A DNA stretch of 64,000 bases from the NCBI GenBank assembly GCA_963204795.1, contig CAUJHX010000182.1:56903-120902 (forward strand), read 5' to 3'. This document shows, one piece after another, positions 1 to 64,000 of this stretch. The notes beneath the pieces were generated by a model. That model was given only the letters and a program-made list of their open reading frames with translations. It had not been told where the DNA came from and made no database searches. Position numbers and translations under genes: made by a program. How positions within the stretch are numbered: position 1 is the first letter of the stretch; every line of letters begins with the position of its first letter. Source of the DNA: Pseudomonadota bacterium (GTDB lineage Bacteria; Pseudomonadota; Gammaproteobacteria; Steroidobacterales; Steroidobacteraceae).

Positions 1-194
1 TCGACCGTGGTCTGCTGGGTCTCCGAGACGATGGTGCTGACGGCCTCGGTCAGCCGCGCCAGCACCCCGCGTTGGTACTCGGTCTTGGCGTGCGCCTGCA
101 GCCAGTTTGACGCCGCATAGAGGGCCCAGGACGCGATGGCGATGACCAACGGGATGAGCGCCTGAACGAGCTGCGGCAAGATTTCCTTCATCAT
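1..194 (-). CDS. holin-like small membrane protein (N-terminal part only; gene runs off the left edge)
   Basis: Not in the ORF track because it is truncated. ATG at 194-192 overlaps the TGA of the upstream lysin gene (ATGA). An AGGAGA RBS lies 9 nt upstream. Hand translation MMKEILPQLVQALIPLVIAIASWALYAASNWLQAHAKTEYQRGVLARLTEAVSTIVSETQQTTV shows one N-terminal hydrophobic helix. It sits directly after a lytic transglycosylase gene. Confidence 0.4.
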   Translation of the reverse strand, partial: MMKEILPQLVQALIPLVIAIASWALYAASNWLQAHAKTEYQRGVLARLTEAVSTIVSETQQTTV

Positions 195-1006
195 CTGGAC
201 TTTTCTCCTGGCTTCTGCTTGGCGGCTGCCCCGCCCGTGATGGATGCGCGCATGGCGGCGAGGGTCCTGACGCGCTCGGTCACCCAGCCCGACGAAACGG
301 CGCCACAGCGCCCGCCCGTCCCGTAGGCGGCAAACGTCCCTGCGTCGCCAGCGCACTGCGTGCGGGCGCGCGCCAAGGCGCGCATGCCGACCTCGAAGCA
401 TCGCCCGAGGGCCTCCGGGCTCGTGCCAAGGAGCTGGCGCGCGATCTGCTCTTGGTCAGCCTTGCTCTGAGCCTTCTTGCGCTCGTCCTCACTGATCCAG
501 GAAGCGTTCTGCGCGATCTGGTCGGGCATGATCTGCATCAGGCACGACTCATTGGCTGGCCCGCGCCCCATTGGCGGGGCGCCGATCTGCACGTCTTCCC
601 GGAGCCCGCTCTCGTGAAGCGCGACCGTCGCGGCGAAGAGAGAGAGCGACTGCACCTGTCCTTTGCCGCCGCCCCAGCGCAACGGAGTGCACTCGAAGTC
701 GACGTCGCCGCTCGGCAGCTTGCAGGTCACCATGCGGTTCGCCGTCGCGACCAGGGTCTTGGCGATTACAGCGATGCGCGCCTCGGCTGTCGCCCGCTGC
801 TCGTGGCGTACCCAGCCACCACGGAAGGCGTTCCAGCGCGGCGGAACGCAGAGCACGCCTGTGCCCTCGCACACGGGGGCCAGTGAGCACGTCGGGGTCT
901 TCGCGTCGGCGCCGCACGTGTCGAGCACCTCGAAGCTGTAGACGCTAGACCCCGCGGCCGAGTGAGCAGTCAAGAAGGCGGCGAGCGCCACGGAAAGAGC
1001 CGGCAT
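191..1006 (-). CDS. secreted SLT-type lytic transglycosylase (endolysin candidate)
   Basis: 271 aa. Signal-like N-terminus MPALSVALAAFLTAHSAAG. SLT-type motifs ALHESGLRE (catalytic Glu-Ser) and CLMQIMP (GLMQ-like). Confidence 0.75.
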   Translation of the reverse strand: MPALSVALAAFLTAHSAAGSSVYSFEVLDTCGADAKTPTCSLAPVCEGTGVLCVPPRWNAFRGGWVRHEQRATAEARIAVIAKTLVATANRMVTCKLPSGDVDFECTPLRWGGGKGQVQSLSLFAATVALHESGLREDVQIGAPPMGRGPANESCLMQIMPDQIAQNASWISEDERKKAQSKADQEQIARQLLGTSPEALGRCFEVGMRALARARTQCAGDAGTFAAYGTGGRCGAVSSGWVTERVRTLAAMRASITGGAAAKQKPGEKSR

Positions 1007-1039
1007 GGCGGCGGAGCCTAAGTCGCTTTCGTCATCCGG

Positions 1040-2059
1040 TCAAAATCGAGCCAGCCTGCCGAACCAGTAGCCCGCGCCGATTCCGACGATGAGTCCAGAC
1101 GTTGCGGCGGCTATGCCGGGCCACGGAGAATCCGTTTCGTACACGTCCACTGGAACGAGTTTCCTGTTGAGCGTGCACGTCGCCGCTTCATCGACGCCGA
1201 GTCCAGACACGGGAACAGATGTACCAGCGCACGTGAGCCCTTGGTTCAGACGCGGAGCCAGGAACGTCTTCCAGATCGCGCGCTGCGCATACCTTGAGAT
1301 GAAAACATGATCCGGCTCCGCGTTGCCGCCATAGCTCAGGTTCCAGGCGTTCCCGATTGCTGCGATGTCAGGCATCGGCATCGTATCCCACGTGCGCGTG
1401 ATTGGGACGGTGCCGCTGGCAGTTGGTCGGTTCACGGTGATCGTGACCGAGGGCGGCGGCGGCCCTGCGACCAGCTCGTTCAGATCGTACGATGGGACGG
1501 TGACTGCGCCAGACAAGTTGTCCTGCACATAGTCCATGATGGCCTCCGCGGCCTCCGCGGTGCTCGTGACCTGCTTCGAGTGTGACGAGATCCCGGTGAA
1601 CGCGTTGACGAACAGGCGCTGGTCGCGCGCGGCCTTGAGCGCGTACTTGCCCCAGATGTCGAGGTCCGGCTGATGCAGCGCGCCGCTGTAGACCTTCTGC
1701 ACTACGGCGCCGTCCAAAGAAATGACGCCGTCGATCCATGCGGCGTCCGGGCCGGCGAGTACGCGTTTCAGAAACTGGTTGCCCGCGCTGAAGCCGACCA
1801 GTGTGACGCTGCGGATCTTGTAGCCCTTCAGGCGGCGGAGCAGCGGGCGGAGGATCGAACCCTGCGGATCCTGGGCCTTGAGCGAGTCGGCAGTGCGGTT
1901 GAAGCCGGCCGACGCAAGGACTTCGCCTTCGGCCATCTGCGGCTCGACACCGATCACGACGGGCGGGTTGGCGAAAAGGGTCAGGTCTTGAGCGAGCGCC
2001 CGGAAGGACTCCTGGGGCGGGGTCGCGAACGCGGACACAACCACGTCGGTCTCTGACAT
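1040..2059 (-). CDS. alpha/beta-hydrolase-like protein with C-terminal membrane anchor (possible lysis-associated esterase)
   Basis: 339 aa. Nucleophile elbow VGFSAGN (GxSxG). C-terminal hydrophobic helix GIAAATSGLIVGIGAGYWFGRLARF. Adjacent to the lysin gene. The esterase role is inference. Confidence 0.5.
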   Translation of the reverse strand: MSETDVVVSAFATPPQESFRALAQDLTLFANPPVVIGVEPQMAEGEVLASAGFNRTADSLKAQDPQGSILRPLLRRLKGYKIRSVTLVGFSAGNQFLKRVLAGPDAAWIDGVISLDGAVVQKVYSGALHQPDLDIWGKYALKAARDQRLFVNAFTGISSHSKQVTSTAEAAEAIMDYVQDNLSGAVTVPSYDLNELVAGPPPPSVTITVNRPTASGTVPITRTWDTMPMPDIAAIGNAWNLSYGGNAEPDHVFISRYAQRAIWKTFLAPRLNQGLTCAGTSVPVSGLGVDEAATCTLNRKLVPVDVYETDSPWPGIAAATSGLIVGIGAGYWFGRLARF

Positions 2060-2120
2060 ATGCGGAGGCTACCACGAGCAAGAAGCTCGCGGCTATGGGG
2101 CGTCTCTCCAGCTCGCCCAA

Positions 2121-2804
2121 TCACCACTCCAACCACCGGACGACCGGCTCTGGCACCGGCAAGCCCCGACTCCGACGCTCGCAGGCGCGCCACACGATCA
2201 CACCGTACGCGGTCGCGTCGTTGCTGCTGGACACCATGAGCGGCTTCCCGGTGCGCTTGCTGAGCATGGGTGAGCCGGTCAACGGATCGAGCTTGGGCTT
2301 CTTGGTCTTCTTGAAGCTCGGGCGGCGGTTGAGCACGTAGATGACGCTCGGCGGGTGCTCGCGCCAGAGGCCCGCCGTGCGGTCTTTGCCTTCCAGAAAG
2401 TTCAGGCGAAGCAAGAACGCCAGCACGCCCGTGTCGGGGTCGAGCATGGTCAGCGCGTGGCGCACATGTTCCTCCGCATGCACGAATGGCGGGTTGCCGA
2501 TCACCGCGTCGAAAAACACGCTGGGCTCGTAGTCCAGGAAGTCGCCCTCAATGAACTCGTCCAATGGGACCGCGTCGAGAGCTTCTTGCCGACGCAGGTC
2601 TACGCCTACAAGGGTTTCTGGAGCAAGCCGTCGTCCGATGGCGTCGGCGAACGCCCCTTTGCCTACGCTCGGCTCCAGGATGGAGCTGCGCACCGACACG
2701 AGCTTGTCTGCTAGAAGCCGCTCGCAGATCGCCGCGGCACAGCCGAACGGCGTCCAGTAGCCGTCCAGCTCTTCGCGCTCACTGCCCCTGTTTGCGGCGC
2801 TCAT
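2121..2804 (-). CDS. orphan N6-adenine DNA methyltransferase
   Basis: 227 aa from ATG 2804 (the track ORF starts at an upstream GTG). Motif I EPSVGKGAF and motif IV GNPPF. No adjacent restriction-enzyme-like gene. Confidence 0.8.
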   Translation of the reverse strand: MSAANRGSEREELDGYWTPFGCAAAICERLLADKLVSVRSSILEPSVGKGAFADAIGRRLAPETLVGVDLRRQEALDAVPLDEFIEGDFLDYEPSVFFDAVIGNPPFVHAEEHVRHALTMLDPDTGVLAFLLRLNFLEGKDRTAGLWREHPPSVIYVLNRRPSFKKTKKPKLDPLTGSPMLSKRTGKPLMVSSSNDATAYGVIVWRACERRSRGLPVPEPVVRWLEW

Positions 2805-2953
2805 GCTGCCAACCACAAGGTGGCGTCGGCGCCCACCACGCTACGGCCGCAGCCAAGCTGCGTCGGCTTGCCCCAGCACTCACGGCAGTAGCCGCAGTGG
2901 CTGAGCCATCCGCACACCAGGGCGCGGCGCTTGGGATGCCAGATGCACTTCAT
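2801..2953 (-). CDS. small Cys-rich protein (50 aa)
   Basis: Below the track cutoff. ATGA overlaps at both ends (2950-2953 and 2801-2804). Hand translation MKCIWHPKRRALVCGWLSHCGYCRECWGKPTQLGCGRSVVGADATLWLAA. Confidence 0.4.
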   Translation of the reverse strand: MKCIWHPKRRALVCGWLSHCGYCRECWGKPTQLGCGRSVVGADATLWLAA

Positions 2954-3618
2954 TGCCCGACTCGCTTTCTGTCAAGTTCGCTCGGGGCCCGCTCGACGCG
3001 CGGGCCGCCCAGACAGGAACACTGCGCGAACCCGCACCTGCCGCAGGTCCCCTTGATGCACGAGTCGCAGCCGAGCAGCGTCGAGCCCCGGAACCGCAGG
3101 TTGGCGACCGATCCGCAGTGCGGGCACGGGATGCCGCGCACACGGCGACCGATCCGGCCCGCGCTCAGGCCTGACACCATCGCATTGAGCACGTCCTTGG
3201 CCCACTGCACCGCGTGGGAGCTGGACATTTCGGACTCGCCCACCCCCACATGGACGCGGCGCCGCGTTGGCCCGTCGTCGAGTTGCGAGCCGTACCACTC
3301 GACGTACCCATCTCTGGCCACCTCCTGCATGTCGCAGACCGCGTTGGCGAAGTTCAGCGCGTGTGGGTGCAGGTCGCTCATGGTCACCGCGAGCCCTTCT
3401 TCGCGAAGGCGCTCGACGATGCGGGACGACGTGTACCCGTCGGCAGCCACACACTCCGCGGCGACCTGCAGCGTGACCGCCGATGCCCGCGCTGCGTCTG
3501 CGACACAGAAGTGGTTCGCGAACATGGGGCACAGCAGCTCGAACAGAGCCTCGGGGTAGTCCATGCCCTCGCCCCAGTTCCGCAGCGTCTCGATGATGCG
3601 GTCCCTGAAGTCCGTCAT
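2950..3618 (-). CDS. hypothetical protein with C-terminal Cys cluster
   Basis: 222 aa from ATG 3618, which overlaps the tmk stop (ATGA). Starts MTDFRDRIIETL. C-terminus CPHCGSVANLRFRGSTLLGCDSCIKGTCGRCGFAQCSC. Confidence 0.6.
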   Translation of the reverse strand: MTDFRDRIIETLRNWGEGMDYPEALFELLCPMFANHFCVADAARASAVTLQVAAECVAADGYTSSRIVERLREEGLAVTMSDLHPHALNFANAVCDMQEVARDGYVEWYGSQLDDGPTRRRVHVGVGESEMSSSHAVQWAKDVLNAMVSGLSAGRIGRRVRGIPCPHCGSVANLRFRGSTLLGCDSCIKGTCGRCGFAQCSCLGGPRVERAPSELDRKRVGQ

Positions 3619-4277
3619 GGCAGCGCGGCTCCGCACGCTCGCAGGACTCGGGCAGCCACCTCGTCCTGCTCGCCGTTGGCGTTTATGTGCACGACCGCCT
3701 CGCCACCGAGCCAGTGCTCGGGGGTCTGGTAGAGCGAGGCCACGACAGCCTGCAGCCCCGAGTCGGAGTCGTAGGCGCTCTGAGCGCCGCGGGCCTTCAG
3801 GCGCTCGACCGCGTGCACGCTGTGCAAGATCAGGGTCAGGTCCGGCACCGGGCACCACTGGTTGATCTCCATGATCCACTCGCCGGCAACGCGGAAGAGA
3901 TCGAAGGCACTCGGCGCATCATTCGCGTTCGACTTCGTCGCCTCCACCCAGAGCCGCGCCGTCTGGTAGATCGCCGTGGACAGGTAGTAGCGGTCGCAGA
4001 CGACCGTCTGGCCAGTGTCGAGCGCGGGCTGAATGATGTTTTCGACGTGCCATGCGCGGTCTGCCGAAAACAGCATGCTCATCGCGCGCCAGTCGAGCCC
4101 GTGAACCATGGGCGTAGCGAGGAGCGACCGGATGAGCGGGCCAACAGGGCTCAGGTTCGTGGGTTCACGCGTCTCGACGACGTCGAGCCCCTTCTCGCGA
4201 AGCGAGATCGCGAGTCGCTTCGCCTGCACGGTTTTGCCGACGCCGTCGGGTCCTTCGAGCACGATGAACTTGTTCAT
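3615..4277 (-). CDS. tmk: thymidylate kinase
   Basis: 220 aa from ATG 4277 with a GGAGGA RBS. Begins MNKFIVLEGPDGVGKTVQAKRLA (P-loop), followed by ETREP and a DRY-type motif (CDRYYLS). Confidence 0.85.
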   Translation of the reverse strand: MNKFIVLEGPDGVGKTVQAKRLAISLREKGLDVVETREPTNLSPVGPLIRSLLATPMVHGLDWRAMSMLFSADRAWHVENIIQPALDTGQTVVCDRYYLSTAIYQTARLWVEATKSNANDAPSAFDLFRVAGEWIMEINQWCPVPDLTLILHSVHAVERLKARGAQSAYDSDSGLQAVVASLYQTPEHWLGGEAVVHINANGEQDEVAARVLRACGAALP

Positions 4278-4612
4278 GGTTCCTCCGGGCGCGCGTAGTA
4301 GAGCAGCGCCTCTCGTGTGCCGCAGCGCGCGCACTTGCACCAAACCTTGGGCGGCGCACTCGTCAAGACCTCGTTCGCGGTCAGCATGTCAAACACCCAT
4401 TCCGCGCCAGGCCCGCAAGCGCACAACCACAGAGGCTCGGGATCGCTCAGTCGGGCAAGGCGCAGCCCGTAGCGAGCCAGCTCCAGGTTGGCCTGCCTGA
4501 ACAGCTCGCGCTCGCTCGGATCTGCGAGCCGTTGCATCACCAGCCGCCCAGTCTCGCCCACTACCGCGCGAACGAACTCGGCCGCGCCCATCTCGCGCTT
4601 GTCGTCCGTCAT
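4274..4612 (-). CDS. hypothetical protein (112 aa) with CxC...CxxC
   Basis: ATG 4612 overlaps the thyX stop (ATGA) and its own stop overlaps the tmk ATG. Starts MTDDKREMGAAEFVRAV. Contains LCACGPG and CKCARCG. Confidence 0.6.
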   Translation of the reverse strand: MTDDKREMGAAEFVRAVVGETGRLVMQRLADPSERELFRQANLELARYGLRLARLSDPEPLWLCACGPGAEWVFDMLTANEVLTSAPPKVWCKCARCGTREALLYYARPEEP

Positions 4613-5622
4613 GTGCGCGCTCCCAGAATGTCCTCTTCGTGGGGAATCATCTTCCGCAAGGTGACCCAGCCCTGCACGTTCCCCAGGAAGTGGGTGTACT
4701 CGCCTGGCGCAACAAGAGTCCACACCGCCTTCCTGTTGCCCATCCAGCGCTCTTCCGCGTGAAGTCTGCCGTCGCTCCACTGTGCCCCGACCCAGTACCA
4801 GCCGTGCTCGTGATGCCAACGGAGCTTCTTCTGCTCGAACAGCTCCAGCTCATCCGGCGTCATGGGCCGAGCGACGTTCTCGTACGGGCTCATGTGCCCG
4901 CCCGCGTGCATCTTGTCGTGCAGACCGACGTCCGCCGACAGGTCGTACTTGCCATCGTGAGTGAGCGAGGAGACGCGGGCGCAGCGGCCGACGGAAACCT
5001 TGCAGAGCATGTTTTGTTTCTCATAGGCTGCATTCACGTCCGCAAGCACCTCGTCACCGCAGTCCTCGGGACCGATGTACGGCATGTGCCATTCATTGGA
5101 GCCAAGCTGCCTCGGCTCGCTCTTCCCATACAGCTCACGCATCGCGTGCGCGAGATCGCGGAAGTCCGGGTGCGCGGCCGTGTGATCGCGCAAGTTGAAG
5201 AAGTTCGACCACTCCGTCGCCGAGATCACAGTCGGGTGCCACATGAAGGGCTCGATCAGGCGGTTCGTGATCTGCTTGTGGACGCCAACCGCGAGCAGCG
5301 CCCTCGCACTCTCCACCGCCTTATCACGTGCGCCTAGCCACCATGAGGTGGCCACAGTTTGCTCACCTTCACTCAGCTCCTCCTCCGCTTGCATCCCCTT
5401 CTGATTCTTGCCCCAGTGCGTGGGCACGTACGGGTCTTCGAGCACGCGCCGGACCATCTTCTCGACCGGCACGGCGCGGCTGGAGGCGGACACGCGGGAC
5501 AAAAGCCTGTGCGTGTTCACCTCCGCCAGTACGATTCTCGGGTAGACCGCCTCGAAGGTCGTGAGGCGGTGCCCGGCGGGGCTGATGCTGTCGGCAATGA
5601 TCTTCGCTGAAGTCTCGGTCAT
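4609..5622 (-). CDS. thyX: flavin-dependent thymidylate synthase, unusually long
   Basis: 337 aa from ATG 5622. ThyX signature THRLLSRVSASSRA (HRxxSxxxxSxR). Longer than the roughly 220-260 aa I recall as typical. Confidence 0.85.
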   Translation of the reverse strand: MTETSAKIIADSISPAGHRLTTFEAVYPRIVLAEVNTHRLLSRVSASSRAVPVEKMVRRVLEDPYVPTHWGKNQKGMQAEEELSEGEQTVATSWWLGARDKAVESARALLAVGVHKQITNRLIEPFMWHPTVISATEWSNFFNLRDHTAAHPDFRDLAHAMRELYGKSEPRQLGSNEWHMPYIGPEDCGDEVLADVNAAYEKQNMLCKVSVGRCARVSSLTHDGKYDLSADVGLHDKMHAGGHMSPYENVARPMTPDELELFEQKKLRWHHEHGWYWVGAQWSDGRLHAEERWMGNRKAVWTLVAPGEYTHFLGNVQGWVTLRKMIPHEEDILGART

Positions 5623-5658
5623 CACTTCTTGTCCTTTCGGTCATCACTTCTTGTCCTT
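5615..5658. repeat. perfect 22-bp tandem duplication spanning the upstream-gene stop / thyX start junction
   Basis: Forward unit tcggtcatcacttcttgtcctt at 5615-5636 and again at 5637-5658. On the coding strand this is AAGGACAAGAAGTGATGACCGA x2. Confidence 0.9.
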
Positions 5659-5853
5659 GTAGAGCGCCGACTCGAAAGCTGACTCGGGGCGGAACACGCC
5701 GTTCGACGTGTTGGGCGCGGGCACCTCGTGCCTTCGCCCGCAGCGACACAGCCAGTAGAGGATCTCCGTGCCGTCGTCGTCGCAGACGGGCGTCTCAGGC
5801 TTGTGCGGGCAGCCCGTCAAGTCCTCCAGCATTAGATCGCTTCGTCGAGTCAT
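5644..5853 (-). CDS. small Cys-containing hypothetical protein (69 aa)
   Basis: ATG 5853 preceded by AGGAGAGCAAAGCT. Contains CPHKPETPVC and CRCGRRH. Confidence 0.6.
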   Translation of the reverse strand: MTRRSDLMLEDLTGCPHKPETPVCDDDGTEILYWLCRCGRRHEVPAPNTSNGVFRPESAFESALYKDKK

Positions 5854-5871
5854 AGCTTTGCTCTCCTGGCT

Positions 5872-6153
5872 TCAGTCGCGGCGCACCGTCACCGTGTAGC
5901 CAAGCTGCGCCATCGCTGTCCGCAGTGACTTGATGAACGCTGGTAGCGACTTCTCGGCAATCCCCACGCATTGCGTTACTCCATGCACAGATTGAGACAC
6001 CTGCAGCGTGTCGCTGTTCGGGCCGACGACTTCGACGAAAACCTTCTCGCTGCCGGTCGACACTTCCGTCAAGTAATCGAGATCGCTGGCGAGTCGATTT
6101 AGGGCCTCTTCTCCGAACCACTCCGTCACCTTCCTCTTGCCGATTCCGCTCAC
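5872..6153 (-). CDS. hypothetical protein (93 aa)
   Basis: I prefer GTG 6153, which makes a GTGA overlap with the upstream stop and has AGGAGG 5 nt upstream. The track start is 6195. Confidence 0.55.
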   Translation of the reverse strand: MSGIGKRKVTEWFGEEALNRLASDLDYLTEVSTGSEKVFVEVVGPNSDTLQVSQSVHGVTQCVGIAEKSLPAFIKSLRTAMAQLGYTVTVRRD

Positions 6154-6491
6154 TGTTTCCTCCTGGCTTCCGAACCCTTTGCGTCGCATATGCACAACCA
6201 GAGCGAGCCGTCTTCACGGCCGCGCTGGAGCACATGCTCTCGGTGCGAGCACTGGGCTTCTTCGAGCTTGCCGGCCGTCGTCCCGAGCTGCACCGCTTTG
6301 TCCACGCACTCCGGTCGAGGTCGATGTTCCCTCGACGTGTATCCGATGATGCCAACGAACGCCCCGGCCATGAATGCCACCCCGATGATGGTCTTCTCTC
6401 GTGCCAGGACGCGCACAGGTATGAGCCACCCAAAAGCGAGGACCGTGACGGCGCCAATCACGGTCCAGAGCGCGTCGCCCCAGGTGAACAT
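6150..6491 (-). CDS. small membrane protein (113 aa, two hydrophobic helices) with Cys-rich tail
   Basis: ATG 6491 overlaps the upstream TGA by 1 nt (TGATG). Starts MFTWGDALWTVIGAVTVLAFGWLIPV, then IIGVAFMAGAFVGIIGY. Confidence 0.6.
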   Translation of the reverse strand: MFTWGDALWTVIGAVTVLAFGWLIPVRVLAREKTIIGVAFMAGAFVGIIGYTSREHRPRPECVDKAVQLGTTAGKLEEAQCSHREHVLQRGREDGSLWLCICDAKGSEARRKQ

Positions 6492-7021
6492 CACGGCCCC
6501 CTTGCGTCGGCGCATGTGGCGCACTGATAGAATGACCCGGCGGGCAGCGAGAACCACGCCGGGGCGCGATCCCCGCAGTAGCGGCACCGCGCGCACACCT
6601 CGTCGAGCACCTCCTCCATCGAGGCGCAGATTGCGGTGTTCATCAGGTACATCAGCTCGGGCTCGCTGAGCGGATCGTCGAGTAGCACGACAGTCCGCTG
6701 ACCGTGGCCCGCTGCCCAGCCCAGCTCCAAGTGCGCGCTGCGCCCGCAGGGCAAGACCAACACGGTGACGTTGGCCGCAGCCAACGCGTTCATGTCCTTG
6801 TTGAAGCCAGCGCGCGCGACTGGGTGCGAGAGCACACGGTCTCGAAACAGCTTCGGATCCTTCAGGTGCTCGGGCGAGAGCGCGCACTGCGTCCAGCTGA
6901 ACCCGTCGTCTCCGGGCTCGGGATGCCTGAAGTCGTAGACCTCGTGGCCCGCTGCGCGCAGCTCCTGCACGACTGCTGGCTGCCTGGCGTTTTTCCAGCT
7001 GCTCGCGACATAGATCCTCAT
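6491..7021 (-). CDS. nucleoside 2-deoxyribosyltransferase-like protein with C-terminal Cys4 tail
   Basis: 176 aa. MRIYVASSWKNARQPAVVQELRAAGHEVYDFRHP and LPCGRSAHLELGWAAG match the pattern I recall for phage NDT-like proteins. C-terminus CARCRYCG...CATC. Confidence 0.55.
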   Translation of the reverse strand: MRIYVASSWKNARQPAVVQELRAAGHEVYDFRHPEPGDDGFSWTQCALSPEHLKDPKLFRDRVLSHPVARAGFNKDMNALAAANVTVLVLPCGRSAHLELGWAAGHGQRTVVLLDDPLSEPELMYLMNTAICASMEEVLDEVCARCRYCGDRAPAWFSLPAGSFYQCATCADARGP

Positions 7022-7191
7022 GGCTTGCTCTCCTCTGCGAGTCTCTTCAGCGCCTTGATGACGCGCTTCAGGTCGCTCACGTGTACGAATACGGCCTCGT
7101 CATTGGCGCTCGCCCAGACGTTCGCGCCCACCACGGTGCCCTCGGAGTACACCGCGGTCACAAGCTGTCGGTTGTCGGTCACGTGCGTCAT
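7018..7191 (-). CDS. small hypothetical protein (57 aa)
   Basis: Below the track cutoff. ATGA overlaps at both ends. Hand translation MTHVTDNRQLVTAVYSEGTVVGANVWASANDEAVFVHVSDLKRVIKALKRLAEESKP. Confidence 0.45.
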   Translation of the reverse strand: MTHVTDNRQLVTAVYSEGTVVGANVWASANDEAVFVHVSDLKRVIKALKRLAEESKP

Positions 7192-7394
7192 GGCCTGTGC
7201 TCCTTGTCGCCGACCAGTATGTTCAGGCGCTCTTCGATCTTCTTGACTGCGCTATCCGGCGAGCGAGCCCAGACGTGAATGCGCGGAGAGTCCAACGGGA
7301 AGCCCGCGAAGTCCTCGCTCGAAGCGAGACCCTCGGAGCCGTCCGCCCGGATCTCCAGCATGTGGCTGTGCAACACCAGGACGAAGTGTCTCAC
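7188..7394 (-). CDS. small hypothetical protein (68 aa)
   Basis: GTG 7394 makes a GTGA overlap with the upstream stop. Its stop overlaps the next ATG. Confidence 0.5.
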   Translation of the reverse strand: MRHFVLVLHSHMLEIRADGSEGLASSEDFAGFPLDSPRIHVWARSPDSAVKKIEERLNILVGDKEHRP

Positions 7395-7759
7395 CGCGCA
7401 TCCTCCGCTAGCTGCTTCAGCCGATTCTCGATGCGAATGTACTCATCGCGAGCAGCTGTACCGCGAGAGCACCCCAGGTTGGTTGCCAAGTCGCATGCGA
7501 CGGCAACGTAGACGTGCCGGGGTGGACCCGCGCGCTCCCCCGATCCCTTTTGCCTGGGACGGAACGGCGAGATCGCTTGCCCGCAAGCGCAGCACGCCAC
7601 CGTCACGGCAAGAGCTGCCTGGAGCAAGTCCTTGTCCATCAGTTGGCTGTTCAGCTCGATGCGTCGGCGCGGCTTCTGGTGGCCACCGTCGCGCGCGTAC
7701 ATTTCGATCTTGATGTACGGCGCGAGTCGCTCGAAAAGCGGGTGCACGGTGATGCTCAT
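7391..7759 (-). CDS. hypothetical protein (122 aa)
   Basis: ATGA overlap at 7756-7759. Contains a CCACG motif. Confidence 0.55.
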   Translation of the reverse strand: MSITVHPLFERLAPYIKIEMYARDGGHQKPRRRIELNSQLMDKDLLQAALAVTVACCACGQAISPFRPRQKGSGERAGPPRHVYVAVACDLATNLGCSRGTAARDEYIRIENRLKQLAEDAR

Positions 7760-8172
7760 TTCATCCTCCTGCCTTCTTCGATAGCCTTCGCCGCGCCGAC
7801 CAGAGCGTCCAGCGACGAGAACGCCGCGCCGACGGCGACGAGCGCCGCCTCCAGCTCATGTAGCCGTCGTTCATGCTGCGTCAGTGCCTGATCGCGCTCG
7901 GCAATCTTCAGTTGCAGCGGATCGCCTTGCGCCGCGGCGAGCCGATGGTAGGTCCGAGATGATTCGAGCTTTTCGCGCAGCTCGGACAACTCTCGCTCGT
8001 CTTTCGGCGCGAGCGCGATGCCGCTGCGTAGCGCGGCGTCTATCCGCTTGAGTAGCTCGTCCCCTTCGCGCAGCGATGGCCTAGTGTGCGCGGTCGGGCA
8101 GAGCGTCAGCTCTTCGAGCGCGGCCTGCATCCACTGGCGGCAGTCCAAAAGCAGCTCATCGCGGTTCGCCAC
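7756..8172 (-). CDS. coiled-coil hypothetical protein
   Basis: I prefer GTG 8172 (AGAAGGGGA RBS 6 nt upstream) over the track TTG 8202. Helical, heptad-like sequence. Confidence 0.5.
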   Translation of the reverse strand: MANRDELLLDCRQWMQAALEELTLCPTAHTRPSLREGDELLKRIDAALRSGIALAPKDERELSELREKLESSRTYHRLAAAQGDPLQLKIAERDQALTQHERRLHELEAALVAVGAAFSSLDALVGAAKAIEEGRRMK

Positions 8173-8515
8173 TGCTTGTCCCCTTCTTTTGTGCCGCCCC
8201 AAGGCGGCGCATGACCCGGCACGCCGCGTCCAGACGTGTGAGCTTGTCGTCGATCTCTGACTCCAGCAGAGCGTCGAAGGAATTGAGCAGCTCCATCGCG
8301 GCGCCCCATTTCTTCAAGGCCGCGTCCGTGAGCTTCTCGGCCCGTTTGCGCTCCGCGGCACTGGCGCGATCTGCTGCCCAGCGGATGGTTGACATGACCG
8401 TGCCGTCGTCGGCCTCGGTCGCTTTGTCGTAGGCGCGCTGGCAGGTTTGACAGAGAACCGCGCCGTAGCCGTCGCAGATGATGCAGACCCGCTGGGTCTT
8501 GGGCTTTGATCTCAC
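8156..8515 (-). CDS. hypothetical protein with N-terminal CxxC...CxxC
   Basis: GTG 8515 with GGAGG 5 nt upstream and a GTGA overlap. Contains CIICDGYGAVLCQTC. Confidence 0.55.
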   Translation of the reverse strand: MRSKPKTQRVCIICDGYGAVLCQTCQRAYDKATEADDGTVMSTIRWAADRASAAERKRAEKLTDAALKKWGAAMELLNSFDALLESEIDDKLTRLDAACRVMRRLGAAQKKGTSSGEPR

Positions 8516-8727
8516 GGAACCTCCATGAGCCTGTCGAGGCTAGTGATCGGCCCGCGACGCTGCTCTTGCAGCCGGGCGCTGCAGAGCGGGCACACCCAGC
8601 AGCCGCGCTCCTTCGTCCAGCCGTACGCGGCCCTGTGCTCGGGGGCACTGAACTTCCTGAGCTTCTTGCAGACGGGGCAGCGCTTCCTGAGCCCGTGCGT
8701 CCCCCGTTTCGCCGTCGCGCCGCGCAT
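8512..8727 (-). CDS. small zinc-ribbon-like protein (71 aa)
   Basis: ATG 8727 overlaps the upstream TGA (TGATG). Contains CPVCKK...CWVCPLC. Confidence 0.5.
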   Translation of the reverse strand: MRGATAKRGTHGLRKRCPVCKKLRKFSAPEHRAAYGWTKERGCWVCPLCSARLQEQRRGPITSLDRLMEVP

Positions 8728-10490
8728 CAGCATTTCCCTGCATTGAGCAACACGCGGCAAAAGTCGTCGCAGCATTCATGGTGACCAGACCACGGCACGT
8801 GCGCCGCGCACCATGCGCGAACGCGGTCATGGAAGTGCTCGGCGTGCGCAGCCCTGGCGCCGCAGCCCGGCCTCTCACAGGTCAGAGGCGCGACGTACTT
8901 CGCGCAGTCCGGGTGGTGGTAGTTGGGGTGCAGGTCCGGCCAGTAGGCGCTCGCGGGATGGCCAACCTGAGTCCAGTCCAGGCATTCGCAGTCGGGGCGA
9001 GCCGCAGCGGAAGCTCCAGCGGGCGCGGCGGGACCCCAGTCAGCAAGCCCTGTCACGGCACGGTTGACGGCTCCGCAATCGACGCACGCGTCATGGTCGT
9101 TCTCGCAGCGTCGGTGCTTGTGGTCACAGCCTCCGGCGGGCTTAGGTGGGTCCGCCGTGGCCACGGTCGGGCCTGGCATCAAACGGCCACCGTCATGCGC
9201 GGCACCTGAGCCGCCGGAGGTTTCTTCGGGGGATTCGAGGGCGCGGATGGCGGCGTGCCACGGCAGCAGCGGCCAGTCGCCGCCGTGCTCGTCGCAGAAC
9301 GTCGTGTAGCCGTCCGAGCGCGTGCTGCGCGCGGCGCAGCCGAATCTGTGTTCGCACCGAGGCAACGCCTCCACCACCGCCTCGTGTCGCGCAAGACGGG
9401 CGCGGAGGTCACGGATGCGAGTCGCCTCTGGTTGCCCGGTGAAGCCGGCTCCACACTCGTTCAGCGCGGCTTGCGCATCCTCGACCCGCCGCCCCAACGT
9501 GTCCCGCTCCGACCGCGCCGCGTCCCGCTCCTTGCTCATCCTTCGCATCTGCGCCGCGCTCACGATGTGCGCGACGTCGGCAGCGTCGAGGCCGCACGCT
9601 TCGGCCACCGTGGCGCCGAGCGCCTTCCACTCGTTGCGGACTTCGTCCCGCTCCGCGATGGCCTTGGCGTGGTCATGCGCTACGGACTCGATGCGCGCCG
9701 TGAGCACCACCTGCTCGCGGTCCCAGGCTTCGCGCTCGCGGTCGAGACAATTAAGCGCAGCATCCCGCTCGCCCACCACGCGAATGTTGTCCTGCTCAGA
9801 GCTGTGGAGTTGATCCGCAAGAAGACTTCTCTCCCCGAGGATGCGTTCGACCACCTCGGCGACGGTTGCTGCGCCCTTCGGGTGAAAGTCCTCGTCGCGA
9901 CCGACGAGCAGATCCTTAACCGCCTGCAGTTCGCGCTCGATCACGCTCGTTCGCTTGTTCTCGGCCACGATGCCTCCTTCAAGAGCAGCGATCCGAGCCC
10001 CGTAGACTTCCAGCTTCCGGTTTGCGTAGTCGAGAGCCTCGCGCGACGAGTTCATGCGGCTAGGCAGCGCGTCTCGCAAGATCGTGATGAACTCCTCCGC
10101 GGCCTCCGTCGGCGTGTAGCCCTCGCCCATCTCGATGGTGCCGTCGGGCTTGAAACACACCACCGGCTTGTTGTTCATCGCGAACCTGAGAGTGCCGGCC
10201 TCAAAAGCGTCCTTGAAGAAGTACACTCGCCCGACGGAGTCGGGCAGCGATGGGGCGGCTTCGGCTGACCCGGTGAGATGGATCACGTCCTCTGATGCGT
10301 AGATGACGCCCGCCTCCTCTCGATAGCCGCTAAGCCCGTCGCAAGCCGGGCTCCGCGACGTATCGTACTGCCACCCAGCGCATCCGTCTTCTCCGCAGTC
10401 GCAAGGCACCGCGTCGCCGTTCTCGAAAAAGAACTCGCGCGTGATGCCTGACTTCTTGCAGTAGCCGTCGATGAACTCGTCGCGCGTCAT
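8727..10490 (-). CDS. large coiled-coil protein with ERD-rich repeats and Cys/His-rich termini
   Basis: 587 aa from ATG 10490 (ATGA overlap; the track ORF extends upstream in a shadow region). Motifs GERDAAL, REREAWDRE, AERDEVR, KERDAARSERD. C-terminus rich in C/H (DHKHRRCENDHDACVDCG...HHECCDDFC). Confidence 0.65.
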   Translation of the reverse strand: MTRDEFIDGYCKKSGITREFFFENGDAVPCDCGEDGCAGWQYDTSRSPACDGLSGYREEAGVIYASEDVIHLTGSAEAAPSLPDSVGRVYFFKDAFEAGTLRFAMNNKPVVCFKPDGTIEMGEGYTPTEAAEEFITILRDALPSRMNSSREALDYANRKLEVYGARIAALEGGIVAENKRTSVIERELQAVKDLLVGRDEDFHPKGAATVAEVVERILGERSLLADQLHSSEQDNIRVVGERDAALNCLDREREAWDREQVVLTARIESVAHDHAKAIAERDEVRNEWKALGATVAEACGLDAADVAHIVSAAQMRRMSKERDAARSERDTLGRRVEDAQAALNECGAGFTGQPEATRIRDLRARLARHEAVVEALPRCEHRFGCAARSTRSDGYTTFCDEHGGDWPLLPWHAAIRALESPEETSGGSGAAHDGGRLMPGPTVATADPPKPAGGCDHKHRRCENDHDACVDCGAVNRAVTGLADWGPAAPAGASAAARPDCECLDWTQVGHPASAYWPDLHPNYHHPDCAKYVAPLTCERPGCGARAAHAEHFHDRVRAWCAAHVPWSGHHECCDDFCRVLLNAGKC

Positions 10491-11380
10491 AGCTTCACCT
10501 CGAAGTAGCGTGGCAAATGCTCCATTGTGCGCGCGAGCCGCGACACGAAGTGCTCCGGCACCGCGAGCCCCGCCAAGACCGGGACAGCGGCGCGCAGCGA
10601 CAGCAGCGCCGCCTCGGCTGGCCCATTCGCTTGCGGGTGAGCAATGTCCCAGCCGACCTCTTGGTAGGCATCCAGCATCACTAGCTTCGCCATCTCGGTG
10701 TCCGCGAGCGCCAGGACCAACGCGGTCGCCCAGAGGGCCTGCTGCTCCTGCGACCACGCCCACGTATCGCGGAAGTTACCGAAGCGCAATCGCTCGCGCA
10801 GCTCGGGCGCCATCACCTTTGGGCCGACGCGCGTCAGGAACCTGACCTGCGTGTCGTCGAACCGCTCGTCTCGCAGCATATGCGAGCAGCAGAGCACCCA
10901 GAGGCGCGCGCGCTCCTTGCCGTTCCTGATGATCGTTTCGGGGGACACTAAACCGAAGGACCATCCGCTCAGCGCTTCGGGGTCCGGGAGCGGATAGGAA
11001 GCTGACTCAATCAGCGCGGGCCCCATGCACTTGAGCCACGCGGCGGGGTGGGCCTCCAGGCACTCTCCTAGTAGTGCCTGCGCGAAGCCCGATGCGGCTG
11101 TCACGCCGAGCCCGCCAAGCGACAAGATGCCAGGGCCAATGGCGTGGACCCCGTCCACCGTGCCGTTCCCCACTGCGGCCGACAAGGCGTAGACCTTAGT
11201 CCAGAAGTTGCTGTTCTTGTCGGCCGTCGGCCGTCGCGTTCCCACGGCGTACCACCCAGCATATGAGCCGACGTTGGCCCAGCGCAGCCAGACGTCTCCG
11301 TGGTCCGTTCGTCCCGGAGCATCGTTCGGAAGGTCGAACGGATCGTCCACGAGACCAGCAACGCGGTACGGCGACGCCAT
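10487..11380 (-). CDS. hypothetical protein, first gene of the leftward operon (297 aa)
   Basis: ATG 11380 has no SD. It lies 8 nt downstream of the TAGCAG -10 element and 1 nt from the GCTAGC pair. Confidence 0.65.
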   Translation of the reverse strand: MASPYRVAGLVDDPFDLPNDAPGRTDHGDVWLRWANVGSYAGWYAVGTRRPTADKNSNFWTKVYALSAAVGNGTVDGVHAIGPGILSLGGLGVTAASGFAQALLGECLEAHPAAWLKCMGPALIESASYPLPDPEALSGWSFGLVSPETIIRNGKERARLWVLCCSHMLRDERFDDTQVRFLTRVGPKVMAPELRERLRFGNFRDTWAWSQEQQALWATALVLALADTEMAKLVMLDAYQEVGWDIAHPQANGPAEAALLSLRAAVPVLAGLAVPEHFVSRLARTMEHLPRYFEVKL

Positions 11381-11381
11381 T

Positions 11382-11396
11382 GCTAGCTCTGCTAGC
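11382..11396. repeat. tandem palindrome GCTAGC-N3-GCTAGC (site 1 of 4)
   Basis: GCTAGC at 11382-11387 and 11391-11396. The same architecture occurs at 24041-24055, 53299-53313 and 57026-57040. Confidence 0.9.
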
Positions 11397-11417
11397 TGGG
11401 ATAGCCTCGGAAGTCAA
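11389..11417 (-). promoter_or_regulatory. leftward promoter candidate, leaderless design
   Basis: On the minus strand: TTGACT (11417-11412), N17, TAGCAG (11394-11389), N8, ATG 11380. Confidence 0.55.
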
Positions 11418-11453
11418 GGGTTCCGCGGGTGACATTCCCTGTCCGTGCCGCCG

Positions 11454-11482
11454 TTGACGTGGCACTTCGCGCAGAGCATTGT
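11454..11482 (+). promoter_or_regulatory. rightward promoter candidate for the recombination/replication operon
   Basis: TTGACG (11454-11459), N17, CATTGT (11477-11482). The downstream gene has an AGGAGG RBS before ATG 11552. Confidence 0.45.
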
Positions 11483-11551
11483 CGCCCCAGCAGAAAAGCG
11501 AACGGGCGACATCGCTGCCGCCCGCTCTAGCCCAGAAAGGAGGACACCTTC

Positions 11552-12505
11552 ATGGAGCAAGCCGAGACTAGCCGAAAGGGTCGGCGCGTCAAGCTCGCGT
11601 GCAAGCGAGTCGTTTACAGTGGGAACCGCGAGGCGTGGCTCAAAGCGCGAGGGCTTGCTCTCGGGGCCTCGGAGTCGAGCACGGTGATGGGGCTCAATCC
11701 CTACGAGTCGGAGTTCACGCTCTTCCAGCGACGGACCGGCCGGATCCCTGGCATCGAAGACAACGAGAGCATGGAGTGGGGACGACGGCTGGAAGCCTTG
11801 GTGGCAGAGAAGTTCGCCGAGGACACTGGCAGGGGCGTGTGGTCCGACGGGTGGATGCTTCAGAGCATCAAGTATCCATGGCTCAGCGCGACACCGGACT
11901 TCCGACAGCGCGACAAGCAGTGGACAGAGGACGGCCTACTGGAGATCAAGACCGGCAGCGCGTTCGCGGCGGAGGACTGGAGGGACGAGCCGCCGGTCCA
12001 CTACCAGTGCCAGCTGCAGCATCAGATGCTCGTGACGGGGCTCAAGCTCGGCAGCCTTGCCGTCCTGCTGGGCGGGCAGGCCTTCTTATGGAAGGACATC
12101 GCCCGGCACGCCAGGTTCATCGCGACGCTGGCGGCCAAGACCAAACGCTTCTGGCAGCGCCTGCAGGACGATGAAGCGCCGGCGCCCGACGACAGCCCGA
12201 GCACGTCGGACACTCTGCTGCAGATGATTGAGCGAGGCGAGGCCATCCAGCTGCCCGACATCGTCCTGCAGTGGCACGTCGAGGCCAGGAAGGCGACTGA
12301 CGACGAGAAGGCGGCCAAGGAACGCAAGGATGAGTACCGCCGGAAGATCCTAGCCGTGCTGGGACAGTCCGCGTACGGAGTGCTTCCCGGCGAGCCTTTT
12401 GGCTGCAACGGCCTCTATAAGTGCGTCACCGAAACGCGAGAGGCTCATTCGGTTCCGGAAACGAGCAGCCGGGTCCTCCGCTTCAAGCGGAGGTTGGCGC
12501 TGTGA
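11552..12505 (+). CDS. YqaJ-type (lambda Exo-like) recombination exonuclease
   Basis: 317 aa. Motifs GASESSTVMGLNPYESEFTLFQRRTG, MEWGRRLEALVAEKF and DGLLEIKTG are typical of YqaJ/PD-(D/E)xK viral recombinases. Paired with recT. Confidence 0.85.
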   Translation: MEQAETSRKGRRVKLACKRVVYSGNREAWLKARGLALGASESSTVMGLNPYESEFTLFQRRTGRIPGIEDNESMEWGRRLEALVAEKFAEDTGRGVWSDGWMLQSIKYPWLSATPDFRQRDKQWTEDGLLEIKTGSAFAAEDWRDEPPVHYQCQLQHQMLVTGLKLGSLAVLLGGQAFLWKDIARHARFIATLAAKTKRFWQRLQDDEAPAPDDSPSTSDTLLQMIERGEAIQLPDIVLQWHVEARKATDDEKAAKERKDEYRRKILAVLGQSAYGVLPGEPFGCNGLYKCVTETREAHSVPETSSRVLRFKRRLAL

Positions 12506-13023
12506 TGAAGTGGATCTCTTTGCCCGCCGATGTCCAGGAGCTTGTTCGCCACCGCGCAGCATACCAGCGCAAGGCGGCGCCCCTGGAAGATCCGAAGCTG
12601 GTCGCCCGCGAGCGCGACGGGCATCTTGTGAGCCTTGAAGGAGAGATCGGTGAGTGGGTCATCGCTGACAGGCTCGGCCTCGCCCCCCATCGTCTGAACG
12701 CTCACGGCGGTGACCGCGGAGTCGACTTCGGTCTTCCAGAAGGAAGAACGCTCAGCGTGAAGAGCACCCGTCATGTCGGTGGGGTTCTGCTCTACCAGTC
12801 GCCGGGAGACTTCATCACCGACATCGCCGCGCTCGTATACGTCGATGCGGAGCGGATGCGCGGGGCCGTTCGCGGGTGGACAACACGTCGCGTGTTCATG
12901 CGCGACAAGCAACCGTTCGAGCGCGGCAGGCTCGGAACAGAAGTGTGCATGCGGCCAGGGGCGCTCGCGCCCGTCGAGCTGCTGGTGAGATGGATCGAGG
13001 ACAGAAAACGGAGGACAGCATGA
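12505..13023 (+). CDS. hypothetical protein (possible PD-(D/E)xK-like nuclease)
   Basis: 172 aa from ATG 12505 (TGATG overlap). GEIGEWVIADRLG...GGDRGVDF...LSVKST resembles an E...D...xK arrangement. This is weak. Confidence 0.45.
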   Translation: MKWISLPADVQELVRHRAAYQRKAAPLEDPKLVARERDGHLVSLEGEIGEWVIADRLGLAPHRLNAHGGDRGVDFGLPEGRTLSVKSTRHVGGVLLYQSPGDFITDIAALVYVDAERMRGAVRGWTTRRVFMRDKQPFERGRLGTEVCMRPGALAPVELLVRWIEDRKRRTA

Positions 13024-14045
13024 GCAACGAAATTCAGACGTACGTGCAGAAGCAAACTGCGGTGAAGGCAGCGCTGACGAAGGCGCAGGGCGCGATCCTA
13101 AGCGCGCTCCCGAAGCACCTCGACCCCGAGCGCATGTTCCGGGTGTACCTGACGGCGTGCAACACGTCGCCTGGGATCCTGGACTGCGAGCCCATCAGCA
13201 TCGTCGGTGCGGTCATGCGTGCCGCCGCGTTCGGGCTCTCCCTCGAAACGGTCACAGGCGAGGCTTTCATCATTCCGAGGCGCAACAAGAATCTGGGCGG
13301 GCGCCATGCTGCGAACTTCCAGATCGGCTACAAGGGCTTGCGCAAGTTGGCGCTCCAAGGCGACCCGGAGCTGCGCGACGTGTTCGCCTATGCCGTGTAC
13401 GACAACGACATGTTCGACTACGCGCTCGGCATCGAGCCGACCATCCGCGTGCACAAGCCGGCGCCCGGCGGGGCGCGCGGCAAGCTCGCCCAGGCGTACG
13501 CGGTCGCCGTCTGGAAGGACAGCTACCGGCGCTTCGAGGTGATCGATTCGTCGGTCATCGCGCTCGCGAAGCGCTATGCCGGCGGCACCGAGAAGCCCGA
13601 CTCGCCCTGGAACACCAACGAGGAAGCCATGTGGCGCAAGACCGCGCTGCGGAGGTTGTGCAACCAGTTGGCGCTCAGCAGCGACGTCGCCCGCGAGCTG
13701 GCTCGCGGCGACGGGGTCGACGGGCACGACGCTCTGCGCGAGCGCGCCCAGGAAGATCCGTCCGCTCGGGCGGTGCTGGTCGAGCTGGGGGGCGCCGGCA
13801 TGTTGGAGGCGCCGCCCATGCCCATCGAGACCGAGCAGAGCGCGCTCGACCGCGCGGCCGACGAGGCGGAGCAGGAGCTGGTCAGGCCCGGGGCACCGGC
13901 CGGCGGCGAGCCGCCCCGGCGCGCGCGGCGCGCGCGGGCGCCGGAGACACCGAAGCAGGGGACGGATGCGCTGACCCCGACTGTGACCTTCGCAGAGGAC
14001 TCCGCGGCGGCTCCGTCTCCAGGCAGGCAGCCCGGCGAAGACTGA
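13020..14045 (+). CDS. recT: RecT-family single-strand annealing protein
   Basis: 341 aa from ATG 13020 (ATGA overlap). Start MSNEIQTYVQKQTAVKAALTKAQGAILSALPKHLDPERMFRVYLTACNTSPGILDCEPISIVGAVMRAAAFGLSLE and later NFQIGYKGL are RecT-like. Acidic/Pro-rich C-terminal tail. Confidence 0.8.
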   Translation: MSNEIQTYVQKQTAVKAALTKAQGAILSALPKHLDPERMFRVYLTACNTSPGILDCEPISIVGAVMRAAAFGLSLETVTGEAFIIPRRNKNLGGRHAANFQIGYKGLRKLALQGDPELRDVFAYAVYDNDMFDYALGIEPTIRVHKPAPGGARGKLAQAYAVAVWKDSYRRFEVIDSSVIALAKRYAGGTEKPDSPWNTNEEAMWRKTALRRLCNQLALSSDVARELARGDGVDGHDALRERAQEDPSARAVLVELGGAGMLEAPPMPIETEQSALDRAADEAEQELVRPGAPAGGEPPRRARRARAPETPKQGTDALTPTVTFAEDSAAAPSPGRQPGED

Positions 14046-14072
14046 ACCTCCAGACGATTTTCAGGATCGGCA

Positions 14073-14113
14073 AGATAGGGCGGCGATCTCTCAAGGGATT
14101 TGCCGCCCTATCT
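14073..14113 (+). terminator. perfect 12-bp stem hairpin after recT (terminator or protein-binding inverted repeat)
   Basis: AGATAGGGCGGC (14073-14084) pairs with GCCGCCCTATCT (14102-14113) across a 17-nt loop. No U-run follows. Confidence 0.35.
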
Positions 14114-14136
14114 CTATCCGTAGTCCGTCCGAATGC

Positions 14137-14165
14137 TTGACTCTCCCGAGCGTTACATGTAACGC
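14137..14165 (+). promoter_or_regulatory. promoter candidate overlapped by a 14-bp perfect palindrome (operator candidate)
   Basis: TTGACT (14137-14142), N17, TAACGC (14160-14165). The palindrome CGTTACATGTAACG at 14151-14164 overlaps the -10 element. Confidence 0.4.
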
Positions 14166-14213
14166 CCTGACTCGGGCGTCATAGAGTCGGTCACTCTGCC
14201 ACGAGGGGAACCC

Positions 14214-15161
14214 TTGGCATCAAAATTCGTCAAGGTTTACGACGTTATACTTCACTCCAGCGTCTGGCTCGAAGAGCCCGAGACGCGCATCGTTTTCCTG
14301 ACGATGCTGATCATGGCCGACGAGAACGGGGACGTGGCCGCTTCGTTGGGCGGTCTGGCGCACGCAGCTCGGGTCAGCCGAGAGAAGTGCGAGCGCGCCA
14401 TACAAACTCTTACCTCTCCCGACCCGGATTCTCGGACGAAGGATCTGGACGGGCGACGGATCGTTGCGACCGACGGAGGATGGCATGTCGTCAACCATCG
14501 GAAATACCGCGACAAACGGACGCAGAAGCAAATCGGCACCGCCGAGCGCGTGCGCCGCCATCGTGAACGTAAGGCTACAGCGTTACCTGTAACGAATGTA
14601 ACGTCGGTAACCCCAGAGGCAGAGGCAGAGGCAGAGGCAGAAACAGAAAGGATCTCTGGTAAACAAAGATCTAAAGACCCGATCCCGAATGGGCGGCTGG
14701 CAGGTCTTCACGCGCGCGCAGACGCGCGCACGCGAGAGGCCGCCGCCGAAGCCCCACCAGCTCCAGATTCGGAGCCTACGCTCCGGCCAGTCGGCCTGGA
14801 GCGCGAGCGCCACCCGGACGAAGAGTTCGTTGACCGGGTGAGCCCGGTCGCGGTCGAGGCCTACGTCCCGTCGGACTGGTTGGTCGACGCCGCGATGGCC
14901 TCGGGGCTCGACGCGACGGCCCTGGGCGAAACGCTCGACCGCTACCGGAAACGGTCGAAGCTGGCGACGGCATCGCAGGCCGCCCACGACAAGGCCTTCA
15001 AGGGCTGGCTCAAGAACCAGAACTTCAGCGACAAGCCGCCGAGCGTAGCGCCCCCGCCGCCAGCCGAGAAACGCGCGACGCCGGTGCATCCCAATGACGC
15101 TGCTGGGTATGCGCTGAAGCCACCATGGCATCCCGACTTCAAGAAGCAGGAGGCGAAATGA
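14214..15161 (+). CDS. replication initiator / replisome-organizer-like protein
   Basis: 315 aa, TTG start with a GAGGGG RBS. The N-terminus VYDVILHSSVWLEEPETRIVFLTMLIMADENGDVAASLGGLAHAARVSREKCERAIQTL resembles phage replication-protein N-terminal winged-helix domains. It lies upstream of the loader and helicase genes and has internal iterons. Confidence 0.55.
   Translation: MASKFVKVYDVILHSSVWLEEPETRIVFLTMLIMADENGDVAASLGGLAHAARVSREKCERAIQTLTSPDPDSRTKDLDGRRIVATDGGWHVVNHRKYRDKRTQKQIGTAERVRRHRERKATALPVTNVTSVTPEAEAEAEAETERISGKQRSKDPIPNGRLAGLHARADARTREAAAEAPPAPDSEPTLRPVGLERERHPDEEFVDRVSPVAVEAYVPSDWLVDAAMASGLDATALGETLDRYRKRSKLATASQAAHDKAFKGWLKNQNFSDKPPSVAPPPPAEKRATPVHPNDAAGYALKPPWHPDFKKQEAK
14581..14680. 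other. candidate replication origin inside the initiator gene
   Basis: CGTTACCTGTAACG (14581-14594), TGTAACG (14597-14603), GGTAACC (14606-14612), (CAGAGG)x4 at 14614-14637, then a patch of about 35% GC at 14638-14677 with a GATCT/AGATC inverted repeat. Confidence 0.45.
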
Positions 15162-16108
15162 GCGAGAGCCAGGACGAGCGTGGCGCTGGTGGATTGGTGC
15201 CGCTCAGCGAGGTGATGATGGAACACCTGAAGCCGGCGCACGACGCGATGAGGGCTCGACGCCTGGAATGGTGGTCGCAGCGCGAGATCGCTGACGGCGC
15301 GAAGGAGAAGGGCTGGCGCTGGGTGCGAAAGCTGATCCTGCCGGCCGACGTCACGCGCGAAGAGATCGCAGCGCTTGAGCCGGTGCTGCAGTGGGCGCAA
15401 GAGCGGCTGGATCAGTGCAGCACATGTCCGAAGACCGGCGGCGCGTGCGACGTGGATTACTACATGGGCGCGGGTGAAGGCACCGCGCCGGTGTGGAACG
15501 CCGAGACGCGCGATGTCGAGTTCAAGCCGTGCGCACGGTTCTACGAGCACCGCATCCGCTTGCGACTCGCCGGCTTCGGAGTGCCAGAGGTTCTGCTTGG
15601 TGCGAACTTCGACAACTTCAGCGTCAGTGACGAGCTGCGCGCCGAGATGCAGGCGTATGTCGCTAGCTTCAAGGACGTAGGCGCGAAGGGCTACTACCTG
15701 AACGGCAGCGTCGGTACAGGCAAGAGCCATCTGGCCGCAGCGATAACGCGAGCGCTCGTCGAGAAGCGGATCATTGGCTCGGCCTACTTCGCGTACGTGC
15801 CGAAGTTCTTCGACGAGATCCGAAACAACTTCGACCGTCCCGTCGAAGAACGCGACGAGTTCATGCGGCGCGTGCTGCAGTGCGATCTGCTCGTGATGGA
15901 TGACCTGGGCGCGGAGCGAACGACCGAGTGGGTGCGCGACCAGCTCGGGATCATCATCCACATGCGCTGGGCGAACCAGAAGCCAGTGCTGGTCACAAGC
16001 AACCGGACTTTGGAAGAGTACCGAGAGCTGCTCGGTGAGCGCGCCTACTCGCGCTTGCGCTCGCTGACTCCGTATCGTCGCCTCGTCGGAGGCACGGACC
16101 AGCGATGA
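15158..16108 (+). CDS. DnaC/IstB-like AAA+ helicase loader
   Basis: 316 aa from ATG 15158 (ATGA overlap). Walker A GSVGTGKSHLAAAI and Walker B LLVMDDLGAE. Confidence 0.8.
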   Translation: MSESQDERGAGGLVPLSEVMMEHLKPAHDAMRARRLEWWSQREIADGAKEKGWRWVRKLILPADVTREEIAALEPVLQWAQERLDQCSTCPKTGGACDVDYYMGAGEGTAPVWNAETRDVEFKPCARFYEHRIRLRLAGFGVPEVLLGANFDNFSVSDELRAEMQAYVASFKDVGAKGYYLNGSVGTGKSHLAAAITRALVEKRIIGSAYFAYVPKFFDEIRNNFDRPVEERDEFMRRVLQCDLLVMDDLGAERTTEWVRDQLGIIIHMRWANQKPVLVTSNRTLEEYRELLGERAYSRLRSLTPYRRLVGGTDQR

Positions 16109-18825
16109 CGCAGTCGACGTCGAACGGCGGACGCATGCCGCCCCATAGCCTGGACGTGGAAGCAGCGGTGCTCTCCGCGGTCTTCCTCGATGCGACCGGA
16201 GCGAGGCTCGATGAAGTTCGCACCGTTGTGCGACCGGAGACGTTCTACAGCCGCGCGCACGGGATCATCTTCGAGGCGGTGTGCGCGCTCGCGGACCGCG
16301 GCGGACAGATCGACGTCGTCACTGTGTTGCAGATGCTGCGCGACCAAGGACGCGCCGAGCAGGTTGGCGGGGCCGCCTACTTGGCTCAACTGGTCGACGC
16401 GACGCCGGCAATCGCGAACGTCCAGGAGCATGCGCGCATCCTGCGAGAGCACCATCGGGTGCGGCAGACTGTGCACCTCGCGCAGCGTATCGCCGCAGAG
16501 GGCTACTCCACCATCGGCACCGACCCCGCTGGCGTGCAGAAGTGGCTTGAAGGCTGCGAGGCTTCGATAGCCGATCTGGTTCACGTTCACGAAGAGCGCA
16601 CGCTCGCTCCGATGCCCGTGGTCATGGACGAGACCGCGGCCATGTTGGACGCAATCAAGTCCGGCGGCGCAGCGGGCGTGCCCTCGGGGTTCACCGAGGT
16701 CGACGCGCAGACGAGCGGCCTACACGACGGCGACTTCTACATCATCGCGGCGCGACCAGGCATGGGGAAGAGCGCATACGCGCTGAGCATGGCCGCGCGC
16801 ATGGCCGCTGCAGGTTACGCCGTCCCGTTCTTCTCGATTGAGATGCCGCGTGTGCAGCTCGGCGCTCGCCTCGTCGCGATGGATGCTCGCGTGGACCTGA
16901 AGCGCATGCGCGAGCAGTCGTTCCCGCCATCGGAACGGCAAAAGGCAGACGCAAGCATGAAGCTGCTGCGCGACCTGCCACTCTTCATCGACGACTCCGC
17001 GGTGCTCACGCCACTCGACATCAAGGCGCGCGTGAAACGCATCCAGCGCGAGGTCGCTGGCGGTAAGCACCCGAACGTCACGACCGGTCGAATCGGCGCC
17101 GCCTTCATCGACTACTTGCAGCTCGTGCGGCCTACGCGCGATACGCACTCGCGCGAGCAAGACGTGGCAAGCATTGGTCGCGACCTGAAGATCCTGTCCA
17201 AGGTCTTGGGCATTCCAATCATCGCGCTCTGCCAGTTGAACCGTGAAGTCGAGAAGCGCGTCGAGAAGAGGCCGCAGCTCAGCGACCTTCGCGAGTGCGT
17301 TACAGGCGACACGCTTGTGGTCTTAGCAAATGGGTCACGAGTGCCAATTAGTGCGCTAGTGGGCACGCGCCCGAAGGTGTGGGCTTACGAGAGCGACAAA
17401 CTCCGTCTCGCGGAGACTGAAAAGGTGTGGTGCGTCGGCACTCGGCCAACACTGACGATCACCTTGGCAAGCGGGCGTGAGGTGCGATGCACAGCACAGC
17501 ACAGGCTTCTCACCGGAAGAGGCTGGCTGACGGCGCGACGAATGCAACCGGGTGATCGCGTGGCGCTGGCGCGCAAGATTCCCGCTCCCAAGCGGGCGAC
17601 GAAGACTAAGCGTTCGAGACTGGCGCTTCTGGCACATCTAATCGGAGACGGTAGTTGCCTGAAGAAGCAGAGCATCAGGTACACGACCGCAAGCGAGGAG
17701 AACTCGCGCATCGTGGCACGTGCAGCTCGGGAATTTGGAGCGACGGCCAAACGCTACCCGTATCACCAAGGCAAGTGGTGGCAGCTTACACTCTCGGACG
17801 CATCCAATCGGTGGCACTACGGGCCGCTGCGCGCCTGGCTGCGGGACCTTGGTGTTCTCGGCCAGCGCTCCAGCGACAAGCGCGTGCCCGACGTGGTCTT
17901 CAGAGGCAGCAACAAGGACATCGCGTTCTTCTTGGGCCACCTATGGGCGACAGATGGCACGATAGCGCTGCGACGCAGCGGGAGGGGGCCGATCAACATC
18001 TCGTTTTCCACGAGCAGCCGCGCTCTCGCCGCCGACGTGTCGGCACTGCTTCTGCGGTTGGGGATCGTGGCTCGGGTGAGTTGCGTCAAAAGCGACGGGT
18101 GCTTCATGGTCAGGGTCTCTGGGGCCGCCGCGCAGCTGGCGTTCCTGGGATCGGTTCCGGCTGTTGGCCCAAGACGAGCGCAGGCCCGTCGCGCCCTGAA
18201 GCTCCTGAGCGGCATGACTGCGAACACCAACGTAGACACTGTGCCGCGGGAAGTCTGGGAAAGGGTGCGCTCGCGAATGCGAGAGCAAGGAATTACCCAG
18301 CGCGGCATGACTGCGTTGCGTGGCACAGCTTACGGCGGCGACTCGCACTTCAGGTTTGCCCCGTCACGAGCGCTGCTCAGTGAGTACGCCGAACTGCTAG
18401 ACGACCAAGGGTTGCGCGACGAGGCGTCGAGTTGCCTGTTCTGGGATCGCGTGACCTCAATCAAGCCAGCCGGCAGGGAGAAAGTATACGACATCACGGT
18501 GCCGGGTCCGGCGTCCTGGCTCGCCGACGGGATTGTGTCGCACAACTCCGGCGCGCTCGAACAGGAAGCTGACGGGATCTATTTCATCTACCGGCCCTCG
18601 TACTACGACCGCGGCAAGAACCCGGACCCGGCGCTCAAGGGCTGGGCCGAGATCATCGTGGCGAAGCAGCGCAACGGGCCGACCGGGACGCGTCGAGTCG
18701 CGTTCCGCGAAGACTGCACGCGGTTCGACAACCTTCAGCCTGGGGACGTTGGCATCTACGACGACAAGGATGCCGAGGTCCGCCGCGACTGGCACAGTGA
18801 CAATGACTTTGAGGAGGACATGTGA
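16105..18825 (+). CDS. dnaB: replicative DNA helicase DnaB, intein-containing precursor
   Basis: 906 aa. N-terminal PPHSLDVEAAVLSAV. Walker A ARPGMGKSAYAL. The LSDLRE / SGALEQEADG motif is split by an insertion that starts CVTGD and ends VSHN. Confidence 0.9.
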   Translation: MTQSTSNGGRMPPHSLDVEAAVLSAVFLDATGARLDEVRTVVRPETFYSRAHGIIFEAVCALADRGGQIDVVTVLQMLRDQGRAEQVGGAAYLAQLVDATPAIANVQEHARILREHHRVRQTVHLAQRIAAEGYSTIGTDPAGVQKWLEGCEASIADLVHVHEERTLAPMPVVMDETAAMLDAIKSGGAAGVPSGFTEVDAQTSGLHDGDFYIIAARPGMGKSAYALSMAARMAAAGYAVPFFSIEMPRVQLGARLVAMDARVDLKRMREQSFPPSERQKADASMKLLRDLPLFIDDSAVLTPLDIKARVKRIQREVAGGKHPNVTTGRIGAAFIDYLQLVRPTRDTHSREQDVASIGRDLKILSKVLGIPIIALCQLNREVEKRVEKRPQLSDLRECVTGDTLVVLANGSRVPISALVGTRPKVWAYESDKLRLAETEKVWCVGTRPTLTITLASGREVRCTAQHRLLTGRGWLTARRMQPGDRVALARKIPAPKRATKTKRSRLALLAHLIGDGSCLKKQSIRYTTASEENSRIVARAAREFGATAKRYPYHQGKWWQLTLSDASNRWHYGPLRAWLRDLGVLGQRSSDKRVPDVVFRGSNKDIAFFLGHLWATDGTIALRRSGRGPINISFSTSSRALAADVSALLLRLGIVARVSCVKSDGCFMVRVSGAAAQLAFLGSVPAVGPRRAQARRALKLLSGMTANTNVDTVPREVWERVRSRMREQGITQRGMTALRGTAYGGDSHFRFAPSRALLSEYAELLDDQGLRDEASSCLFWDRVTSIKPAGREKVYDITVPGPASWLADGIVSHNSGALEQEADGIYFIYRPSYYDRGKNPDPALKGWAEIIVAKQRNGPTGTRRVAFREDCTRFDNLQPGDVGIYDDKDAEVRRDWHSDNDFEEDM
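17296..18546 (+). mobile_element. DnaB intein (417 aa) with LAGLIDADG homing-endonuclease domain
   Basis: Cys1 is precursor aa 398 (counted). The intein ends with His-Asn and is followed by a +1 Ser. LAGLIDADG-like blocks LLAHLIGDGSC and FFLGHLWATDGT. GC is visibly lower than the flanking exteins. Confidence 0.85.
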
Positions 18826-19409
18826 CGAACACCGACTTCATCTGGATGCGCCACGCGAAACACCTGACACTCGAAAGTACAACGCCACTGCCGAGCATCA
18901 GCGAGCTGGCCCACAGTCTGAGTCAGATCAACCGGTGGACAGGGTGGGCAGACTATCCGATCAGCGTTGCGCAACACTCGGTGTTCGTGTCGCTGCTGGT
19001 CCGCCCAGAGCTTGCTCTGCATGGGCTACTGCATGACGCGCACGAGTGCCTAACCGGAGACATCAACACGCCGGTCAAGCGTTGGCTCAAGAGCAGGCGA
19101 CTGGAACAGTTGGAGACACTTTTCGATACGGCCCGCATCGCGGCGTTCGGGGTTCGCGCCTTGGACGAGGGCGAGCAAGCGGAACTGAAGCTAGCCGACC
19201 TGTTCGCGGCCTACGAAGAGGCGCGCATCGCCGTAAGCGTGCCGGTCGAGGAGTTGAACGAACATTTCGGCGACCCTGCACACCCACCGGTGCAGGCGAT
19301 GCTAGCGCGGCTACCGGCGCCGGCGTCGGTGTTGTTGACTGAGCTTAGCTGGCGAGAGGCGCGAGAGGCGTTCGTGCGCCGGCACGAAGCGCTCACGGGG
19401 GCAGCATGA
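18822..19409 (+). CDS. HD-domain phosphohydrolase
   Basis: 195 aa, GTG start with a GTGA overlap. Contains VAQHSVFVSLL and LLHDAHECLTGDINTP (H...HD...D pattern). Confidence 0.65.
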   Translation: MTNTDFIWMRHAKHLTLESTTPLPSISELAHSLSQINRWTGWADYPISVAQHSVFVSLLVRPELALHGLLHDAHECLTGDINTPVKRWLKSRRLEQLETLFDTARIAAFGVRALDEGEQAELKLADLFAAYEEARIAVSVPVEELNEHFGDPAHPPVQAMLARLPAPASVLLTELSWREAREAFVRRHEALTGAA

Positions 19410-19783
19410 CCAAGCAATTGAGCTTCGACTTGCCGGACGACCCGGATGCGCGACTCGATCCGTACGCGACGCCTGCACTGAAGAACCACAAGCCAGAGAA
19501 GTACGAGGCGTACCCGAAGGGCAAGCTGCCAATCGCGGGCGATGTCGTGACGCTCATTCACCGGTTGGGGAACACGAAGCAGGTGAAGTTCACGCAGGTC
19601 GTCGGACCGCGTGCGTACGTCTGCTGGCCCATCGCGAACGAGACCCTCGCGGTCTCGCTGAAGACCGGTCGCGTCATCGTCCCCAAGGCCCTTGCCGAGT
19701 GGCGCCTGGAACCGAACGCGCTGGAAATGGCCCGGGTCGTTCACAAAATGCTCCTGCTGGAACAAAAGATCGCCATCGAGTAG
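19406..19783 (+). CDS. hypothetical protein (125 aa)
   Basis: ATGA overlap with the upstream gene. No motif recognised. Confidence 0.6.
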   Translation: MTKQLSFDLPDDPDARLDPYATPALKNHKPEKYEAYPKGKLPIAGDVVTLIHRLGNTKQVKFTQVVGPRAYVCWPIANETLAVSLKTGRVIVPKALAEWRLEPNALEMARVVHKMLLLEQKIAIE

Positions 19784-19786
19784 GCT
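19758..19786 (+). promoter_or_regulatory. promoter candidate, leaderless design
   Basis: TGGAAC (19758-19763), N17, TAGGCT (19781-19786), N9, ATG 19796. No SD. Confidence 0.35.
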
Positions 19787-19795
19787 CACTCACGC

Positions 19796-20923
19796 ATGGC
19801 CAGGTACAACCCGAACCCGAGCGCGCCGCAGACTGCGTACATCCAGCACAGCAATCCGGCGGACATGCAGGCGGCGGCGGCGGCGTACATGGCGGCCCTG
19901 GCGGGGCGACTGATCTCAGCGATCACGCTCACTGGTGGCGGAGCGGGGTCGCTGTTCATTCTGGCCATCGAGCACACGCCCGCGGCAGACGGCGTCGGGA
20001 TCGACCCCGTCGAGGCGGCTGCCAGCTTCCGCGTGTACAGCGCAGGAACCGCGGTCGCTGCGACCTCGGCCTACAACGCGGCGCTGGCCGACGCGATGGC
20101 AGCGAACCCGGGTGTCCCGTTGCGCGACGCCGAGATCGAGGGGTCGTCCAGTGCTGCCGTGTTCTTCGGCTTCCTGGTGCTCGCAACGCAGCAGGGCGGA
20201 GGATGCTGCACCGCTCTGTCCGTTCGGCACGAGATGATCGTTTCGTCGGTGCCGGGGCGCAACAACTACACCATCCCCGTCGGCAACTGGTTCTGGAACG
20301 CAGTCGGCGAGACGACGCTCGACATCAACACGGGCACCGGGTGGATCGCTCAGGCATATGGAGCCGACTACGCGCACCTGCAGCGCGTTACGCCCCCGCC
20401 GACCGTGGCAGACGCCGCCATCGGGTTCACTCTCGTCGGCGGCGCAGTCCCGACGGGGTGGCTGCTCCGCTTCCGCTGGTTCGAGCGCACGCTGCTCGTC
20501 AAACCGAGCGCCGTTGCGAAGGTACGTGTACCGACGACCTACACTGCCCCGTGGAACTCCAGTAGCGGGGTCGACTTCCCAAACGGCGTGCGCGTGCCCG
20601 AGTTCCCGAACGTGCAGGTCGAGTTCTGGCGACAGACTTGGCGGAACGGCGGACAGCGCGGGAACATGGGCGTGCTGCGGCGCGACGGGAAGCGATACCT
20701 GCCGTACTTCCGCGGCGCCCTGAACCAGTTCACGTTTGCACTGTCGGAGTTTCGCTCGAAGCAGCCGCTGAAGCGCAATCACTTTCGGGTTTGCTACTAC
20801 GACCCGGCGACCGGGGCGCGCTCGGCGCTATGCCCCGACGTCATCGTGGTGTGCAACGATCAGCAGGACGACCGCGTGAACGGGCGTTTCGCCCGCACGC
20901 GTGGCAGCGTTTGGATCGAGTGA
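19796..20923 (+). CDS. hypothetical protein (375 aa), N-terminal domain distantly like the MGN family
   Basis: Long ORF with good GC3. The N-terminal segment ADMQAAAAAYMAALAGRLISAITLTGGGAGSLFILAIEH resembles the QSSLASDxQ...GAGDGHSF block of the 47309-48509 paralogs. Confidence 0.6.
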   Translation: MARYNPNPSAPQTAYIQHSNPADMQAAAAAYMAALAGRLISAITLTGGGAGSLFILAIEHTPAADGVGIDPVEAAASFRVYSAGTAVAATSAYNAALADAMAANPGVPLRDAEIEGSSSAAVFFGFLVLATQQGGGCCTALSVRHEMIVSSVPGRNNYTIPVGNWFWNAVGETTLDINTGTGWIAQAYGADYAHLQRVTPPPTVADAAIGFTLVGGAVPTGWLLRFRWFERTLLVKPSAVAKVRVPTTYTAPWNSSSGVDFPNGVRVPEFPNVQVEFWRQTWRNGGQRGNMGVLRRDGKRYLPYFRGALNQFTFALSEFRSKQPLKRNHFRVCYYDPATGARSALCPDVIVVCNDQQDDRVNGRFARTRGSVWIE

Positions 20924-20940
20924 TGGCGGTGACGCGTTCT

Positions 20941-21010
20941 GGAGAGGCCCGTAAGGGCCCCCCCCAGGGGCCCGTAAGGGTCTCCCCCAGAGACCTGTAA
21001 GGGCCTCCCC
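20941..21010. repeat. three tandem 23-bp units, each an imperfect hairpin closed by a GTAA loop
   Basis: Units at 20941-20964, 20965-20987 and 20988-21010. GTAA at 20951, 20974 and 20997 (exact 23-nt phasing). Consensus CAGrGrCCyGTAAGGGyCyCCCC. Confidence 0.85.
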
Positions 21011-21032
21011 AGAGCGCGTCACATGCAAGCCT

Positions 21033-21061
21033 TTGCCGGGTGCCCGTTCGCGGAGTAGGGT
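21033..21061 (+). promoter_or_regulatory. promoter candidate, leaderless design
   Basis: TTGCCG (21033-21038), N17, TAGGGT (21056-21061), N6, ATG 21068. Confidence 0.4.
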
Positions 21062-21067
21062 GACCCC

Positions 21068-21520
21068 ATGCGCATCTCGACAATCGACACTTCCCTGGGT
21101 CTGACAGGCAGAAACGTCGAGACGGCGAACCCAGGCGAGATCGAGGCGCGGCTTGAAATGGCCCGCCTGGAAATGCTCACCGAGATCCCTGACGCGACGC
21201 TCGGCACCTTCGCCGTGGCATCTGCCGGCGACGGAGCGCACTACATCCTGAGCTTGGTGGCTGGCACGGCGGCGGGCACGCCCGGGGGCCTCCCCCTTGC
21301 CGATCTACGCTTCGTGGTTGGGTACGGCTCCAACATGCAAGCAATCGAGAGTTCGATCTTGCCGTCGTTCATGGCGGCGGTGGCCGCTGGCTACACGTTG
21401 TACGCGGGCGCCGAATCCGCCGGCGCTACCTCTGGGCTGCGATTTCTCGGAGTCACGATTCTCCAGAGGACAGGCGTACCTCCGGCGCCCCCGGAGGAGC
21501 CGGTGGTTGTGATCCGCTAG
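21068..21520 (+). CDS. hypothetical protein (150 aa), distant MGN-family relative
   Basis: EIEARLEMARLEMLTEIPDATLGTFAVASAGDGAHYILSLV parallels the helix plus GAGDGHSF block of the 47309-48509 paralogs. Confidence 0.55.
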   Translation: MRISTIDTSLGLTGRNVETANPGEIEARLEMARLEMLTEIPDATLGTFAVASAGDGAHYILSLVAGTAAGTPGGLPLADLRFVVGYGSNMQAIESSILPSFMAAVAAGYTLYAGAESAGATSGLRFLGVTILQRTGVPPAPPEEPVVVIR

Positions 21521-21547
21521 ACGAAGCGCGCGCCCTGGGGTTAGACT
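21518..21547 (+). promoter_or_regulatory. promoter candidate, leaderless design
   Basis: TAGACG (21518-21523), N18, TAGACT (21542-21547), N7, ATG 21555. Confidence 0.4.
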
Positions 21548-21554
21548 CCGGTCC

Positions 21555-21878
21555 ATGTCGAACCGAACCCTTGCGCTGCTGCTCGCGCTTGCTGCCGTTC
21601 CTGGCGCTGCCATGGCCTCCTGTTCATCGGTGAAGCCCGCCGCGCGGACGGTCAACGACGTCGCCCGCGACCTGTGCTCGATGTTCTTCTCGGAGAAGGA
21701 AGGGATCTCCTTCGAGGACGCCGCGCGAGGCGCCTGCAGCACGCGCGAGGTGCTCGACCCGTTCATCCGCGAAGTGCTCAAGGCCAAGCAGGCGGCGGCT
21801 GGCCAGGGCGACGGCTCGGCCCCGTGCAAGACCGAGACGGTCGTGACCGTGACGCAGGACGCGGGTCCAGCCAAGTGA
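21555..21878 (+). CDS. small lipoprotein (107 aa)
   Basis: Signal peptide MSNRTLALLLALAAVPGAAMASC with a lipobox-like AMAS-C. Confidence 0.65.
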   Translation: MSNRTLALLLALAAVPGAAMASCSSVKPAARTVNDVARDLCSMFFSEKEGISFEDAARGACSTREVLDPFIREVLKAKQAAAGQGDGSAPCKTETVVTVTQDAGPAK

Positions 21879-22336
21879 TCCAGCTCGTGACGGCCCGAAG
21901 CGGCATCGGCTGTCGGATCGATGCCCACCGACTGATCGAGCGGCTGTGGATCGGGTCAGCTCCGAGCCGCGACAAGGATCTCGGCGCATGCGGGTTCGAT
22001 GCGGTGGTTCTTTGCGCCGAGGAGTATCAGCCGCGAGGCGCCTTCGGATCGGCGACCGCGGTGCACGCCGGCTTCGACGACGGCGAAATGGATACGCGGA
22101 CTGCGCAGGTCGCGTCGGGAGCTGCCGAAGAGGTCGTTCGCCGGTGGCGGAGGGGTGAGCGCGTGCTAGTGACTTGCATGGCCGGCCGCAACCGCTCGGG
22201 TCTCGTGAGCGCGCTCGCGCTTCGCCGGATCGGCGGGGTAACCGGGCGTCAGGCGCTGCGACATGTGCAGATGATGCGGCCGACCGCCTTGACGAACCCC
22301 AACTTCGCCAACTTCCTCGCAACGCTCGGTGCGTGA
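21875..22336 (+). CDS. dual-specificity (Cys-based) protein phosphatase
   Basis: 153 aa from GTG 21875 (GTGA overlap). CX5R(S/T) active-site loop VLVTCMAGRNRSGLV. Upstream RLWIGSAP and DAVVLCAEE are typical DSP context. Confidence 0.7.
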   Translation: MIQLVTARSGIGCRIDAHRLIERLWIGSAPSRDKDLGACGFDAVVLCAEEYQPRGAFGSATAVHAGFDDGEMDTRTAQVASGAAEEVVRRWRRGERVLVTCMAGRNRSGLVSALALRRIGGVTGRQALRHVQMMRPTALTNPNFANFLATLGA

Positions 22337-23064
22337 TGTTCGGATACCTGCCTGACCCAGAAGACAAGCGCGATCTGCCGTTCGACTTTTTGTCCACGCA
22401 GCAGGTTCCGCCCGAAGTCGACCTTCAGGGCCGTTGTGTCGCGATCCCGAATCAGGGCGGCACCTCCAGCTGCGTCGGACAGGCGACCCGCCAGGGCTTC
22501 GGCGTCGAAGAGGCGCGCTACGGGATCATCGACCCCGCGTCGGCCATGGGCATCTACTTCAACGCCCGCGCCGAGCATGGCGTCGAGAAGTTCGACTCTG
22601 GCACGCATGTGCGAACCGCCATCAAGTCCGCGGTGAAGTTCGGCCCGCTCCGCGAGCGAGACTGGCCGTTCGACGCCTCGCTGATCAACAAGCGTCCACC
22701 ATGGCGCGCATACCGCAACGCCCACGACGGCAAGGGCCCGCAGGGCTACTACCGCATCGTCGAAATCGGAGACGCTCGACTCGACGCGATCCGTCGCGCG
22801 TTGGCGGCCGAGCACCCGGTCGTCTTCGGCACGAACGTCGCGGAGAGCTTCACGCAGGACGACGGGCCGTTCCGGATCGACCGCCCGGACTCGTCGGAGC
22901 GTATTGCGGGCGGCCACGCCATGTGTCTCGTCGGCTACAAGGACGACATGTTCCGTGTCGCCAACTCCTGGGGCACCGGCTGGCGCGACCAAGGCTTCGC
23001 TTGGATGACCGAGAGCTACCTGACCTGGGTCAGCACGCGCGATCTTTGGGTCATCGTGGTGTGA
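22336..23064 (+). CDS. papain-like cysteine peptidase (C1 family)
   Basis: 242 aa from ATG 22336 (TGATG overlap). QGGTSSCVGQA (Gln/Cys), GGHAMCLVGY (His) and NSWGTGWRDQGF (Asn-Ser-Trp). Confidence 0.85.
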   Translation: MFGYLPDPEDKRDLPFDFLSTQQVPPEVDLQGRCVAIPNQGGTSSCVGQATRQGFGVEEARYGIIDPASAMGIYFNARAEHGVEKFDSGTHVRTAIKSAVKFGPLRERDWPFDASLINKRPPWRAYRNAHDGKGPQGYYRIVEIGDARLDAIRRALAAEHPVVFGTNVAESFTQDDGPFRIDRPDSSERIAGGHAMCLVGYKDDMFRVANSWGTGWRDQGFAWMTESYLTWVSTRDLWVIVV

Positions 23065-23068
23065 CGCT

Positions 23069-23326
23069 ATGGGCACTTGGCGGCGGCGCTCAAGCGCGGG
23101 CCTCAAGCTGCGGCTGAGCAAGCCGCCGAAGGAACGCGAAACGCTCTCGCCCTGCCCGGCGTGCGGCGGGTCCGGCGTGTGCTTGCTGCAGCCTGCGACC
23201 GGGTCATATCGCCAGGTGCAGTGCCGCTGGTGCGAGGGCCGCGGGTACGTGGATTCCGCGATGCTGTCGGCACACGCCAGGTGGCTTCGCATCCTGCGGT
23301 GGAACCGAGCGGTGGGCGCGTGCTAG
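23069..23326 (+). CDS. DnaJ-type zinc-finger mini-protein (2 x CXXCXGXG)
   Basis: 85 aa. Contains CPACGGSG and CRWCEGRG. Confidence 0.6.
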   Translation: MGTWRRRSSAGLKLRLSKPPKERETLSPCPACGGSGVCLLQPATGSYRQVQCRWCEGRGYVDSAMLSAHARWLRILRWNRAVGAC

Positions 23327-23329
23327 CCT
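23300..23329 (+). promoter_or_regulatory. promoter candidate, leaderless design
   Basis: TGGAAC (23300-23305), N18, TAGCCT (23324-23329), N7, GTG 23337. Confidence 0.35.
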
Positions 23330-23336
23330 GAGCACC

Positions 23337-23546
23337 GTGGAGCCGGGATACGAAGCGCGGTCGGGCGATGAGTTCGACGCCACGACGCGGTGGCGTCACG
23401 TCTGCGCGCGGATGCAGCGGCCACGGGTGCGCGCGAGGATCAAGCGCCAGATGCGCCGTCGAGGACGCCGGTGGTGGAAGCGCGGTCGTGCGCTCGACGA
23501 GCAACGCACGACGCTTGACCTGCTGATCGAAGACTTGGGGTACTGA
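23337..23546 (+). CDS. small highly basic protein (69 aa)
   Basis: GTG start 7 nt after a TAGCCT -10 box. Contains RVRARIKRQMRRRGRRWWKRGR. Confidence 0.4.
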   Translation: MEPGYEARSGDEFDATTRWRHVCARMQRPRVRARIKRQMRRRGRRWWKRGRALDEQRTTLDLLIEDLGY

Positions 23547-23857
23547 TGGAGACGACCATGAAGACGTGGCGAGGGCTGTCGGTGTACATGTTGGCAGTGC
23601 TGGCGCTCGGGAGCCGGTGCGATGTTCCGGTGGAGCCGGTGCGCCCCAAGCCCGTGGACGCCGGCACGCCGGCGGACTGTGCTGCCGCATGTGCGCATAT
23701 GCGCAAGCTCGGATGCGAAGAGGGCAAGCCGACGCCCAAGGGCGCGACGTGCGAGGACGTATGCAACAACGTGGAGGCCTCGGGCACCATCACGTTGCAC
23801 CCGGCCTGCGTGGTCAAGATCGAGCGTTGCGACCAAGTCGAGTCCTGCGCATACTGA
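23546..23857 (+). CDS. secreted Cys-rich small protein (103 aa)
   Basis: TGATG overlap. Signal-like WRGLSVYMLAVLALGSRC. The mature part has 8 or more Cys. Confidence 0.6.
   Translation: METTMKTWRGLSVYMLAVLALGSRCDVPVEPVRPKPVDAGTPADCAAACAHMRKLGCEEGKPTPKGATCEDVCNNVEASGTITLHPACVVKIERCDQVESCAY
23827..23855 (+). promoter_or_regulatory. promoter candidate, leaderless design
   Basis: TTGCGA (23827-23832), N17, CATACT (23850-23855), N7, ATG 23863. Confidence 0.35.
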
Positions 23858-23862
23858 CCACG

Positions 23863-24045
23863 ATGCGTCATCGCGCCCCCAGGTGCCCTCACGGTCTATA
23901 CTCGGGGCTCTGCCCGCTCAGGGACTGCCCACACTGGGACGGGGTCACGGACCAGCACGCGGCTGCTCGCACGATCAAGCACGACGCATGGGGGAAGAGC
24001 CAGCGGCGCCGTGGGTCGAAGAAAACTGAGCCGCGAGCTAGCTAG
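23863..24045 (+). CDS. small Cys/His protein (60 aa)
   Basis: C-terminal part of track ORF 23566-24045. Starts MRHRAPRCPHGLYSGLCPLRDCPHW. Its TAG stop lies inside the GCTAGCTAGC motif. Confidence 0.35.
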   Translation: MRHRAPRCPHGLYSGLCPLRDCPHWDGVTDQHAAARTIKHDAWGKSQRRRGSKKTEPRAS

Positions 24046-24055
24046 CTGTGCTAGC
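24037..24055. repeat. GCTAGC cluster incl. GCTAGC-N3-GCTAGC (site 2 of 4)
   Basis: GCTAGC at 24037, 24041 and 24050. ATG 24067 lies 11 nt downstream with no SD. Confidence 0.9.
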
Positions 24056-24066
24056 TTCGCGGGGCG

Positions 24067-24282
24067 ATGAAGTACGTTTTTAGCCAGCAGGAGGCTGGCG
24101 AGCTGGTGCTCGCGGAGCTTTACAGACGGGGAGTTCGCGGGACCGCGCGGTTGACGTGGAATGTCGGCCACAATCCTGTCACCGGCGAAGCAACCCTGGA
24201 GATCGCCGTTGAGATGGTTGAACCGCCGCCGCCGCCGCCGCCGCCGGCGGAAGGCGGCAACATGGACGGAGGAACGAGATGA
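24067..24282 (+). CDS. hypothetical protein (71 aa) with poly-Pro tract
   Basis: MKYVFSQQEAGELVLAELYRRG...EPPPPPPPPAEGG. Confidence 0.5.
   Translation: MKYVFSQQEAGELVLAELYRRGVRGTARLTWNVGHNPVTGEATLEIAVEMVEPPPPPPPPAEGGNMDGGTR
24223..24246 (+). repeat. (CCG)8 microsatellite encoding Pro8
   Basis: Eight perfect in-frame CCG codons in the 24067-24282 gene. Confidence 0.95.
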
Positions 24283-24473
24283 AGATCGAAGACGTTACCG
24301 GAACGCCGCGCCCGCACGAAGACGTGATGGCGGCGCTGAAGTGCATCGAGCAGGAAATGGTCTACAGCCCGACGGCGATGTCCGCCAAGAGCGGCCCGCT
24401 GTTGCTTCACTACACGGTGATCCGCGACTGCCTACGTGAGCTGCTGGTGCGCAGAGAGATGGAGCGAAAGTGA
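24279..24473 (+). CDS. small hypothetical protein (64 aa)
   Basis: ATGA overlap. Confidence 0.5.
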   Translation: MKIEDVTGTPRPHEDVMAALKCIEQEMVYSPTAMSAKSGPLLLHYTVIRDCLRELLVRREMERK

Positions 24474-24688
24474 AGCGAACCATCTACAAGTCGCGAGAGG
24501 AGCTATACCGAGCCGCGATGAGTATTGGCGGCGCTCTGCACGTAGTTGTGCTCCACGACGACGACTGCACCCCGGCGCGCTGCGTCTGCGAGCCGGAGTA
24601 TGTATTGGAGGAACTGACGACGGAGAATTACCTGAAGGGGCAGGCGGCGCAGGAAGAGTGGAAGAAGAAGAAGGGAGGCGCTGTATGA
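24470..24688 (+). CDS. small hypothetical protein (72 aa)
   Basis: GTGA overlap. Contains CTPARCVC. Confidence 0.5.
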   Translation: MKRTIYKSREELYRAAMSIGGALHVVVLHDDDCTPARCVCEPEYVLEELTTENYLKGQAAQEEWKKKKGGAV

Positions 24689-24930
24689 GACTGAACGAAC
24701 TGCGAGACACGAGCTACGAGATCGCCAAGAGCAAGGGCTGGCACGACGACGACATGAAGCGCTCGTTCGCCGACCTGATGGCGCTGGTGATCAGCGAGCT
24801 TGCCGAGGCGCTGGAAGAGCACCGGAAGGGATGCCCGCCAACGCGGGTGTACTTCGAGAAACCGGCGGTCGCTTTCGCGCGTGACGCGCTCGAAGCGCGC
24901 GCGGTCGAGCTGCTGTGGGGGCCGCGATGA
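24685..24930 (+). CDS. short MazG-like all-alpha NTP pyrophosphohydrolase-like protein
   Basis: 81 aa from ATG 24685 (ATGA overlap). LNELRDTSYEIAKSKGWH...LMALVISELAEALEEHRKG matches the N-terminal EExxE-type helix pattern of phage MazG-like proteins. It is shorter than I would expect. Confidence 0.45.
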   Translation: MRLNELRDTSYEIAKSKGWHDDDMKRSFADLMALVISELAEALEEHRKGCPPTRVYFEKPAVAFARDALEARAVELLWGPR

Positions 24931-25292
24931 GTGATCCCATCGAGAGCGCGGAGGACTTCGTGCGGCTGGTGTTCGCTGACGATGGTATCCCCGAGTACGA
25001 AGTCGAACATTCTAACCTCGGGCGCAATCTCGCCGATGGCATCCGGTCCCGCGACCGCGCGGTGAGGCGGGAGGCGCTCGCGGAGGCGGCGCGTTGGCTC
25101 GCTCAGAAGGTCGCCGACGTTCGCGAGGTAACGCGCGACTGCCGCCGCGAAGCCATCGCGCTCAAGGCTGCCGGGAAGGACTGGCAAGACGCTTTCCAGC
25201 GCGAGTGCCTTTCGGCGTCGCGATGCGGCGGGTTTGCCGACGCTGAGGCGCACTTCCGCGCCCTCGCCACCGGAGGCTCCGATGTCCGCTGA
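24927..25292 (+). CDS. hypothetical protein (121 aa)
   Basis: ATGA overlap. Starts MSDPIESAEDFVRLVF. Confidence 0.55.
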   Translation: MSDPIESAEDFVRLVFADDGIPEYEVEHSNLGRNLADGIRSRDRAVRREALAEAARWLAQKVADVREVTRDCRREAIALKAAGKDWQDAFQRECLSASRCGGFADAEAHFRALATGGSDVR

Positions 25293-25792
25293 CCTCTCCA
25301 CCGTCACCGTCTCCGACGTGATCGCCCGCCGCCCGTGCGGCGACTGGGCCGAGCGCATCCCGGCGCTGGTCGCACCGTACCGCCGCGAGCGGTGGAGCGC
25401 GCTGGAAATCCTGTCGCTCGATGGGGTGTCGGCCGAAGATCGCCTCTGGGTCTGCCTCCACGACTCGCTTGTGCCCAAAGCTAGAGATCGATCTCGGGCT
25501 CGGAAGGTTGGCCAGCCTGGTTCGCGCAACGGAGCCCGCCGAGTTCGGGCTCGGAATGATCCGGGTAACCCGGGCGCTGTGCTTTGCGGGCGATCCCGGG
25601 CATCCAGCCTCTCTTGTCAGTGGCACATCGACCACGCAGCAGACGGCAGGCTGGCTTCGGAGGTCGCTGGTCGAGTTGTGCTGGTGGGCCGGCAGCCTTG
25701 GCATATGCGGCGAAGAGCTGGAGCGCGCCATCGAGATCAAGCACGCCTACAACCGGACGCGAGAGCATCGGCATGGGGGCAAGAAACTATGA
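25282..25792 (+). CDS. hypothetical protein needing a +1 frame change near 25474-25480 (programmed shift, indel or pseudogene)
   Basis: ATG 25282 with a GGAGG RBS. By GC3, the coding signal follows the 25234 frame up to about 25479. It then continues in the 25421 frame to TGA 25792. The first frame has no stop there. Confidence 0.4.
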
Positions 25793-26166
25793 AGCGGAAG
25801 CTCGACCCGGAGAAGATCCGAGCCGGCGTAGCGGCTTGCGCTGCCGGGCTTGGTGTCCCCGTGGTTTCCGTTCGCAACCAGGCCAGCGTTGGAGAGCTAA
25901 GGGCGGCATGCGCGCCGTACATGGCTCTTGCGGCGTTGACACTAGAGGCAGGGGCCTTCGGGTACGCGCGCCTAGACAATGCGAGCGACGACGATGTCCT
26001 CGAAGTGATGATCGAGTTCTTGCGGGCGACCGAGGAGGTCTCGCCGGAGGAAGCAGCGCGCATGCGCTGCGCACTCGTGCCGCGCAAGGTGGTGCTGCAA
26101 GTTCTCGATGAGGTGCTTTCTGACTCCGAGACCTACGCCTTCGACGGGCTGTTCCAGAAGCGATGA
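25789..26166 (+). CDS. hypothetical protein (125 aa)
   Basis: ATG 25789 makes an ATGA overlap with the stop at 25792. Starts MKRKLDPEKIRAGVAACAAGLG. Confidence 0.55.
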   Translation: MKRKLDPEKIRAGVAACAAGLGVPVVSVRNQASVGELRAACAPYMALAALTLEAGAFGYARLDNASDDDVLEVMIEFLRATEEVSPEEAARMRCALVPRKVVLQVLDEVLSDSETYAFDGLFQKR

Positions 26167-26489
26167 GCCGCTGGTCCTTCCGCGTCGTGGTGCGGAGCAT
26201 GCTGTTCGCTCCCGCCTTGAGCAACGGGCACAGCGCGGAGTGCATCTGCTTTCTGTGCTGCAAGCCCGTAGAGATCGAGGTCACGGCGCCGCTGTGGTTC
26301 TCGGCGCGCACGAAGGCCTGTATCGAGGCGCGCCAGCGGCACGGCGAGGTCATCCGGATCTTGGAATGGAAGAGCCTGGCCCCCGAGGCCCCGGACGTGC
26401 TACCAGATGCGGGGAGGACACATGAGCAAACTGACCGAGCTGCTCGCCGAGCTGGCCGAGGAAGAGGGCCTCGACGCCGACGAGCTTGA
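26163..26489 (+). CDS. hypothetical Cys-containing protein (108 aa)
   Basis: ATGA overlap. Contains CICFLCC. The 3-prime end overlaps the next gene by 68 nt. Confidence 0.45.
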   Translation: MSRWSFRVVVRSMLFAPALSNGHSAECICFLCCKPVEIEVTAPLWFSARTKACIEARQRHGEVIRILEWKSLAPEAPDVLPDAGRTHEQTDRAARRAGRGRGPRRRRA

Positions 26490-26991
26490 AGCTCTGCTGG
26501 AGGTCGTGAAGCGCCGCAAGAAGGCGGCGACCAGCGATGAGCGCCCCGCGGCGCCCCTGGCTCGCGCCTCGCGCGAGGAACCGCCGGTGGAGTTCCCGGC
26601 CGGACCCAACCACGCTCGCGCCATCGAGCGCCGGGCCTCGGGACGCCTTGCCGTTGGTGACGCCCACCTGCGCGGCGTGCAGATGTATGGGCGCGAGACC
26701 TCTGCCCAGGCCTATGAGCGCTGGCTGGACCAGGAGCACGACGATCCCGAGGGCGTCTACGGCGCCGGCGGCGGGACCGCAGGCGGGATCTTCGGGGACG
26801 CGCCGGTGACCATGCCGGACTACGATCCGAGCGCCAGGCGCCGCACAGAGGCGGCGCAGGGCGGCGTGGCCATGGCGCGCCTGGGTGTGGTGCTGGAGCG
26901 GCTCTTGGACCGCGTGGACTCCCTGGAGGGGCGCCAGCGCTCCCCGGAGCTGCGCGGCCCAGATCCACGGCGGTTGCGAGGCAAACGGTGA
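26422..26991 (+). CDS. hypothetical protein (189 aa), acidic N-terminus
   Basis: ATG 26422 with a GGGGAGGA RBS. Starts MSKLTELLAELAEEEGLDADELEALLE. Confidence 0.55.
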   Translation: MSKLTELLAELAEEEGLDADELEALLEVVKRRKKAATSDERPAAPLARASREEPPVEFPAGPNHARAIERRASGRLAVGDAHLRGVQMYGRETSAQAYERWLDQEHDDPEGVYGAGGGTAGGIFGDAPVTMPDYDPSARRRTEAAQGGVAMARLGVVLERLLDRVDSLEGRQRSPELRGPDPRRLRGKR

Positions 26992-27182
26992 AGCCTGGGC
27001 TAGTAAACCTATTGAAGTCCCTGGGTTTTGTTGGATGCGAAGCCTGCGACGGCACGGGTGTTCGCGACGAGCGCGGCGCTGCGCCGTCGGAGTGCTCGGC
27101 CTGCGAGGGCTCCGGGGTGATTCGGCGCCCGAGCGAGACCTCACCCTCGCTGCACGACGATTTTCGGCCGGAAGCGCCTTGA
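26988..27182 (+). CDS. DnaJ-type zinc-finger mini-protein (2 x CXXCXGXG)
   Basis: 64 aa, GTGA overlap. Contains CEACDGTG and CSACEGSG. Confidence 0.55.
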   Translation: MKPGLVNLLKSLGFVGCEACDGTGVRDERGAAPSECSACEGSGVIRRPSETSPSLHDDFRPEAP

Positions 27183-27219
27183 CGGCGGTTCCACGTGAAA
27201 CAACGACGTAGGTAACCCA

Positions 27220-27765
27220 ATGAATTTGCAGACGTTAGCGGTCTTGCTCGCCATCGCCGGATGGATCACTGCCATCCTGCAGACCAGGAAAGTTGCCCGC
27301 GTCGCCGAGGACGGCAGGCTGGCCGAGTTCAGGGCCAAAGAAGAGGCCAAGGCGCTCAGGGCCAAGCTGGACTCCTTGGGGCCGCTGACCGAGGCAGCCA
27401 GCATCGCCGTCGCCGAAATCGAGCGCGAGCGCGACGCCCAGGCGAAGCTGGCCCAGGAGCGGTTCGACCTGATCGAGGGTGTCATCGAAGAAAAGCAGGT
27501 CATCTGGCGCATCTACCGCGACAGCACGCGCCAGGCTGGGGTCGCCCAGAACTGGCTGCTTCGCGAGTACAGCTCTGCGCTGCAGGCCTTGAACCACTAC
27601 CGCAAGAAAGCGGGGCAACCAGAGGTGTCCGCGCCGGCGCAGCTCACTGCGCTCGTGGCGGAGTTCGCGGCCGACGCAGCGAAGATCCCCGACCAGCCCC
27701 CCGCCACGCCGGGCACCCCGGGGCCAGAGACGGGGCCCAAAACGGCCGAGGCGCCGCCGGGTTGA
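27220..27765 (+). CDS. N-terminally anchored coiled-coil protein (181 aa)
   Basis: TM LQTLAVLLAIAGWITAILQT, followed by a heptad-rich region and a Pro-rich tail. Confidence 0.6.
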   Translation: MNLQTLAVLLAIAGWITAILQTRKVARVAEDGRLAEFRAKEEAKALRAKLDSLGPLTEAASIAVAEIERERDAQAKLAQERFDLIEGVIEEKQVIWRIYRDSTRQAGVAQNWLLREYSSALQALNHYRKKAGQPEVSAPAQLTALVAEFAADAAKIPDQPPATPGTPGPETGPKTAEAPPG

Positions 27766-27772
27766 TCAAGAC

Positions 27773-27801
27773 ATGACATATGAGCGCGCAGTGGTTACTG
27801 T
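27773..27801 (+). promoter_or_regulatory. promoter candidate, leaderless design, overlapping a hairpin
   Basis: ATGACA (27773-27778), N17, TACTGT (27796-27801), N9, ATG 27811. A GCGCGCA/TGCGCGC stem lies at 27784-27790 and 27801-27807. Confidence 0.45.
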
Positions 27802-27810
27802 GCGCGCCAC

Positions 27811-28602
27811 ATGTCCGACGATGAAGTGGAGCGCGACAGCGCGCCGGTGGGCGACGTTGTCGTCGAAGCCGAGGCCGAAGGCGACGAGGACTGGAGCCCG
27901 TTCGACGAGATCCAGGAGGACTTCAAGCCGGGGCCGGTGGTCAAGGTCACCGCGGCTGATGGCCTGCCGACATATGCGCCGCCGCTGCACGACGAGAGCG
28001 ACATCCCCGTGCTGTCGCCGGACACGCTGACTTGCATGGGCGACTTCTCGAAGTTCGTCTTGCGCGGGATCTTCGGCGACGTTGTTGCCGAGTTCGATCC
28101 GGCAGACGTCGAGCGCTCGCCGAGCGGCCGATGGCGAGCATCAAAGCGAGCGGTCATGGAAAAGATGAGCTTGGAGCTGCAGCGCGTGCGTCAGTACGGC
28201 GAAGCGCACGAGCTGCCCGTGCACCCCGACGACGAGCAGCTGCTCACTCAGCTTCTCGGAGGCGTCAACCCGGGCATGGCGGTCAATCATGCGTGGATCG
28301 AAGTGTTCCCGGTGCGCCCGCCGTGCAGGCACTACGCGCGACAGCTGACCCAATTCGAGCTGAACGCTCAGGCGAAGGTGATGCTGCGAGTGTGCGCGGC
28401 GCGGCGGACCACCGAGGGGGCATTCATGTCGCTCCGCGACCGAGCCATGTGGGCGTGCGAGCTTCGGGAGCCCCACGCGGAATCCAGCGCTCTGCTGGAC
28501 GACTTCGATACAGCGAAAATGCAGGAGGGTGCGCGCCGCGAGCACGTGCCCATCTTTTCTCAGGAACCAGGAATCTTTGGAGGCGAACATGGCGGAAAAT
28601 GA
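27811..28602 (+). CDS. hypothetical protein (263 aa), acidic N-terminus
   Basis: Starts MSDDEVERDSAPVGDVVVEAEAEGDEDW. No motif recognised. Confidence 0.6.
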   Translation: MSDDEVERDSAPVGDVVVEAEAEGDEDWSPFDEIQEDFKPGPVVKVTAADGLPTYAPPLHDESDIPVLSPDTLTCMGDFSKFVLRGIFGDVVAEFDPADVERSPSGRWRASKRAVMEKMSLELQRVRQYGEAHELPVHPDDEQLLTQLLGGVNPGMAVNHAWIEVFPVRPPCRHYARQLTQFELNAQAKVMLRVCAARRTTEGAFMSLRDRAMWACELREPHAESSALLDDFDTAKMQEGARREHVPIFSQEPGIFGGEHGGK

Positions 28603-29074
28603 GAGCAGCGAGATCGTCGAGACCGAGGGCGAGGAACAGCTGGAGGAAGAGGACGAGGAGGAAGAAGACGAGTTTCGGGTGCTCTTCGCGGAGGCCGAAG
28701 GCGAATCGAAGAGACTCAAGTCTCTCGCGATGAAGGCCGAGCAGGCCGGCGACGCTTCCGCGGCGGCGGTCTTGCGCGAGGTCGCCGGCGGCGTCGTGCA
28801 GCTGATCCAGGATCTCATCGCGACGACCGGTGGAACGATTCAGGACTTGCAGGCCGATGAAGAGGGCTCGCGGTTGGACGACGAGGACGCGGAGAAGCTC
28901 CACGGTCTCTTGGTCGCCTGTCGCAAGCTCGCACGAGAGGTCATGGCGGCCGGCGCCGTGGGCGACAGCAAGCAAGGGCTCGAAACCCTGGTCAAGCTCA
29001 TCGAGGACCAGATGGAGTTCGTGCTGGAGATCAGCGAGTACGAACCGAAGTCAGAGCAACCCGGAGCGAACTGA
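28589..29074 (+). CDS. very acidic helical protein (161 aa; scaffold-like or DNA-mimic-like)
   Basis: ATG 28589 with a GGAGG RBS. Starts MAENESSEIVETEGEEQLEEEDEEEEDEF. Confidence 0.6.
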   Translation: MAENESSEIVETEGEEQLEEEDEEEEDEFRVLFAEAEGESKRLKSLAMKAEQAGDASAAAVLREVAGGVVQLIQDLIATTGGTIQDLQADEEGSRLDDEDAEKLHGLLVACRKLAREVMAAGAVGDSKQGLETLVKLIEDQMEFVLEISEYEPKSEQPGAN

Positions 29075-29077
29075 TCC

Positions 29078-31516
29078 GTGGAACCAGACACCACTCAGGT
29101 CTTGGAGCAAGAGGCGGCCCTTCTCGGGCTGGGCGCGTCGGAATACGTCCAGATGACGCCGCGCGAGCGGACCTTCTACAAGATCCAGAGGACGAAGCGC
29201 TTGAAGGCCGAGGCGAAGCGACTCGGGGTGAACGCGGAGCGGTGGATGGAGCTGTCCGAAGAAGAGCGTGACGTAGAACGGAAGGAGGCGAGGCTTGCCG
29301 ACATCGCAAAGCGGCATGCCCCTCCTCCCGAGCCGGAGACTCCGCCAGAGCCGGCCGAGCCAGAAGTGGAGCCCGGTGACCGCGTGTACGCAGCTGACCC
29401 GGAAGTTCCTCCGGGCGAAGCAGATCCGTACCTGCGGTCCGGCGTGACCGTCGGGCGCATCACCGAAATCGATCCGCCGCCAGACATTCTCGGGACGGAG
29501 CGTGAGCGCCATCCGCGCACGTTGATGGATCTCTACAGCCGTTGGCCTGTTGGCGACGGCGAGCACTATGTCCGGGTCGAGCGCACGCAGCCGAAGCAGT
29601 GGCAACAGATCCCGTGCGCGGGCTACCTGGGCGATCTGCGCGAACCCATTTCAGAGAAGAAGTTTCAGCAGTGCTTCGGCGGGCGCGAGTACGAGCTGAC
29701 TTTGTATGGTCCCGATCCCAAGGGACGCACCGACCACACCACCGGGCTCACCCGGATCAAGGCGCTCACCAATCCCATCAAGCTCATCGTGCCGCTGCTC
29801 CCGCCCAACCTGGCGGTACTGCCGGCCATGCTCACGAACGAAGAAGCCAAGCAGGAGTCGCAAATGACGCAGCCGTGGAATCCATTCGCCCCCGCAGCCA
29901 TGCCCGCCGGGCCGCCGACGACCTCCGCCGACGCTCAGGTGCACAAGTCCAACGTCGACTTGGTGACGAACGTCCTCAAGATGACGCAGGAGGAGAACCG
30001 TGAGCTGCGCAAGGCTCGCGAGTCGGAAGGTAACGGCTCAAGCAAGCACATGCTCGACTGGCAGAAGGAGGTGCTGGAGGGCGTGCGCAAGGACGCCGAG
30101 TCGCGCGAGCGCATCCTGCGCGAAGAGCTTGCCGAGTCGCGGCGCATCGCGGAGAAGAAAGAGGAAGAGATCGAAAAGATCCGCCTGCAGATCCAGCAAG
30201 CGACAGGTCGCACCGACGGCACGGCCCTGGAGCTGGTGAAGACGCTGGGGACGAACGGCGCCGAGCGCGAAGCGCAGCGCGCCGAGTTCTACCGGCAGCA
30301 GCTGGAACAGGTGCGCGCCGCCCATCAGGATCTGATTCGCACGATGGAGGAACGTCAGAAGAGCGAGATCAACCGCGCCGACTCGCGGCTCAAGGAAGCC
30401 GACGACTACTACAAGAAGCTGCTCGACGAAGAGCGCCGCAAGGGCGAAGAGCGTGAGAAGCACCTGAAGGAAGAGCTGGAGCGGATCCGGCGTGACGAGC
30501 GCGACGCCGCCGAGGCTCGCGTGCGCGAAACGAAGGAGCGCTACGAAGAGCGTCTTCGCGATCAGGAGAAGTCCTTCGAGCGCGAGATCCGGACCGTCAA
30601 GGAGAACTGGGACACCAAGCTCAGCACGACGGTGTCGACGAAAGACTTCGAGCTGGCAGCTCTGCGCGAGCGGCTGGAAGAGGCCAAGGAAGAGGCGCAC
30701 GAGGCGCGCGCGAAGGCCGAAGAGAGCAATGACCCCATCACGGTCATGGAGAAGGCCAAGAAAAACGCCGAGGCCCTCGGCTACCAGAAGAGCGAGGACG
30801 CTCCGAAGACGCCGTGGGAGCGCTTCGCTGCGACGGCCGGCGCCGGGCTCGGCCAGGCGCTCCAAAACATCGACCAGTGGCTGCCCCAGGCAGCCGCGGC
30901 GCTCAGCGGCGGGCGCAACGCTCCCCAGCAGGCCCATATGCAGGGACTGGCCGCCGCGCCGACGCCGCCCCAACTCGCTGCCGCCGCTGCCGCCGCCAGG
31001 GCGACGCAGGCGCGCCGGCCGCGCGCAGTCGCTTGGGCTTCCGCTGGCCAGCCGCCCATCCCGGCGGAGGCGCCGGCGCAGCCGATGGGCTTCCAGCCGG
31101 AGCAACCGCAGCAGCCAGAGGCGGCAGCTGCACCCCCGGCGCAGCCGGTTCAACCCCACCAGCCCCAGCCGCAGGCAGGACCGCCTCCGGGACAGGTCCA
31201 GGTCGAGAACAAGCTCGGTCAGGTCTTCGGCGACGAGGCCGTGATGACCTTCCTGGGGCAGATGGAGATGGCGATCAACATGGGCATGGAGCCCGCCGAC
31301 TTCGCCCAGCGCTTCATCGCGGGCTATCGCGACGCCGCGATCCGCATGATTCAGCTGTACAAACCGGCCGACGTCACGAGCTTCGTGAAGACCTTGCCAG
31401 GGGCAGACATGAGCGCCATCTTGCGGCGCGATGGCGCGAAATTCGTCACGGGGCTCTGGTCGGCCATCGAAAAGCAAACCCAAGGCCCAGCGCAAGCCGC
31501 GCAGCCGTCCGCGTAA
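29078..31516 (+). CDS. large coiled-coil assembly/structural protein (812 aa), function unknown
   Basis: GTG start. Domain order: a globular N-terminal region (HYVRVERTQPKQWQQIPCAGYLGDL...GGREYELTLYGPDPKG), then a coiled coil of roughly 250 aa, then a Q/P/A-rich linker, then a C-terminal globular domain. Confidence 0.65.
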   Translation: MEPDTTQVLEQEAALLGLGASEYVQMTPRERTFYKIQRTKRLKAEAKRLGVNAERWMELSEEERDVERKEARLADIAKRHAPPPEPETPPEPAEPEVEPGDRVYAADPEVPPGEADPYLRSGVTVGRITEIDPPPDILGTERERHPRTLMDLYSRWPVGDGEHYVRVERTQPKQWQQIPCAGYLGDLREPISEKKFQQCFGGREYELTLYGPDPKGRTDHTTGLTRIKALTNPIKLIVPLLPPNLAVLPAMLTNEEAKQESQMTQPWNPFAPAAMPAGPPTTSADAQVHKSNVDLVTNVLKMTQEENRELRKARESEGNGSSKHMLDWQKEVLEGVRKDAESRERILREELAESRRIAEKKEEEIEKIRLQIQQATGRTDGTALELVKTLGTNGAEREAQRAEFYRQQLEQVRAAHQDLIRTMEERQKSEINRADSRLKEADDYYKKLLDEERRKGEEREKHLKEELERIRRDERDAAEARVRETKERYEERLRDQEKSFEREIRTVKENWDTKLSTTVSTKDFELAALRERLEEAKEEAHEARAKAEESNDPITVMEKAKKNAEALGYQKSEDAPKTPWERFAATAGAGLGQALQNIDQWLPQAAAALSGGRNAPQQAHMQGLAAAPTPPQLAAAAAAARATQARRPRAVAWASAGQPPIPAEAPAQPMGFQPEQPQQPEAAAAPPAQPVQPHQPQPQAGPPPGQVQVENKLGQVFGDEAVMTFLGQMEMAINMGMEPADFAQRFIAGYRDAAIRMIQLYKPADVTSFVKTLPGADMSAILRRDGAKFVTGLWSAIEKQTQGPAQAAQPSA

Positions 31517-31526
31517 CCGAAAGGAC

Positions 31527-31766
31527 GTGCTCCTGGAGCTACTTCGGCTCGCCGAGCGCGATCCGGAGAAGTTCATGGCGGCAGCGCGCGAGACCTGGGA
31601 CAGCCTGGGTCTTCCGGACCGGGAGCCCTTCAATCCGGGTCACCGTTGCGGACCGAAGTGCTGGCACAAGCAGGTTCCGTCGTGGGATCCGAAGAAGTCA
31701 GCCGAGGGCGCGCTCATGGACGTGGTGCGCGCGGCGGCCAAGTTCGCGAGGGAAAAGCTCTTGTAG
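31527..31766 (+). CDS. small hypothetical protein (start uncertain)
   Basis: In-frame GTG 31527 lies just after the upstream stop. Contains LLELLRLAERDPEKFMAAARETW. Confidence 0.35.
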   Translation: MLLELLRLAERDPEKFMAAARETWDSLGLPDREPFNPGHRCGPKCWHKQVPSWDPKKSAEGALMDVVRAAAKFAREKLL

Positions 31767-31776
31767 GCATATGCGC

Positions 31777-31805
31777 TTGAGCGGCTGCCGGGGACCAGAT
31801 AGAGT
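31777..31805 (+). promoter_or_regulatory. promoter candidate
   Basis: TTGAGC (31777-31782), N17, TAGAGT (31800-31805). GTG 31823 lies 17 nt downstream. Confidence 0.45.
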
Positions 31806-31822
31806 TCCCGGGCAAGCCTGGC

Positions 31823-32398
31823 GTGTCTGACGCTCATGCGACGGACACGTGTATGCAGTTCCCCGGTCTCACCCCCCAGCCGCCCGCGACTTTGTCGGGA
31901 TTCAACGGCGCCCCGGACACCGTCCGGGCGATGGTCCGGCAGGCGCAGGGGCTCCGCGGGGAGAAGTCCATGCTGGTCCGCTCCGTGGTCGAGCGGATCA
32001 CGGCCGGGCTCCAGCCGAAGGACTACCTCGGCGAGATGATCGCTGTGCGCAACTGGGTCGCGGAGAACGTGCGCTACCTGAACGACCCGCTGCACGTCGA
32101 GCTGGTGAAGGACCCGCAGCGCCTGATTGAAGAGGTCATGGCGTGGGGTAAGGCGTCGGCCGATTGCGACGAGATCGCGTGCCTCATCGGCACCATGTGC
32201 TTGCAGCTCGGGCGCGTCGTCGAGTTCGTGATCGTCGGCTTCGGCGAGCGCGGCAGCTACTCGCACGTGTTCTGCCGCGTGCTGGAGCCCAAGTCCAACA
32301 AGTGGGTGGTTCTCGACACGGTAGCGGGAACAGGTGAGCGCGGCATGCTCCAGCGCGTGACCACCTACAAGACCTGGAGCCTGGACGAGGCAGCATGA
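31823..32398 (+). CDS. transglutaminase-like (papain-fold) cysteine protease-domain protein
   Basis: 191 aa. SADCDEIACLIGTMCLQLG (Cys), SYSHVFCRV (His) and WVVLDTV (Asp) occur in the order and spacing typical of the transglutaminase-like core. Confidence 0.6.
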   Translation: MSDAHATDTCMQFPGLTPQPPATLSGFNGAPDTVRAMVRQAQGLRGEKSMLVRSVVERITAGLQPKDYLGEMIAVRNWVAENVRYLNDPLHVELVKDPQRLIEEVMAWGKASADCDEIACLIGTMCLQLGRVVEFVIVGFGERGSYSHVFCRVLEPKSNKWVVLDTVAGTGERGMLQRVTTYKTWSLDEAA

Positions 32399-32736
32399 CC
32401 TATCACAGTGGAATGGGCGCACTGCCAACCTGCGTGAGCCAAGCGGAGCATGACGCGGCTGTCATCGCCTGCAAGAAGACCCAAGTCAGAGGCATTGGCG
32501 CAGTCGCAGGGATCGATCCGTGCCAGCTCAAGCTGCTTCCGATCTGCACGTACGTGCGCTCGAACATCAGCACGACCTACGCGCCGCCCCCGCCGCCGGT
32601 GGACATCAGCACGCCTCCTGGTCCGCAGCCGGAAGACGCCGGCGACGAACCCAACTACGCGCTCTGGGGCGGACTCGGCTTGCTGCTGGTGGCCGCAGGC
32701 GGCTACGTCGTCTACAAGGCCACCAAGAAGAAATGA
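32395..32736 (+). CDS. tail-anchored membrane protein (113 aa), paralog of 46168-46842
   Basis: Starts MTYHSGMGA. Pro-rich linker. EPNYALWGGLGLLLVAAGGYVVYKATKKK at the C-terminus. ATGA overlap. Confidence 0.7.
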   Translation: MTYHSGMGALPTCVSQAEHDAAVIACKKTQVRGIGAVAGIDPCQLKLLPICTYVRSNISTTYAPPPPPVDISTPPGPQPEDAGDEPNYALWGGLGLLLVAAGGYVVYKATKKK

Positions 32737-32743
32737 GAACCGG

Positions 32744-33418
32744 ATGAACCGCTACCGCAACATTCGTCCGCGCTATCCCGTCTACTCGCAGACGCGTTTC
32801 GACGGAGACCTTCCACCGCCGGGCTCGTTCGGCCCACCGGACATGCGCCCGAGCGGTTCCAACCCTGCGTACTCGGTGTATGCAGGCGCCTACGGCCGCC
32901 ACCTGGCAGGACTGAACGGAGTGCAGATGAACAGCGCAGACGAAGGCATCAAGGACTACCCGAACGAGCTGGACGCGCTGCAGGTCGCGGACGACGTCAA
33001 CGGCAACGGCATGTTCGACCCGGCGGGGAGCCATGGAAACGTGCACCCCGACTACGGCGTGTTCGCCGATCACGAGTCGCTCCCCGGCTACATCGCCCGC
33101 GACAAGTTCTACACTCCCTCGGAGGTCACTGACGCGACGACGGGTCAGCAGATCATGTACGTGCCTGCCGGAGCCGTCTCCATCGACCACGCGCAGATGC
33201 AGGCGTTCAACAACCGGCTGCTCTGGGATCTGCCGCCTGGCGTGAACCCCTACGCGACCACCGACGTGCCCGACATGTCGATGGTGACGCCGTGGGAAGC
33301 GGCGACCCCCATCGGTCAGACCCCGCCGGAGCCGGCATCGCCCACGAAGATGTTCCTGGTTGCCGGCATCGCTGGCTTGAGCATCGGGCTCTTCGCGGCC
33401 CTGATGATGAAGAAGTGA
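32744..33418 (+). CDS. tail-anchored membrane protein (224 aa)
   Basis: Starts MNRYRNIRPRYPVYSQ. C-terminus MFLVAGIAGLSIGLFAALMMKK. Confidence 0.65.
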   Translation: MNRYRNIRPRYPVYSQTRFDGDLPPPGSFGPPDMRPSGSNPAYSVYAGAYGRHLAGLNGVQMNSADEGIKDYPNELDALQVADDVNGNGMFDPAGSHGNVHPDYGVFADHESLPGYIARDKFYTPSEVTDATTGQQIMYVPAGAVSIDHAQMQAFNNRLLWDLPPGVNPYATTDVPDMSMVTPWEAATPIGQTPPEPASPTKMFLVAGIAGLSIGLFAALMMKK

Positions 33419-33424
33419 GGAAGC

Positions 33425-33829
33425 ATGTACGTCCCGATGCAAAACACCGTCGCCGACTACTACCCCGCGCACTACACGCTGCCGGCTGCGCGCGAGCGAG
33501 TCGAGTCGTTGGGCGCGCTGGATCTGACTGCCCCGGGCCTCGCAGCGATCAAGTTCGCGAAGATGCGAGCGAACGCCGTCGGCGCATACGACGACGAGAC
33601 CCAGGTCTTCGCAGACACCAACGTGCCCACATGGATGATGGGCGCGACGGGGCTGCTGATCCTCGGCGCGGTCGCCGTCGTGGCCGGCGCGCTGAACTAC
33701 CAGATGGGCAAGGCGATGGCGCCGAGCGCCGACAAGAGGAAGACGTGGGGCTGGATCGGAGTGCCGCTCGGCTTCGTGCCGCTCGGGCTGCCGATCATGG
33801 CCATCGTGTCCAACTCGAAGAAGGGGTGA
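33425..33829 (+). CDS. membrane protein (134 aa, 2-3 TM)
   Basis: Starts MYVPMQNTVADYYPAHY. TMs WMMGATGLLILGAVAVVAGAL and WGWIGVPLGFVPLGLPIMAIV. Confidence 0.65.
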   Translation: MYVPMQNTVADYYPAHYTLPAARERVESLGALDLTAPGLAAIKFAKMRANAVGAYDDETQVFADTNVPTWMMGATGLLILGAVAVVAGALNYQMGKAMAPSADKRKTWGWIGVPLGFVPLGLPIMAIVSNSKKG

Positions 33830-33833
33830 GACG

Positions 33834-34247
33834 ATGCCCAGCATCTACGATCCCTCGACGTACCCGCAAGGCGTGCCTAATCCGCTCGGACCGAGGGTGC
33901 ATGCCTGGACGGGCGGTCCGTTCAATGAAGGGCAGCGTTTTCACGGCCCGGTCTACACAAGGCCCCAGGCAACCTTGCCGTGGCAAGAGCGTCCGCTGTG
34001 GGGCGTCGGAAGTGAGCCCATTGTGGGCTCCGCTTCTCGCCAGTGGTGGGATGATCCTGCGTACCAGGCGATCCGCGTCGTCGGCTACGTCGGCAGCCTG
34101 GCTGGCACGGCCGCTGGTGCCTATCACGGGTACAAGCGCAACGGAGGTTCCGTGGGCTGGGGGATCGGGTGGGCGCTCTTGGGTGGAATGTTCTGGCCCA
34201 TCGCGCTGCCGATCATGTTCGTGCAAGGATTCGGAGAGAGAAAATGA
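33834..34247 (+). CDS. membrane protein (137 aa)
   Basis: Starts MPSIYDPSTYPQG. C-terminal GWGIGWALLGGMFWPIALPIMFVQGF. Confidence 0.65.
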   Translation: MPSIYDPSTYPQGVPNPLGPRVHAWTGGPFNEGQRFHGPVYTRPQATLPWQERPLWGVGSEPIVGSASRQWWDDPAYQAIRVVGYVGSLAGTAAGAYHGYKRNGGSVGWGIGWALLGGMFWPIALPIMFVQGFGERK

Positions 34248-34777
34248 GCTACCACGCACCACGTCGCCGCGCTTCGCGACCGGACATGTTCCGAGGCGGG
34301 ATCGACCGCCCTGATGCTTTCCGGTTCGGCGGCGGGATCGACCGGCCGGACTTCATGTTCGCGCCGGCCTTCCATGGCCTCGGCCAGCTCACCATGGATC
34401 CGCAGACCGTCGCGCTGCTCAAGGGCTGCTCAGACAACTGCGAGAAGCAGTTCGGTGTGGCAAGCGGGCACCCGGACGTGTTCTCGCTGAGCATGTGCTT
34501 CGCCAACTGCAACGTGCAGTACCCGCCGACCGTGACGGTCCCGGGCGGTGGAGCGATCACGCCACCGGCGCTCCCGCCCGTTCCGGGCACGCCTCCAGTC
34601 GAGCCGGTCCCGCCGGTCGTTCCCGGCGTCACCGAGCCCGGATTGCCGCCGCCCGGGACCAAGCCACCGACGCCGCAGCCGCCGGTCGTGAAGGCTGGTG
34701 GAGACATGAAGCTGTGGGTCATCGGCGGAGCGGTCGCTGTTGCCGCTGTCGGGGCATTCTTCTACTTCCGAAAGTGA
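34244..34777 (+). CDS. tail-anchored membrane protein (177 aa)
   Basis: ATG 34244 (ATGA overlap). Starts MSYHAPRRR. Pro-rich linker. C-terminus LWVIGGAVAVAAVGAFFYFRK. Confidence 0.65.
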   Translation: MSYHAPRRRASRPDMFRGGIDRPDAFRFGGGIDRPDFMFAPAFHGLGQLTMDPQTVALLKGCSDNCEKQFGVASGHPDVFSLSMCFANCNVQYPPTVTVPGGGAITPPALPPVPGTPPVEPVPPVVPGVTEPGLPPPGTKPPTPQPPVVKAGGDMKLWVIGGAVAVAAVGAFFYFRK

Positions 34778-34788
34778 AAGGCTGAACG

Positions 34789-35520
34789 ATGCGACAAGTG
34801 CGAACGCGAGGTGGAGTCTTCGGCAGCGGAGGCTACGGCGGCGGACTCTTCGACGGATCCCAATCTGGCTTTGGCGGCGTTGGCGGTCTCGGTGCGACGT
34901 ACGAGCAAGCTGCGGCCGGTCTGGGGGCCATCCAGGACCCGACGGGTCAATCCTGGAACAACACCACGTACCAGGCCTGCATGGGACATCAGGTCCAGAA
35001 GTGCGGGGCCGAAGGCTACGCCTACAAGTGGAGCGCAGCGGAAACGAATGCGTGCATCGAGGCGGCACAGAAGGGCTGCATCGCCGCCGCGAAAGCTGCT
35101 GCCACTTCGCTGTCGAAGGCCCAGGTGATCGCTTTGCAGCAAGCGATCAACGCGAAGCTGCAGCAATACAACTACTGCCCCATCGGGGTAGACGGAAATC
35201 TGGGACCGACGACGTGCGGGGCGGCAGCATGGGCCGCCGGCGTGGGCGCTGCAGGCGTCACGGTCCCTGGTGCTTGCGGCACCACCATCAAAGTGGGCAG
35301 CGGGTTCCTGAAGGACTGCGCTCCGGGGACTCCGCCCCCAGAGCCGGCGCCGGTGACTCCGCCTGCGCCCCCTCCCGTCGCGCCGCCGCCTGTCACTCCG
35401 CCCATCCCGCCGCCGCCCATCAAGAAGGGTGGCGTCTCCACCGCCTGGATCGTCGGAGGCCTCCTGGCCGCAGGCCTCGTCGCCGGCGTCGCGGTCGCGG
35501 CCTCGAAGAAGAAGCACTGA
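34789..35520 (+). CDS. tail-anchored membrane protein with PG-binding-like domain (243 aa)
   Basis: VIALQQAINAKLQQYNYCPIGVDGNLGPTTCGAAAW resembles a peptidoglycan-binding (PG_binding_1-type) repeat. C-terminus AWIVGGLLAAGLVAGVAVAASKKKH. Confidence 0.6.
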   Translation: MRQVRTRGGVFGSGGYGGGLFDGSQSGFGGVGGLGATYEQAAAGLGAIQDPTGQSWNNTTYQACMGHQVQKCGAEGYAYKWSAAETNACIEAAQKGCIAAAKAAATSLSKAQVIALQQAINAKLQQYNYCPIGVDGNLGPTTCGAAAWAAGVGAAGVTVPGACGTTIKVGSGFLKDCAPGTPPPEPAPVTPPAPPPVAPPPVTPPIPPPPIKKGGVSTAWIVGGLLAAGLVAGVAVAASKKKH

Positions 35521-35534
35521 TCACGGAGTGCAGG

Positions 35535-36110
35535 ATGAACCACCGATATTTCGACGTCGCGCACCTGAACGCCCCCTACAAGACGCGGGCGCTGCAAGGT
35601 CTGTCCGGTGACAGGGCGTATCGCAGTCAGGCTGATCTGAACGCGCAGTACGACCCATTGCCGATGCGCGGGCTCGGCGCCGGCGTCCTGTCCGCCGGAC
35701 CGACGGGTTCGCTCGGAGCCGTCACCGCGAACTATCCGTGGAAGCAGTACAGCGCCGACACGGTGGCGCTGCAGAAGGCCATGAACGAAGCGCTCAAGGC
35801 GAACGGGTACTGCCAGATCGAACCAGATGGCAAACTGGGCGCAGCGACCTGTGGCGCGATCAAGAAGATGCTGGAGATCAGTGGCCAGACGGATCAGTCC
35901 CCGCCGTCTACCTGCCAGAGCTTCACCGCGCCCACGAAGGGCCCGTGCGGCGGTGGAACTCCTGCTCCGCCACCCGGGACACCGACGAAGGTCACCCCGT
36001 TGGTCAAGGCATCGGGCTTCGACAGCGGGACCCTTTGGATCGTCGCCGGCGGCGTCGTCGCCGTCGCCGCCATCGGGGGCGCCTTCTACTTCACGCGAAA
36101 GGGTCGCTGA
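35535..36110 (+). CDS. tail-anchored membrane protein with PG-binding-like domain (191 aa)
   Basis: Starts MNHRYFD. Contains TVALQKAMNEALKANGYCQIEPDGKLGAATCGAIKKML. C-terminus LWIVAGGVVAVAAIGGAFYFTRKGR. Confidence 0.6.
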   Translation: MNHRYFDVAHLNAPYKTRALQGLSGDRAYRSQADLNAQYDPLPMRGLGAGVLSAGPTGSLGAVTANYPWKQYSADTVALQKAMNEALKANGYCQIEPDGKLGAATCGAIKKMLEISGQTDQSPPSTCQSFTAPTKGPCGGGTPAPPPGTPTKVTPLVKASGFDSGTLWIVAGGVVAVAAIGGAFYFTRKGR

Positions 36111-36457
36111 TGCCTGGTCCCGTCGAAATGATCCAGAAGAAGCTCGGTGTGCCCGCGAGCGGGCACTGGGATCCGATCACGCTCGGCGCACTCGCGGCCT
36201 TCCAGGCCGGCCAGCCCGCGCTCGTGCCGAGCGGCCACCCTGACGTGCCCACGCTCGCGCTGCTCGGCTACTACGACCCGCTCCAGGCGGTGGATCCGAA
36301 GTGGGCGGGATACGTCAAGGGCGGCAAGCGACCGAGCACGTTCGGACGCGATCTCGCGTCGGCGTCGAACCAGGCTCCGCAATGGGCGTGGCTGGGCGTC
36401 GGCGTGCTGCTGCTCGGCGTCGGGTTCTGGACGTGGAAGAAGTCGAGGAAGGCATGA
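36110..36457 (+). CDS. tail-anchored membrane protein with PG-binding-like N-terminus (115 aa)
   Basis: TGATG overlap. Contains VEMIQKKLGVPASGHWDPITLGALAAFQ. C-terminus WAWLGVGVLLLGVGFWTWKKSRKA. Confidence 0.55.
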   Translation: MPGPVEMIQKKLGVPASGHWDPITLGALAAFQAGQPALVPSGHPDVPTLALLGYYDPLQAVDPKWAGYVKGGKRPSTFGRDLASASNQAPQWAWLGVGVLLLGVGFWTWKKSRKA

Positions 36458-36726
36458 AGCTCATCGGGATCGGAGCGCTGGACCCGAAGAACCAGCCCTG
36501 GAACACTCCAGACTACCAGGAGTGCGTCGGCAAAAAGATCCAGGCGTGCGGCGTCGCCCACCAGGGAGCAGAGCCGACCGTGGTGCAGTCTTGCATCGAC
36601 GCGGCTCAGTCCAGTTGCCTGGGCGAGGCCGCTGACAAGGCGCGTCTGCGCTGGATGCTCATTGGGGTCGGGTTCGGGACGGTCGCTGTCGCGCTGATCT
36701 GGAGACACAAGCGGAGGAGTGCCTGA
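36454..36726 (+). CDS. tail-anchored membrane protein (90 aa), Cys-containing ectodomain
   Basis: ATGA overlap. C-terminus WMLIGVGFGTVAVALIWRHKRRSA. Confidence 0.6.
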   Translation: MKLIGIGALDPKNQPWNTPDYQECVGKKIQACGVAHQGAEPTVVQSCIDAAQSSCLGEAADKARLRWMLIGVGFGTVAVALIWRHKRRSA

Positions 36727-37538
36727 TGGCCAGCCTGGAAGACCTTGCTGCGAAGTTCTCGGTGGAGTCCCTGCCTGCAGGCGCCAGCGACTACGACCGA
36801 TTGGAGTTCCTGTTCTACTGGGCCAAGAACGCCGAGCAGGTCATCGCCGCGTTGCCGGAGCCAACCGTCGTCGGCGACACCGTCTTCGGCGACATGGAGG
36901 ACGTGAAGAAGGCCGTGGAGGTCGTGGCCGAGGCCGCGAACCCGGTTCAGGTTGCAGCGTCTTCCATGCGGAACTTCTTGCTCTTGTCGTTCGTCGCGGC
37001 GACCTGGGGGATCAAGGCGCATCATCCGAACGCGCGGCAGATGCTCGTCAAAACGGGTCAAGTGACTGCGGCCGAGCTGGACGCCGACTACCGCCGGCGA
37101 CTCGGAGTGCTGCAGGCCATCACGAAGCTCGGGACCTCGGGCTTCCTGGACCCGTTGTTCGCCCTGAAGGGCAAGGCCCTCGGGCTCGCGCCGCTGGTCA
37201 TCGGCGGGTTGAGCATTCCCGGGTACATCGTGATCGGAACGATTGCGCTCGTCGTGTTCGCGATTGCGCTCGTTGCCATTTCGCTGACGGCACTCTTTCT
37301 GTTCAACCGCTTCGTCCAGAAGTGGTGCTTCGATGACCAGGGGAACCCACGCGAGCAGACCAAGGAGAAGTGTCCGGAGCTGTTCGACGAGGCTGCCGGC
37401 CTCGCTCGCGGTCCCAGCGATCTCTTGTCCAAGGTCGTCACCTATGCGGCGGTGGGGCTCGGCGTCTACGCTCTCATCGTTCTCGGTCCAGACATCATCC
37501 AGGGCATCAAGGGCTTCTCCAAAGCGGCGCGAGCATGA
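36726..37538 (+). CDS. polytopic membrane protein (270 aa)
   Basis: TGATG overlap. Hydrophobic segments FLLLSFVAATWGI, LAPLVIGGLSIPGYIVIGTIALVVFAIALVAISLTALFLF and YAAVGLGVYALIVLG. Confidence 0.65.
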   Translation: MASLEDLAAKFSVESLPAGASDYDRLEFLFYWAKNAEQVIAALPEPTVVGDTVFGDMEDVKKAVEVVAEAANPVQVAASSMRNFLLLSFVAATWGIKAHHPNARQMLVKTGQVTAAELDADYRRRLGVLQAITKLGTSGFLDPLFALKGKALGLAPLVIGGLSIPGYIVIGTIALVVFAIALVAISLTALFLFNRFVQKWCFDDQGNPREQTKEKCPELFDEAAGLARGPSDLLSKVVTYAAVGLGVYALIVLGPDIIQGIKGFSKAARA

Positions 37539-37541
37539 ACC

Positions 37542-37877
37542 ATGCTGGTGTACTCACAATGGCGCCCTGACGGAGGGTACGACTACTACGAAGCGACGTC
37601 GCAGGTCGCGCCCCTGGGAGACGACCTCGGGGTCCCGAAGCTGGAAGTCATCAACGGCATCGGCGCGCCATCGGTCGAAGCTGGAAGGGCGATCCCTCGT
37701 GGCGCGCGGCACGTCGGCACAGGCGAGCTTCCTCTCGGCGTTGTTGCTCCCATGGAGCGCGGCAGGATTGGCGCCGTGTCATCCTTCATAGGCGACATGC
37801 CGCCGTGGCTGGCCTTCATGGCCGGCGCTGCGGCCATCGGGTTCGTGTGGCTCGTGTGGGGACAGGACAAGAAATGA
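37542..37877 (+). CDS. tail-anchored membrane protein (111 aa)
   Basis: Starts MLVYSQWRPDGGYDYYEA. C-terminus WLAFMAGAAAIGFVWLVWGQDKK. Confidence 0.65.
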   Translation: MLVYSQWRPDGGYDYYEATSQVAPLGDDLGVPKLEVINGIGAPSVEAGRAIPRGARHVGTGELPLGVVAPMERGRIGAVSSFIGDMPPWLAFMAGAAAIGFVWLVWGQDKK

Positions 37878-38419
37878 CGCGCGTCGTAGATACCAGCGAG
37901 CAGGCCGAGAAGACGTTCCGCACGTTCATGGCGAAGGAGCACAAGCGTCACGTGCCCATGAACTTCTCGTGGCCAAAGACGATGCAAGAGATCGGCGTCG
38001 GCAAGGCGGTGATGTACCGCTCCAACAAGTGGAAGAGCAACCCGAAGGAGTTCGAGGACTACAAGCACATTGCCGAGTCCGAGCAGGCCGTCTACGTGAC
38101 CCCGGGCTTCCTGCGTGAGTGGAGCAACCCACGGCAGAAGATCGAGGTCCATGGGCCGATGGTGAAGCTGCAGGAGCCGATGCCGAGCCACTTCGCCGTC
38201 CTGGCGCCGCTGCTCGGTGTGCAGCTCCGCCTGTCCGGGCCGGGCTCAAACGATGAAAGCGACCTGTTCGAGGTCGTGGTCAAGCACGGAATGCTGGGGG
38301 CTGCGGTGCATCCGGAGACGAAGGAGCCGTTCATCTTCGTCTACACGACGGCCGGCGGAGTGCACATGCTGCTGACTGGCAAGGAGCTGGACGTCGAGAA
38401 AGATGGAATCGTCGGATGA
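37874..38419 (+). CDS. soluble hypothetical protein (181 aa)
   Basis: ATG 37874 (ATGA overlap). Starts MTRVVDTSEQAEKTFRTFMAKEHKRH. Confidence 0.6.
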   Translation: MTRVVDTSEQAEKTFRTFMAKEHKRHVPMNFSWPKTMQEIGVGKAVMYRSNKWKSNPKEFEDYKHIAESEQAVYVTPGFLREWSNPRQKIEVHGPMVKLQEPMPSHFAVLAPLLGVQLRLSGPGSNDESDLFEVVVKHGMLGAAVHPETKEPFIFVYTTAGGVHMLLTGKELDVEKDGIVG

Positions 38420-38622
38420 ACACGGTCACTCAGGTCGTCGAACTGCTGAAGACGCTGCAGCAGCAGCTCACGCAGTTCCAAGAGAAGGAAGAGGCTCATC
38501 ACCGTGAGATCAACGGCACGCTGGCGCTCCTGATCGAGGACAAGCGCGAACAGGGGCAGAGGCTCACCCTGCTGGAGAGTCGCGTCGGCAAGCTCGAAGA
38601 GAAGCTGCAGAAGGTGGGCTGA
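38416..38622 (+). CDS. small coiled-coil protein (68 aa)
   Basis: ATGA overlap. The sequence is heptad-like throughout. Confidence 0.55.
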   Translation: MNTVTQVVELLKTLQQQLTQFQEKEEAHHREINGTLALLIEDKREQGQRLTLLESRVGKLEEKLQKVG

Positions 38623-38626
38623 CGAC

Positions 38627-39802
38627 ATGACCTACCATTTCATAGGCGCCCCCGGAATCGGCGAATACACCGGCTACAACACGGGTCCAGTCGGAGCAGA
38701 AATCGTGCGGCGCGGAGGCGCCACGGATAGCTCCAGTCTGAAGGCCTACGCTGCGGCTGGCGCTGGCGCCGGAGGCGCAGCGTTGTGTACGGCGTACGGA
38801 GCGGCGGCTGCGGCGCCGTTGTGTGCCAGCATCGCCTCAACGGTTGTCGGTACGCTGCTCAGCGTCGGCAAAGCCACCGCCGGCCCCGGCTGCTACAGCA
38901 TTGCCCATTATTGGAACAACAACGCGCTCCCGCGCGTAAGAGCAGCTGCCGAGGGGCAGCTGGCGATTCGCAGCTACCTGGCAATGCGCGATCAGGCTAT
39001 CGACGAAGCGGCGAAGGCTGGGGCGGACAAGAAGTGGGCGGACAAGTGGCTATCGGAGCACGGCATCCCTGGCGCACCGATCATTCCGGAGTGGTCGCCG
39101 CGACAAGACCTGTACGAGACGTACAAGGCGATGGCGATCTGGTCGGAGCACCCCGTGGGCGCGGATCCTGTTGCAAAAGCGCAGGGGTATACGCACGGAA
39201 GCGGCATCAACCGCTGCGCGACCAACTACTTGTCCGGTCAGAGCTGTGGCCCAAGCGCTCAAAGCGTCGCAGACCAGCTCGGTCGCAAATGCCCCGAGTT
39301 CCTGCTGACCGCCTATCACTACCCGTTTGGATCACCTGCCGCCCCCGGAGAGCCGATCAACTGGGCAATGGTTGGCGCATACCAGGCCGTCCAGACGCTT
39401 CCTGGTCAGGCCAAGTCGGGACAGTGGTGGCCTGACGTCTGTCTGCCTATGCCCAACATGTTCGCCGGACAAGGATCGAGGCCGATCAATTCGACAACGC
39501 CGGGGTACTCCGCTCCGCAGGGCGAGGACGTCTGCAAAGCTCAGCCCAAGGTCAATGCCGCCAAGTGGACAACTTTCGCCAAAGTCATCCCCACGCAGCT
39601 CGCCGCAGAGCTGAGATTCAAGCTGCAGGATTCCAAGCCGCAGTTGCTCGCTGACGCAAAAAAACTCGGCGTCTTGAGCAGTCGTCTCGTACTCGTCCGG
39701 GCGGAGCCCAGGAAAGGCAAAAGCTCCGCTCTCGCAATCGCAGCCGTTGGCATCGCGGGACTTGGTGCCGGCGGGTGGTGGTGGTGGAAGCGCCGGCGCT
39801 AG
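38627..39802 (+). CDS. large tail-anchored membrane protein (391 aa)
   Basis: Starts MTYHFIGAPGIGEYTGY. Cys-containing ectodomain. C-terminus ALAIAAVGIAGLGAGGWWWWKRRR. Confidence 0.7.
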   Translation: MTYHFIGAPGIGEYTGYNTGPVGAEIVRRGGATDSSSLKAYAAAGAGAGGAALCTAYGAAAAAPLCASIASTVVGTLLSVGKATAGPGCYSIAHYWNNNALPRVRAAAEGQLAIRSYLAMRDQAIDEAAKAGADKKWADKWLSEHGIPGAPIIPEWSPRQDLYETYKAMAIWSEHPVGADPVAKAQGYTHGSGINRCATNYLSGQSCGPSAQSVADQLGRKCPEFLLTAYHYPFGSPAAPGEPINWAMVGAYQAVQTLPGQAKSGQWWPDVCLPMPNMFAGQGSRPINSTTPGYSAPQGEDVCKAQPKVNAAKWTTFAKVIPTQLAAELRFKLQDSKPQLLADAKKLGVLSSRLVLVRAEPRKGKSSALAIAAVGIAGLGAGGWWWWKRRR

Positions 39803-39967
39803 TTCGGTTGCCCCGCCCCGGACTGTTCGCTGCGGCCTACTGTGGCATCTGCACGCTCCCGACCGGCTCGGACCTGCGGATCCGACTCGTGCGCCGCCGT
39901 GCAGACGCGCAGCTGGACTACATCGTCCGGGTCCGCGGCCTTTTTTGTGGCCCGCTCAGTTAAGTGC

Positions 39968-39996
39968 TTGACCGACGCATATGGGCCCGGTAGGCT
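39968..39996 (+). promoter_or_regulatory. promoter candidate for the polybasic-protein / capsid gene block
   Basis: TTGACC (39968-39973), N17, TAGGCT (39991-39996) in a 260-bp intergenic region. The leader is about 70 nt. Confidence 0.5.
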
Positions 39997-40075
39997 CCAC
40001 CCGTTAGCGACAACGTGGGTCGTGGCGTCTGACCGCCTCCACTGTTCTGCCGCGTAGGCAGAGGTGTATGTGGGC

Positions 40076-42388
40076 ATGAGTCAGAAAGCCGTCGGACGAG
40101 CCTTCAGGATCACGGACAAGGACGCGAGGTCATATGACCGGACGACCAAGCCGCGCTCCAAGATGCGCCCGAACCCGATGGGGGTGACCACGCTCGCGAT
40201 GGTCAACGGCCGCGGCGCATATGCGTCAGCGAAGGCTGGCGCTCAGGGCCAAACCAGGGCGCAGCGCCTCGCGCGGGCCCGCAAGCTGATCGGAGGCAAG
40301 GGCATGCAGTCCAACGCTCGCGGCCATCGCGCCGCGTTCATTTCCGCCATGCGGTCCAACAAGGGCTCCGCGAAGAGCAAGGGCTCGGGCGCCAAGAGCA
40401 CGGATCTCCGCCGCCGCGGCAAGCGGCTGGCCGCCTACAAGTCCGCCCTGAAGCGCAACGGGACCAAGGCCGGCGCGGCTCGGGCGGCGCTTCGCGCGGT
40501 GCCGTTCACCGCGAACGAGCGCAAGCGCAAGACGAGCTTCGCGGGCGTGAAGGCTCGCAAGAAGTACCGCCGCAACGACTTCGTCGGTGTCGGCAAGTCG
40601 GCCTGGGGCGAAGCGGGCGCAAGCAAGCCGGCAGCGAAAGCGAAGAACAAGCAGCCTCGCACGCAGCGTCGCCCGACGCGCGCGCAGTACCAGGCTCCTC
40701 CTCCAGAGAAAAAGAAGACCTCGCGAAAGGGAAAGCAAGTGGCGAAAGCGAAGCGAAAGACCAAGGCAAAGAAGCGTCGCGCGGCCGGTTCCCAGTACCG
40801 GACCGTGAAGCAGACCGTGAAGCGCAAGACTCGCGTCGCGTTCGGCAAGTACAAGCGTGCCCGGCTCTACAACCCGCGCACCGGGAAGACCGAGTACAGC
40901 TACATGTACCGCTCCGGCGGCAAGCTGCGCCGGATCCCGACCGCAGCCGTCTCGGGCTGGGGAGAGCGGGGCAAGAAGTCCGGCGAGCGCGCCACGAAGA
41001 TGGCGGCTCGCATGCAGGCGGCGCGCAAGCGCGCTGCCGACCGAATCCTCAAGGAGGGCGACGTGTTCATCCCGAACAAGAAGCGCAAGACCAAGAAGAA
41101 GCGCAAGGGCTCCAGCAAGCGCAAGAGCGCGAAGCGCGTGGCGGCCGGCAAGAAGGCAGCTCGCACGCGCAAGCGCCGGGCGAAGGCATCGGGCGCGAAG
41201 CGGCGCAAGTCGAAGGGCGGCGCGAAGCGCAAGCGCAAGAGCGCGAAGGCATCGGGCGCGAAGCGGCGCAAGTCGAAGGGCGGCGCGAAGCGCAAGCGCA
41301 AGAGCGCGAAGCGCGTGGCGGCCGGCAAGAAGGCAGCTCGCACGCGCAAGCGCAAGGGCGGCGGCAAGAAGCGCAAGGCGAGCGCGAAGCGCGGCGGCAA
41401 GCGCGGCGGCAAGCGCCGGAGCGGCGCAAAGCGTCTGCGGAAGGGCACGTACTACGTGGCCAACCGTCGGCGTCGGCGGAGCAAGGGTCGTCGGATGCGC
41501 AAGAACGCGTTCATGGCGAACCTGAAGAACGTGCTCATCACCGGCACGCTCGTCGCCGTCGGCTACATGGGTCACCGCGTGCTCACCTCGCTCGCCTGCG
41601 AGTACATCTTCACGCCGTACGTCACGGCGCCCGAAGGCAAGGAGCCGAACCTCGCGCTCAAGACCTGGGAGAAGCCCATCTGCGGCGCCGTCGTCGGCCT
41701 CGTGGGTGTCGGCGCGCTCTCGGTCATGGCCGACAAGCGGATCATGTCGGGTGAAACCGCCATGAAGATCGGTGGCGGCATGGTGGCCTCGCTCGTTCAG
41801 TACGTCGTCGTGAGCGCTCTCGCTCAGTTCGACCAGCCGAAGGCAGCGAGCTACCTGAGCGGCTACTCCAACTCGGCGGCCTACGGCCTGCGCGGCAACC
41901 GCCGCGGCATGTCCGGGATGTCGAGCATCATGCCCCACTACCAGCAGCTGGGAGCCTTCCAGCAGGCGGCGGCGGGCATGGGCGAGTACTTCACCGGCAC
42001 CGGCGCCTTCGAGCAGGCGGCGGCGGGCGTCGGCGAGTACTTCGTGCCGGGTGGCACCAAGGGCGTCGGTCAGTACGAGGCCGCGGGCCCGCTCGCCATG
42101 CAGGCGGCGGCCAACGGCATCGGCGAGATCGAGGACGGCATCCGTCCGGACTCGAACCTCGACCACGTGCTCGATCTGGCGGAGTCGGCGGCCGGCCTCG
42201 GTGAGTACTACACCGCGACCCCGGGCGCCGGCGGCTATGCCGAGGGCACCGTCCCCCAGCAGAGCCAGTGGATCCCCAACGGTCCGCTGTGGGCCGGCAC
42301 CATGGCGGCCAAGGACACGATGGCCACGAGCGAGCTGCCTGCAGGCGTGCTCGCGACCGTCGGAGGCAACGGCGTCCTGAGCGGCTGA
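40076..42388 (+). CDS. polybasic (Lys/Arg/Ala) repeat protein fused to a membrane domain and a GxGEY-repeat tail
   Basis: 770 aa from ATG 40076 (track GTG 40064). The first roughly 470 aa are K/R/A/G-rich with perfect internal repeats. Hydrophobic helices follow: VLITGTLVAVGYMG, ICGAVVGLVGVGALSVMA and IGGGMVASLVQYVVVSALA. The tail carries GMGEYF, GVGEYF, GVGQYE, GIGEIE and GLGEYY. Confidence 0.7.
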   Translation: MSQKAVGRAFRITDKDARSYDRTTKPRSKMRPNPMGVTTLAMVNGRGAYASAKAGAQGQTRAQRLARARKLIGGKGMQSNARGHRAAFISAMRSNKGSAKSKGSGAKSTDLRRRGKRLAAYKSALKRNGTKAGAARAALRAVPFTANERKRKTSFAGVKARKKYRRNDFVGVGKSAWGEAGASKPAAKAKNKQPRTQRRPTRAQYQAPPPEKKKTSRKGKQVAKAKRKTKAKKRRAAGSQYRTVKQTVKRKTRVAFGKYKRARLYNPRTGKTEYSYMYRSGGKLRRIPTAAVSGWGERGKKSGERATKMAARMQAARKRAADRILKEGDVFIPNKKRKTKKKRKGSSKRKSAKRVAAGKKAARTRKRRAKASGAKRRKSKGGAKRKRKSAKASGAKRRKSKGGAKRKRKSAKRVAAGKKAARTRKRKGGGKKRKASAKRGGKRGGKRRSGAKRLRKGTYYVANRRRRRSKGRRMRKNAFMANLKNVLITGTLVAVGYMGHRVLTSLACEYIFTPYVTAPEGKEPNLALKTWEKPICGAVVGLVGVGALSVMADKRIMSGETAMKIGGGMVASLVQYVVVSALAQFDQPKAASYLSGYSNSAAYGLRGNRRGMSGMSSIMPHYQQLGAFQQAAAGMGEYFTGTGAFEQAAAGVGEYFVPGGTKGVGQYEAAGPLAMQAAANGIGEIEDGIRPDSNLDHVLDLAESAAGLGEYYTATPGAGGYAEGTVPQQSQWIPNGPLWAGTMAAKDTMATSELPAGVLATVGGNGVLSG
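41117..41353 (+). repeat. nested perfect direct repeats inside the polybasic gene
   Basis: A 63-bp unit occurs twice in tandem at 41180-41242 and 41243-41305 (AKASGAKRRKSKGGAKRKRKS). It is flanked by a 60-bp direct repeat at 41117-41176 and 41294-41353 (KRKSAKRVAAGKKAARTRKR). Confidence 0.9.
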
Positions 42389-42407
42389 TCGCACACCGCG
42401 CGCTCCA

Positions 42408-42442
42408 GCCCCGGCTCCTGCGGCAAACCGCAGGCCCGGGGC
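42408..42442 (+). terminator. strong GC hairpin after the polybasic gene
   Basis: GCCCCGG-CT-CCTGCGG, loop CAAA, CCGCAGG-C-CCGGGGC. No U-run follows. Confidence 0.4.
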
Positions 42443-42540
42443 TCGGGGCGTTGAACCGGCCCGAGGCTTCAGAGGAACGTGCCCTCTCAAAATAACCGTC
42501 AGCCAGAGGCCATCAGCATCTCCAAAGGAGAATTACAGCC

Positions 42541-43323
42541 ATGTCGAAATTGACCAACGTGAGGGAGCGCGTCCACCAGCCGTTCTACGACACCCTGATC
42601 CGGACTTCCGGTCTCGGTGGCACCATCCAGCCGGTCGGCAGCCCCACCAACCTCTTCACCAACCGCGCTCGCGCGGACGAGATCGTCGCGCTGACGAACC
42701 TGGACAACGGCAGCACCCTGCCGTCCGACCAGTCGCACGTGACGCTCGCGCTCCGCTGCTTCACGTGGTTCCGCAACCCGCAGATCCGCTCGGCGGCCCC
42801 GGGCGCGAACGTGCAGGTCAACAACAACGGCGACTACTCGCAGGCCGGCGCGGCGGCCTTCTGGGCGCTGGGCGGCGGCCTTCCGGGCGACGGATCGTCC
42901 ATCGGTTCGATCCAGGACGTCTACCGGCTGCACTGGCAGTCGATGGAGCAGCTCCACTGGTCGTACGGCACTGGTGAGAAGTTCAGTATCACCAACATGG
43001 CGACCAAGTACTTCCCCGACGGGGGTGGCCTCTCGGGCGACATGGGCGGGACCTCGGACCTGATCCACTGGCAGAACGGTACGCCGGACCACACCGCGAT
43101 CCTCCGGCTCGCGCGTGCGATCCTGCTTCCGCCTCGCCAGAACGTGAAGTGCGTCGCCAACATCAGCGCCCTCCCGGCTGGTGGCCAGGCGGCGGCCGTG
43201 GGCGCAGTGACGGCCATCGGCCGGAACATGCTCTCGCTGGTCGACAACCTGAACGCGGTGGACGGGATCGCCAAGGTGATCCAGTTCTGCTTCGACGGCT
43301 TGTTCGCACGCGATGTCCAGTGA
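42541..43323 (+). CDS. major capsid protein candidate (260 aa, beta-rich)
   Basis: Best RBS in the window (AAAGGAGAATTACAGCC-ATG). Own 150-bp upstream spacer. An intrinsic terminator follows immediately. The function is inferred from expression signals and position only. Confidence 0.45.
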   Translation: MSKLTNVRERVHQPFYDTLIRTSGLGGTIQPVGSPTNLFTNRARADEIVALTNLDNGSTLPSDQSHVTLALRCFTWFRNPQIRSAAPGANVQVNNNGDYSQAGAAAFWALGGGLPGDGSSIGSIQDVYRLHWQSMEQLHWSYGTGEKFSITNMATKYFPDGGGLSGDMGGTSDLIHWQNGTPDHTAILRLARAILLPPRQNVKCVANISALPAGGQAAAVGAVTAIGRNMLSLVDNLNAVDGIAKVIQFCFDGLFARDVQ

Positions 43324-43332
43324 TGTCGCGTA

Positions 43333-43356
43333 GTTACGTGGGCTAGCTCACGTAAC
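43333..43356. repeat. 24-bp near-perfect palindrome centred on GCTAGC
   Basis: GTTACGTG-G-GCTAGC-T-CACGTAAC. The two off-centre mismatches form a G:T pair. Confidence 0.85.
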
Positions 43357-43373
43357 ACACGAAGGCGCAAAAG

Positions 43374-43406
43374 GCTGCCCTTGGCCCCGTGCTGGGGGCA
43401 GCTTTT
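43374..43406 (+). terminator. intrinsic terminator after the capsid-candidate gene
   Basis: GCTGCCC (43374-43380) pairs with GGGCAGC (43396-43402) and is followed by TTTT (43403-43406). An A-run lies upstream. Confidence 0.6.
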
Positions 43407-43457
43407 CGCCACTTATGGCACCGGGACCAATCCCGGGTACTCCAATCGGAGGCACAT

Positions 43458-44423
43458 ATGGCAAATCTCGATCAGATCCTTCGTCAGATGCAGCAGCAGA
43501 TCGGGTTCGCGGCGGCGACGGCGCGCGAGACCCAGACTGGCATGCAGAACGTGAGCGGCGACCAGGCGCTCATCCGTCAAGAGCTTCAGCGCCAGCAGCG
43601 CGACCTGCAGAACGTGGCCGACGCCCTCATGCGCGTCAAGGCCAGCGGCGGCCAGGGGGGCGCGAGCATCAGCGACCACGTCCGCTACATCGAGTCGATC
43701 CCGGGGCGACGCGTTCCGTTCGACATGCTGGTGGACATCCCCATCGGGGCCAACCAGACCGCTCAGACGCAGGGCACGATCACGGTGTCGCAGGACGGAC
43801 CGTTCGTGGCCGTCGCTCGCTTCGCGATCTTTCAGAGCGCGTTCCAGTTCCAGTTCCGCGATCCGCAGGACAACAGCCTGGCTGCGTTCCAGGGACGCTC
43901 CTTCGGTCGCTACCGGCCGATCCACTCGGTGAACGACTGGAATGACGCGGGCGCGGGCTACAACCCGGTCATCGCACTGGGCGCAGGCGCGCCGATCTTC
44001 GCGAGCCCGAGCAACCACTCGTCGTTCCGCACGATGGAGTGGGATGGCGTCGTCGAGTTCTTCAACCAGGGCGCGGCCTATCCGCGGTCCAACATCCAGG
44101 TGCCGAGCGCCTTCTGGGTGAGCGAGAACAACGCTCCGTTCCAGCTCGGTGCGCTCGACTTCTTCGAGCGCGGCGAGACGATGCAGTGGCGAGTCACGCC
44201 GACGCACAGCAACAACCCAGCAGCGGGCAACGTGAGCGGCTTCGCCGCCGGCGGGTTCTACCCGTTCCTGGACAGCCAGTACGACGTGCAAGAGGGCGTG
44301 TCCGATCCGTTCCTGGCAGGTGTGGAAACCGATCCGATCACGCGGCTGCCGGACGGCATCCTGACCATCGGCTTCCACGGGTTCAGGATCATCCAGCCGC
44401 CGGGGCCCGTGAGCATGACCTGA
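43458..44423 (+). CDS. capsid-associated protein candidate (321 aa; N-terminal coiled coil plus beta-rich domain)
   Basis: ATG 43458 with a GGAGG RBS. Starts MANLDQILRQMQQQIGF. Beta-like segments TITVSQDGPFVAVARFAIFQS and ILTIGFHGFRIIQ. Confidence 0.45.
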   Translation: MANLDQILRQMQQQIGFAAATARETQTGMQNVSGDQALIRQELQRQQRDLQNVADALMRVKASGGQGGASISDHVRYIESIPGRRVPFDMLVDIPIGANQTAQTQGTITVSQDGPFVAVARFAIFQSAFQFQFRDPQDNSLAAFQGRSFGRYRPIHSVNDWNDAGAGYNPVIALGAGAPIFASPSNHSSFRTMEWDGVVEFFNQGAAYPRSNIQVPSAFWVSENNAPFQLGALDFFERGETMQWRVTPTHSNNPAAGNVSGFAAGGFYPFLDSQYDVQEGVSDPFLAGVETDPITRLPDGILTIGFHGFRIIQPPGPVSMT

Positions 44424-44436
44424 GAGGGGGAGCAGC

Positions 44437-45300
44437 ATGGCGAACGACAGCTTCATCGACGGTTCGCGGGCGAGAGAGCTGAGATTGGCTCCCCCACCCG
44501 CGCCAGCCTATGCGCCGGTGCTTCGCCCCGGCGCCAGCGCGATGCCGTATCCGCCGGAGCCGGGGTCGGCGACGACGGGCGGCTCGTGCGCGGCTCAGCG
44601 CGTGCAGCTCGCCGGTGGGGCTCTCAGCAGCCTGATGGTCCACCCGTTCGTGACCCCCTTCGAGCAGCTGTACCGACGGCTGCCCGAGGAGGGCATGTTC
44701 AGCCCGGACGTCTCGCCCCAGCGGCCGTTCGCCTTCGAGCTTGGCGCGTTCCAGGTTCCGGATCGGTTCGCGCTCTGCCTGTTCGACCTGCGCCCGGACG
44801 TGTACCGGCTCAGCGGGCTCGACGCGGGCGACTTCGTTCCTGTCGAGGCCCGCAGGTTCAGCTCCATCATGGGCTTCGAGATCACGGTGGATCAGCGTCA
44901 CCCTGGGAACCTGCAGTACCAGCTCGATCCGGTCGCCATCCAGGCGACGGCACAGGCGTTCACGCGCGCAGTCAGTGGGCCGGCCGGCGCCGGCGGGCTG
45001 ATCCCGCAGCCGCCACCGGCATCGGTGTTCAACATCGGCGCGGCCAACAGCTTCGCCAACGCCGCCGGCGCAGGGACCGCGCTGATGCCCCAGCGCCCGA
45101 CACGCTACGGTCCGCTGTCGGTCCCGTTCATGCTCGTGGCGCGCTCGAAGCAGACCGTTCAGGTCCGCTGCGTCATCTTCCGCCCGGTGTCGGCGGCCCT
45201 CGCCTTCATCGAGTACGACATCGCCGGCATGCTCTTTCCGACGGAGTGGCTCGATGCGATGATGGAGTGCCTCAAGCCCATCAACAACCAGCCCCGATGA
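44437..45300 (+). CDS. capsid-associated protein candidate (287 aa, beta-rich)
   Basis: GGGGGAG RBS. Contains FAFELGAFQVPDRFALCLFDLRP and VPFMLVARSKQTVQVRCVIFRPV. Confidence 0.45.
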   Translation: MANDSFIDGSRARELRLAPPPAPAYAPVLRPGASAMPYPPEPGSATTGGSCAAQRVQLAGGALSSLMVHPFVTPFEQLYRRLPEEGMFSPDVSPQRPFAFELGAFQVPDRFALCLFDLRPDVYRLSGLDAGDFVPVEARRFSSIMGFEITVDQRHPGNLQYQLDPVAIQATAQAFTRAVSGPAGAGGLIPQPPPASVFNIGAANSFANAAGAGTALMPQRPTRYGPLSVPFMLVARSKQTVQVRCVIFRPVSAALAFIEYDIAGMLFPTEWLDAMMECLKPINNQPR

Positions 45301-45305
45301 ACATT

Positions 45306-45414
45306 CACGTCTACAACACGGTTCGGCGGCGGGTTGCGACAAGCCGTTCTCGCGTCGGACATGCGAGCAATCGCCTCGTACTCAGACACGTCGCTGGGCC
45401 GTGTTGTGGACGTG
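45306..45414 (+). repeat. 16-bp long-range inverted repeat bracketing a 77-nt intergenic core
   Basis: CACGTCTACAACACGG (45306-45321) pairs with CCGTGTTGTGGACGTG (45399-45414), with one G:U. It ends 13 nt before ATG 45428. Confidence 0.8.
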
Positions 45415-45427
45415 AAATGGGGGCGCG

Positions 45428-46171
45428 ATGAACTACGAGCCCTACGCCCCGCTGGGCGAGCTACCTCTGCCGCCAGGCGTCGTGCTGCCGACTGGGTTTC
45501 CCCAGATCGGCGACATCGCCAAGCAGCTCGGGCTGAAGACCTTCGGCATCTACACGCCGTGGGCAGCGCGCACGAGCGGCGTGAGCTGGGAGCCCGTGTC
45601 TCAGCCGCCCGACACGAACGTCGCCGTCTTCGCGATCAACGACAGTGCGCTCGCGGCGGCGCAGGCGCTGGCGTGGGGACAGCCCATTCCGTTCGTGGCC
45701 GTGCTGACCGAGAAGTCGGTCTCCCCCGAGGTGCTGACGAAGGCCTTCGGTGGCACGCCCTACAAGTTCTACGAGACGCAGGCGGTCTACAAGCAGTCGG
45801 ACGCGTCGCCGACCCCTCGCGTCTACTTCCTGCACTGGGCCGAGAACCGCCAGCCGGGCGATGCGGGCTCCGGGAAGACGAGCTTGGCTCAGGCCGCGGC
45901 CCAGGTCGGTGGCGCGCTGACCTACTCGATCCAGGTGAACTACAACACGACGGCCACGCGCAAGCCGCCAGGCGTTTCGTTCCAGAGCGCATTGGAGAGT
46001 CAGATGGCCAACGAAGGTCCGATCCCACCCCCTCCTCCGCCGCCGACCCCGCCGCCGCCTACGGAGCCTCCGCCGACGAAGGCGTCGATGGCCGGACCTC
46101 TCCTCGTCGGGACGGGCGTGGCGGTTGCGACGTTCTTCGTCGTGCGTGAACTGCGAAAGGGCAAGCGATGA
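45428..46171 (+). CDS. tail-anchored membrane protein (247 aa)
   Basis: Starts MNYEPYAPLGELPLPPG. Poly-Pro linker. C-terminus MAGPLLVGTGVAVATFFVVRELRKGKR. Confidence 0.65.
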   Translation: MNYEPYAPLGELPLPPGVVLPTGFPQIGDIAKQLGLKTFGIYTPWAARTSGVSWEPVSQPPDTNVAVFAINDSALAAAQALAWGQPIPFVAVLTEKSVSPEVLTKAFGGTPYKFYETQAVYKQSDASPTPRVYFLHWAENRQPGDAGSGKTSLAQAAAQVGGALTYSIQVNYNTTATRKPPGVSFQSALESQMANEGPIPPPPPPPTPPPPTEPPPTKASMAGPLLVGTGVAVATFFVVRELRKGKR

Positions 46172-46842
46172 CGTACCACTCCAGCATGGGCGCGGATCTG
46201 ATCCCGGGGACGTTCCCGAGCAGCGTTTCAGCTGCCGCACGCAGCGAACTCGTGCCTGCGTTCAACATGTCGCCGAGCGCGAACCTGATGGCGTCGCCAC
46301 CGCCCGCTTCGCCGGTCCGGCCGAGCGGGAATCTCGCGCCCGCACCGACGCTGCCGGCGATTCCGGCCTGCTTGGACGCGACATGGCTGGCCGCTCGCAG
46401 CTACTGCGAGACGTACCCAGCGGGCAACGGTCCGGACGCGACCGCGAACACCATCTGCTCCATCGGGCGATCTCAGCCGGCCTGGTACTCCCAGGTGCAG
46501 TCCACGCCGGCCTGCGGCGGCGGCGGGACGGTTCCGGCATATGTTCCGCCTCCCGCCTACGTCCCGCCGGTCCAGACGCCACCCGTGCCCGAGCCCGAAG
46601 CGAAGGACGCGGCGGAGCCGAACTACATGCTGTGGGGCGGCTTGGCTCTACTGCTCGCTGTCGCCGGCGGCGGCGTCTACTACTACTCGCGTGGCGGGAA
46701 GAGGTATGCCGCCAACCAGAAGCGTTCATCGGCCGGGGTGCGCAAACTGATCCGTCAACTGGATGCGGCGGCCAAGGAGCCAGATCCGAACCCCGCGGAA
46801 ATCAACGCGCTGTTGCGCAAGATCCGGGACAGAACGAAGTGA
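46168..46842 (+). CDS. membrane protein (224 aa), paralog of 32395-32736
   Basis: Starts MTYHSSMGA. Contains EPNYMLWGGLALLLAVAGGGVYYYSRGGKR, followed by a basic helical tail. ATGA overlap. Confidence 0.7.
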   Translation: MTYHSSMGADLIPGTFPSSVSAAARSELVPAFNMSPSANLMASPPPASPVRPSGNLAPAPTLPAIPACLDATWLAARSYCETYPAGNGPDATANTICSIGRSQPAWYSQVQSTPACGGGGTVPAYVPPPAYVPPVQTPPVPEPEAKDAAEPNYMLWGGLALLLAVAGGGVYYYSRGGKRYAANQKRSSAGVRKLIRQLDAAAKEPDPNPAEINALLRKIRDRTK

Positions 46843-47063
46843 ACCTCATCGCCGTTCAGGGACTTGGATCGCTCGGGCAGACGCCCGTCGTGGGCGAAGC
46901 TGCGACCTGTATGGCGAACGAGCAGTACAAGGCCCTGGTCGGCGCCAAGGATGACGCGATCCGCATGTGGAACGACGCCAAGGCGCAACGGTGGACGTTC
47001 CTGATCGGGGGGCTTGCCGTGGGCGCCGCGGTTGGGTTCGTGCTCTGGAGGAAGCGATGGTGA
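46839..47063 (+). CDS. tail-anchored membrane protein (74 aa)
   Basis: GTG 46839 (GTGA overlap). C-terminus WTFLIGGLAVGAAVGFVLWRKRW. Confidence 0.55.
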   Translation: MNLIAVQGLGSLGQTPVVGEAATCMANEQYKALVGAKDDAIRMWNDAKAQRWTFLIGGLAVGAAVGFVLWRKRW

Positions 47064-47284
47064 GACAGGGACAGATGGACCAGGCCTTTGCCGCCGCCAA
47101 CGCTGCGCAGTCCGTGGTGACTGACCTCGGGGGCCCGCTCGGGATGGTTGGGCGGCTCACCGGCCTGGGCGCCGACGAGCTGGACGCCGGGATCCCTGGC
47201 TGGGCGTGGCTCGGGATCGGTGTCGTGGTGGGCGGCGGCCTCGCATACACGCTGCGCGACAGGATTCAGAAGGTCATCGGCTGA
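47057..47284 (+). CDS. small membrane protein (75 aa)
   Basis: ATG 47057. Contains GIPGWAWLGIGVVVGGGLAYTL. Confidence 0.55.
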   Translation: MVRQGQMDQAFAAANAAQSVVTDLGGPLGMVGRLTGLGADELDAGIPGWAWLGIGVVVGGGLAYTLRDRIQKVIG

Positions 47285-47308
47285 ACAGCCGTCGAGAAGG
47301 GAAAGCCA

Positions 47309-47695
47309 ATGGGCAACATCGGACCACTCAGCAGCTTCCAGACCGCGAGCACTTTGCGATCTGGGCACGTGCAGTCATCGCTTGCTTCCGATCTGCAGAC
47401 TCGGTTGCAGGCCCTGATCGACTCCGAAGCGGCGGCCGGTCGCGGGGTCGTCGACCTGAACCTCGCCGGTTCCGGAGAAGGCCACTCGTTCGTGGCGCAT
47501 CTGGTGACCGGCTCCAACGCGGTGCCCGCTGGCGATCAGGTTGCGTGCTACAGCGCCGCGTCCTTGCCCGAGCTGACCGTGGCCAGCAACGCCACGCTGG
47601 CGAGCATCTCGCCGCTTCGCCGGATGCGCGGGCTACTCGAAGACGGTTCGGCCGATGGCCACCGCTGGATGGGGATCATCCTTCACGCGCCCTGA
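47309..47695 (+). CDS. MGN-family protein, paralog 1 (128 aa)
   Basis: Starts MGNIGPLSS. Contains QSSLASDLQ, GSGEGHSF and DGHRWMGII. Confidence 0.7.
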   Translation: MGNIGPLSSFQTASTLRSGHVQSSLASDLQTRLQALIDSEAAAGRGVVDLNLAGSGEGHSFVAHLVTGSNAVPAGDQVACYSAASLPELTVASNATLASISPLRRMRGLLEDGSADGHRWMGIILHAP

Positions 47696-47706
47696 GAGGA
47701 GTCATC

Positions 47707-48084
47707 ATGGGAAACGCATTGTCACTGACAGGATCTCCTGCCCCCATCACGGGGCTTCAGATCCTTCGCACTCAGTCGTCGCTCGCTTCGGACATCCAAG
47801 CGTGGCTCAGCGCGCTGATCGGCGAAGGGGTAGCGTTCTTCGACTTCGATCTGAGCGGCGCTGGGGACGGCCACTCCTTCGTGGCCACCGCGGTCATCGG
47901 GAGCGGAACTTCGCGCACGGGGGCACGGGTCGTGTCCGCAAGCGACGAGCTGTCGCTTCAGGCAGCGCGAGACGCTGTGCTCGCTGAGCTTACCCTGCTC
48001 AACGCGTACTTCTATGTCGCCGAGGCTGGAACGAACGATGGCTCGCGCTGGATGTGCGCGATCCTGTACACGGAGCAAGACTGA
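47707..48084 (+). CDS. MGN-family protein, paralog 2 (125 aa)
   Basis: ATG 47707 with a GAGAGGAG RBS. Starts MGNALSLTG. Contains QSSLASDIQ, GAGDGHSF and DGSRWMCAI. Confidence 0.7.
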   Translation: MGNALSLTGSPAPITGLQILRTQSSLASDIQAWLSALIGEGVAFFDFDLSGAGDGHSFVATAVIGSGTSRTGARVVSASDELSLQAARDAVLAELTLLNAYFYVAEAGTNDGSRWMCAILYTEQD

Positions 48085-48509
48085 TGGGCAACGCCAACGA
48101 AATCCCCCTCGCAGGAGTGAGCTTCGCACCGAACACGCGTTCCTTCTCCATCCAGTCGTCTCTGGCGTCCGACATGCAGGCGCGCGCACAGGCGATCCTG
48201 ACGGCGGAGATCGCAGCCGGACGAAATCTGGTCGACGCAGCGCTGTCAGGCGCTGGCGACGGCCACTCGTTCATGCTGACCTTGTTCACGAGTTCGACGC
48301 GCACCGTCTACCCGAACGTGGACGGGGTTCTCTGCTACGTCGCCCCGAACGGCGATGCTCTCAGCGCCGTCGCACAGGCAGCTCTGGATTCGCTCACCGA
48401 CGGTGGCGGCAACAGCCGCTCAGTGGTCGGCCTGGCCGAGGCCGGGTCGTGTGATGGTCACCGCTGGATGGGAGTCATCTTCCATTCAGCAGTCTACACC
48501 CCGCCATGA
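48084..48509 (+). CDS. MGN-family protein, paralog 3 (141 aa)
   Basis: TGATG overlap. Starts MGNANEIPL. Contains QSSLASDMQ, GAGDGHSF and DGHRWMGVI. Confidence 0.7.
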   Translation: MGNANEIPLAGVSFAPNTRSFSIQSSLASDMQARAQAILTAEIAAGRNLVDAALSGAGDGHSFMLTLFTSSTRTVYPNVDGVLCYVAPNGDALSAVAQAALDSLTDGGGNSRSVVGLAEAGSCDGHRWMGVIFHSAVYTPP

Positions 48510-48724
48510 CGGACCTCGGAAGGCTCTACACCATCAAGACGAACGTCCCTCTCCTGCAGACGTTCGAGGCGGACATCCCTGTCGACCAGATGACGGCTGA
48601 CGCCATCGAGGCGGTGAAAGCGGACGCCAAGAAGGTGTTGCCGTGGGTGGTCGCCGGGGGCGCGGTGGTCGTGAGCTTGAGCGTGATCGCTGCGGCGGCG
48701 CTGTTCGTGCGAAAGAAGTGGTGA
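48506..48724 (+). CDS. tail-anchored membrane protein (72 aa)
   Basis: ATGA overlap. C-terminus LPWVVAGGAVVVSLSVIAAAALFVRKKW. Confidence 0.6.
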   Translation: MTDLGRLYTIKTNVPLLQTFEADIPVDQMTADAIEAVKADAKKVLPWVVAGGAVVVSLSVIAAAALFVRKKW

Positions 48725-48771
48725 CGCTCGCGGTGGCGGGATAGTCTTTGACGGAAAGGTTGATCGAAAAG

Positions 48772-49752
48772 ATGGCGTACTACAGCGGTTCTGGGGCGAC
48801 GATTCGGTCGGGCGCGGCTGGCCTTGGCGAGTACTTCGACGCGGCCCAGGGCGCCCGTCCTCCGGCGCCGGTTCAGGCGTTTCAGGACGGCGTCTTCAGC
48901 GGCGGCGGCGCGGACGTGTGGATGAGCGACGTCGGTGACGATCCGGGGCCGCTCCGCTCGTACCACGACGGCTCGCTCGGCGCTTGCCACGGGTGCGGCA
49001 TGGGAGCCTACGACCAGGCAGCTGCCGGGCTCGGCATGCCGCTGTGGATCGATGGCAAGCCGGTGGACCGGCCCGTCTCCATCATGCACGGGCCGGCGGT
49101 CGATCCGACGTCAGCCTTCCGTGATGGCAGCTTGGGCGAGTACTTCGGCGGAGGCGGAGTGCCGTGGGCGGGCTCGTTCCGCGATGGCAGTCTGGGCACC
49201 GTCGCTGCGCCGCCGAAGACGGTGGACCTGACCGATCCCCAGGCGCTCAAGGAGACGAAGATGGCCATTGCCATGATCGTCGCCGACATCGCCATGGGCA
49301 GCGGCTCCGCTCCGAACGTCGGGGCCAAGTACTACGACGAGGCCTTCTACGCCGACCCGATCTGGAGCGCGAAGGCGTCGGAGCTGTGGGATGCCGCGGC
49401 GAAGAAGCTCGCTGGCGTGACGAAGTCTCAGGTCGACGAGCTGTCGCAGTCCTCGAAGGGCAACACCTTCCCGACCGCGAACGGCTTGGCCGCGGTGCTC
49501 GCATACGGCGTCGGCGCGCCTGTCGGCGACCCGAAGTCCTTCGCGACGAACTTCCCCGTGCTGAGCGCCTGGTACGGCCAGGTGGCGGCGGCGAAGGGCA
49601 ACCTGACTGGGTTCAAGGTCTCCGCGCCGTTCTTCACCGTGCAGGAGAAGGTCTCGGGCAAGAGCATGTTCGCCGGCATGAGCAAGACGAGCCTCGTTCT
49701 CGGCGTCGGCGCCGTCGCGGCTCTCACCTTCTTCTTGATCCGGAAGAAGTGA
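48772..49752 (+). CDS. tail-anchored membrane protein with GLGEYF repeats (326 aa)
   Basis: I prefer ATG 48772 (MAYYSGSG); the track start is TTG 48748. Contains AGLGEYF, AAGLGMPL, GSLGEYF and GSLGTVA. C-terminus SLVLGVGAVAALTFFLIRKK. Confidence 0.65.
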   Translation: MAYYSGSGATIRSGAAGLGEYFDAAQGARPPAPVQAFQDGVFSGGGADVWMSDVGDDPGPLRSYHDGSLGACHGCGMGAYDQAAAGLGMPLWIDGKPVDRPVSIMHGPAVDPTSAFRDGSLGEYFGGGGVPWAGSFRDGSLGTVAAPPKTVDLTDPQALKETKMAIAMIVADIAMGSGSAPNVGAKYYDEAFYADPIWSAKASELWDAAAKKLAGVTKSQVDELSQSSKGNTFPTANGLAAVLAYGVGAPVGDPKSFATNFPVLSAWYGQVAAAKGNLTGFKVSAPFFTVQEKVSGKSMFAGMSKTSLVLGVGAVAALTFFLIRKK

Positions 49753-49764
49753 GATGAAGGCAGC

Positions 49765-50331
49765 ATGGGGCTGTTCGATGACCTTCTGGAAGACACCGGC
49801 GCTGCGCCCCCTTGGGGCCGCATCGCGGCGACCTTCCTGAGCGGTCTGCAGACCGCCCAAGCCGGCGGCGGCAAGGTCGTCGATCAGCTCTTGCAGTGGG
49901 GCTCATTGCTCGCCCGGAACGCTCCGGCGCGTTGGGGCGAGCAGGCGCTCAAGCCTGTCTTCTGCGCGGCGCACAAGTGCCAGGCACAGGCGCTTGTGCC
50001 TTGCGCGGCCTGCGGCAAGGCGTACTGCCTCGCGCATGTGCTGGTGAGCTACCACGCCGAGGGGATTTGCGAGCCTTGCGCGCTGGAGTTCGTGACCATG
50101 AAGCGCAAGCGGGCGACCAACGAGGATTCGGTGGCGGAGGCCTACAAGACCTTGCGCCTGCCCAAGACGTCCGATTGGGACGACGTGCGGGCCGCCTATC
50201 GCGCGCTGGCGGCCAAGCACCATCCCGACAAGCAGAAGACCGAGGCCGCTCGGGCCAAGGCCGAGAAGCGCATGAAGGAGATCAACGCCGCCTACGCGGT
50301 ACTGAAGCTCCACTTGCAGGAGGCAGCCTGA
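49765..50331 (+). CDS. J-domain (DnaJ-like) protein with central Cys-rich region
   Basis: 188 aa. C-terminal AYKTLRLPKTSDWDDVRAAYRALAAKHHPDKQ...MKEINAAYAVL (HPD motif). Central CAAHKCQAQALVPCAACGKAYCLAH...CEPC. Confidence 0.8.
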   Translation: MGLFDDLLEDTGAAPPWGRIAATFLSGLQTAQAGGGKVVDQLLQWGSLLARNAPARWGEQALKPVFCAAHKCQAQALVPCAACGKAYCLAHVLVSYHAEGICEPCALEFVTMKRKRATNEDSVAEAYKTLRLPKTSDWDDVRAAYRALAAKHHPDKQKTEAARAKAEKRMKEINAAYAVLKLHLQEAA

Positions 50332-50780
50332 TGTATCGCACCGCTCCAGCCGTTGCTCTTGGCGCCGTGAGGCCCACTTGGTGCCCCGGCACGTCCCTGG
50401 CCGCGGGCCAGCGTGACCCGTGCGAGGTCGAATACGCGTTCGATCTGCCGCTTGTCGGCAAGACGTCGTTCGGGCTGCCCATCCCGGCGATGACCAACGA
50501 CGCGATCAACACCGTGCAGGCGCGGTTGCCGCAGCTCTTGGATCAGACCCTGCCAGTCATCTACCAGAAGCTGCAGCCCTACATCGACGACATGACGGAC
50601 TTCGTGATTCCGTCCGTCGTGTCCGACCTGATGAAGAAGCAGGTCACGCCCATGGTGGACAACCAGAAGGAAGAGATCGTCGCGCAGGCGAACTTGCTGA
50701 TCCAGAAGACACTGCTCGGCGTGGCCATGATCACGGCTGCGGGCCTGGGCGCGTACTGGTATATTCGGCGGAGGGCATGA
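50331..50780 (+). CDS. tail-anchored membrane protein (149 aa)
   Basis: TGATG overlap. Starts MYRTAPAVALG. C-terminus LLGVAMITAAGLGAYWYIRRRA. Confidence 0.6.
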   Translation: MYRTAPAVALGAVRPTWCPGTSLAAGQRDPCEVEYAFDLPLVGKTSFGLPIPAMTNDAINTVQARLPQLLDQTLPVIYQKLQPYIDDMTDFVIPSVVSDLMKKQVTPMVDNQKEEIVAQANLLIQKTLLGVAMITAAGLGAYWYIRRRA

Positions 50781-51226
50781 TGGCTAGAATCTCATTTGAC
50801 ACGACCAACGGAAGCGTCGGCATCGCTAGCGATTTGTCTGCGGGGGCCAAACGGAAACTCGCGAGGTTTCTGTCAGACATGGACCCGGAAGTGCGCAGGT
50901 CGTTCACTCACGACACCGAGGTTCTGATGGATCGCATTGCTGCAGCCGTAGCGAAAAGCGAAAAGACCCTCTTGGCCCTGGACGACGCACTCGCGAATTA
51001 CTGGTTTGACACGGAATCAAAAGCAGAAGCTAACGAGCTACTCCAGGTCGTCGAGGTTGAGCGGGTGAGGGTTTTGGAGGAGGCGTTGCGGCCGTTTGCG
51101 GAGATTCGTGCGGCTGGCGCGACGGGCGGAGAGTGGATCCGCATCGACCACGCCGAACCGTACATGCGATTGACGAATTGGTGCGACGCCGCCCGCGCGG
51201 CGCTGGAAGGGATTGAGGTGGAGTGA
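50777..51226 (+). CDS. hypothetical protein (149 aa) in a low-GC patch
   Basis: ATGA overlap. Starts MMARISFDTTNGSVGIASD. GC is about 54% in the first 100 nt by hand count. Codon usage is atypical. Confidence 0.55.
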   Translation: MMARISFDTTNGSVGIASDLSAGAKRKLARFLSDMDPEVRRSFTHDTEVLMDRIAAAVAKSEKTLLALDDALANYWFDTESKAEANELLQVVEVERVRVLEEALRPFAEIRAAGATGGEWIRIDHAEPYMRLTNWCDAARAALEGIEVE

Positions 51227-51513
51227 TGCACGGTGCATGGAACGACGCATGGCTCGACCGCGTCGCGTCACTCACTGAACGGGTGCTCACGCGAACTGAG
51301 GAAGTTGACGACCTCCGCTCCCGCCTGTCGCTGTTCCGCGACTACGTGTGCGAGGGGTGCGGGTGCGCGACGAGCTACGACGTGAGCCGGGAGTACTGCC
51401 TCGACTGCTGGGAGGTCCGGCACGGCGTCACGAGCGGCGATTACCACGCCGCCGCATGCGTTTCGGTCGGCCTCCGCGCACTCTGCGGAAGACGGATTCT
51501 GGAGGGATGCTGA
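51223..51513 (+). CDS. small Cys-rich protein (96 aa)
   Basis: Contains CEGCGC...CLDC. GTGA/TGATG overlap. Confidence 0.5.
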   Translation: MMHGAWNDAWLDRVASLTERVLTRTEEVDDLRSRLSLFRDYVCEGCGCATSYDVSREYCLDCWEVRHGVTSGDYHAAACVSVGLRALCGRRILEGC

Positions 51514-51514
51514 G

Positions 51515-52600
51515 ATGAAGTACACCGTTACCGTGGGCGGCGAGAGCCACCGTTGCCAGTTGTTCGTGGGCTTCGTCGGCAAGCCCGAGGATGACGCCAC
51601 CCCCGCCGACCTAATCGCGGCGCTGAAAGCGAACGCCGCTGCGTGTGGCGAGGTCACGGCCGCGATGGGCTGGGTGACCGACCAGGCGCTAGCCGTGACC
51701 GGAGAACGCGCCGAGCAAGCGGAGCGCTCGCTAGCCACCGTGACGGCAGAGCGGGATGCGGCGAAGTACTGGCTGGCCGCACACAAGGCGGCGTCGGAAG
51801 CGCTTGTGGATCCGGTCACGGGTCATGGGTTCTTCATGCTCATCGGCAAGGGCGACGATGGTGCGGACGGGTGGTTCTACACGTTCGGCGGTCCGCTCGA
51901 CAGCTACACCCTGTGCGAACGCAGCGACGACCAAGACCCGCATTTCGTGTACTTCCAACGCGAGCGGTACGACCACGACCAGGGATGCTGGATCGACGGG
52001 TGCGAAGTCGTGGAGCCGGTTCTTGCTCCAGACGAATGCAGCGTGGCGCCGTATTGCCTAGAGGCTGTCACCGAAGAGCGCGACGCGCTGAAGCGCGAGC
52101 GGGATGAGGCGAGGGCAGAACGTGACGCGGCTGTGGCTCGCGCCACGCAAGCCGAGCGCGACCGCGACGCCTGGCGCGAGAAGTGGGAGGCGCTGGAGAC
52201 TACGCGAGCGGTGTGCTGCGCCCAGATAGAGCGGGAGCGGGATGAGGCGAGGGCGACCAACCGCGACAACCTGGCGATGTGGGAGGTCGAACGCGACGCC
52301 CTGAAGGCCAAGCTCGCGGAGGCGGAGAGGGAGAATCTGACCCTGCGCAATCGCATCGGCATCGACCGCACGTCCTGGCACGAGGCCGAAGCGGAGGTGA
52401 AAGTCCTCCGCGCCCAGCTCGCCAAGACCGCGCGTGAGCGGGATGACGCGATGACACTGGCTGAAGAACGCCGGGACTATGCCCGCGCGCAAAACGCTAA
52501 GCTGTCGGTGGAGTGCGACGACCTCCGCGCCCAGCTTACCGCGGTCGAGCGGGAGCGGGATGAGGCGCACGCCGCACTGCGGAAGAGAAGCAGGAGATGA
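51515..52600 (+). CDS. coiled-coil protein with ERD-type repeats (361 aa)
   Basis: GGAGGG RBS. Repeated (V/I)xxERDxA motifs: TAERDAAKYW, TEERDALKRERDEARAERDAAV, IERERDEARA, VERDALKAKL, ARERDDAM, VERERDEAHA. Confidence 0.65.
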   Translation: MKYTVTVGGESHRCQLFVGFVGKPEDDATPADLIAALKANAAACGEVTAAMGWVTDQALAVTGERAEQAERSLATVTAERDAAKYWLAAHKAASEALVDPVTGHGFFMLIGKGDDGADGWFYTFGGPLDSYTLCERSDDQDPHFVYFQRERYDHDQGCWIDGCEVVEPVLAPDECSVAPYCLEAVTEERDALKRERDEARAERDAAVARATQAERDRDAWREKWEALETTRAVCCAQIERERDEARATNRDNLAMWEVERDALKAKLAEAERENLTLRNRIGIDRTSWHEAEAEVKVLRAQLAKTARERDDAMTLAEERRDYARAQNAKLSVECDDLRAQLTAVERERDEAHAALRKRSRR

Positions 52601-52601
52601 C

Positions 52602-52964
52602 ATGAGCTACTACCAGATGCCCAACAACGGACTCTCGGCCGGCTACTACCAGCAGCTGCCGGTGGCCACTCCGCTCTGGCAGGAAGCGCCGGTGCCAGGC
52701 TGGGGCGTGAACCCGCTTCGCGCCGGCCCGCGGCGCGTCGGCGTCGGCGCATATGCGACGCCGGTTCCAGGTTGCGGGTCCTGCGGGTCCTACAGCGACG
52801 ACGTGCCCTTGAACAGCGCCGTGCTGCCGCGCTACGCGCCCATCGGTGCGGCGGGCTCAGAGGAGACGACCTACGGCGTGGTCGCCATGGCCGCCGCTGG
52901 CGGCATCGTGCTCGGGCTGGCCTTCGGGTGGCTCTGGTTCGCGAACAAGCCCATGAAGGCATGA
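52602..52964 (+). CDS. tail-anchored membrane protein (120 aa)
   Basis: ATG 52602 with an AGGAG RBS. Starts MSYYQMPNNG. C-terminus YGVVAMAAAGGIVLGLAFGWLWFANKPMKA. Confidence 0.65.
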   Translation: MSYYQMPNNGLSAGYYQQLPVATPLWQEAPVPGWGVNPLRAGPRRVGVGAYATPVPGCGSCGSYSDDVPLNSAVLPRYAPIGAAGSEETTYGVVAMAAAGGIVLGLAFGWLWFANKPMKA

Positions 52965-53221
52965 TGTACCGTTCCCTCGGCTCCACCTCCGTTCCTGCGC
53001 AGGCCACCTGTCCGCAGTGCTCGTACCTCTGGGAGGGCAGCTGCAAGGTCTGTGTGGACGGCGACCCGCATCCGGGCTGCGAGAGCTGCGTCGGCGGAAG
53101 GCTGCCGACGCCTCCATGGTACAAGAGCCACCTCGTGCTCCAGATCGGCAGCCTCGTGGTGGCGTCGCTGGCGGTCGCCCTGCTCGTGCCTCGCATCGAG
53201 GGAGCGCTCAGGAAGCGCTAG
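52961..53221 (+). CDS. tail-anchored Cys-rich membrane protein (86 aa)
   Basis: ATGA overlap. Starts MMYRSLGS. Contains CPQCSYLWEGSCKVCVDGDPHPGCESC. C-terminus HLVLQIGSLVVASLAVALLV. Confidence 0.6.
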   Translation: MMYRSLGSTSVPAQATCPQCSYLWEGSCKVCVDGDPHPGCESCVGGRLPTPPWYKSHLVLQIGSLVVASLAVALLVPRIEGALRKR

Positions 53222-53277
53222 TTTAGCTGCGGGCGCGGAGCTGAATTAGCGCCCTCGGTAGTTCAGTCGACTATGGC

Positions 53278-53306
53278 TTGCAGCAAGCCGAGCAAGCGGC
53301 TAGCTT
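53278..53306 (+). promoter_or_regulatory. promoter candidate, leaderless design, -10 embedded in the GCTAGC pair
   Basis: TTGCAG (53278-53283), N17, TAGCTT (53301-53306), N10, ATG 53317. The 15-bp palindrome GGCTTGCAGCAAGCC (53275-53289) overlaps the -35. Confidence 0.5.
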
Positions 53307-53313
53307 GGCTAGC
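53299..53313. repeat. tandem palindrome GCTAGC-N3-GCTAGC (site 3 of 4)
   Basis: GCTAGC at 53299-53304 and 53308-53313. ATG 53317 lies 3 nt downstream with no SD. Confidence 0.9.
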
Positions 53314-53316
53314 GCA

Positions 53317-53910
53317 ATGTCCGACGATACCAAGTACGATTTCGGTGTCCCCACCGTCATCGTGAAGGGCGGAACCACCTCGGCCTCCTACGACAAGGAG
53401 CAGGCTCGCCGTCGCGCCGACGCGGAGCAGAGACGGGGCATCCAGGACGCGCAGAGGGCCATGGGGCAGCAGGGCACAAGCCGGGATGGCGGGTTTTCAC
53501 TCGCCCGCCTCGGCAGCGCGCGCATGATCACGGAGAACTCGCCTCGGCTGGTCCTCTACTACATGAACAAGGACCACTCCGTTCGCCAGGAGTGCAAGAG
53601 CGAGATCACGTTCTACGAGCACCCGACGAAGGCGGGCGAGATGGACATGATGTTCGCCATGGTCTGCCCGCGCTGCCTGGAGCGCGGCATCGCCCAGGGC
53701 GAGAGCCAGATGCTGATCAAGGCCTCGCATCGGTCGTTCTGGATCGACGAGAGACTCAAAGGGACCGTCGTGGCGCTTCGCGATCCGTGGGGCAACCTCG
53801 ACCCGGTCATCATCTGCGGCACGGTGACTGCACAGGACACGATCAAGTGCAGCAACTACAACTGCACGTACGCGGTCCGCATCAACGACAGCAAGGTCTA
53901 CGAGGTATGA
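53317..53910 (+). CDS. hypothetical protein (197 aa)
   Basis: I prefer ATG 53317 (MSDDTKYDF) over the track TTG 53278. Contains CPRC...C...CSNYNC. Confidence 0.6.
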   Translation: MSDDTKYDFGVPTVIVKGGTTSASYDKEQARRRADAEQRRGIQDAQRAMGQQGTSRDGGFSLARLGSARMITENSPRLVLYYMNKDHSVRQECKSEITFYEHPTKAGEMDMMFAMVCPRCLERGIAQGESQMLIKASHRSFWIDERLKGTVVALRDPWGNLDPVIICGTVTAQDTIKCSNYNCTYAVRINDSKVYEV

Positions 53911-54131
53911 AGTCAGTTTCGAGCAGGCAGCAGGCTCGCTACGGGACCGTCACCGTGGCGGTGAGGCTGGGGTGCTACGAGGTTCTGGAGTACGGCCTTG
54001 GCGGGGTCGAGCAGATGGCGGTGGTGTTGCCGGTGAAGCCGGAGCGCCCTCGGAAGCTGGCCAAGGAGCTGCGCGCCATCGCGCGCCAGCTCGATGGCGG
54101 CCAGGAAGAAGAGCGCGATGACGCTGGTTGA
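53907..54131 (+). CDS. small hypothetical protein (74 aa)
   Basis: ATGA overlap. Starts MKSVSSRQQARYGTVTVAV. Confidence 0.5.
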   Translation: MKSVSSRQQARYGTVTVAVRLGCYEVLEYGLGGVEQMAVVLPVKPERPRKLAKELRAIARQLDGGQEEERDDAG

Positions 54132-55485
54132 TCAGCTCGCTTGCCATGCCGACACGGGAGGCCAGCACTCGCTGTTGGACGGCGATGGCCGAGGCACGCC
54201 GCCCACCGAGGCAGAACTCGACATCCCGTACGCGTCGCCGTCCGAGCCACCGCTTCTGGAGTGCGGCGTAGTCTACTCGGCTGACTGGAAGAAGTTCGCC
54301 GACGGGATGGCTCGCCACGCTCGCGCGCAGGCGCTCGCCCTGGCCGCGGCCGGCATTGGGGTCCGCCTGCAGTCGATCAGCAGCGAGGGCATGTTTCTGG
54401 ACAGCGACGTCCGCTCCGAGGTGCGAGACGAGGTTGCCCACCTGACGAACGTCACCATGAAGAGCGTGATGATCGCAGTGCGGCAGGCGGTGTTTCACAG
54501 CGCCGACTTCGTGCGCAACCTTGTTGTGCCTGCCGGCGGTCGCTTGGTGGACTTCGAGCTGGAGCAGCGCATCTACCAGAACACCATCATCTACACGTCG
54601 CTGGAGCGAGATCGCGTCTCGCCCGTGCTCATCGACATCTTCAAGCGCTGCGCCGAGCTATGGGTGCCGTGTCATCAGAACGCTCAGGCGCTCGTCAGCA
54701 GCGGCATGCCCGAGGACAAGGTGCACGTCATCCCGTACCCATATGACCCGGCAGGACCGGTCTGCAAGATCCCGGCGCCTCGCGGCCATGAGCGCGTCCC
54801 GGAGGGCAAGCGGTTCTACAGCATAGGCAAGTGGGAGCCTCGGAAGAACCACGCCGGCCTGCTGATGGCGTTCCTTCGGGCCTTCACGCCCAAGGACAAG
54901 GCGTCTCTCGTGCTCAAGGTGCACGGCTGGGGCGCCTGGGAGGGCTACCCGGACATCCAGCAGGCGCTCACGCTGTGCGGGGAAGACCCGGTCGTGCGCG
55001 CGAACGGCTGGACGGACATCAACCTGCGCAAGCGCGTGAAGATCATCACGGACAAGATCAGCGACGCGGAGATCGTGGCCTTGCATGCGCAGAACAACAT
55101 CTACGTGTCGGCCTCGCACGGCGAGGCGTGGGATCTACCAGCCTTCGACGCCAAGTGCGCCGGGAACCGGCTCGTGCACGTTGGATTCGGCGGAAGCGCG
55201 GACTATGCCGACGACGCCGACGTCTGGTTGGGGTACAGGCTGAAGCCCGTGAACAAGGTCTACGGCTGGGAGGAGTGCAACTGGGCCGAGTACGACATGG
55301 AAGAAATGGTTGCTTCCTTGCGCATCGCCCAGCCGCCGACGAAGCGCGTGCACCCGAAGGGCTTCAACGCGCGCTTCAGCGCACATGCGGTAGGCGAGAA
55401 GATGAAGGATCGCATCTTGCGCGTGGCTGCCAGGAGCCATGTCGAGCTGCCAGCGATGCTGGAGCGAGCTGGGTCGTTCGGATGA
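54118..55485 (+). CDS. GT-B fold glycosyltransferase (GT4-like)
   Basis: About 455 aa (alternative ATG at 54094). Contains FYSIGKWEPRKNHAGLLMAF, VSASHGEAWDLPAFDAKCAGNRLV (E-x7-E-type region), and spacing typical of retaining GT4 enzymes. Confidence 0.65.
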   Translation: MTLVDQLACHADTGGQHSLLDGDGRGTPPTEAELDIPYASPSEPPLLECGVVYSADWKKFADGMARHARAQALALAAAGIGVRLQSISSEGMFLDSDVRSEVRDEVAHLTNVTMKSVMIAVRQAVFHSADFVRNLVVPAGGRLVDFELEQRIYQNTIIYTSLERDRVSPVLIDIFKRCAELWVPCHQNAQALVSSGMPEDKVHVIPYPYDPAGPVCKIPAPRGHERVPEGKRFYSIGKWEPRKNHAGLLMAFLRAFTPKDKASLVLKVHGWGAWEGYPDIQQALTLCGEDPVVRANGWTDINLRKRVKIITDKISDAEIVALHAQNNIYVSASHGEAWDLPAFDAKCAGNRLVHVGFGGSADYADDADVWLGYRLKPVNKVYGWEECNWAEYDMEEMVASLRIAQPPTKRVHPKGFNARFSAHAVGEKMKDRILRVAARSHVELPAMLERAGSFG

Positions 55486-55796
55486 GGCTCGACGAGGTCA
55501 TCGAGGCCATTCGTCCCTTCGCGGACGAGCGTTACCCGTACGCTCTTCCCGTTATGGTCGCCACGCGCGTAATCTCGCGCATCGTGCATGAGTACGACAA
55601 CCTGCCAAAAAAACCTGAGCCCTCGTCGGCGCAGCCCGCCGTGATAACGGTTGGGATCAAGGATAGGCACGTCGTCCTCGTTTCCAGCGGCACCGCGGAG
55701 GTCGAACCCAGCTTCTTAGTGTGGACGGCTGCACAGGCTCGCGAGGTCGCCGCAAAGCTACTTGAGCTGGCACGCTCACTGGACGGCAAGGGATGA
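55482..55796 (+). CDS. hypothetical protein (104 aa)
   Basis: ATGA overlap. Confidence 0.5.
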   Translation: MRLDEVIEAIRPFADERYPYALPVMVATRVISRIVHEYDNLPKKPEPSSAQPAVITVGIKDRHVVLVSSGTAEVEPSFLVWTAAQAREVAAKLLELARSLDGKG

Positions 55797-55987
55797 GCGA
55801 CAAGGGTCTCTGTAGGTGCGGCAAGCCGGCGCCGCTGGACGTCTCGATCAGCGCAACGCCGCCGTTCGACCCGAGCCGCACACCACGCAGCGAGTTGCAT
55901 TTTTCGGCAATCGCATGCCGGGCATGCGCCTTCGAGGCAGCGAAGCTCCTGCTGTCGTTCTTGGAGTCACGGGGGAACCCGTCGTGA
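55793..55987 (+). CDS. small Cys protein (64 aa)
   Basis: ATGA overlap. Contains CRCG...CRAC. Confidence 0.45.
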   Translation: MSDKGLCRCGKPAPLDVSISATPPFDPSRTPRSELHFSAIACRACAFEAAKLLLSFLESRGNPS

Positions 55988-57030
55988 TCCGCCTCTACGG
56001 TCACCACAAGGGCGAGAGTTCATTCGTCCAGGTCACCCGTGGCCTGCGAGCGGCGGCCAAGTCGGCCGAGCTGCTCGCAGGCGAGGTCGCCGTGGACATG
56101 CTGGAGCAGGAACGCGTGCAGCCGGGAGCAGACGCTCTCGTTGGGCTCTTCTGTGGCGCCCCGCTCAGCATCGCTCTGGGGCCGCGTATGGGGCTGCACA
56201 AGGAACACTGGTTGCTGCTCGCCCCGAACAGCGAAGGGATCCCACCGTTCCTGAGAGAGCCGCTGTCCGCGGCGACAGGGTTCCTGGCCCCCAGCTCGTG
56301 GGCCGCCGACGTCTTGCGGCGTGAGTTTCCGTCACACCGGGTGCTGGTCGCTCCGCACGGCGTGCACCCGGATGTGCATATGCCCTCGGAAGAGGACCGC
56401 GAAGCGCGAACCAAGGAATACTCGGCCGGCACGTTTCGCGTTGCGCACTTCACGAGCACGCTGGGCCAGCGCAAAGGGACACTGCAGCTCCTGAGCGCAT
56501 GGAGGAACTGGTCCGAGAAGCCAGCGGGAGCACAGTTGCTCATCGTGGCCAACCCGCTCGCGGTCAACGAGTACCTGTGGCGAGCGAAGGAAATGGGGGT
56601 AGATCCAAAGACGGTGGGCGTCGTCGCGAATCCGGAGGCGCCAGTCTCCGCGCTGGCGGCAGCGCTGCGTCACGCTCACGTCGTCTGCCAGCCATCGCGC
56701 GCAGAGGGCTTTGGGATCGTGCCGCTCGAAGCTCGGGCTTGCGGCGTTCCGGTCGTGATGACGAAGTGCACCGGACACCGTGAATTTTGGAGCCCGCAAG
56801 GCACCGTCACGGTCGCACACGGCGACCTGGAGCCGCTCGACGACTACCCGGGGGCCGTGGCGCCGTCTGTGTCATCTGAAGCCATCCGGCTGGCGCTTTC
56901 CGAAGCCTTTGAGACCTGGCTCGCGCTGTCCGATGAAGCGGCGCGCGACGCCGACTCTGTGCGCTGGGAATGGTCGTGGCAGAAGCAGAATGCACCGGTG
57001 CTCCAAGAGCTGGTTGACGGGGCGCGCTAG
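55984..57030 (+). CDS. GT4-family glycosyltransferase
   Basis: 348 aa from GTG 55984 (GTGA overlap). Contains SRAEGFGIVPLEARACGVPVVMT (the classic GT4 EX7E region) and FTSTLGQRKG. Confidence 0.75.
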   Translation: MIRLYGHHKGESSFVQVTRGLRAAAKSAELLAGEVAVDMLEQERVQPGADALVGLFCGAPLSIALGPRMGLHKEHWLLLAPNSEGIPPFLREPLSAATGFLAPSSWAADVLRREFPSHRVLVAPHGVHPDVHMPSEEDREARTKEYSAGTFRVAHFTSTLGQRKGTLQLLSAWRNWSEKPAGAQLLIVANPLAVNEYLWRAKEMGVDPKTVGVVANPEAPVSALAAALRHAHVVCQPSRAEGFGIVPLEARACGVPVVMTKCTGHREFWSPQGTVTVAHGDLEPLDDYPGAVAPSVSSEAIRLALSEAFETWLALSDEAARDADSVRWEWSWQKQNAPVLQELVDGAR

Positions 57031-57042
57031 CCGAGCTAGCAG
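57014..57042 (+). promoter_or_regulatory. promoter candidate, leaderless design, -10 embedded in the GCTAGC pair
   Basis: TTGACG (57014-57019), N17, TAGCAG (57037-57042), N7, ATG 57050. Confidence 0.5.
57026..57040. repeat. tandem palindrome GCTAGC-N3-GCTAGC (site 4 of 4)
   Basis: GCTAGC at 57026-57031 and 57035-57040. The first copy contains the TAG stop of the GT gene. Confidence 0.9.
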
Positions 57043-57049
57043 AGCAGCG

Positions 57050-57385
57050 ATGTCCGACAAAGAGGATCTGGTCAGCAAGAACTACTGGTATTGGTTCGAC
57101 GGCAAGCCTGTCTTGGTGCAGCTACACGAGCCGTGGGTGGGCGTGACCTACCCGAACGATCCGGTGCTGCAGAAGGACGAGAGCGGCAAGCCCGTCGGAG
57201 TTGTGACGGTCCCTTTTCTCAAGGGGATCTGCCACGTGCACCCCGACGGTGACGACGTGATGTTCGTGCTGGAGACGACAGACCCCAACCCGAACGCCCG
57301 CGCCATGGCGTTCATTGCGATTCGTCGCGAGCTGGTCGCCTTCATCACGCATATCGAAAGGCGCCTCGTAGAGCCGTCAGCGTGA
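57050..57385 (+). CDS. hypothetical protein (111 aa)
   Basis: Starts MSDKEDLVSKNYWYWFDGKPV. No SD; leaderless-type context. Confidence 0.55.
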   Translation: MSDKEDLVSKNYWYWFDGKPVLVQLHEPWVGVTYPNDPVLQKDESGKPVGVVTVPFLKGICHVHPDGDDVMFVLETTDPNPNARAMAFIAIRRELVAFITHIERRLVEPSA

Positions 57386-57990
57386 AGAAGTTCCGCCTCT
57401 GGTTGATCGCCCGGGTGGCAGAGACGAAGTACGCGCGCGATCCGGTGGCCGACGATGCTGCGCTGGAAGCCCTAGCGCAGAAGATGGGTTTGCAGCCGGA
57501 CTTGCTGGCAGAGGCCAGAGTGCGCGCTCGCACGCTGGGTCGCGCGCCGACCGGGCAGAACCAGGGGGACCGAAGGCTGGTGGCGGTGTCCTGTGCCGAG
57601 GCTCCGTACCGGGCCTGGGAGAAACATGTGGACACGTGGGGAGGCATCAGCCAGTCGGACCTATTGCGCTCCCTGATCTATGCCTACCTCTGCGGCACGT
57701 ACGAGCCTCCGTGTGAGCGACTGACGCGGCTCTGGGTCTGGGACGGGAGGCACGTGACGGTCACCAGGATCAAGGGGCGCCCGGCGTACTCGATTCACAG
57801 CTTCATCAAGCGCGGCGCGTACGTGGCCTTGGTGGAACGCGCGCGGCGCCTGAACCACACGGTGACAGCGCTCCTGCGCGCGCTTATCCTGGAGAACATG
57901 GATGGCCGGTTCGGTCAGCGCGGCGCCTTGACGATTCTGGATCTGCGCAGCATGCCGGGAGACCCGGAGTTCTACCTGAAGGGGCAGTGA
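57382..57990 (+). CDS. possible tandem ribbon-helix-helix DNA-binding protein (202 aa)
   Basis: GTGA overlap. Two segments show a strand-helix-helix pattern: RRLVAVSCAEAPYRAWEKHVDTWGGISQSDLLRSLIYAYL and KRGAYVALVERARRLNHTVTALLRALILE. Confidence 0.35.
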   Translation: MKKFRLWLIARVAETKYARDPVADDAALEALAQKMGLQPDLLAEARVRARTLGRAPTGQNQGDRRLVAVSCAEAPYRAWEKHVDTWGGISQSDLLRSLIYAYLCGTYEPPCERLTRLWVWDGRHVTVTRIKGRPAYSIHSFIKRGAYVALVERARRLNHTVTALLRALILENMDGRFGQRGALTILDLRSMPGDPEFYLKGQ

Positions 57991-58412
57991 TGGTTGGATA
58001 CGCGCACAGCCTGACGAGCTACACGACGAACGAGCTGTGGTACTCGGCGACGGCGACGGCCACCGCGACCACCACGGCGTTCGACTACTACCAGGGCGGC
58101 TTCAGTATGCCGGCGACGGCCACCTGGGACAACGGCGTGAACCCGGCGGCGGAGCTGGCCGCCCTGGCCCTTCGGAAGCTCGGGCGTCACCTGGTCGCCG
58201 ACGATCTGCGCGACCGCTGGCGCGAGTGGACCAAGTCCGCCAAGTGGCTAGAGGCCTACCTGCTGCGGCTTGACGTGCGCGACGAGGCCCTTCGCAGCCT
58301 GGCGAGGCATATGCGCCAAAGAGAGCCCAGGCGCCGGCCGCCACGAGCGCGAGCGCGCACCTGCAGCTTCAGCTCGGCGCGGGCGGCTCGCCCGCCAGAG
58401 GCCGTCTCGTGA
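57987..58412 (+). CDS. hypothetical protein (141 aa)
   Basis: Overlap-coupled to the upstream gene. Thr/Ala-rich N-terminus and Arg-rich C-terminus. Confidence 0.45.
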   Translation: MMVGYAHSLTSYTTNELWYSATATATATTTAFDYYQGGFSMPATATWDNGVNPAAELAALALRKLGRHLVADDLRDRWREWTKSAKWLEAYLLRLDVRDEALRSLARHMRQREPRRRPPRARARTCSFSSARAARPPEAVS

Positions 58413-58690
58413 CCGAAGAGAGGCGCTTCCCGGTCCTCCGGGGCACGCAGCGCGAGCGCGACGAGCTGGAGCGACTGGGCTGCCCCAGGAGCGTCCCGTG
58501 GGCCTTTGTGGCGCCTCACGAGGCCCAGGCGCTCGTGAACCACGACCAGACCCTGGAGCGCCTCGCGCAGCGCGGCGGGCTCAGCCCGAGCGAGCTGGTG
58601 GCCGTGGTGCGTGGTGAAGGGCTCCGGGTCGTCCTGGCCCGCCGGGACGAGGACGCGGTGCCGATACTGTTGGAGCTTCTGGCCCCATGA
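58409..58690 (+). CDS. hypothetical protein (93 aa)
   Basis: GTGA overlap. Confidence 0.5.
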   Translation: MTEERRFPVLRGTQRERDELERLGCPRSVPWAFVAPHEAQALVNHDQTLERLAQRGGLSPSELVAVVRGEGLRVVLARRDEDAVPILLELLAP

Positions 58691-58911
58691 AGCTCACGCC
58701 GGAGCAGTGCCGCCTGCTGGTGCTGGCAGTCGCGTCGTCCGCCGCCGCCTCCTTCAAAGGCGCTCTGGACCACGACGTTTTCGAGCCGCCCCCAAGGCCA
58801 CCGGCGCCAGATGTTCCCGAGGTGCTCGCCTGGTATCGCCGCCGCGAAGCCGAGGAGAAGGGTGCTGGGCGCGAGCGCCGAAGGGCTCGGAAGCGTGGCC
58901 AGCGCAGATGA
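58687..58911 (+). CDS. small hypothetical protein (74 aa), basic C-terminus
   Basis: ATGA overlap. Confidence 0.45.
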   Translation: MKLTPEQCRLLVLAVASSAAASFKGALDHDVFEPPPRPPAPDVPEVLAWYRRREAEEKGAGRERRRARKRGQRR

Positions 58912-58925
58912 GTCGATGTTAGTGT
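58896..58925 (+). promoter_or_regulatory. promoter candidate, leaderless design, for the recombinase gene
   Basis: TGGCCA (58896-58901), N18, TAGTGT (58920-58925), N7, GTG 58933. A TGTAACG half-site at 58923-58929 overlaps it. Confidence 0.3.
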
Positions 58926-58932
58926 AACGGGC

Positions 58933-61900
58933 GTGGAGCTGACCAAGAACCGCGCCGAGCTGGCCGTGCTGCGTGGCAAGCGCGCCCCAGAGCATATGGC
59001 CCTGTGGGTCCAGGCCTTCGCCGACGGCGACGAGGCACTGGCCCAGCGCTATGCCATCGCCGTCGCGACGTTCCTCGGTGACAGCACGGCCTCGGGCGAG
59101 GAGTGGGCGAGCTACGTCGGCAAGCTCTCGCCCCGCACGCGCGAGGCATATGCGTTCGCGGTCACGGAGTTCTTCGAGTGGGCAGCGCGCCAGCACGGTC
59201 AGATCGTTCCACCACACAAGGTGCTGCGCAAGGACGCCGAGGACTACGCGAACTGGCTCTCCAACCGACCGTTCTCGCTCACCGAAGAGAAGCTGAACGA
59301 CTTCGATCAGGAGCGACGCCGCACGATCTATGAGACCGTGGTGAAGATCGGGCCGGCGGACCGCCGCAGCATCTACGGAGCGCTGCCGGCGGCGATGAAG
59401 CCCGGCTACACGTTGGAGCTGCTGACGAGCACGCTGGGGCGCATGGTGCTGCACGACCTGCTCGACCGAAGCCCGACGCTCTCACAGGTACGCGTCGAGC
59501 ATCCGCGAGCAGGAATCGACCAGAACACCATCATGGTCCCCGGTCCCGATCCAGAGGGACCGTGGGTGCCCATGGAGCTGGCAGACGTCTTCCAGTATGC
59601 GATCCCGCGCCCGCGCGGCGTGTCTCGCTCCACCATCGCGCTCAGGCTCTCTGCGCTGAGCACCTTCTGGGACGTGCTCGCCCAGGGCGAGAACGTGCCC
59701 GGTGGCCACGCGATCATCCAGCACAACATCTTCAAGGGCATGAAGAAGCGCGTGACGCGCGGACTGAGCCGCGAACGCAAAGCGTCGGCGGCGTCGCGGC
59801 GCATGGACCCATCGCTCGTGCCGCGACTGCTCAACGCTGCGAACCTGGCCAAGACGCTCCCCGAGAAGCGCGACAAGGCGCTGTTGTACTTCCTGGTATT
59901 CACGGGATCTCGGCTTTCCGAGGCGGTCAACCTCCGAAGGGGGGAGCCTCCGGCGTCCGAGATCAACCGCTGGCCGGGGTGGTTCGTCGGCAACACGGAG
60001 CCGCCCGTCGTGCGCGTTCGGCGCAAAGGAGGCAAGCTCCAGTCGCTCCCGTTTCCCCCTGTCGCGCTGCGCGCGCTGGCAGACTTCCAGGCCGATCTGG
60101 ACAGGCGCTCCGCGCCGCTCAGCGCGCAGAGCAGCGACCCAAAGGCGCCGCACTACCTGCATCCCAACAGCCCGCGGTGGCGCTACCGCGAGCTGGCTCG
60201 CGCCTCCGACGCGCCGCTGTTTCCGCCGGTGCACTTCTGGGGCGCCAACAGCACGTACAACTACCAGGAGTTCAAGCCCAACGCCCCGAACACATATGGG
60301 CCTCCGACGTACCGCCGCTCCATGAGCAAGGCTGGCGTGTATCAGCTACTCGTGCGTCTCGCGCGCAGGGCCGGCCTGGTCGAGTCCGAGATCGAGCAGG
60401 TGCATCCACACGCGCTCCGACACTTCGCGGCAACCGCCATGGCGAAGGGCGGGAAAGACCTGCGCGAGATCCAGGCCATCCTCGGGCACGAGTCCGTCAC
60501 GACGACCGAGGGCTACCTGGCCGACATCGAGAACGTGGTGGCGCTCTCGGGCCAGGCCGAGATCCTGGAGTATCTGTCGCAGTTCGAGGGGGCGGCCGAG
60601 GCAGTGCCCCCGCCGCCCCCGCACGCGCCCAAGGCGCCTCCGAAGCGGGAGGTCATCGAGACCTACGGCATCCCGGCCCCGGAAGCCCCCAGGAGGCCGC
60701 CCAGAGAGCAGGAGCCGCAGGTTCCGGGGCAACCGCCACTGCGCCCGCCGAAGCCGCCGAAGCCGCCGAAGCCCGCCAAGGCCCCGCCGCCGGCCGTCGT
60801 CGCGGCAGCCCAGGCTGCGTCTCGCGTGCCGCCGGCGGAGACCGCAGCCGTCCAGGCGCTCGCTCCAGCATATGTGGCGCCAGAGGAGCTTCCGCCGCAC
60901 ACCCTGGCGGTCGTGCCGCACGTCACCTGGCCGGAGGCGGCGTCCATCCCGACGGCCGCCGGGCGCGTCACGGTCTACCAGGAGCCACCGGAGCCACGCG
61001 CGGCGCCCGAGCGCAAGATCGTGGCGGTCGAAGGCGATCCCATCCCGGAAGAGGTGAAGGCCGACATCGCGCTCAACCAGATCCGCGACAAGCAGAGCCC
61101 CGGCTCACCGGACGATGTCTACGAAGCGATGGAGCGCGGTGATCAGTGGGAGAGCATCGAGTTCACGCTGTTGCGACCCCGGAAGCGCCCGCGGGACGAC
61201 GACCTTGTGACCCTGAGCGGGAGCAAGGAGCGCAAGGACGAGCAGGTCCAGACGCGCTCACCCCGCCACGAGTTCCTGGCGACGTTCTACGATCCGTGGC
61301 CGCCGAACTACGGCATCGGGACCGTGAGCTTGCTTCCGTGGTTCACCAGAGGAAGGCCAGACGCGAAAGGGCGCGTCAAGGCTCCGAATGACGAGGGCGA
61401 ATGGGTTGAGATCCCACCGCTGCCGGTGCTTTCTCCGGAGCAGGTATTAGCTGAGACTACCGGTACGCATGTGCTCGACGGGCTAGAGGCGCTGTACGCA
61501 CTCTGGCTCACCGGAGATCCTGCGCAAGGAATTGCTCCGTCGCCGTCGAGAACCTTCGGCCTTGTGCGCTGGTACGGATTCTTTGCGCACACGACGGGAG
61601 CGTTGCAGGCGTATCTCCGCGACAAAAAGAAGGAGTACGACCGCATCGGCAGTTCTTCCATGGGAACACCCGTGGCCAATGTTCCGACATGGGTCGCATG
61701 GGACGTACTTGCAACCGTCGGCAAGAACGTGCGCGCCCACAAGGACGAATGGGTGCTGGCCTGGTTCCGAGAGAACGCCCACACCTACACCACTACGCTC
61801 AAGGCATATGAGCGCATGAAGGGCAAGGAAGCTAAGCCCGGAGAACAGGTCTTCACGCGCGCTTTTGAGGTGGCAACAGTCGAGGCTGAGTCTATGGCTC

Positions 61901-63597
61901 TGCGCACGACCTTGCCGGGGTGGTTTGCCGACAACGATCCAGTGCACGCCATCTACGAGCGAGATCCCAAGGAATGGGAGACGTTCGCGTCCTGGCTGGC
62001 CAACATCACGGGACAGAAGCTCGGCGCCGCTCGTCGCGAGGCTCGCGCTGACGCTGCCGAATATGCTGAGAAGTCGTGGGAGGAGAAGCGCGAGGAGGCG
62101 CGAGACCTCTTGCGGCAGCACACCGAGGTCATGGAGAAGTTGCGATTCATCCAGCTCATGCTGGCTGGCCAGCGTCCCGTGCTACCCGAGAGAGTCGACC
62201 GAAGCGTCATCCCCAGAACCGGGCAGGTGGACGATCTGCAAGCCGAAAAGTTGCTGGTAGAGTGGGAGCGGCAGGAAGTTGCGCGCGCGCTGCAGGCGCT
62301 CGGGATGCCGGATCCATTGGAGCTGCGAGAAGTGCGTAGCGCCGAAGAGTCGAGCGACGTCCAGGCCGCAAGCGACGCTAAGGCTGCCGAAGCGGAAGCC
62401 AAGGCTGCTGGCATCGACGTCTCAGAGCTACATCCGAAGCCCGAGAAGCATCCGCTCACCCCAGAGCGGGTCAACGAGCTACTGAAGAAGTACTTTCCGG
62501 CTCCGCCCGAAGAAGAGGACGCCAACCTGCTTCGTGGTAGCTCACTCTTCGACGCGCGGCTCCTCAACATCGACTACCGCAGCCACACGATCTCGCACAC
62601 GCCAGAGTACCGGGAGACGTTTGCGGAGCAGTACGACGGGCGCGATTCGGAGCTGGTCATGCGACGCGCGGCGCGCGCCATGTGGGAGTACGCCAAAAGA
62701 AACACCTTCCTGCTGCAGCCGCCGGAGAAGCGTACGAAGCGGAAGGAAGAGGGCTACGGCCCTCTGTATGCGGTGATGCTTTGCCACATTGCGTGGGTGG
62801 TCCCGGCCCCCGAGGAGATGGAGCGTCAAGCTGTCGCCTCCGGGCGCGTGAGCAAGCTCGGCCCCGAAGCGAGAAAGGACTACCTCGCTGCCCAGGCACA
62901 GCTGCTCTATGAGCTTGCATATGGGCGACGACCGGAGCCGAAGCTCAAGCTGACAGAGTCAGAGACTCAGGAAGAGCGAGTGGCCTACGTGATGCGCATG
63001 ATGGCCGAGAAGGGATCTCCGCGCACGGAAGCAGAGGTCAGGGCCGCCTGGGAGAGCTTCGACGTCGCGAACGTGATCTTCGGCGAGTCCGAGCTGGCCC
63101 CAGAAGCCGAATTGCGCGAGATCGCGCAGTACCTTGGGGCCGAGGGTTTTATGACAGCGCTCCCCACGCGAGAAACAGCCGAGGCCGGTCGCGCCGAAGA
63201 GCGCAAAGCCAGGCGAAAGGCGAAGCCCAAGGTTGCGGAAGCGGCCCCCGAGGTCGAGTGGGCCCCCAAGCTCAAAGAGGGCGAGCGCGTCATAGTCCCC
63301 GGCGTCCTCAAGCGAGCCCCCAAGCAGACCGGCAAGCCCGGCAAGCTCACGGCGAACGTGGGCGCAGCGATCACGTTCGAGTACATGACCAACGAGAGCG
63401 TGGGCGCCTGGTATCAGACGCGCTGCGAGTTCCTGCCGCCCGACGGCAAGAGGTACATGGCCAACAAGGGCACCGTGACCTACGTGAGCCCGGGCGCGAT
63501 GGCGCACAAGCGCAGGTTCCTGGTCAACGCGCGCGGCGTGCTGCCGTCGCCGTTGGCCATGATCGCTGCGATGAACCTAGCGGCGGTAGAGGCGTAG
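58933..63597 (+). CDS. giant tyrosine recombinase fusion protein (1554 aa)
   Basis: N-terminal SAM-like core-binding region (SPRTREAYAFAVTEFFEWAARQHG). Catalytic motifs FTGSRLSEAVNLR (Arg), RKGGKLQSLPF (Lys), HPHALRHFAAT (HxxR) and ILGHESVTTTEGYL (His and Tyr), all within about the first 530 aa. A Pro-rich linker follows (PPKPPKPPKPAKAPPP). The remaining roughly 900 aa show no motif I recognise. Confidence 0.8.
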   Translation: MELTKNRAELAVLRGKRAPEHMALWVQAFADGDEALAQRYAIAVATFLGDSTASGEEWASYVGKLSPRTREAYAFAVTEFFEWAARQHGQIVPPHKVLRKDAEDYANWLSNRPFSLTEEKLNDFDQERRRTIYETVVKIGPADRRSIYGALPAAMKPGYTLELLTSTLGRMVLHDLLDRSPTLSQVRVEHPRAGIDQNTIMVPGPDPEGPWVPMELADVFQYAIPRPRGVSRSTIALRLSALSTFWDVLAQGENVPGGHAIIQHNIFKGMKKRVTRGLSRERKASAASRRMDPSLVPRLLNAANLAKTLPEKRDKALLYFLVFTGSRLSEAVNLRRGEPPASEINRWPGWFVGNTEPPVVRVRRKGGKLQSLPFPPVALRALADFQADLDRRSAPLSAQSSDPKAPHYLHPNSPRWRYRELARASDAPLFPPVHFWGANSTYNYQEFKPNAPNTYGPPTYRRSMSKAGVYQLLVRLARRAGLVESEIEQVHPHALRHFAATAMAKGGKDLREIQAILGHESVTTTEGYLADIENVVALSGQAEILEYLSQFEGAAEAVPPPPPHAPKAPPKREVIETYGIPAPEAPRRPPREQEPQVPGQPPLRPPKPPKPPKPAKAPPPAVVAAAQAASRVPPAETAAVQALAPAYVAPEELPPHTLAVVPHVTWPEAASIPTAAGRVTVYQEPPEPRAAPERKIVAVEGDPIPEEVKADIALNQIRDKQSPGSPDDVYEAMERGDQWESIEFTLLRPRKRPRDDDLVTLSGSKERKDEQVQTRSPRHEFLATFYDPWPPNYGIGTVSLLPWFTRGRPDAKGRVKAPNDEGEWVEIPPLPVLSPEQVLAETTGTHVLDGLEALYALWLTGDPAQGIAPSPSRTFGLVRWYGFFAHTTGALQAYLRDKKKEYDRIGSSSMGTPVANVPTWVAWDVLATVGKNVRAHKDEWVLAWFRENAHTYTTTLKAYERMKGKEAKPGEQVFTRAFEVATVEAESMALRTTLPGWFADNDPVHAIYERDPKEWETFASWLANITGQKLGAARREARADAAEYAEKSWEEKREEARDLLRQHTEVMEKLRFIQLMLAGQRPVLPERVDRSVIPRTGQVDDLQAEKLLVEWERQEVARALQALGMPDPLELREVRSAEESSDVQAASDAKAAEAEAKAAGIDVSELHPKPEKHPLTPERVNELLKKYFPAPPEEEDANLLRGSSLFDARLLNIDYRSHTISHTPEYRETFAEQYDGRDSELVMRRAARAMWEYAKRNTFLLQPPEKRTKRKEEGYGPLYAVMLCHIAWVVPAPEEMERQAVASGRVSKLGPEARKDYLAAQAQLLYELAYGRRPEPKLKLTESETQEERVAYVMRMMAEKGSPRTEAEVRAAWESFDVANVIFGESELAPEAELREIAQYLGAEGFMTALPTRETAEAGRAEERKARRKAKPKVAEAAPEVEWAPKLKEGERVIVPGVLKRAPKQTGKPGKLTANVGAAITFEYMTNESVGAWYQTRCEFLPPDGKRYMANKGTVTYVSPGAMAHKRRFLVNARGVLPSPLAMIAAMNLAAVEA

Positions 63598-63599
63598 GG

Positions 63600-64000
63600 C
63601 TACTTGTACTGGCACACGTGGAAGCCTGACCCCAGTCGAGGCTCCGGTTTGCATATGCGGTCAGCGGGACAGTCGGGAGCTGACGGGTCGCAAAGCGCCC
63701 CGCGCCCCGCGGTGTCACACTTGTCGCCGCAGCGCACCTCGTCGATCTTTTTGTACGAGAAGATGACGCAGCACTTGCCGCCGCCAGGGCACAAAGTGGC
63801 CGTGTCGCAGCTCACGTGAACCCCGCCGGTGTATCCCATGGGAGAGCCGCACGGGTCGTACTTGCCTTGGAACTTTTCGTCCACGCAGAAGTTCTTGACG
63901 GTCGTGTCGCCAAGAGCGTGCTGTCCCGCGCAGCAGTTGTACTGGTTGTCGATGAAGGGGTTGTAGACGTCGACCACTTTGCAGCTCAGGCCAGTGCCAC
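63600..64000 (-). CDS. Cys-rich secreted-type protein, C-terminal part (5-prime end off-window)
   Basis: The frame stays open to the window edge. There are 20 or more Cys in about 130 aa (NCCAGQ, CPGGGKCC, CGDKC, CPADRIC). It converges on the recombinase gene with a 2-nt gap. Confidence 0.6.
   Translation of the reverse strand, partial: GTGLSCKVVDVYNPFIDNQYNCCAGQHALGDTTVKNFCVDEKFQGKYDPCGSPMGYTGGVHVSCDTATLCPGGGKCCVIFSYKKIDEVRCGDKCDTAGRGALCDPSAPDCPADRICKPEPRLGSGFHVCQYK

What the first reader, a model, noticed from the sequence alone, without database searches (positions are those of the whole stretch)
19758..58935. A class of promoters whose TA(G)nnT -10 box sits 6-10 nt before the start codon (leaderless mRNAs)
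At least ten starts share the layout -35, N17/18, -10, N6-10, start, with no SD:
- 11380(-): TTGACT / TAGCAG
- 19796: TGGAAC / TAGGCT
- 21068: TTGCCG / TAGGGT
- 21555: TAGACG / TAGACT
- 23337: TGGAAC / TAGCCT
- 23863: TTGCGA / CATACT
- 27811: ATGACA / TACTGT
- 53317: TTGCAG / TAGCTT
- 57050: TTGACG / TAGCAG
- 58933: TGGCCA / TAGTGT

Several of these genes begin ATGTCCGAC (MSD). Genes inside operons instead use strong AGGAGG-type RBSs.

The element therefore mixes leaderless first genes with SD-led, coupled downstream genes. Frequent leaderless initiation is known in some high-GC lineages, so this may also hint at the host.
Basis: partly seen in the sequence, partly recalled or inferred. Interest (0 to 1): 0.6.

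Follow-up and report, generated by a model that had tools for sequence, protein, structure and literature searches.

The report
Leaderless-type promoters in a soil virus
About a tenth of the genes of this complete 122.6-kb high-GC virus-like element, and of its uncultured relatives, have an ordinary bacterial promoter placed directly against the start codon, so their mRNAs should have almost no leader; this is a known way of expressing genes, now shown to be conserved in an undescribed virus family.

Summary
All ten sites exist exactly as written. The layout is far more frequent than chance. In the whole contig, 9 of 129 ORF starts have TANNNT 6-7 nt upstream, against about 0.8 per control offset pair (15-fold, P=1e-8). 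The -35 matches, TGn extensions and a C at -1 are also enriched.

Comparative evidence is strong. The gene at 27811 has a TTGcyC-N17-TANNNT box 6-11 nt before ATGTCC in 36 of 42 distinct metagenomic orthologue sequences, and in seven further syntenic loci. Only the T, A and T of the hexamer are invariant. Orthologues also keep the layout at 21068, 21555, 53317, 57050 and 58933.

Weak points:
- 23863 is not conserved, and the 23337 ORF is doubtful.
- At 19796 the TAG is the upstream gene's stop codon.
- 11380(-) and 57050 use TAGCAG, which has no T at position 6 and lies inside GCTAGC arrays.
- Sites with a 9-10 nt gap should give leaders of 2-4 nt, not zero.

The host hint is not borne out. 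The co-binned genome is a high-GC gammaproteobacterium with about 4% leaderless-type genes, and the link rests on binning only. This is a known mechanism with new members.

The parts
27773..27813 (+). Best-supported site: ATGACA-N17-TACTGT-N9-ATG, heading gene 27811-28602 and the SD-led gene block that follows it. The predicted TSS is at the A two nt before the ATG.
   Evidence: The N-terminus MSD(D/E)E is conserved in 56 homologues. Seven syntenic relatives keep TTGnnn/GTGACA-N17/18-TANNNT-N9-ATGTCCGA, with only T, A and T invariant in the hexamer. Among 42 distinct metagenome orthologue sequences, 36 have TANNNT at gap 6-11. The logo over those sequences plus the window and four syntenic loci is TTGCyC-N17-TGCT-TANNNT.
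21033..21070 (+). TTGCCG-N17-TAGGGT-N6-ATG, gene 21068-21520
   Evidence: The orthologue in L087 starts at an ATG preceded by TAGTCT-N9 with no SD. A weak SD-like GGTGA overlaps the box.
21518..21557 (+). TAGACG-N18-TAGACT-N7-ATG, gene 21555-21878
   Evidence: The orthologue at L087:3800 has a perfect TTGACA-N17-TAGCTT-N6-ATG.
58896..58935 (+). TGGCCA-N18-(TGt)TAGTGT-N7-GTG, heading the 1554-aa tyrosine recombinase gene 58933-63597
   Evidence: The orthologue at L093:14470 has TAGCCA-N18-TATGGT-N6-GTG (76% identity).
53278..53319 (+). TTGCAG-N17-TAGCTT-N10-ATG, gene 53317-53910. The -10 box is the first unit of a GCTAGC-N3-GCTAGC array.
   Evidence: The N-terminus is conserved in 63 homologues. 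L093:10001 has TTGCAT-N17-TAGCTT-N8-ATG with the same array. L094:10001 has TACCTT-N6-ATG without it.
57014..57052 (+). TTGACG-N17-TAGCAG-N7-ATG, gene 57050-57385. It has a strong -35 and a non-canonical -10 (no T at position 6) inside a GCTAGC array.
   Evidence: The gene is real (codon score 24, GC3 0.83). L093:13448 has TTGACG-N17-TAGCGC-N6-ATG.
11378..11417 (-). TTGACT-N17-TAGCAG-N8-ATG, gene 10487-11380 on the minus strand. It has the same build as 57050. It is divergent from the SD-led gene at 11552, which has a conventional leadered promoter at 11454-11482.
   Evidence: No orthologue was fetched.
19758..19798 (+). TGGAAC-N17-TAGGCT-N9-ATG, gene 19796-20923. The TAG is also the stop codon of gene 19406-19783, so the call is ambiguous.
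   Evidence: Homologues in unrelated 63% GC phage contigs L001 and L003 have CTTGCG-N18-GATACT-N9-ATG. The gene is absent from L087.
23300..23339 (+). TGGAAC-N18-(TGc)TAGCCT-N7-GTG before a 69-codon ORF. The gene is doubtful.
   Evidence: The codon score is only 4.8 and there is no homologue in the relatives. A TGn extension is present.
23827..23865 (+). TTGCGA-N17-CATACT-N7-ATG before the small gene 23863-24045. This is a weak site.
   Evidence: The gene is conserved in L087 (64% over 55 aa). There the upstream region has a G-rich SD-like run and no -10 box.
2057..2095 (-).
1004..1043 (-).

Best explanation
Most of the listed sites (at least six of ten, plus about ten more on the contig) are ordinary housekeeping-sigma (sigma-70 type) promoters. 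They have the relaxed high-GC form TTGnnn-N17/18-TAnnnT and lie directly against SD-less start codons.

Proposed mechanism:
1. Host RNA polymerase starts transcription about 7 nt after the hexamer.
2. With a 6-7 nt gap, that position is the A or G of the start codon.
3. With an 8-10 nt gap, it lies 1-4 nt upstream of the start codon.
4. The first cistron is therefore translated by leaderless-type initiation, with ribosomes binding a 5'-terminal AUG or GUG.
5. The following cistrons use SD sites or coupling.

A sub-class (11380-, 53317, 57050) has GCTAGC arrays over the -10 and start region. These sites are probably regulated by an unknown GCTAGC-binding protein.

Shown here: the position-specific enrichment, the promoter-like sequence grammar, the absence of SD, the validity of the start codons, and conservation across the virus family.

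Inferred only: the transcription start points, use of the host sigma factor, and the leaderless mode of translation.
For: Enrichment on the contig:
- 9 of 129 ORFs have TANNNT at gap 6-7, against 0.45% background (P=1e-8).
- 12 genes fall at gap 5-10, against 0-4 in shifted control windows.

Promoter grammar, for 17 curated sites against 336 other TANNNT hexamers on the contig:
- The -35 match is better (P=3e-4).
- TGn extension occurs in 5/17 against 14/336 (P=0.001).

C at -1 occurs in 19/24 such sites, against 14/31 SD-led genes (P=0.01). This fits a pyrimidine(-1)/purine(+1) start.

Start codons are fixed by conserved N-termini.

Orthologous promoters:
- For 27811, 7 syntenic loci keep the layout. 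So do 36 of 42 distinct metagenome sequences. In the combined logo TTG is 85-92% conserved and the spacer is 17 nt in 31/39.
- The layout is also conserved for 21068 and 21555, and for 53317, 57050 and 58933.

Family-wide profiles:
- Using the database's own gene calls (210 genes), gap 6 = 2, gap 7 = 7 and gap 9 = 7, against about 0.5 elsewhere.
- In 29 further loci (364 ORFs), gaps 6-9 hold 40 hits, against about 6 expected.

No sigma-70 region 2 domain is found on the contig.

The same grammar is documented for bacterial leaderless genes (PMC3160421).
Against:
- An E. coli-consensus scan (at least 4/6 matches to TATAAT) reports none of the sites. By enterobacterial standards these would be weak promoters.
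- No terminators precede the sites, so read-through transcripts must also exist.
- TAGCAG and TAGCGC lack the normally essential T at hexamer position 6.
- Gaps of 9-10 nt place the modal start 2-4 nt before the AUG.
- GUG-initiated leaderless translation (58933, 23337) is not established outside Actinobacteria and Deinococcus.
- 23863 is not conserved, and the 23337 ORF may not be a gene.
- At 19796 the box coincides with a stop codon.
Confidence: 0.72

Rival explanations
1. The boxes are chance or ascertainment artefacts. TAG and TAA trinucleotides are the in-frame stops that define the 5'-most start, and the reader picked starts that happened to have a TA-rich hexamer nearby.
For: At 19796 the TAG is the upstream gene's stop codon. 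Gaps of 6 and 9 nt are in frame with the start, so stop codons inflate those offsets. In the co-binned genome, gap 9 falls to background once TAG and TAA are excluded (9 against about 5.5). Sites 23337 and 23863 have weak support.
Against: Out-of-frame gap 7 is also enriched, with 3 hits on the contig against about 0.5 and 7 in relatives against about 0.5. Non-stop hexamers TA[CT]NNT are enriched at gap 6 in the co-binned genome (25 against about 5.5). In-frame offsets 0, 3 and 12-30 are not enriched. The -35, TGn and -1 C enrichments and the orthologous conservation cannot come from stop codons.
Confidence: 0.08
2. The hexamers are real promoters or regulatory sites, but translation of these SD-less genes does not depend on a 5'-terminal start codon. 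The genes would be translated mainly from longer read-through transcripts, by termination-reinitiation or 70S scanning from the preceding cistron. Alternatively, the true starts lie elsewhere.
For: Upstream stops are close at 19796 (12 nt), 57050 (19 nt), 23863 (5 nt), 21555 (34 nt) and 27811 (45 nt). No intrinsic terminators precede the sites. Gaps of 9-10 nt do not put the modal TSS on the AUG.
Against: Several sites follow long gaps or strand switches where no coupling is possible. These include 21068 (144 nt), 58933, 11380(-), and the divergent pairs in the other half of the contig. Start codons are fixed by N-terminal conservation. It is hard to see why a promoter should stay 6-10 nt from the AUG in dozens of diverged relatives if its position were irrelevant.
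Confidence: 0.13
3. The TAGC-containing boxes (11380-, 53317, 57050, and perhaps 24067) are not -10 elements. They would be operators or recognition sites (GCTAGC-N3-GCTAGC) for a virus-encoded protein or polymerase factor, and only mimic TAGnnT.
For: TAGCAG and TAGCGC lack T at position 6. The arrays recur at orthologous places in L093 and were noted independently (e1-3000299).
Against: A good TTGAC(G/T) or TTGCA(G/T) hexamer lies exactly 17 nt upstream of the TAGC unit in the window and in L093. The orthologue in L094 has a plain TACCTT-N6-ATG without any GCTAGC. No sigma factor or T7-like polymerase was detected on the contig. An operator overlapping a promoter fits both observations.
Confidence: 0.07

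Closest known systems
Bacterial leaderless genes with a TANNNT 'TA-like signal' about 12 nt upstream of the translation start (Zheng et al. 2011, PMC3160421; M. tuberculosis PMC3898074; Deinococcus PMC4007540, PMC12340547)
   Same: Shared features are the hexamer with only T, A and T informative in high-GC DNA, the position (first T at -12/-13 for the sites with a 6-7 nt gap), the absence of SD, and the use of both AUG and GUG starts.
   Different: Here the layout is in a viral genome. A third of the sites sit 2-4 nt further upstream. The -35 (TTG) is better conserved than in the co-binned genome's own leaderless-type genes.
SigA-like promoters predicted to give leaderless mRNAs in Cluster O mycobacteriophages, including divergent pairs (PMC4351075). 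By my own knowledge, lambda PRM-cI is the classical phage leaderless mRNA.
   Same: [quoted passage not shown] Compact divergent pairs also occur on this contig, at window -25205(-)/-25166(+) and -16317(-)/-16257(+).
   Different: This is an unrelated virus family with an unknown host. The layout is used for about 10% of genes, including the head of the large structural-like module. In lambda it serves only a repressor gene.
High-GC gammaproteobacteria with appreciable leaderless fractions: Xanthomonas campestris pv. vesicatoria has 14% of mRNAs with a leader under 10 nt (PMC3300014). Zheng et al. predict 4.5% for gamma-proteobacteria where leaderless genes are detected (PMC3160421).
   Same: The co-binned gammaproteobacterial genome shows a TANNNT peak at gap 6-7 in about 3.6-4.6% of genes.
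   Different: Whether that organism is the host is not established.

Membership tests
Housekeeping sigma-70/SigA-type promoter | -10 hexamer with A at position 2 and T at position 6 (TANNNT in high-GC organisms) | tested here: met
   Eight of the ten listed sites have A2 and T6, and seven are full TANNNT. TAGCAG at 11380(-) and 57050 fails T6. In 39 orthologous promoters of 27811, T, A and T are invariant while the middle three positions vary.
Housekeeping sigma-70/SigA-type promoter | -35 element TTGnnn located 16-19 nt upstream of the -10 | tested here: met
   The -35 score of 17 sites is higher than for 336 control hexamers (P=3e-4). In the orthologue logo T is 0.85, T 0.92 and G 0.85, with a 17-nt spacer in 31/39.
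Housekeeping sigma-70/SigA-type promoter | Match to the E. coli consensus (at least 4/6 to TATAAT and 9/12 overall) | tested here: not met
   The consensus scan reports none of the sites. The hexamers match TATAAT in only 3 positions, as is usual for high-GC lineages (PMC3160421).
Housekeeping sigma-70/SigA-type promoter | Transcription by host holoenzyme starting 6-9 nt downstream of the -10 | not testable with these tools
Leaderless mRNA gene | Primary 5' end at, or within a few nt of, the start codon | not testable with these tools
   This can only be inferred from spacing. Gaps of 6-7 nt (21068, 21555, 23337, 23863, 57050, 58933) put the modal +1 on the start codon. Gaps of 8-10 nt (11380-, 19796, 27811, 53317) put it 1-4 nt upstream. 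A conserved pyrimidine-A lies at -3/-2 in 7/8 orthologues of 27811.
Leaderless mRNA gene | No Shine-Dalgarno sequence upstream of the start codon | tested here: met
   Nine of the ten sites have no SD core of 4 nt or more within 3-12 nt of the start. Site 21068 has a GGTGA that overlaps the box. Elsewhere on the contig 52/129 genes have a core of 5 nt or more, against 6/129 at a control offset.
Leaderless mRNA gene | The annotated start codon is the true one | tested here: met
   N-termini are conserved in 56 homologues (27811) and 63 homologues (53317). Orthologue alignments reach residue 1-2 for 21068, 21555, 57050 and 58933. This is not shown for 23337 (no homologue) or 11380(-).
Virus-specific promoter read by a virus-encoded sigma factor or RNA polymerase | The element encodes its own sigma factor or single-subunit RNA polymerase | tested here: not met
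   All 14 Sigma70_r2 matches lie on other contigs. There is no PF00940 match, but that search had no positive control. Divergent factors cannot be excluded.

The most novel reading that the evidence does not exclude
The promoter-on-the-start-codon layout may be a conserved regulatory device of a whole family of uncultured viruses of about 120 kb. The head of the structural-like module carries a family-specific TTGCyC-N17-TGCT-TAnnnT box fixed 6-10 nt before an ATGTCC start, with TCC chosen at codon 2 in all 7 syntenic orthologue loci. If the host really is a gammaproteobacterium, efficient expression of about 10% of viral genes from near-leaderless mRNAs, including GUG-initiated ones, would imply one of two things. 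Either this bacterial lineage has an unusually capable leaderless translation system, or the virus supplies a factor that favours leaderless initiation.
Probability: 0.12. Interest if true: 0.6.

Novelty: new member of a known kind. Interest (0 to 1): 0.3.

Why it matters
The result gives a usable transcription map for an otherwise unannotatable element, in which nearly all genes are ORFans. It fixes start codons and marks likely transcription-unit heads, including the head of the 25-kb structural-like module and the giant recombinase gene. It shows that the GCTAGC arrays sit on promoters. It also shows that leaderless-type expression is a conserved trait of an uncultured virus family from soil and sediment. 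It warns against reading this trait as a marker of an actinobacterial host. The mechanism itself is textbook-known, so the general interest is modest.

Tried and rejected
- Phage-collection searches by DNA and protein found nothing.
- Two single-protein scans of viral contigs found nothing.
- Actinobacterial host: tblastn with WhiB1 and Pup found nothing in the 92%-complete bin. RpoB is gammaproteobacterial.
- CRISPR-spacer or att-type matches between the contig and the bin: only chance matches of 21-22 nt.
- CATATG as a promoter element: a few promoters contain it, but 31 of 63 copies are inside coding sequence and only 4 lie within 45 nt upstream of a start. Rejected.
- A sigma-54 reading of the conserved TGCT before the -10 of the 27811 promoter: GG-N10-GC is not consistently present (inspection). 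Rejected.
- ECF-type reading of the two TGGAAC -35 boxes (19796, 23337): there are only two cases and no ECF-like -10. Not pursued.
- ATGTCCGAC as a special leaderless signal: it reflects conserved MSD N-termini. ATGTCC also occurs on SD-led genes of relatives. Not supported as a class feature.

Full report
**Source.** The window is C182:56903-120902 of a 287-contig, 3.17-Mb, 66% GC assembly. C182 is by far the longest contig. Its first 141 bp are repeated exactly at its end, so it is a complete circular or terminally redundant element of 122,589 bp. It has no match in the phage collection, and nearly all its genes are ORFans. The recognisable ones are an intein-bearing DnaB, glycosyltransferases, a papain-like peptidase and a 1554-aa tyrosine recombinase.

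**Observation.** All ten sites exist exactly as written.
- The -10-to-start gaps are 6 nt (21068), 7 nt (21555, 23337, 23863, 57050, 58933), 8 nt (11380-), 9 nt (19796, 27811) and 10 nt (53317).
- Seven hexamers are full TANNNT. CATACT (23863) lacks the first T, and TAGCAG (11380-, 57050) lacks the last T.
- No SD core precedes these starts, apart from a GGTGA overlapping the box at 21068.
- Three genes begin ATGTCCGAC, out of 4 copies of this 9-mer on the contig.

**Is it more than chance?** I called ORFs with a codon-usage model and profiled TANNNT against the 5'-most start.
- On C182 there are 6 hits at gap 6, 3 at gap 7 and 3 at gap 9, against about 0.3 per offset elsewhere.
- That is 9/129 at gap 6-7 against 0.45% of all ATG/GTG (P=1e-8).
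- At gap 5-10 there are 12 genes, against 0-4 in shifted control windows.
- In-frame stop codons (TAG/TAA) can inflate gaps 6 and 9. However, gap 7 is enriched too, other in-frame offsets are not, and non-stop hexamers are enriched at gap 6 in the co-binned genome.

A contig-wide scan found about ten further sites outside the window. These include two compact divergent pairs, plus 2059(-) and 1006(-) inside the window.

For 17 curated sites compared with the 336 other TANNNT hexamers of the contig:
- The -35 match is better (P=3e-4).
- TGn extensions are commoner, 5/17 against 14/336 (P=0.001).
- G at hexamer position 3 is strongly preferred (14/17).

The base before the start codon is C in 19/24 sites with gaps of 6-8 nt (contig plus relatives), against 14/31 SD-led genes (P=0.01). 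This is expected if the start codon's purine is +1. SD cores of 5 nt or more precede 52/129 genes, against 6/129 at a control offset. The statement that other genes are SD-led therefore holds.

**Comparative evidence.**
- The protein encoded at 27811 has 56 homologues at 33-98% identity, with a conserved MSD(D/E)E N-terminus.
- Seven syntenic relatives (L086-L092, 62-66% GC, some on contigs of 107-138 kb) all carry a -35 (TTGCCC, TTGCTC or GTGACA), N17/18, TANNNT, N9 and ATGTCCGA. The invariant upstream columns include exactly the T, A and T of the hexamer.
- A profile scan of metagenome contigs added 42 distinct orthologous upstream sequences. Of these, 36 have TANNNT 6-11 nt before the ATG. 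The gap counts are 9 nt: 14, 8 nt: 9, 6 nt: 7, 10 nt: 3, 7 nt: 2 and 11 nt: 1.
- The six without a box include the three loci of 54-58% GC, and several have an SD-like or purine-rich leader instead.
- The combined logo is TTGCyC-N17-TGCT-TANNNT.

Other sites:
- 21068: the orthologue in L087 has TAGTCT-N9-ATG.
- 21555: L087 has TTGACA-N17-TAGCTT-N6-ATG.
- 53317: L093 has TTGCAT-N17-TAGCTT-N8-ATG, and L094 has TACCTT-N6-ATG.
- 57050: L093 has TTGACG-N17-TAGCGC-N6-ATG.
- 58933: L093 has TAGCCA-N18-TATGGT-N6-GTG.
- 23863: the L087 orthologue has a G-rich SD-like run and no box, so this site is not conserved.
- 23337: the ORF has no homologue and a weak coding score.
- 19796: the gene is missing from L087. 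Homologues in unrelated 63% GC phage contigs have CTTGCG-N18-GATACT-N9-ATG. In the window the TAG doubles as the stop codon of gene 19406-19783.

Family-wide profiles:
- With the database's own gene calls (210 genes), gap 6 = 2, gap 7 = 7 and gap 9 = 7, against about 0.5 elsewhere.
- In 29 further high-GC loci (364 ORFs), gaps 6-9 hold 40 hits against about 6 expected.

**Mechanism.** The grammar is that of housekeeping sigma-70-type promoters in high-GC DNA.
- No Sigma70_r2 domain lies on C182, and no T7-like polymerase was found (no positive control). Host holoenzyme is therefore the likely reader.
- With gaps of 6-7 nt the modal start point is the first base of the start codon.
- With gaps of 8-10 nt it lies 1-4 nt upstream. 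For 27811 a conserved pyrimidine-A at -3/-2 (7/8 loci) suggests a 2-nt leader.
- Sites 11380(-), 53317 and 57050 combine a good -35 with a TAGC-derived -10 inside GCTAGC-N3-GCTAGC arrays. These arrays were noted earlier as e1-3000299. I read them as regulated promoters, not a separate promoter type. The -35 is exactly 17 nt away in both the window and L093, and L094 has a plain box without arrays.
- An E. coli-consensus scan finds none of the sites, and no terminators precede them. By enterobacterial standards they are weak, and read-through transcripts must coexist with those started at these promoters.

**Host.**
- The bin is 91.8% complete and lacks WhiB and Pup.
- Its RpoB is 82-86% identical to uncultured Gammaproteobacteria and 73-79% to Chromatiales, Ectothiorhodospira and Competibacter.
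- Its own genes show a TANNNT peak at gap 6-7, with 108 hits against about 23 expected, or roughly 3.6-4.6% of genes. This is in line with the 4.5% predicted for gamma-proteobacteria (PMC3160421) and the 14% measured in Xanthomonas (PMC3300014).
- C182 is a compositional outlier within the bin. Its tetranucleotide correlation with the rest is 0.80, against 0.97-0.99 for six of the seven next-largest contigs tested (a seventh, C243, scores 0.70). CTAG observed/expected is 0.60 on C182 against 0.16 in the bin. No spacer match exists. The host link is therefore unproven.

**Known or new.** TANNNT about 12 nt upstream of the start is the published signature of bacterial leaderless genes (PMC3160421, PMC3898074, PMC4007540, PMC12340547). 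Phage use of host-type promoters for leaderless mRNAs, including divergent pairs, has been predicted for Cluster O mycobacteriophages (PMC4351075). This is a new member of a known kind. What is new is its conservation across an undescribed virus family and the possible gammaproteobacterial context.

**Limits.** My gene calls are home-made. Orthologue start codons were chosen by a rule that favours MS(D/E) N-termini.

Noticed in passing
whole contig C182 (window = C182:56903-120902): The first 141 bp of the 122,730-bp contig are repeated exactly at its end. The element is therefore a complete circular or terminally redundant genome of 122,589 bp.
   Followed up: partly
rest of the assembly (for example RpoB at C18:3879-7283): The co-binned genome is an uncultured high-GC gammaproteobacterium. 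About 3.6-4.6% of its genes show a TANNNT peak 6-7 nt before the start codon. C182 is a compositional outlier in the bin (tetranucleotide r 0.80; CTAG observed/expected 0.60 against 0.16).
   Followed up: partly
window 27790-27801 and orthologues in L086-L152: The promoter of the 27811 family has a conserved TGCT immediately before the -10 hexamer (T 0.67, G 0.82, C 0.74, T 0.77). This is one nt out of register with a canonical TGn extended -10. Its meaning is unknown.
   Followed up: partly
window 27814-27816 and orthologues: Codon 2 of the 27811 family is TCC in all 7 syntenic orthologue loci checked, although TCC makes up only 16% of internal Ser codons in these loci. ATGTCC is also common on other genes of the family (17 of 49 Ser second codons).
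   Followed up: partly
C182:31697-31736 (window coordinates -25205 to -25166, outside the window): Two divergent SD-less starts lie only 39 nt apart and share the palindrome GCTACCACATATGGTAGC. It supplies a TGg-TAGCNT extended -10 on each strand, forming a very compact back-to-back promoter pair. A second divergent pair lies at window -16317/-16257.
   Followed up: no
window 11454-11482: The SD-led gene at 11552 has a conventional promoter-like TTGACG-N17-CATTGT 69 nt upstream of its ATG. The element therefore also has leadered transcription units with the same -35 type.
   Followed up: no
whole contig; 63 copies of CATATG: CATATG is about 17 times more frequent per kb on C182 than in the rest of the bin. 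The copies lie mostly inside coding sequence (31 coding, 17 intergenic), so it is not a promoter element.
   Followed up: partly
L087:3336-3738: The L087 orthologue of gene 21068 aligns in two reading frames (residues 1-56 and 56-134). One of the two genomes therefore carries a frameshift or a sequencing error in this gene.
   Followed up: no
L127, L130, L141, L143 (distant relatives; L127, L141 and L143 have 54-58% GC): In some distant relatives, three of them with lower GC, the orthologue of 27811 has no -10 box at the start and instead an SD-like or purine-rich leader. The initiation mode of this gene has therefore switched within the family.
   Followed up: no

What the first reader, a model, noticed from the sequence alone, without database searches (positions are those of the whole stretch)
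27811..53221. 25-kb virion/assembly-like module with about 20 tail-anchored membrane proteins and no recognisable terminase, portal or tail genes
Between the moron region and the glycosyltransferase cassette lie about 45 co-oriented, mostly coupled genes. I could not recognise a terminase (the only Walker A motifs in the window are in Tmk, the DnaC-like loader and DnaB), a portal, a tape measure, or tail tube, sheath or fibre genes.

Instead the block contains:
- about 20 small proteins ending in one hydrophobic helix plus a K/R tail;
- polytopic membrane proteins;
- a 770-aa polybasic protein with TM helices;
- an acidic scaffold-like protein;
- an 812-aa coiled-coil protein;
- three consecutive beta-rich proteins (260, 321 and 287 aa), the first with the strongest RBS and a terminator.

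This gene content resembles internal-membrane, tailless dsDNA viruses rather than tailed phages. However, the element is far larger than the bacterial members I know of, which are roughly 10-20 kb. If confirmed, it would be an undescribed virus type. A divergent tailed phage with its tail module outside the window remains possible.
Basis: partly seen in the sequence, partly recalled or inferred. Interest (0 to 1): 0.85.

Follow-up and report, generated by a model that had tools for sequence, protein, structure and literature searches.

The report
Large tailless membrane-virus structural module
This 25-kb block looks like the particle-building module of an undescribed, widespread group of large (about 95-180 kb) bacterial viruses that appear to use a jelly-roll capsid protein, many small membrane proteins and a DNA-coating basic protein instead of the head, portal, terminase and tail of ordinary phages.

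Summary
Positions 27811-53221 carry 39 co-oriented genes. Of these, 14 (strict) to about 19 (relaxed) end in one hydrophobic helix plus a K/R tail, against 1 of 56 genes elsewhere in the window. Pfam and PHROGs gave no confident match for any of the 15 module proteins scanned, and no terminase, portal, HK97 capsid or tail family.

g64 (42541-43323) is the best-conserved gene, with the best RBS and its own terminator. It models confidently (pLDDT 83) as a single jelly-roll. Its nearest folds are viral capsid proteins, all weak to moderate matches: a 211-aa viral protein that is probably SSIP-1 gp46, and SPV1.

g48 matches only one of 50,697 phage records: the virion protein gp34 of SSIP-1, a tailless membrane-containing phage.

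I rebuilt a 95.6-kb relative almost completely. No terminase, portal, HK97 capsid, tail or FtsK/HerA packaging ATPase appeared in what I could see (only part of the bulk hit list is displayed).

Best reading: the virion module of a new lineage of large, tailless, membrane-containing bacterial viruses distantly allied to SSIP-1. The polybasic membrane protein g63 probably condenses the DNA. Virion shape, lipid content and host are inferred, not shown.

The parts
27811..29074 (+). g44 (263 aa, acidic N-terminus) and g45 (161 aa, 27% D+E). Possible scaffold, or chaperone for the basic core protein (inferred).
   Evidence: Gene call, composition. Pfam, PHROGs and PDB sequence search found nothing for g44.
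29078..31516 (+). g46, 812 aa, with a long charged coiled-coil-like centre and a Q/P-rich region. Candidate scaffold or capsid-size ruler (inferred).
   Evidence: Sequence. No Pfam, PHROGs or PDB match.
31853..32398 (+). g48, transglutaminase-like cysteine-protease-fold protein. Homologue of the SSIP-1 virion protein gp34.
   Evidence: Weak Pfam Transglut_core hit. phmmer against SSIP-1 gp34 gives E 1.7e-12. tblastn against 50,697 phage records hits only SSIP-1 gp34, E 6e-9. Homologues occur in the 95.6-kb relative (41% identity) and in the distant relative L041.
32395..36726 (+). g49-g57: nine small proteins, seven of them tail-anchored. g51 has two predicted helices and g52 one weak internal helix near its C-terminus. 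g54-g56 carry peptidoglycan-binding-like motifs and proline-rich stalks.
   Evidence: Hydropathy scan. Weak PG_binding_1/3 hits. g54-g56 are conserved in 7-11 related loci.
36726..39802 (+). g58 (two-helix membrane protein), g59 (tail-anchored, conserved), g60 (181 aa, soluble, conserved), g61 (68 aa, heptad-like by eye), g62 (391 aa, tail-anchored).
   Evidence: g59 and g60 are conserved in 16 and 18 of 25 related loci.
40070..42388 (+). g63, 772 aa. Residues 1-480 are polybasic (36% K+R), followed by two hydrophobic helices and a C-terminal part with three G-x-G-E-Y-F/Y repeats. Proposed DNA-condensing core protein anchored in the virion membrane (inferred).
   Evidence: Conserved in 23 of 25 related loci, always just upstream of g64.
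42541..43323 (+). g64, 260 aa, single jelly-roll. Candidate major capsid protein.
   Evidence: Most conserved gene of the module (median 60% identity, 25 of 25 loci). AF2 pLDDT 82.9, pTM 0.82. Foldseek BFVD top hit E 5.6e-5; PDB top hits are SPV1 capsid chains, E 0.02-0.07. Wider family of more than 2000 proteins.
43370..43406 (+). Intrinsic-terminator-like hairpin plus U-run after g64.
   Evidence: RNA fold of 43315-43465: -72.5 kcal/mol, z = -4.6. The simple terminator scan missed it.
43458..44423 (+). g65, 321 aa, N-terminal coiled coil plus beta domain. Possible second capsid or vertex protein.
   Evidence: 729 homologues. Found in 25 of 25 loci. The gene next to the g64-like gene in distant relative L040 is a g65 homologue, E 3e-10. 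The AF2 model is poor (pLDDT 54) and gives only weak jelly-roll capsid hits.
44437..45300 (+). g66, 287 aa, proline-rich N-terminus plus a region that looks beta-rich by eye. Fold not determined.
   Evidence: Found in 25 of 25 loci, median 39% identity. No Pfam, PHROGs or PDB match.
45428..47284 (+). g67-g70: four tail-anchored or C-terminally anchored membrane proteins.
   Evidence: g67 and g70 are conserved in 17-18 loci. The Walker-A-like motif in g67 is not conserved.
47309..48509 (+). g71-g73: three tandem paralogues (MGN... N-termini, shared GDGHSF and RWM motifs). Function unknown.
   Evidence: Sequences, DNA repeat D11.
48506..53221 (+). g74, g75, g77, g81 and g82 are tail-anchored proteins. 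g76 is a DnaJ-domain protein. g78-g80 are soluble or coiled-coil proteins; this sub-block varies between strains.
   Evidence: DnaJ from precomputed Pfam. Strain variation in this sub-block is visible between L001 and L006.

Best explanation
The block is the virion-morphogenesis module of a large, tailless, membrane-containing dsDNA virus of bacteria. [quoted passage not shown]

Proposed working, all of it inferred:
- g64 is a single jelly-roll protein expressed as its own high-output unit. It forms the capsid lattice, probably together with g65, and g66 may add vertex or minor-capsid functions.
- Under the shell lies a lipid vesicle loaded with about 19 tail-anchored viral proteins and three two-helix membrane proteins (g51, g58, g63).
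- Some of these proteins carry peptidoglycan-binding-like domains on proline-rich stalks. Another component is the membrane-associated transglutaminase-like protein g48. These would act in entry or exit.
- The 36% K+R N-terminal half of g63 coats and condenses the genome. Its helices tie the nucleoprotein to the membrane, and its G-x-G-E-Y-F repeats may contact shell or membrane partners.
- Because no packaging ATPase is detectable, the particle may assemble around a pre-condensed nucleoprotein core, as in SPV1, rather than by pumping DNA into a procapsid.
- The acidic g45 and the 812-aa coiled-coil-like g46 would serve as chaperone, scaffold or size ruler.
- Fibre-like proteins encoded left of the window would be the receptor-binding spikes.
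For: Shown by tool results:
- The architecture and the enrichment of tail-anchored proteins: 14-19 of 39 inside the module against 1 of 56 outside.
- The g63-g64-g65-g66 block is conserved in all 25 related loci. IMG/VR holds 22 relatives on contigs up to 182 kb.
- g64 models as a jelly-roll sandwich, pLDDT 82.9. Its best structural neighbours are capsid proteins of SPV1, circoviruses, satellite viruses, HCIV-1 and SH1, plus a 211-aa viral protein at E 5.6e-5, probability 1.0.
- SSIP-1 gp46 is a 211-aa structural protein and a paralogue of gp45. SSIP-1 is reported to have two capsid protein types of the vertical single beta-barrel kind, an internal membrane and a T=49 capsid (PMC6356626, PMC4958249, PMC6260650).
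- g48 matches only SSIP-1 gp34 among 50,697 phage records. gp34 is annotated as a structural protein and has a C-terminal anchor. In relative L041 the g48 homologue is fused to a g59-like domain; g59 is tail-anchored in the window.
- The g64-g65 pair and the g48 homologue persist in much more distant relatives.
- Nothing seen for terminase, portal, HK97 capsid or tail genes in the window, the flanks, or the displayed hits of the 94.4 kb recovered from a 95.6-kb relative.
- Shine-Dalgarno motifs precede 50 of 95 genes, against 13 expected by chance. The element also carries DnaB, DnaC-like, RecT and YqaJ genes, which point to a bacterial host.
- SPV1 is a precedent for a jelly-roll shell, inner membrane and nucleoprotein core; its ICTV profile assigns no ATPase function (PMC8459092).
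Against: - All structural matches of g64 to solved structures are weak (E >= 0.02). Jelly-roll domains also occur in decoration, fibre and non-viral proteins.
- The identity of the best BFVD hit (I1ZBH9) as SSIP-1 gp46 rests only on its length and accession era. Profile comparison of the g64 family with gp46 is collinear but not significant (P about 0.006-0.014).
- The g65 model is unreliable and g66 was not modelled.
- No homologue of the predicted SSIP-1 packaging ATPase gp40 and no FtsK/HerA ATPase was found, so a hallmark of known membrane-containing icosahedral viruses is missing.
- About 50 kb of this element's own genome was not examined.
- In the bulk scan of the relative, only the 25 best of 67 PHROG families and 25 of 45 Pfam families were displayed.
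- A 542-aa protein next to the window has a domain shared with tail-fibre families.
- Lipid content, capsid symmetry and host are not demonstrated.
Confidence: 0.6

Rival explanations
1. It is a divergent tailed (Caudoviricetes-type) large phage. Its HK97 capsid protein, portal, terminase and tail genes are too diverged to detect or lie in unseen sequence. On this view g64 is a jelly-roll decoration, cement or receptor-binding protein, and the membrane proteins are lysis, superinfection-exclusion or host-takeover factors.
For: - The 542-aa protein left of the window has an N-terminal domain matching PHROG tail-fibre and minor-tail families at E about 5e-7, and it sits beside a 1211-aa fibre-like repeat protein.
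- The PDB hit list for g64 includes phage cement proteins KHP30 and KHP40.
- About 50 kb of the element was not seen.
- Only the top 25 families of the bulk scans were displayed.
Against: - In the near-complete 95.6-kb relative, nine of the 12 proteins of 400 aa or more were scanned individually (Pfam, PHROGs or both). The other three are homologues of window proteins that I scanned or that carry precomputed Pfam calls. None resembles a terminase or portal.
- The only P-loop proteins there are two SF2 helicases, a classical AAA protein and a ComM-like protein.
- Terminase large subunits are normally easy to detect (established knowledge).
- g64 is the most conserved and apparently the most highly expressed gene, which is unusual for an accessory decoration protein.
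- The only link to any isolated phage is to the tailless SSIP-1.
Confidence: 0.13
2. It is a virus, but not an icosahedral internal-membrane one. For example it could be an enveloped or pleomorphic particle in which the many tail-anchored proteins sit in an outer envelope, g63 forms a nucleoprotein core, and g64-g66 are matrix, nucleocapsid or spike proteins.
For: - The module is very rich in membrane proteins, and the core protein is polybasic.
- No packaging ATPase was found.
- The position of the membrane relative to the shell cannot be read from sequence.
Against: - The g64 fold most resembles lattice-forming jelly-roll capsid proteins.
- Both nearest allies, SSIP-1 and SPV1, have the membrane inside an icosahedral shell (PMC6356626, PMC8459092).
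Confidence: 0.17
3. It is not a virion module at all. It would be a cell-surface or membrane-remodelling gene island of a large plasmid or another non-viral mobile element.
For: - Most of the genes are orphans.
- The element encodes a tyrosine recombinase, glycosyltransferases and a MoxR/VWA pair.
- In public genome bins the element appears under discordant taxa.
Against: - g64 has a jelly-roll capsid-like fold, and g48 is homologous to a proven virion protein of SSIP-1.
- The element has a phage-type recombination and replication module.
- In the relative it also has an SLT/endolysin-type gene.
- No conjugation or partition genes were seen.
- The contigs are held in IMG/VR.
Confidence: 0.05

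Closest known systems
[quoted passage not shown]
   Same: - It is the only phage record with a g48-like gene: gp34, a virion structural protein of the transglutaminase-like fold.
- It has two small paralogous structural proteins, gp45 and gp46, of about 210 aa. The best structural neighbour of g64 is a 211-aa viral protein that is probably gp46.
- It has several C-terminally anchored small proteins, including structural ones.
- Its gene order is comparable: a very large structural protein immediately precedes the small capsid-type genes.
   Different: - The genome here is 2-4 times larger (95-182 kb contigs).
- There is no homologue of the predicted SSIP-1 packaging ATPase gp40.
- SSIP-1 has no counterpart of the polybasic g63.
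- Sequence similarity is confined to one domain, plus a generic methyltransferase domain (g4, outside the module, matching gp43).
- Host and habitat differ: SSIP-1 is halophilic and infects Salisaeta, whereas these are high-GC elements from assorted metagenomes.
Portogloboviridae (Sulfolobus polyhedral virus 1)
   Same: - It gives the best match for g64 among solved structures: SPV1 capsid chains, 6oj0.
- Its virion plan is a jelly-roll shell, an inner membrane with sub-capsomer proteins and a nucleoprotein core. Its ICTV profile assigns no ATPase function (PMC8459092).
- That is the assembly logic proposed here.
   Different: - It infects archaeal hyperthermophiles and has a 20-kb genome.
- The match is weak (E 0.02-0.07).
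- Its core protein VP1 is not a long polybasic membrane protein.
- No sequence similarity was detected.
Sphaerolipoviridae / Matsushitaviridae (SH1, HCIV-1, P23-77; vertical single jelly-roll capsid proteins)
   Same: They are tailless, have an internal membrane, and use small jelly-roll capsid proteins encoded side by side. HCIV-1 and SH1 capsid chains appear in the g64 hit list.
   Different: - Those hits are at E about 1.
- These families encode an A32/FtsK-type ATPase next to the capsid genes, which is absent here.
- Their genomes are 16-31 kb.
Tectiviridae / Corticoviridae (PRD1, PM2; double jelly-roll)
   Same: They are tailless membrane-containing bacterial viruses with many small membrane proteins and vertex spikes.
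   Different: - The g64 model is one beta-sandwich, not a double jelly-roll.
- No packaging ATPase was found.
- The genome here is about ten times larger.

Membership tests
Caudoviricetes (tailed phages) | HK97-fold major capsid protein | tested here: not met
   - g64 models as a jelly-roll, and none of the top 50 PDB hits listed is an HK97-type capsid protein.
- No capsid family was hit in Pfam or PHROGs for the module proteins scanned, or in the displayed hits for the 95.6-kb relative.
- Limit: not every protein was modelled.
Caudoviricetes (tailed phages) | Terminase large subunit and portal protein | tested here: not met
   - None seen in the window: about 35 of its 95 proteins were scanned, and most of the rest have precomputed Pfam calls in which nothing was found.
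- None in the two 10-kb flanks (precomputed Pfam, plus scans of five left-flank proteins) or in the 94.4 kb of the relative.
- No terminase-type P-loop.
- About 50 kb of this element's own genome was not seen.
Caudoviricetes (tailed phages) | Tail genes (tube, sheath, tape measure, baseplate) | tested here: inconclusive
   No tube, sheath, tape-measure or baseplate gene was found. However, a 542-aa protein left of the window has a domain shared with tail-fibre families, E 5e-7, and a 1211-aa fibre-like repeat protein lies beside it. Fibres also occur on tailless viruses.
SSIP-1-like viruses | gp34-type transglutaminase-like virion protein | tested here: met
   g48 against gp34: phmmer E 1.7e-12. 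It is the only tblastn hit among 50,697 phage records, E 6e-9.
SSIP-1-like viruses | Two small paralogous capsid proteins (gp45/gp46 type) | tested here: inconclusive
   - The g64 fold matches a 211-aa viral protein, I1ZBH9, at E 5.6e-5. Its identity as gp46 is not verified.
- hhalign of the g64 family against gp46 gives only P about 0.006-0.014.
- g64 and g65 are not detectably paralogous.
SSIP-1-like viruses | Predicted packaging ATPase (gp40) | tested here: not met
   No window or flank protein matches gp40. The role of gp40 is taken from PMC4124505.
SSIP-1-like viruses | Internal lipid membrane and T=49 icosahedral particle with spikes | not testable with these tools
   This needs particles. 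Only the richness in membrane proteins is seen here.
Helvetiavirae-type viruses (Sphaerolipoviridae and allies) | Two vertical single jelly-roll capsid proteins next to an A32/FtsK-HerA ATPase gene | tested here: not met
   - g64 is a single jelly-roll, but its matches to HCIV-1 and SH1 are at E about 1.
- No ATPase gene lies in or near the module.
Bamfordvirae prokaryotic viruses (PRD1, PM2, STIV) | Double jelly-roll capsid protein plus FtsK-HerA packaging ATPase | tested here: not met
   - The g64 model has one sandwich. The g65 model is too poor to judge.
- No such ATPase was found.
Portogloboviridae | Single jelly-roll capsid proteins VP4/VP10, basic nucleocapsid protein, no packaging ATPase | tested here: inconclusive
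   - It is the best PDB neighbour, but the match is weak (E 0.02-0.07, probability 0.69-0.84).
- g63 is an analogue by composition only.
- Archaeal host and 20-kb genome are not met.

The most novel reading that the evidence does not exclude
This is the first glimpse of a family-level or higher lineage of large (95-180 kb) tailless, membrane-containing viruses of bacteria. They would build a big capsid from a small single jelly-roll protein related to that of SSIP-1. They would also package DNA without any packaging ATPase, by wrapping it with a membrane-anchored polybasic protein. That virion plan is so far known only from a 20-kb archaeal virus. If correct, it extends the size range of non-tailed prokaryotic viruses several-fold.
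Probability: 0.4. Interest if true: 0.9.

Novelty: new variant of a known kind. Interest (0 to 1): 0.8.

Why it matters
Non-tailed, lipid-containing phages are thought to be under-sampled. The isolates discussed in the papers I read have genomes of about 10-44 kb.

The lineage seen here is large. The g64/g65 families have about 700 protein clusters each, the wider g64 superfamily has more than 2000, and contigs reach 182 kb. I found no match to a cultured phage other than the SSIP-1 gp34 domain (and a generic methyltransferase domain), and no description of the group in the searchable literature.

If the reading is right, three things follow:
- Jelly-roll, membrane-based virions would scale to genome sizes comparable with large tailed phages in bacteria.
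- SSIP-1 would gain a large set of relatives to place it by.
- It would provide a bacterial test case for ATPase-free, nucleoprotein-core assembly.

The reading is directly testable. The same element recurs, with identical proteins, in at least nine public sequencing runs and in one NCBI assembly.

Tried and rejected
- Megablast of the module and tblastn of g64, g65 and a distant g64 relative against 50,697 phage records: no match.
- Pfam and PHROGs on 15 module proteins: only sub-threshold hits.
- PDB sequence searches with g44, g46, g66 and the g64 and g65 profiles: only coiled-coil noise.
- AF2 model of g65 from 42 close homologues: pLDDT 54, not usable.
- Profile-profile tests for paralogy among g63, g64, g65, g66 and others: none found.
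- Pfam scan of distant g64 relatives: nothing except a sub-threshold DUF7592 hit.
- Walker-A-like motif in g67, considered as a hidden ATPase: rejected because it is not conserved.
- Walking outward with single proteins failed. The VWA protein found nothing in IMG/VR. The 542-aa fibre protein led only to an unrelated contig that shares its C-terminal domain.
- A genome-wide repeat that could have fetched many loci in one scan: none exists.
- What did work: fusing the two end ORFs of a known stretch into one query, which recovered 94.4 kb of a 95.6-kb relative in four scans.
- hhalign of the g64 family against SSIP-1 gp45 and gp46: collinear but not significant.
- Eukaryotic host, raised by the MGN N-termini of g71-g73: rejected because of strong Shine-Dalgarno use, operon-style gene overlaps and bacterial-type replication genes.
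Full report
**What is in the window.** The window is 66% G+C. A codon-usage gene call gives 95 genes. Genes g1-g19 lie on the minus strand, apart from a weak 67-aa plus-strand call (g17), and include Tmk and ThyX. Genes g20-g43 lie on the plus strand and include a YqaJ exonuclease, RecT, a DnaC-like loader, an intein-bearing DnaB and a papain-like protease. The finding covers g44-g82 (27811-53221): 39 genes, all on the plus strand. After it come glycosyltransferases and a 1554-aa tyrosine-recombinase protein. Shine-Dalgarno cores precede 50 of 95 genes, against 13 +/- 3 at random positions, and 39 of 94 neighbouring genes overlap by 1 or 4 nt. The host therefore uses bacterial-type translation, and the replication genes are bacterial in type.

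**Checking the observation.**
- A hydropathy scan finds 20 of 39 module proteins with a hydrophobic helix. Fourteen have a single C-terminal helix and a tail of 15 residues or fewer. Five more qualify by eye. Outside the module the count is 1 of 56.
- g63 is 36% K+R over its first 480 residues, then has two hydrophobic helices. g45 is 27% D+E.
- g64 has an AAGGAG ribosome-binding site, sits after a 152-nt spacer, and is followed by a strong hairpin with a U-run.
- Walker A motifs occur only in Tmk, the DnaC-like protein and DnaB. The motif in g67 is not conserved in 17 homologues, and the match in g62 lies in its basic C-terminal tail.
- Pfam and PHROGs give no confident match for any of the 15 module proteins scanned.
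- The description is accurate. The gene count of about 45 is slightly high.

**The element is one of many.**
- g65 has 729 and g64 has 691 homologous protein clusters at 55-96% identity. Nearly all come from metagenome assemblies (a few from NCBI records), on contigs up to about 140 kb.
- IMG/VR holds 22 relatives on contigs of 38-182 kb, many of them 125-143 kb.
- In species-representative genomes the gene appears only on three MAG contigs, binned to Pirellulales, Pseudomonadales and a methanogen. That pattern suggests a free element that gets binned at random.
- Proteins identical to those in the window occur on contigs from at least nine sequencing runs and one NCBI assembly.
- Across 25 related loci, g64, g65 and g66 are always present and g63 is present in 23. 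g59, g60, g67, g70 and g76 are found in 16-20 loci.

**Fold of the candidate capsid protein.**
- g65, modelled from close homologues only, was poor (pLDDT 54).
- For g64, a whole-library HMMER search found only 113 representatives, but these included short relatives of about 190-230 aa. Searching with those relatives revealed a superfamily of more than 2000 proteins on contigs of 60-110 kb.
- With that diverse alignment g64 modelled well (pLDDT 82.9, pTM 0.82). The model is a beta-sandwich of about eight main strands plus a helix.
- Against the PDB there is no hit at E <= 0.001. The top of the list is still dominated by single jelly-roll capsid proteins: SPV1 (E 0.02-0.07, probability up to 0.84), circoviruses and satellite viruses, with HCIV-1 and SH1 further down.
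- Against predicted viral structures the best hit is I1ZBH9: 211 aa, E 5.6e-5, probability 1.0.
- No HK97-type capsid protein appears among the top hits listed.

**Link to SSIP-1.**
- The GenBank record of Salisaeta icosahedral phage 1 has a 211-aa structural protein, gp46. I infer that this is I1ZBH9, but I could not verify it.
- gp46 and its neighbour gp45 are paralogues (E 1e-12). This fits published statements that SSIP-1 has two capsid protein types of the vertical single beta-barrel group, an internal membrane and a T=49 capsid (PMC6356626, PMC4958249, PMC6260650).
- Profile comparison of the g64 family with gp46 is collinear over about 175 residues but not significant.
- There is an independent link through g48. 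It matches the SSIP-1 virion protein gp34 (phmmer E 1.7e-12). In a tblastn search of all 50,697 phage records, SSIP-1 is the only hit (E 6e-9).
- gp34 carries a C-terminal anchor. In distant relative L041 the g48 homologue is fused to a g59-like domain; g59 is tail-anchored in the window.
- In the distant relative L040, the gene after the g64-like gene is a g65 homologue (E 3e-10). The g64-g65 pair is therefore ancient.

**Are tailed-phage genes hiding outside the window?**
- Contigs carrying the terminal window genes extend the view by 10 kb on each side.
- To the right lie small genes, a RyR-domain protein, DUF7296 and a VWA/MoxR pair. To the left lie a 1211-aa Gly/Ala/Thr-rich repeat protein and a 542-aa protein, and otherwise orphans.
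- The 542-aa protein has a domain of about 75 aa shared with PHROG tail-fibre families (E 5e-7). Its C-terminal part is 52% identical to a gene on an otherwise unrelated contig. I read these two proteins as receptor-binding fibres, which tailless viruses also have.
- I then recovered 94.4 kb of the 95.6-kb IMG/VR relative 3300045116_000451, with no conflicts between overlapping pieces. It carries homologues of g20, g22, g31, g48, g50, g58-g60, g63-g66, g76, g83, g85, g88 and g94.
- Scans of 107 of its proteins in bulk and 15 individually found helicases, SSB, RusA, a ComM-like protein, a classical AAA protein, a radical-SAM enzyme, an exonuclease, methyltransferases, an SLT/endolysin-type protein, a GDSL lipase, pentapeptide-repeat proteins, a TnpB-like gene and an STIV_B116-like gene.
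- They found no terminase, portal, HK97 capsid, tail or FtsK/HerA ATPase.
- Limits: the bulk scans displayed only the strongest 25 families, and about 50 kb of this element's own lineage remains unseen.

**Interpretation.**
- The evidence fits a virion module of a tailless, membrane-containing virus with a jelly-roll capsid protein, distantly allied to SSIP-1.
- The lack of any packaging ATPase, together with a conserved polybasic membrane protein immediately upstream of the capsid gene, suggests assembly around a nucleoprotein core. SPV1 is the precedent: a jelly-roll shell, an inner membrane and a nucleoprotein core, with no ATPase among its assigned gene functions (PMC8459092).
- These mechanistic steps are inference, as are the roles proposed for g45, g46, g54-g56 and the fibre proteins.
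- The rivals are a very divergent tailed phage, a differently built enveloped virus, and a non-viral island. All are less well supported but not excluded.

**Novelty.** Six full-text searches (three of them aimed at large non-tailed or jelly-roll phages) found no description of such large SSIP-1-like or jelly-roll bacterial viruses. The library is incomplete, so prior description cannot be ruled out. I rate this a new variant of a known kind: membrane-containing tailless phages. It differs from known members in genome size, in the core protein and in the missing ATPase.

Noticed in passing
window 16105-18825: DnaB helicase gene interrupted by an intein that carries a LAGLIDADG homing endonuclease.
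   Followed up: no
window 58933-63597: A 1554-aa protein in which only residues of about 460-530 match the tyrosine-recombinase catalytic domain. The rest is unknown. It is conserved (1393 aa, opposite strand) in the 95.6-kb relative.
   Followed up: partly
window 47309-48509: Three tandem paralogues (g71-g73), all starting MGN and sharing SSLASD, GDGHSF and RWM motifs. No database match; they are poorly conserved among relatives.
   Followed up: no
window 41950-42220, 48796-48842, 38650-38670: A short peptide repeat, G-x-G-E-Y-F/Y, occurs three times in the C-terminal part of g63 and at the N-termini of g75 and g62. In addition, g49, g53, g62 and g68 share M-[TS]-Y-H starts. These may be docking or processing motifs.
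   Followed up: partly
window 20943-21011: Three tandem copies of a 23-nt unit (AGAGGCCCGTAAGGGCCCCCCCC), each able to form a small hairpin, just after g28.
   Followed up: no
window 22336-23064: A papain/C39-like cysteine protease (g32) lies outside the module. It is a possible maturation protease, but I did not test this.
   Followed up: no
L036 14499-20226 (left of the window): A 1211-aa Gly/Ala/Thr-rich repeat protein and a 542-aa protein with a tail-fibre-type N-terminal domain. The C-terminal ~190 aa of the latter are 52% identical to a gene on an unrelated viral contig (L043), which suggests exchange of a receptor-binding domain.
   Followed up: partly
L033 17940-24665 (right of the window): A RyR-domain protein, DUF7296 and a VWA plus MoxR-type AAA+ pair, all on the opposite strand beyond the recombinase.
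   Followed up: no
L048 7170-9080; L049 12783-19758: The 95.6-kb relative carries a TnpB/Cas12f-like gene and a run of four proteins of about 500 aa: ComM-like, a classical AAA protein and two orphans. Elsewhere in the same contig the bulk scans also report three pentapeptide-repeat proteins and an STIV_B116-like protein, whose positions I did not determine.
   Followed up: partly
L042 (SSIP-1) 34635-35959: SSIP-1 gp45 and gp46 are paralogues (26% identity, E 1e-12). Both share with the g64 family an N-terminal pattern by eye...LF...N...LP...hydrophobic strand.
   Followed up: partly
window 2121-2804: g4, a small N6-adenine-methyltransferase-like protein, matches the methyltransferase domain inside the 2319-aa SSIP-1 structural protein gp43 (E 5.8e-12). 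This is probably a generic domain match.
   Followed up: partly
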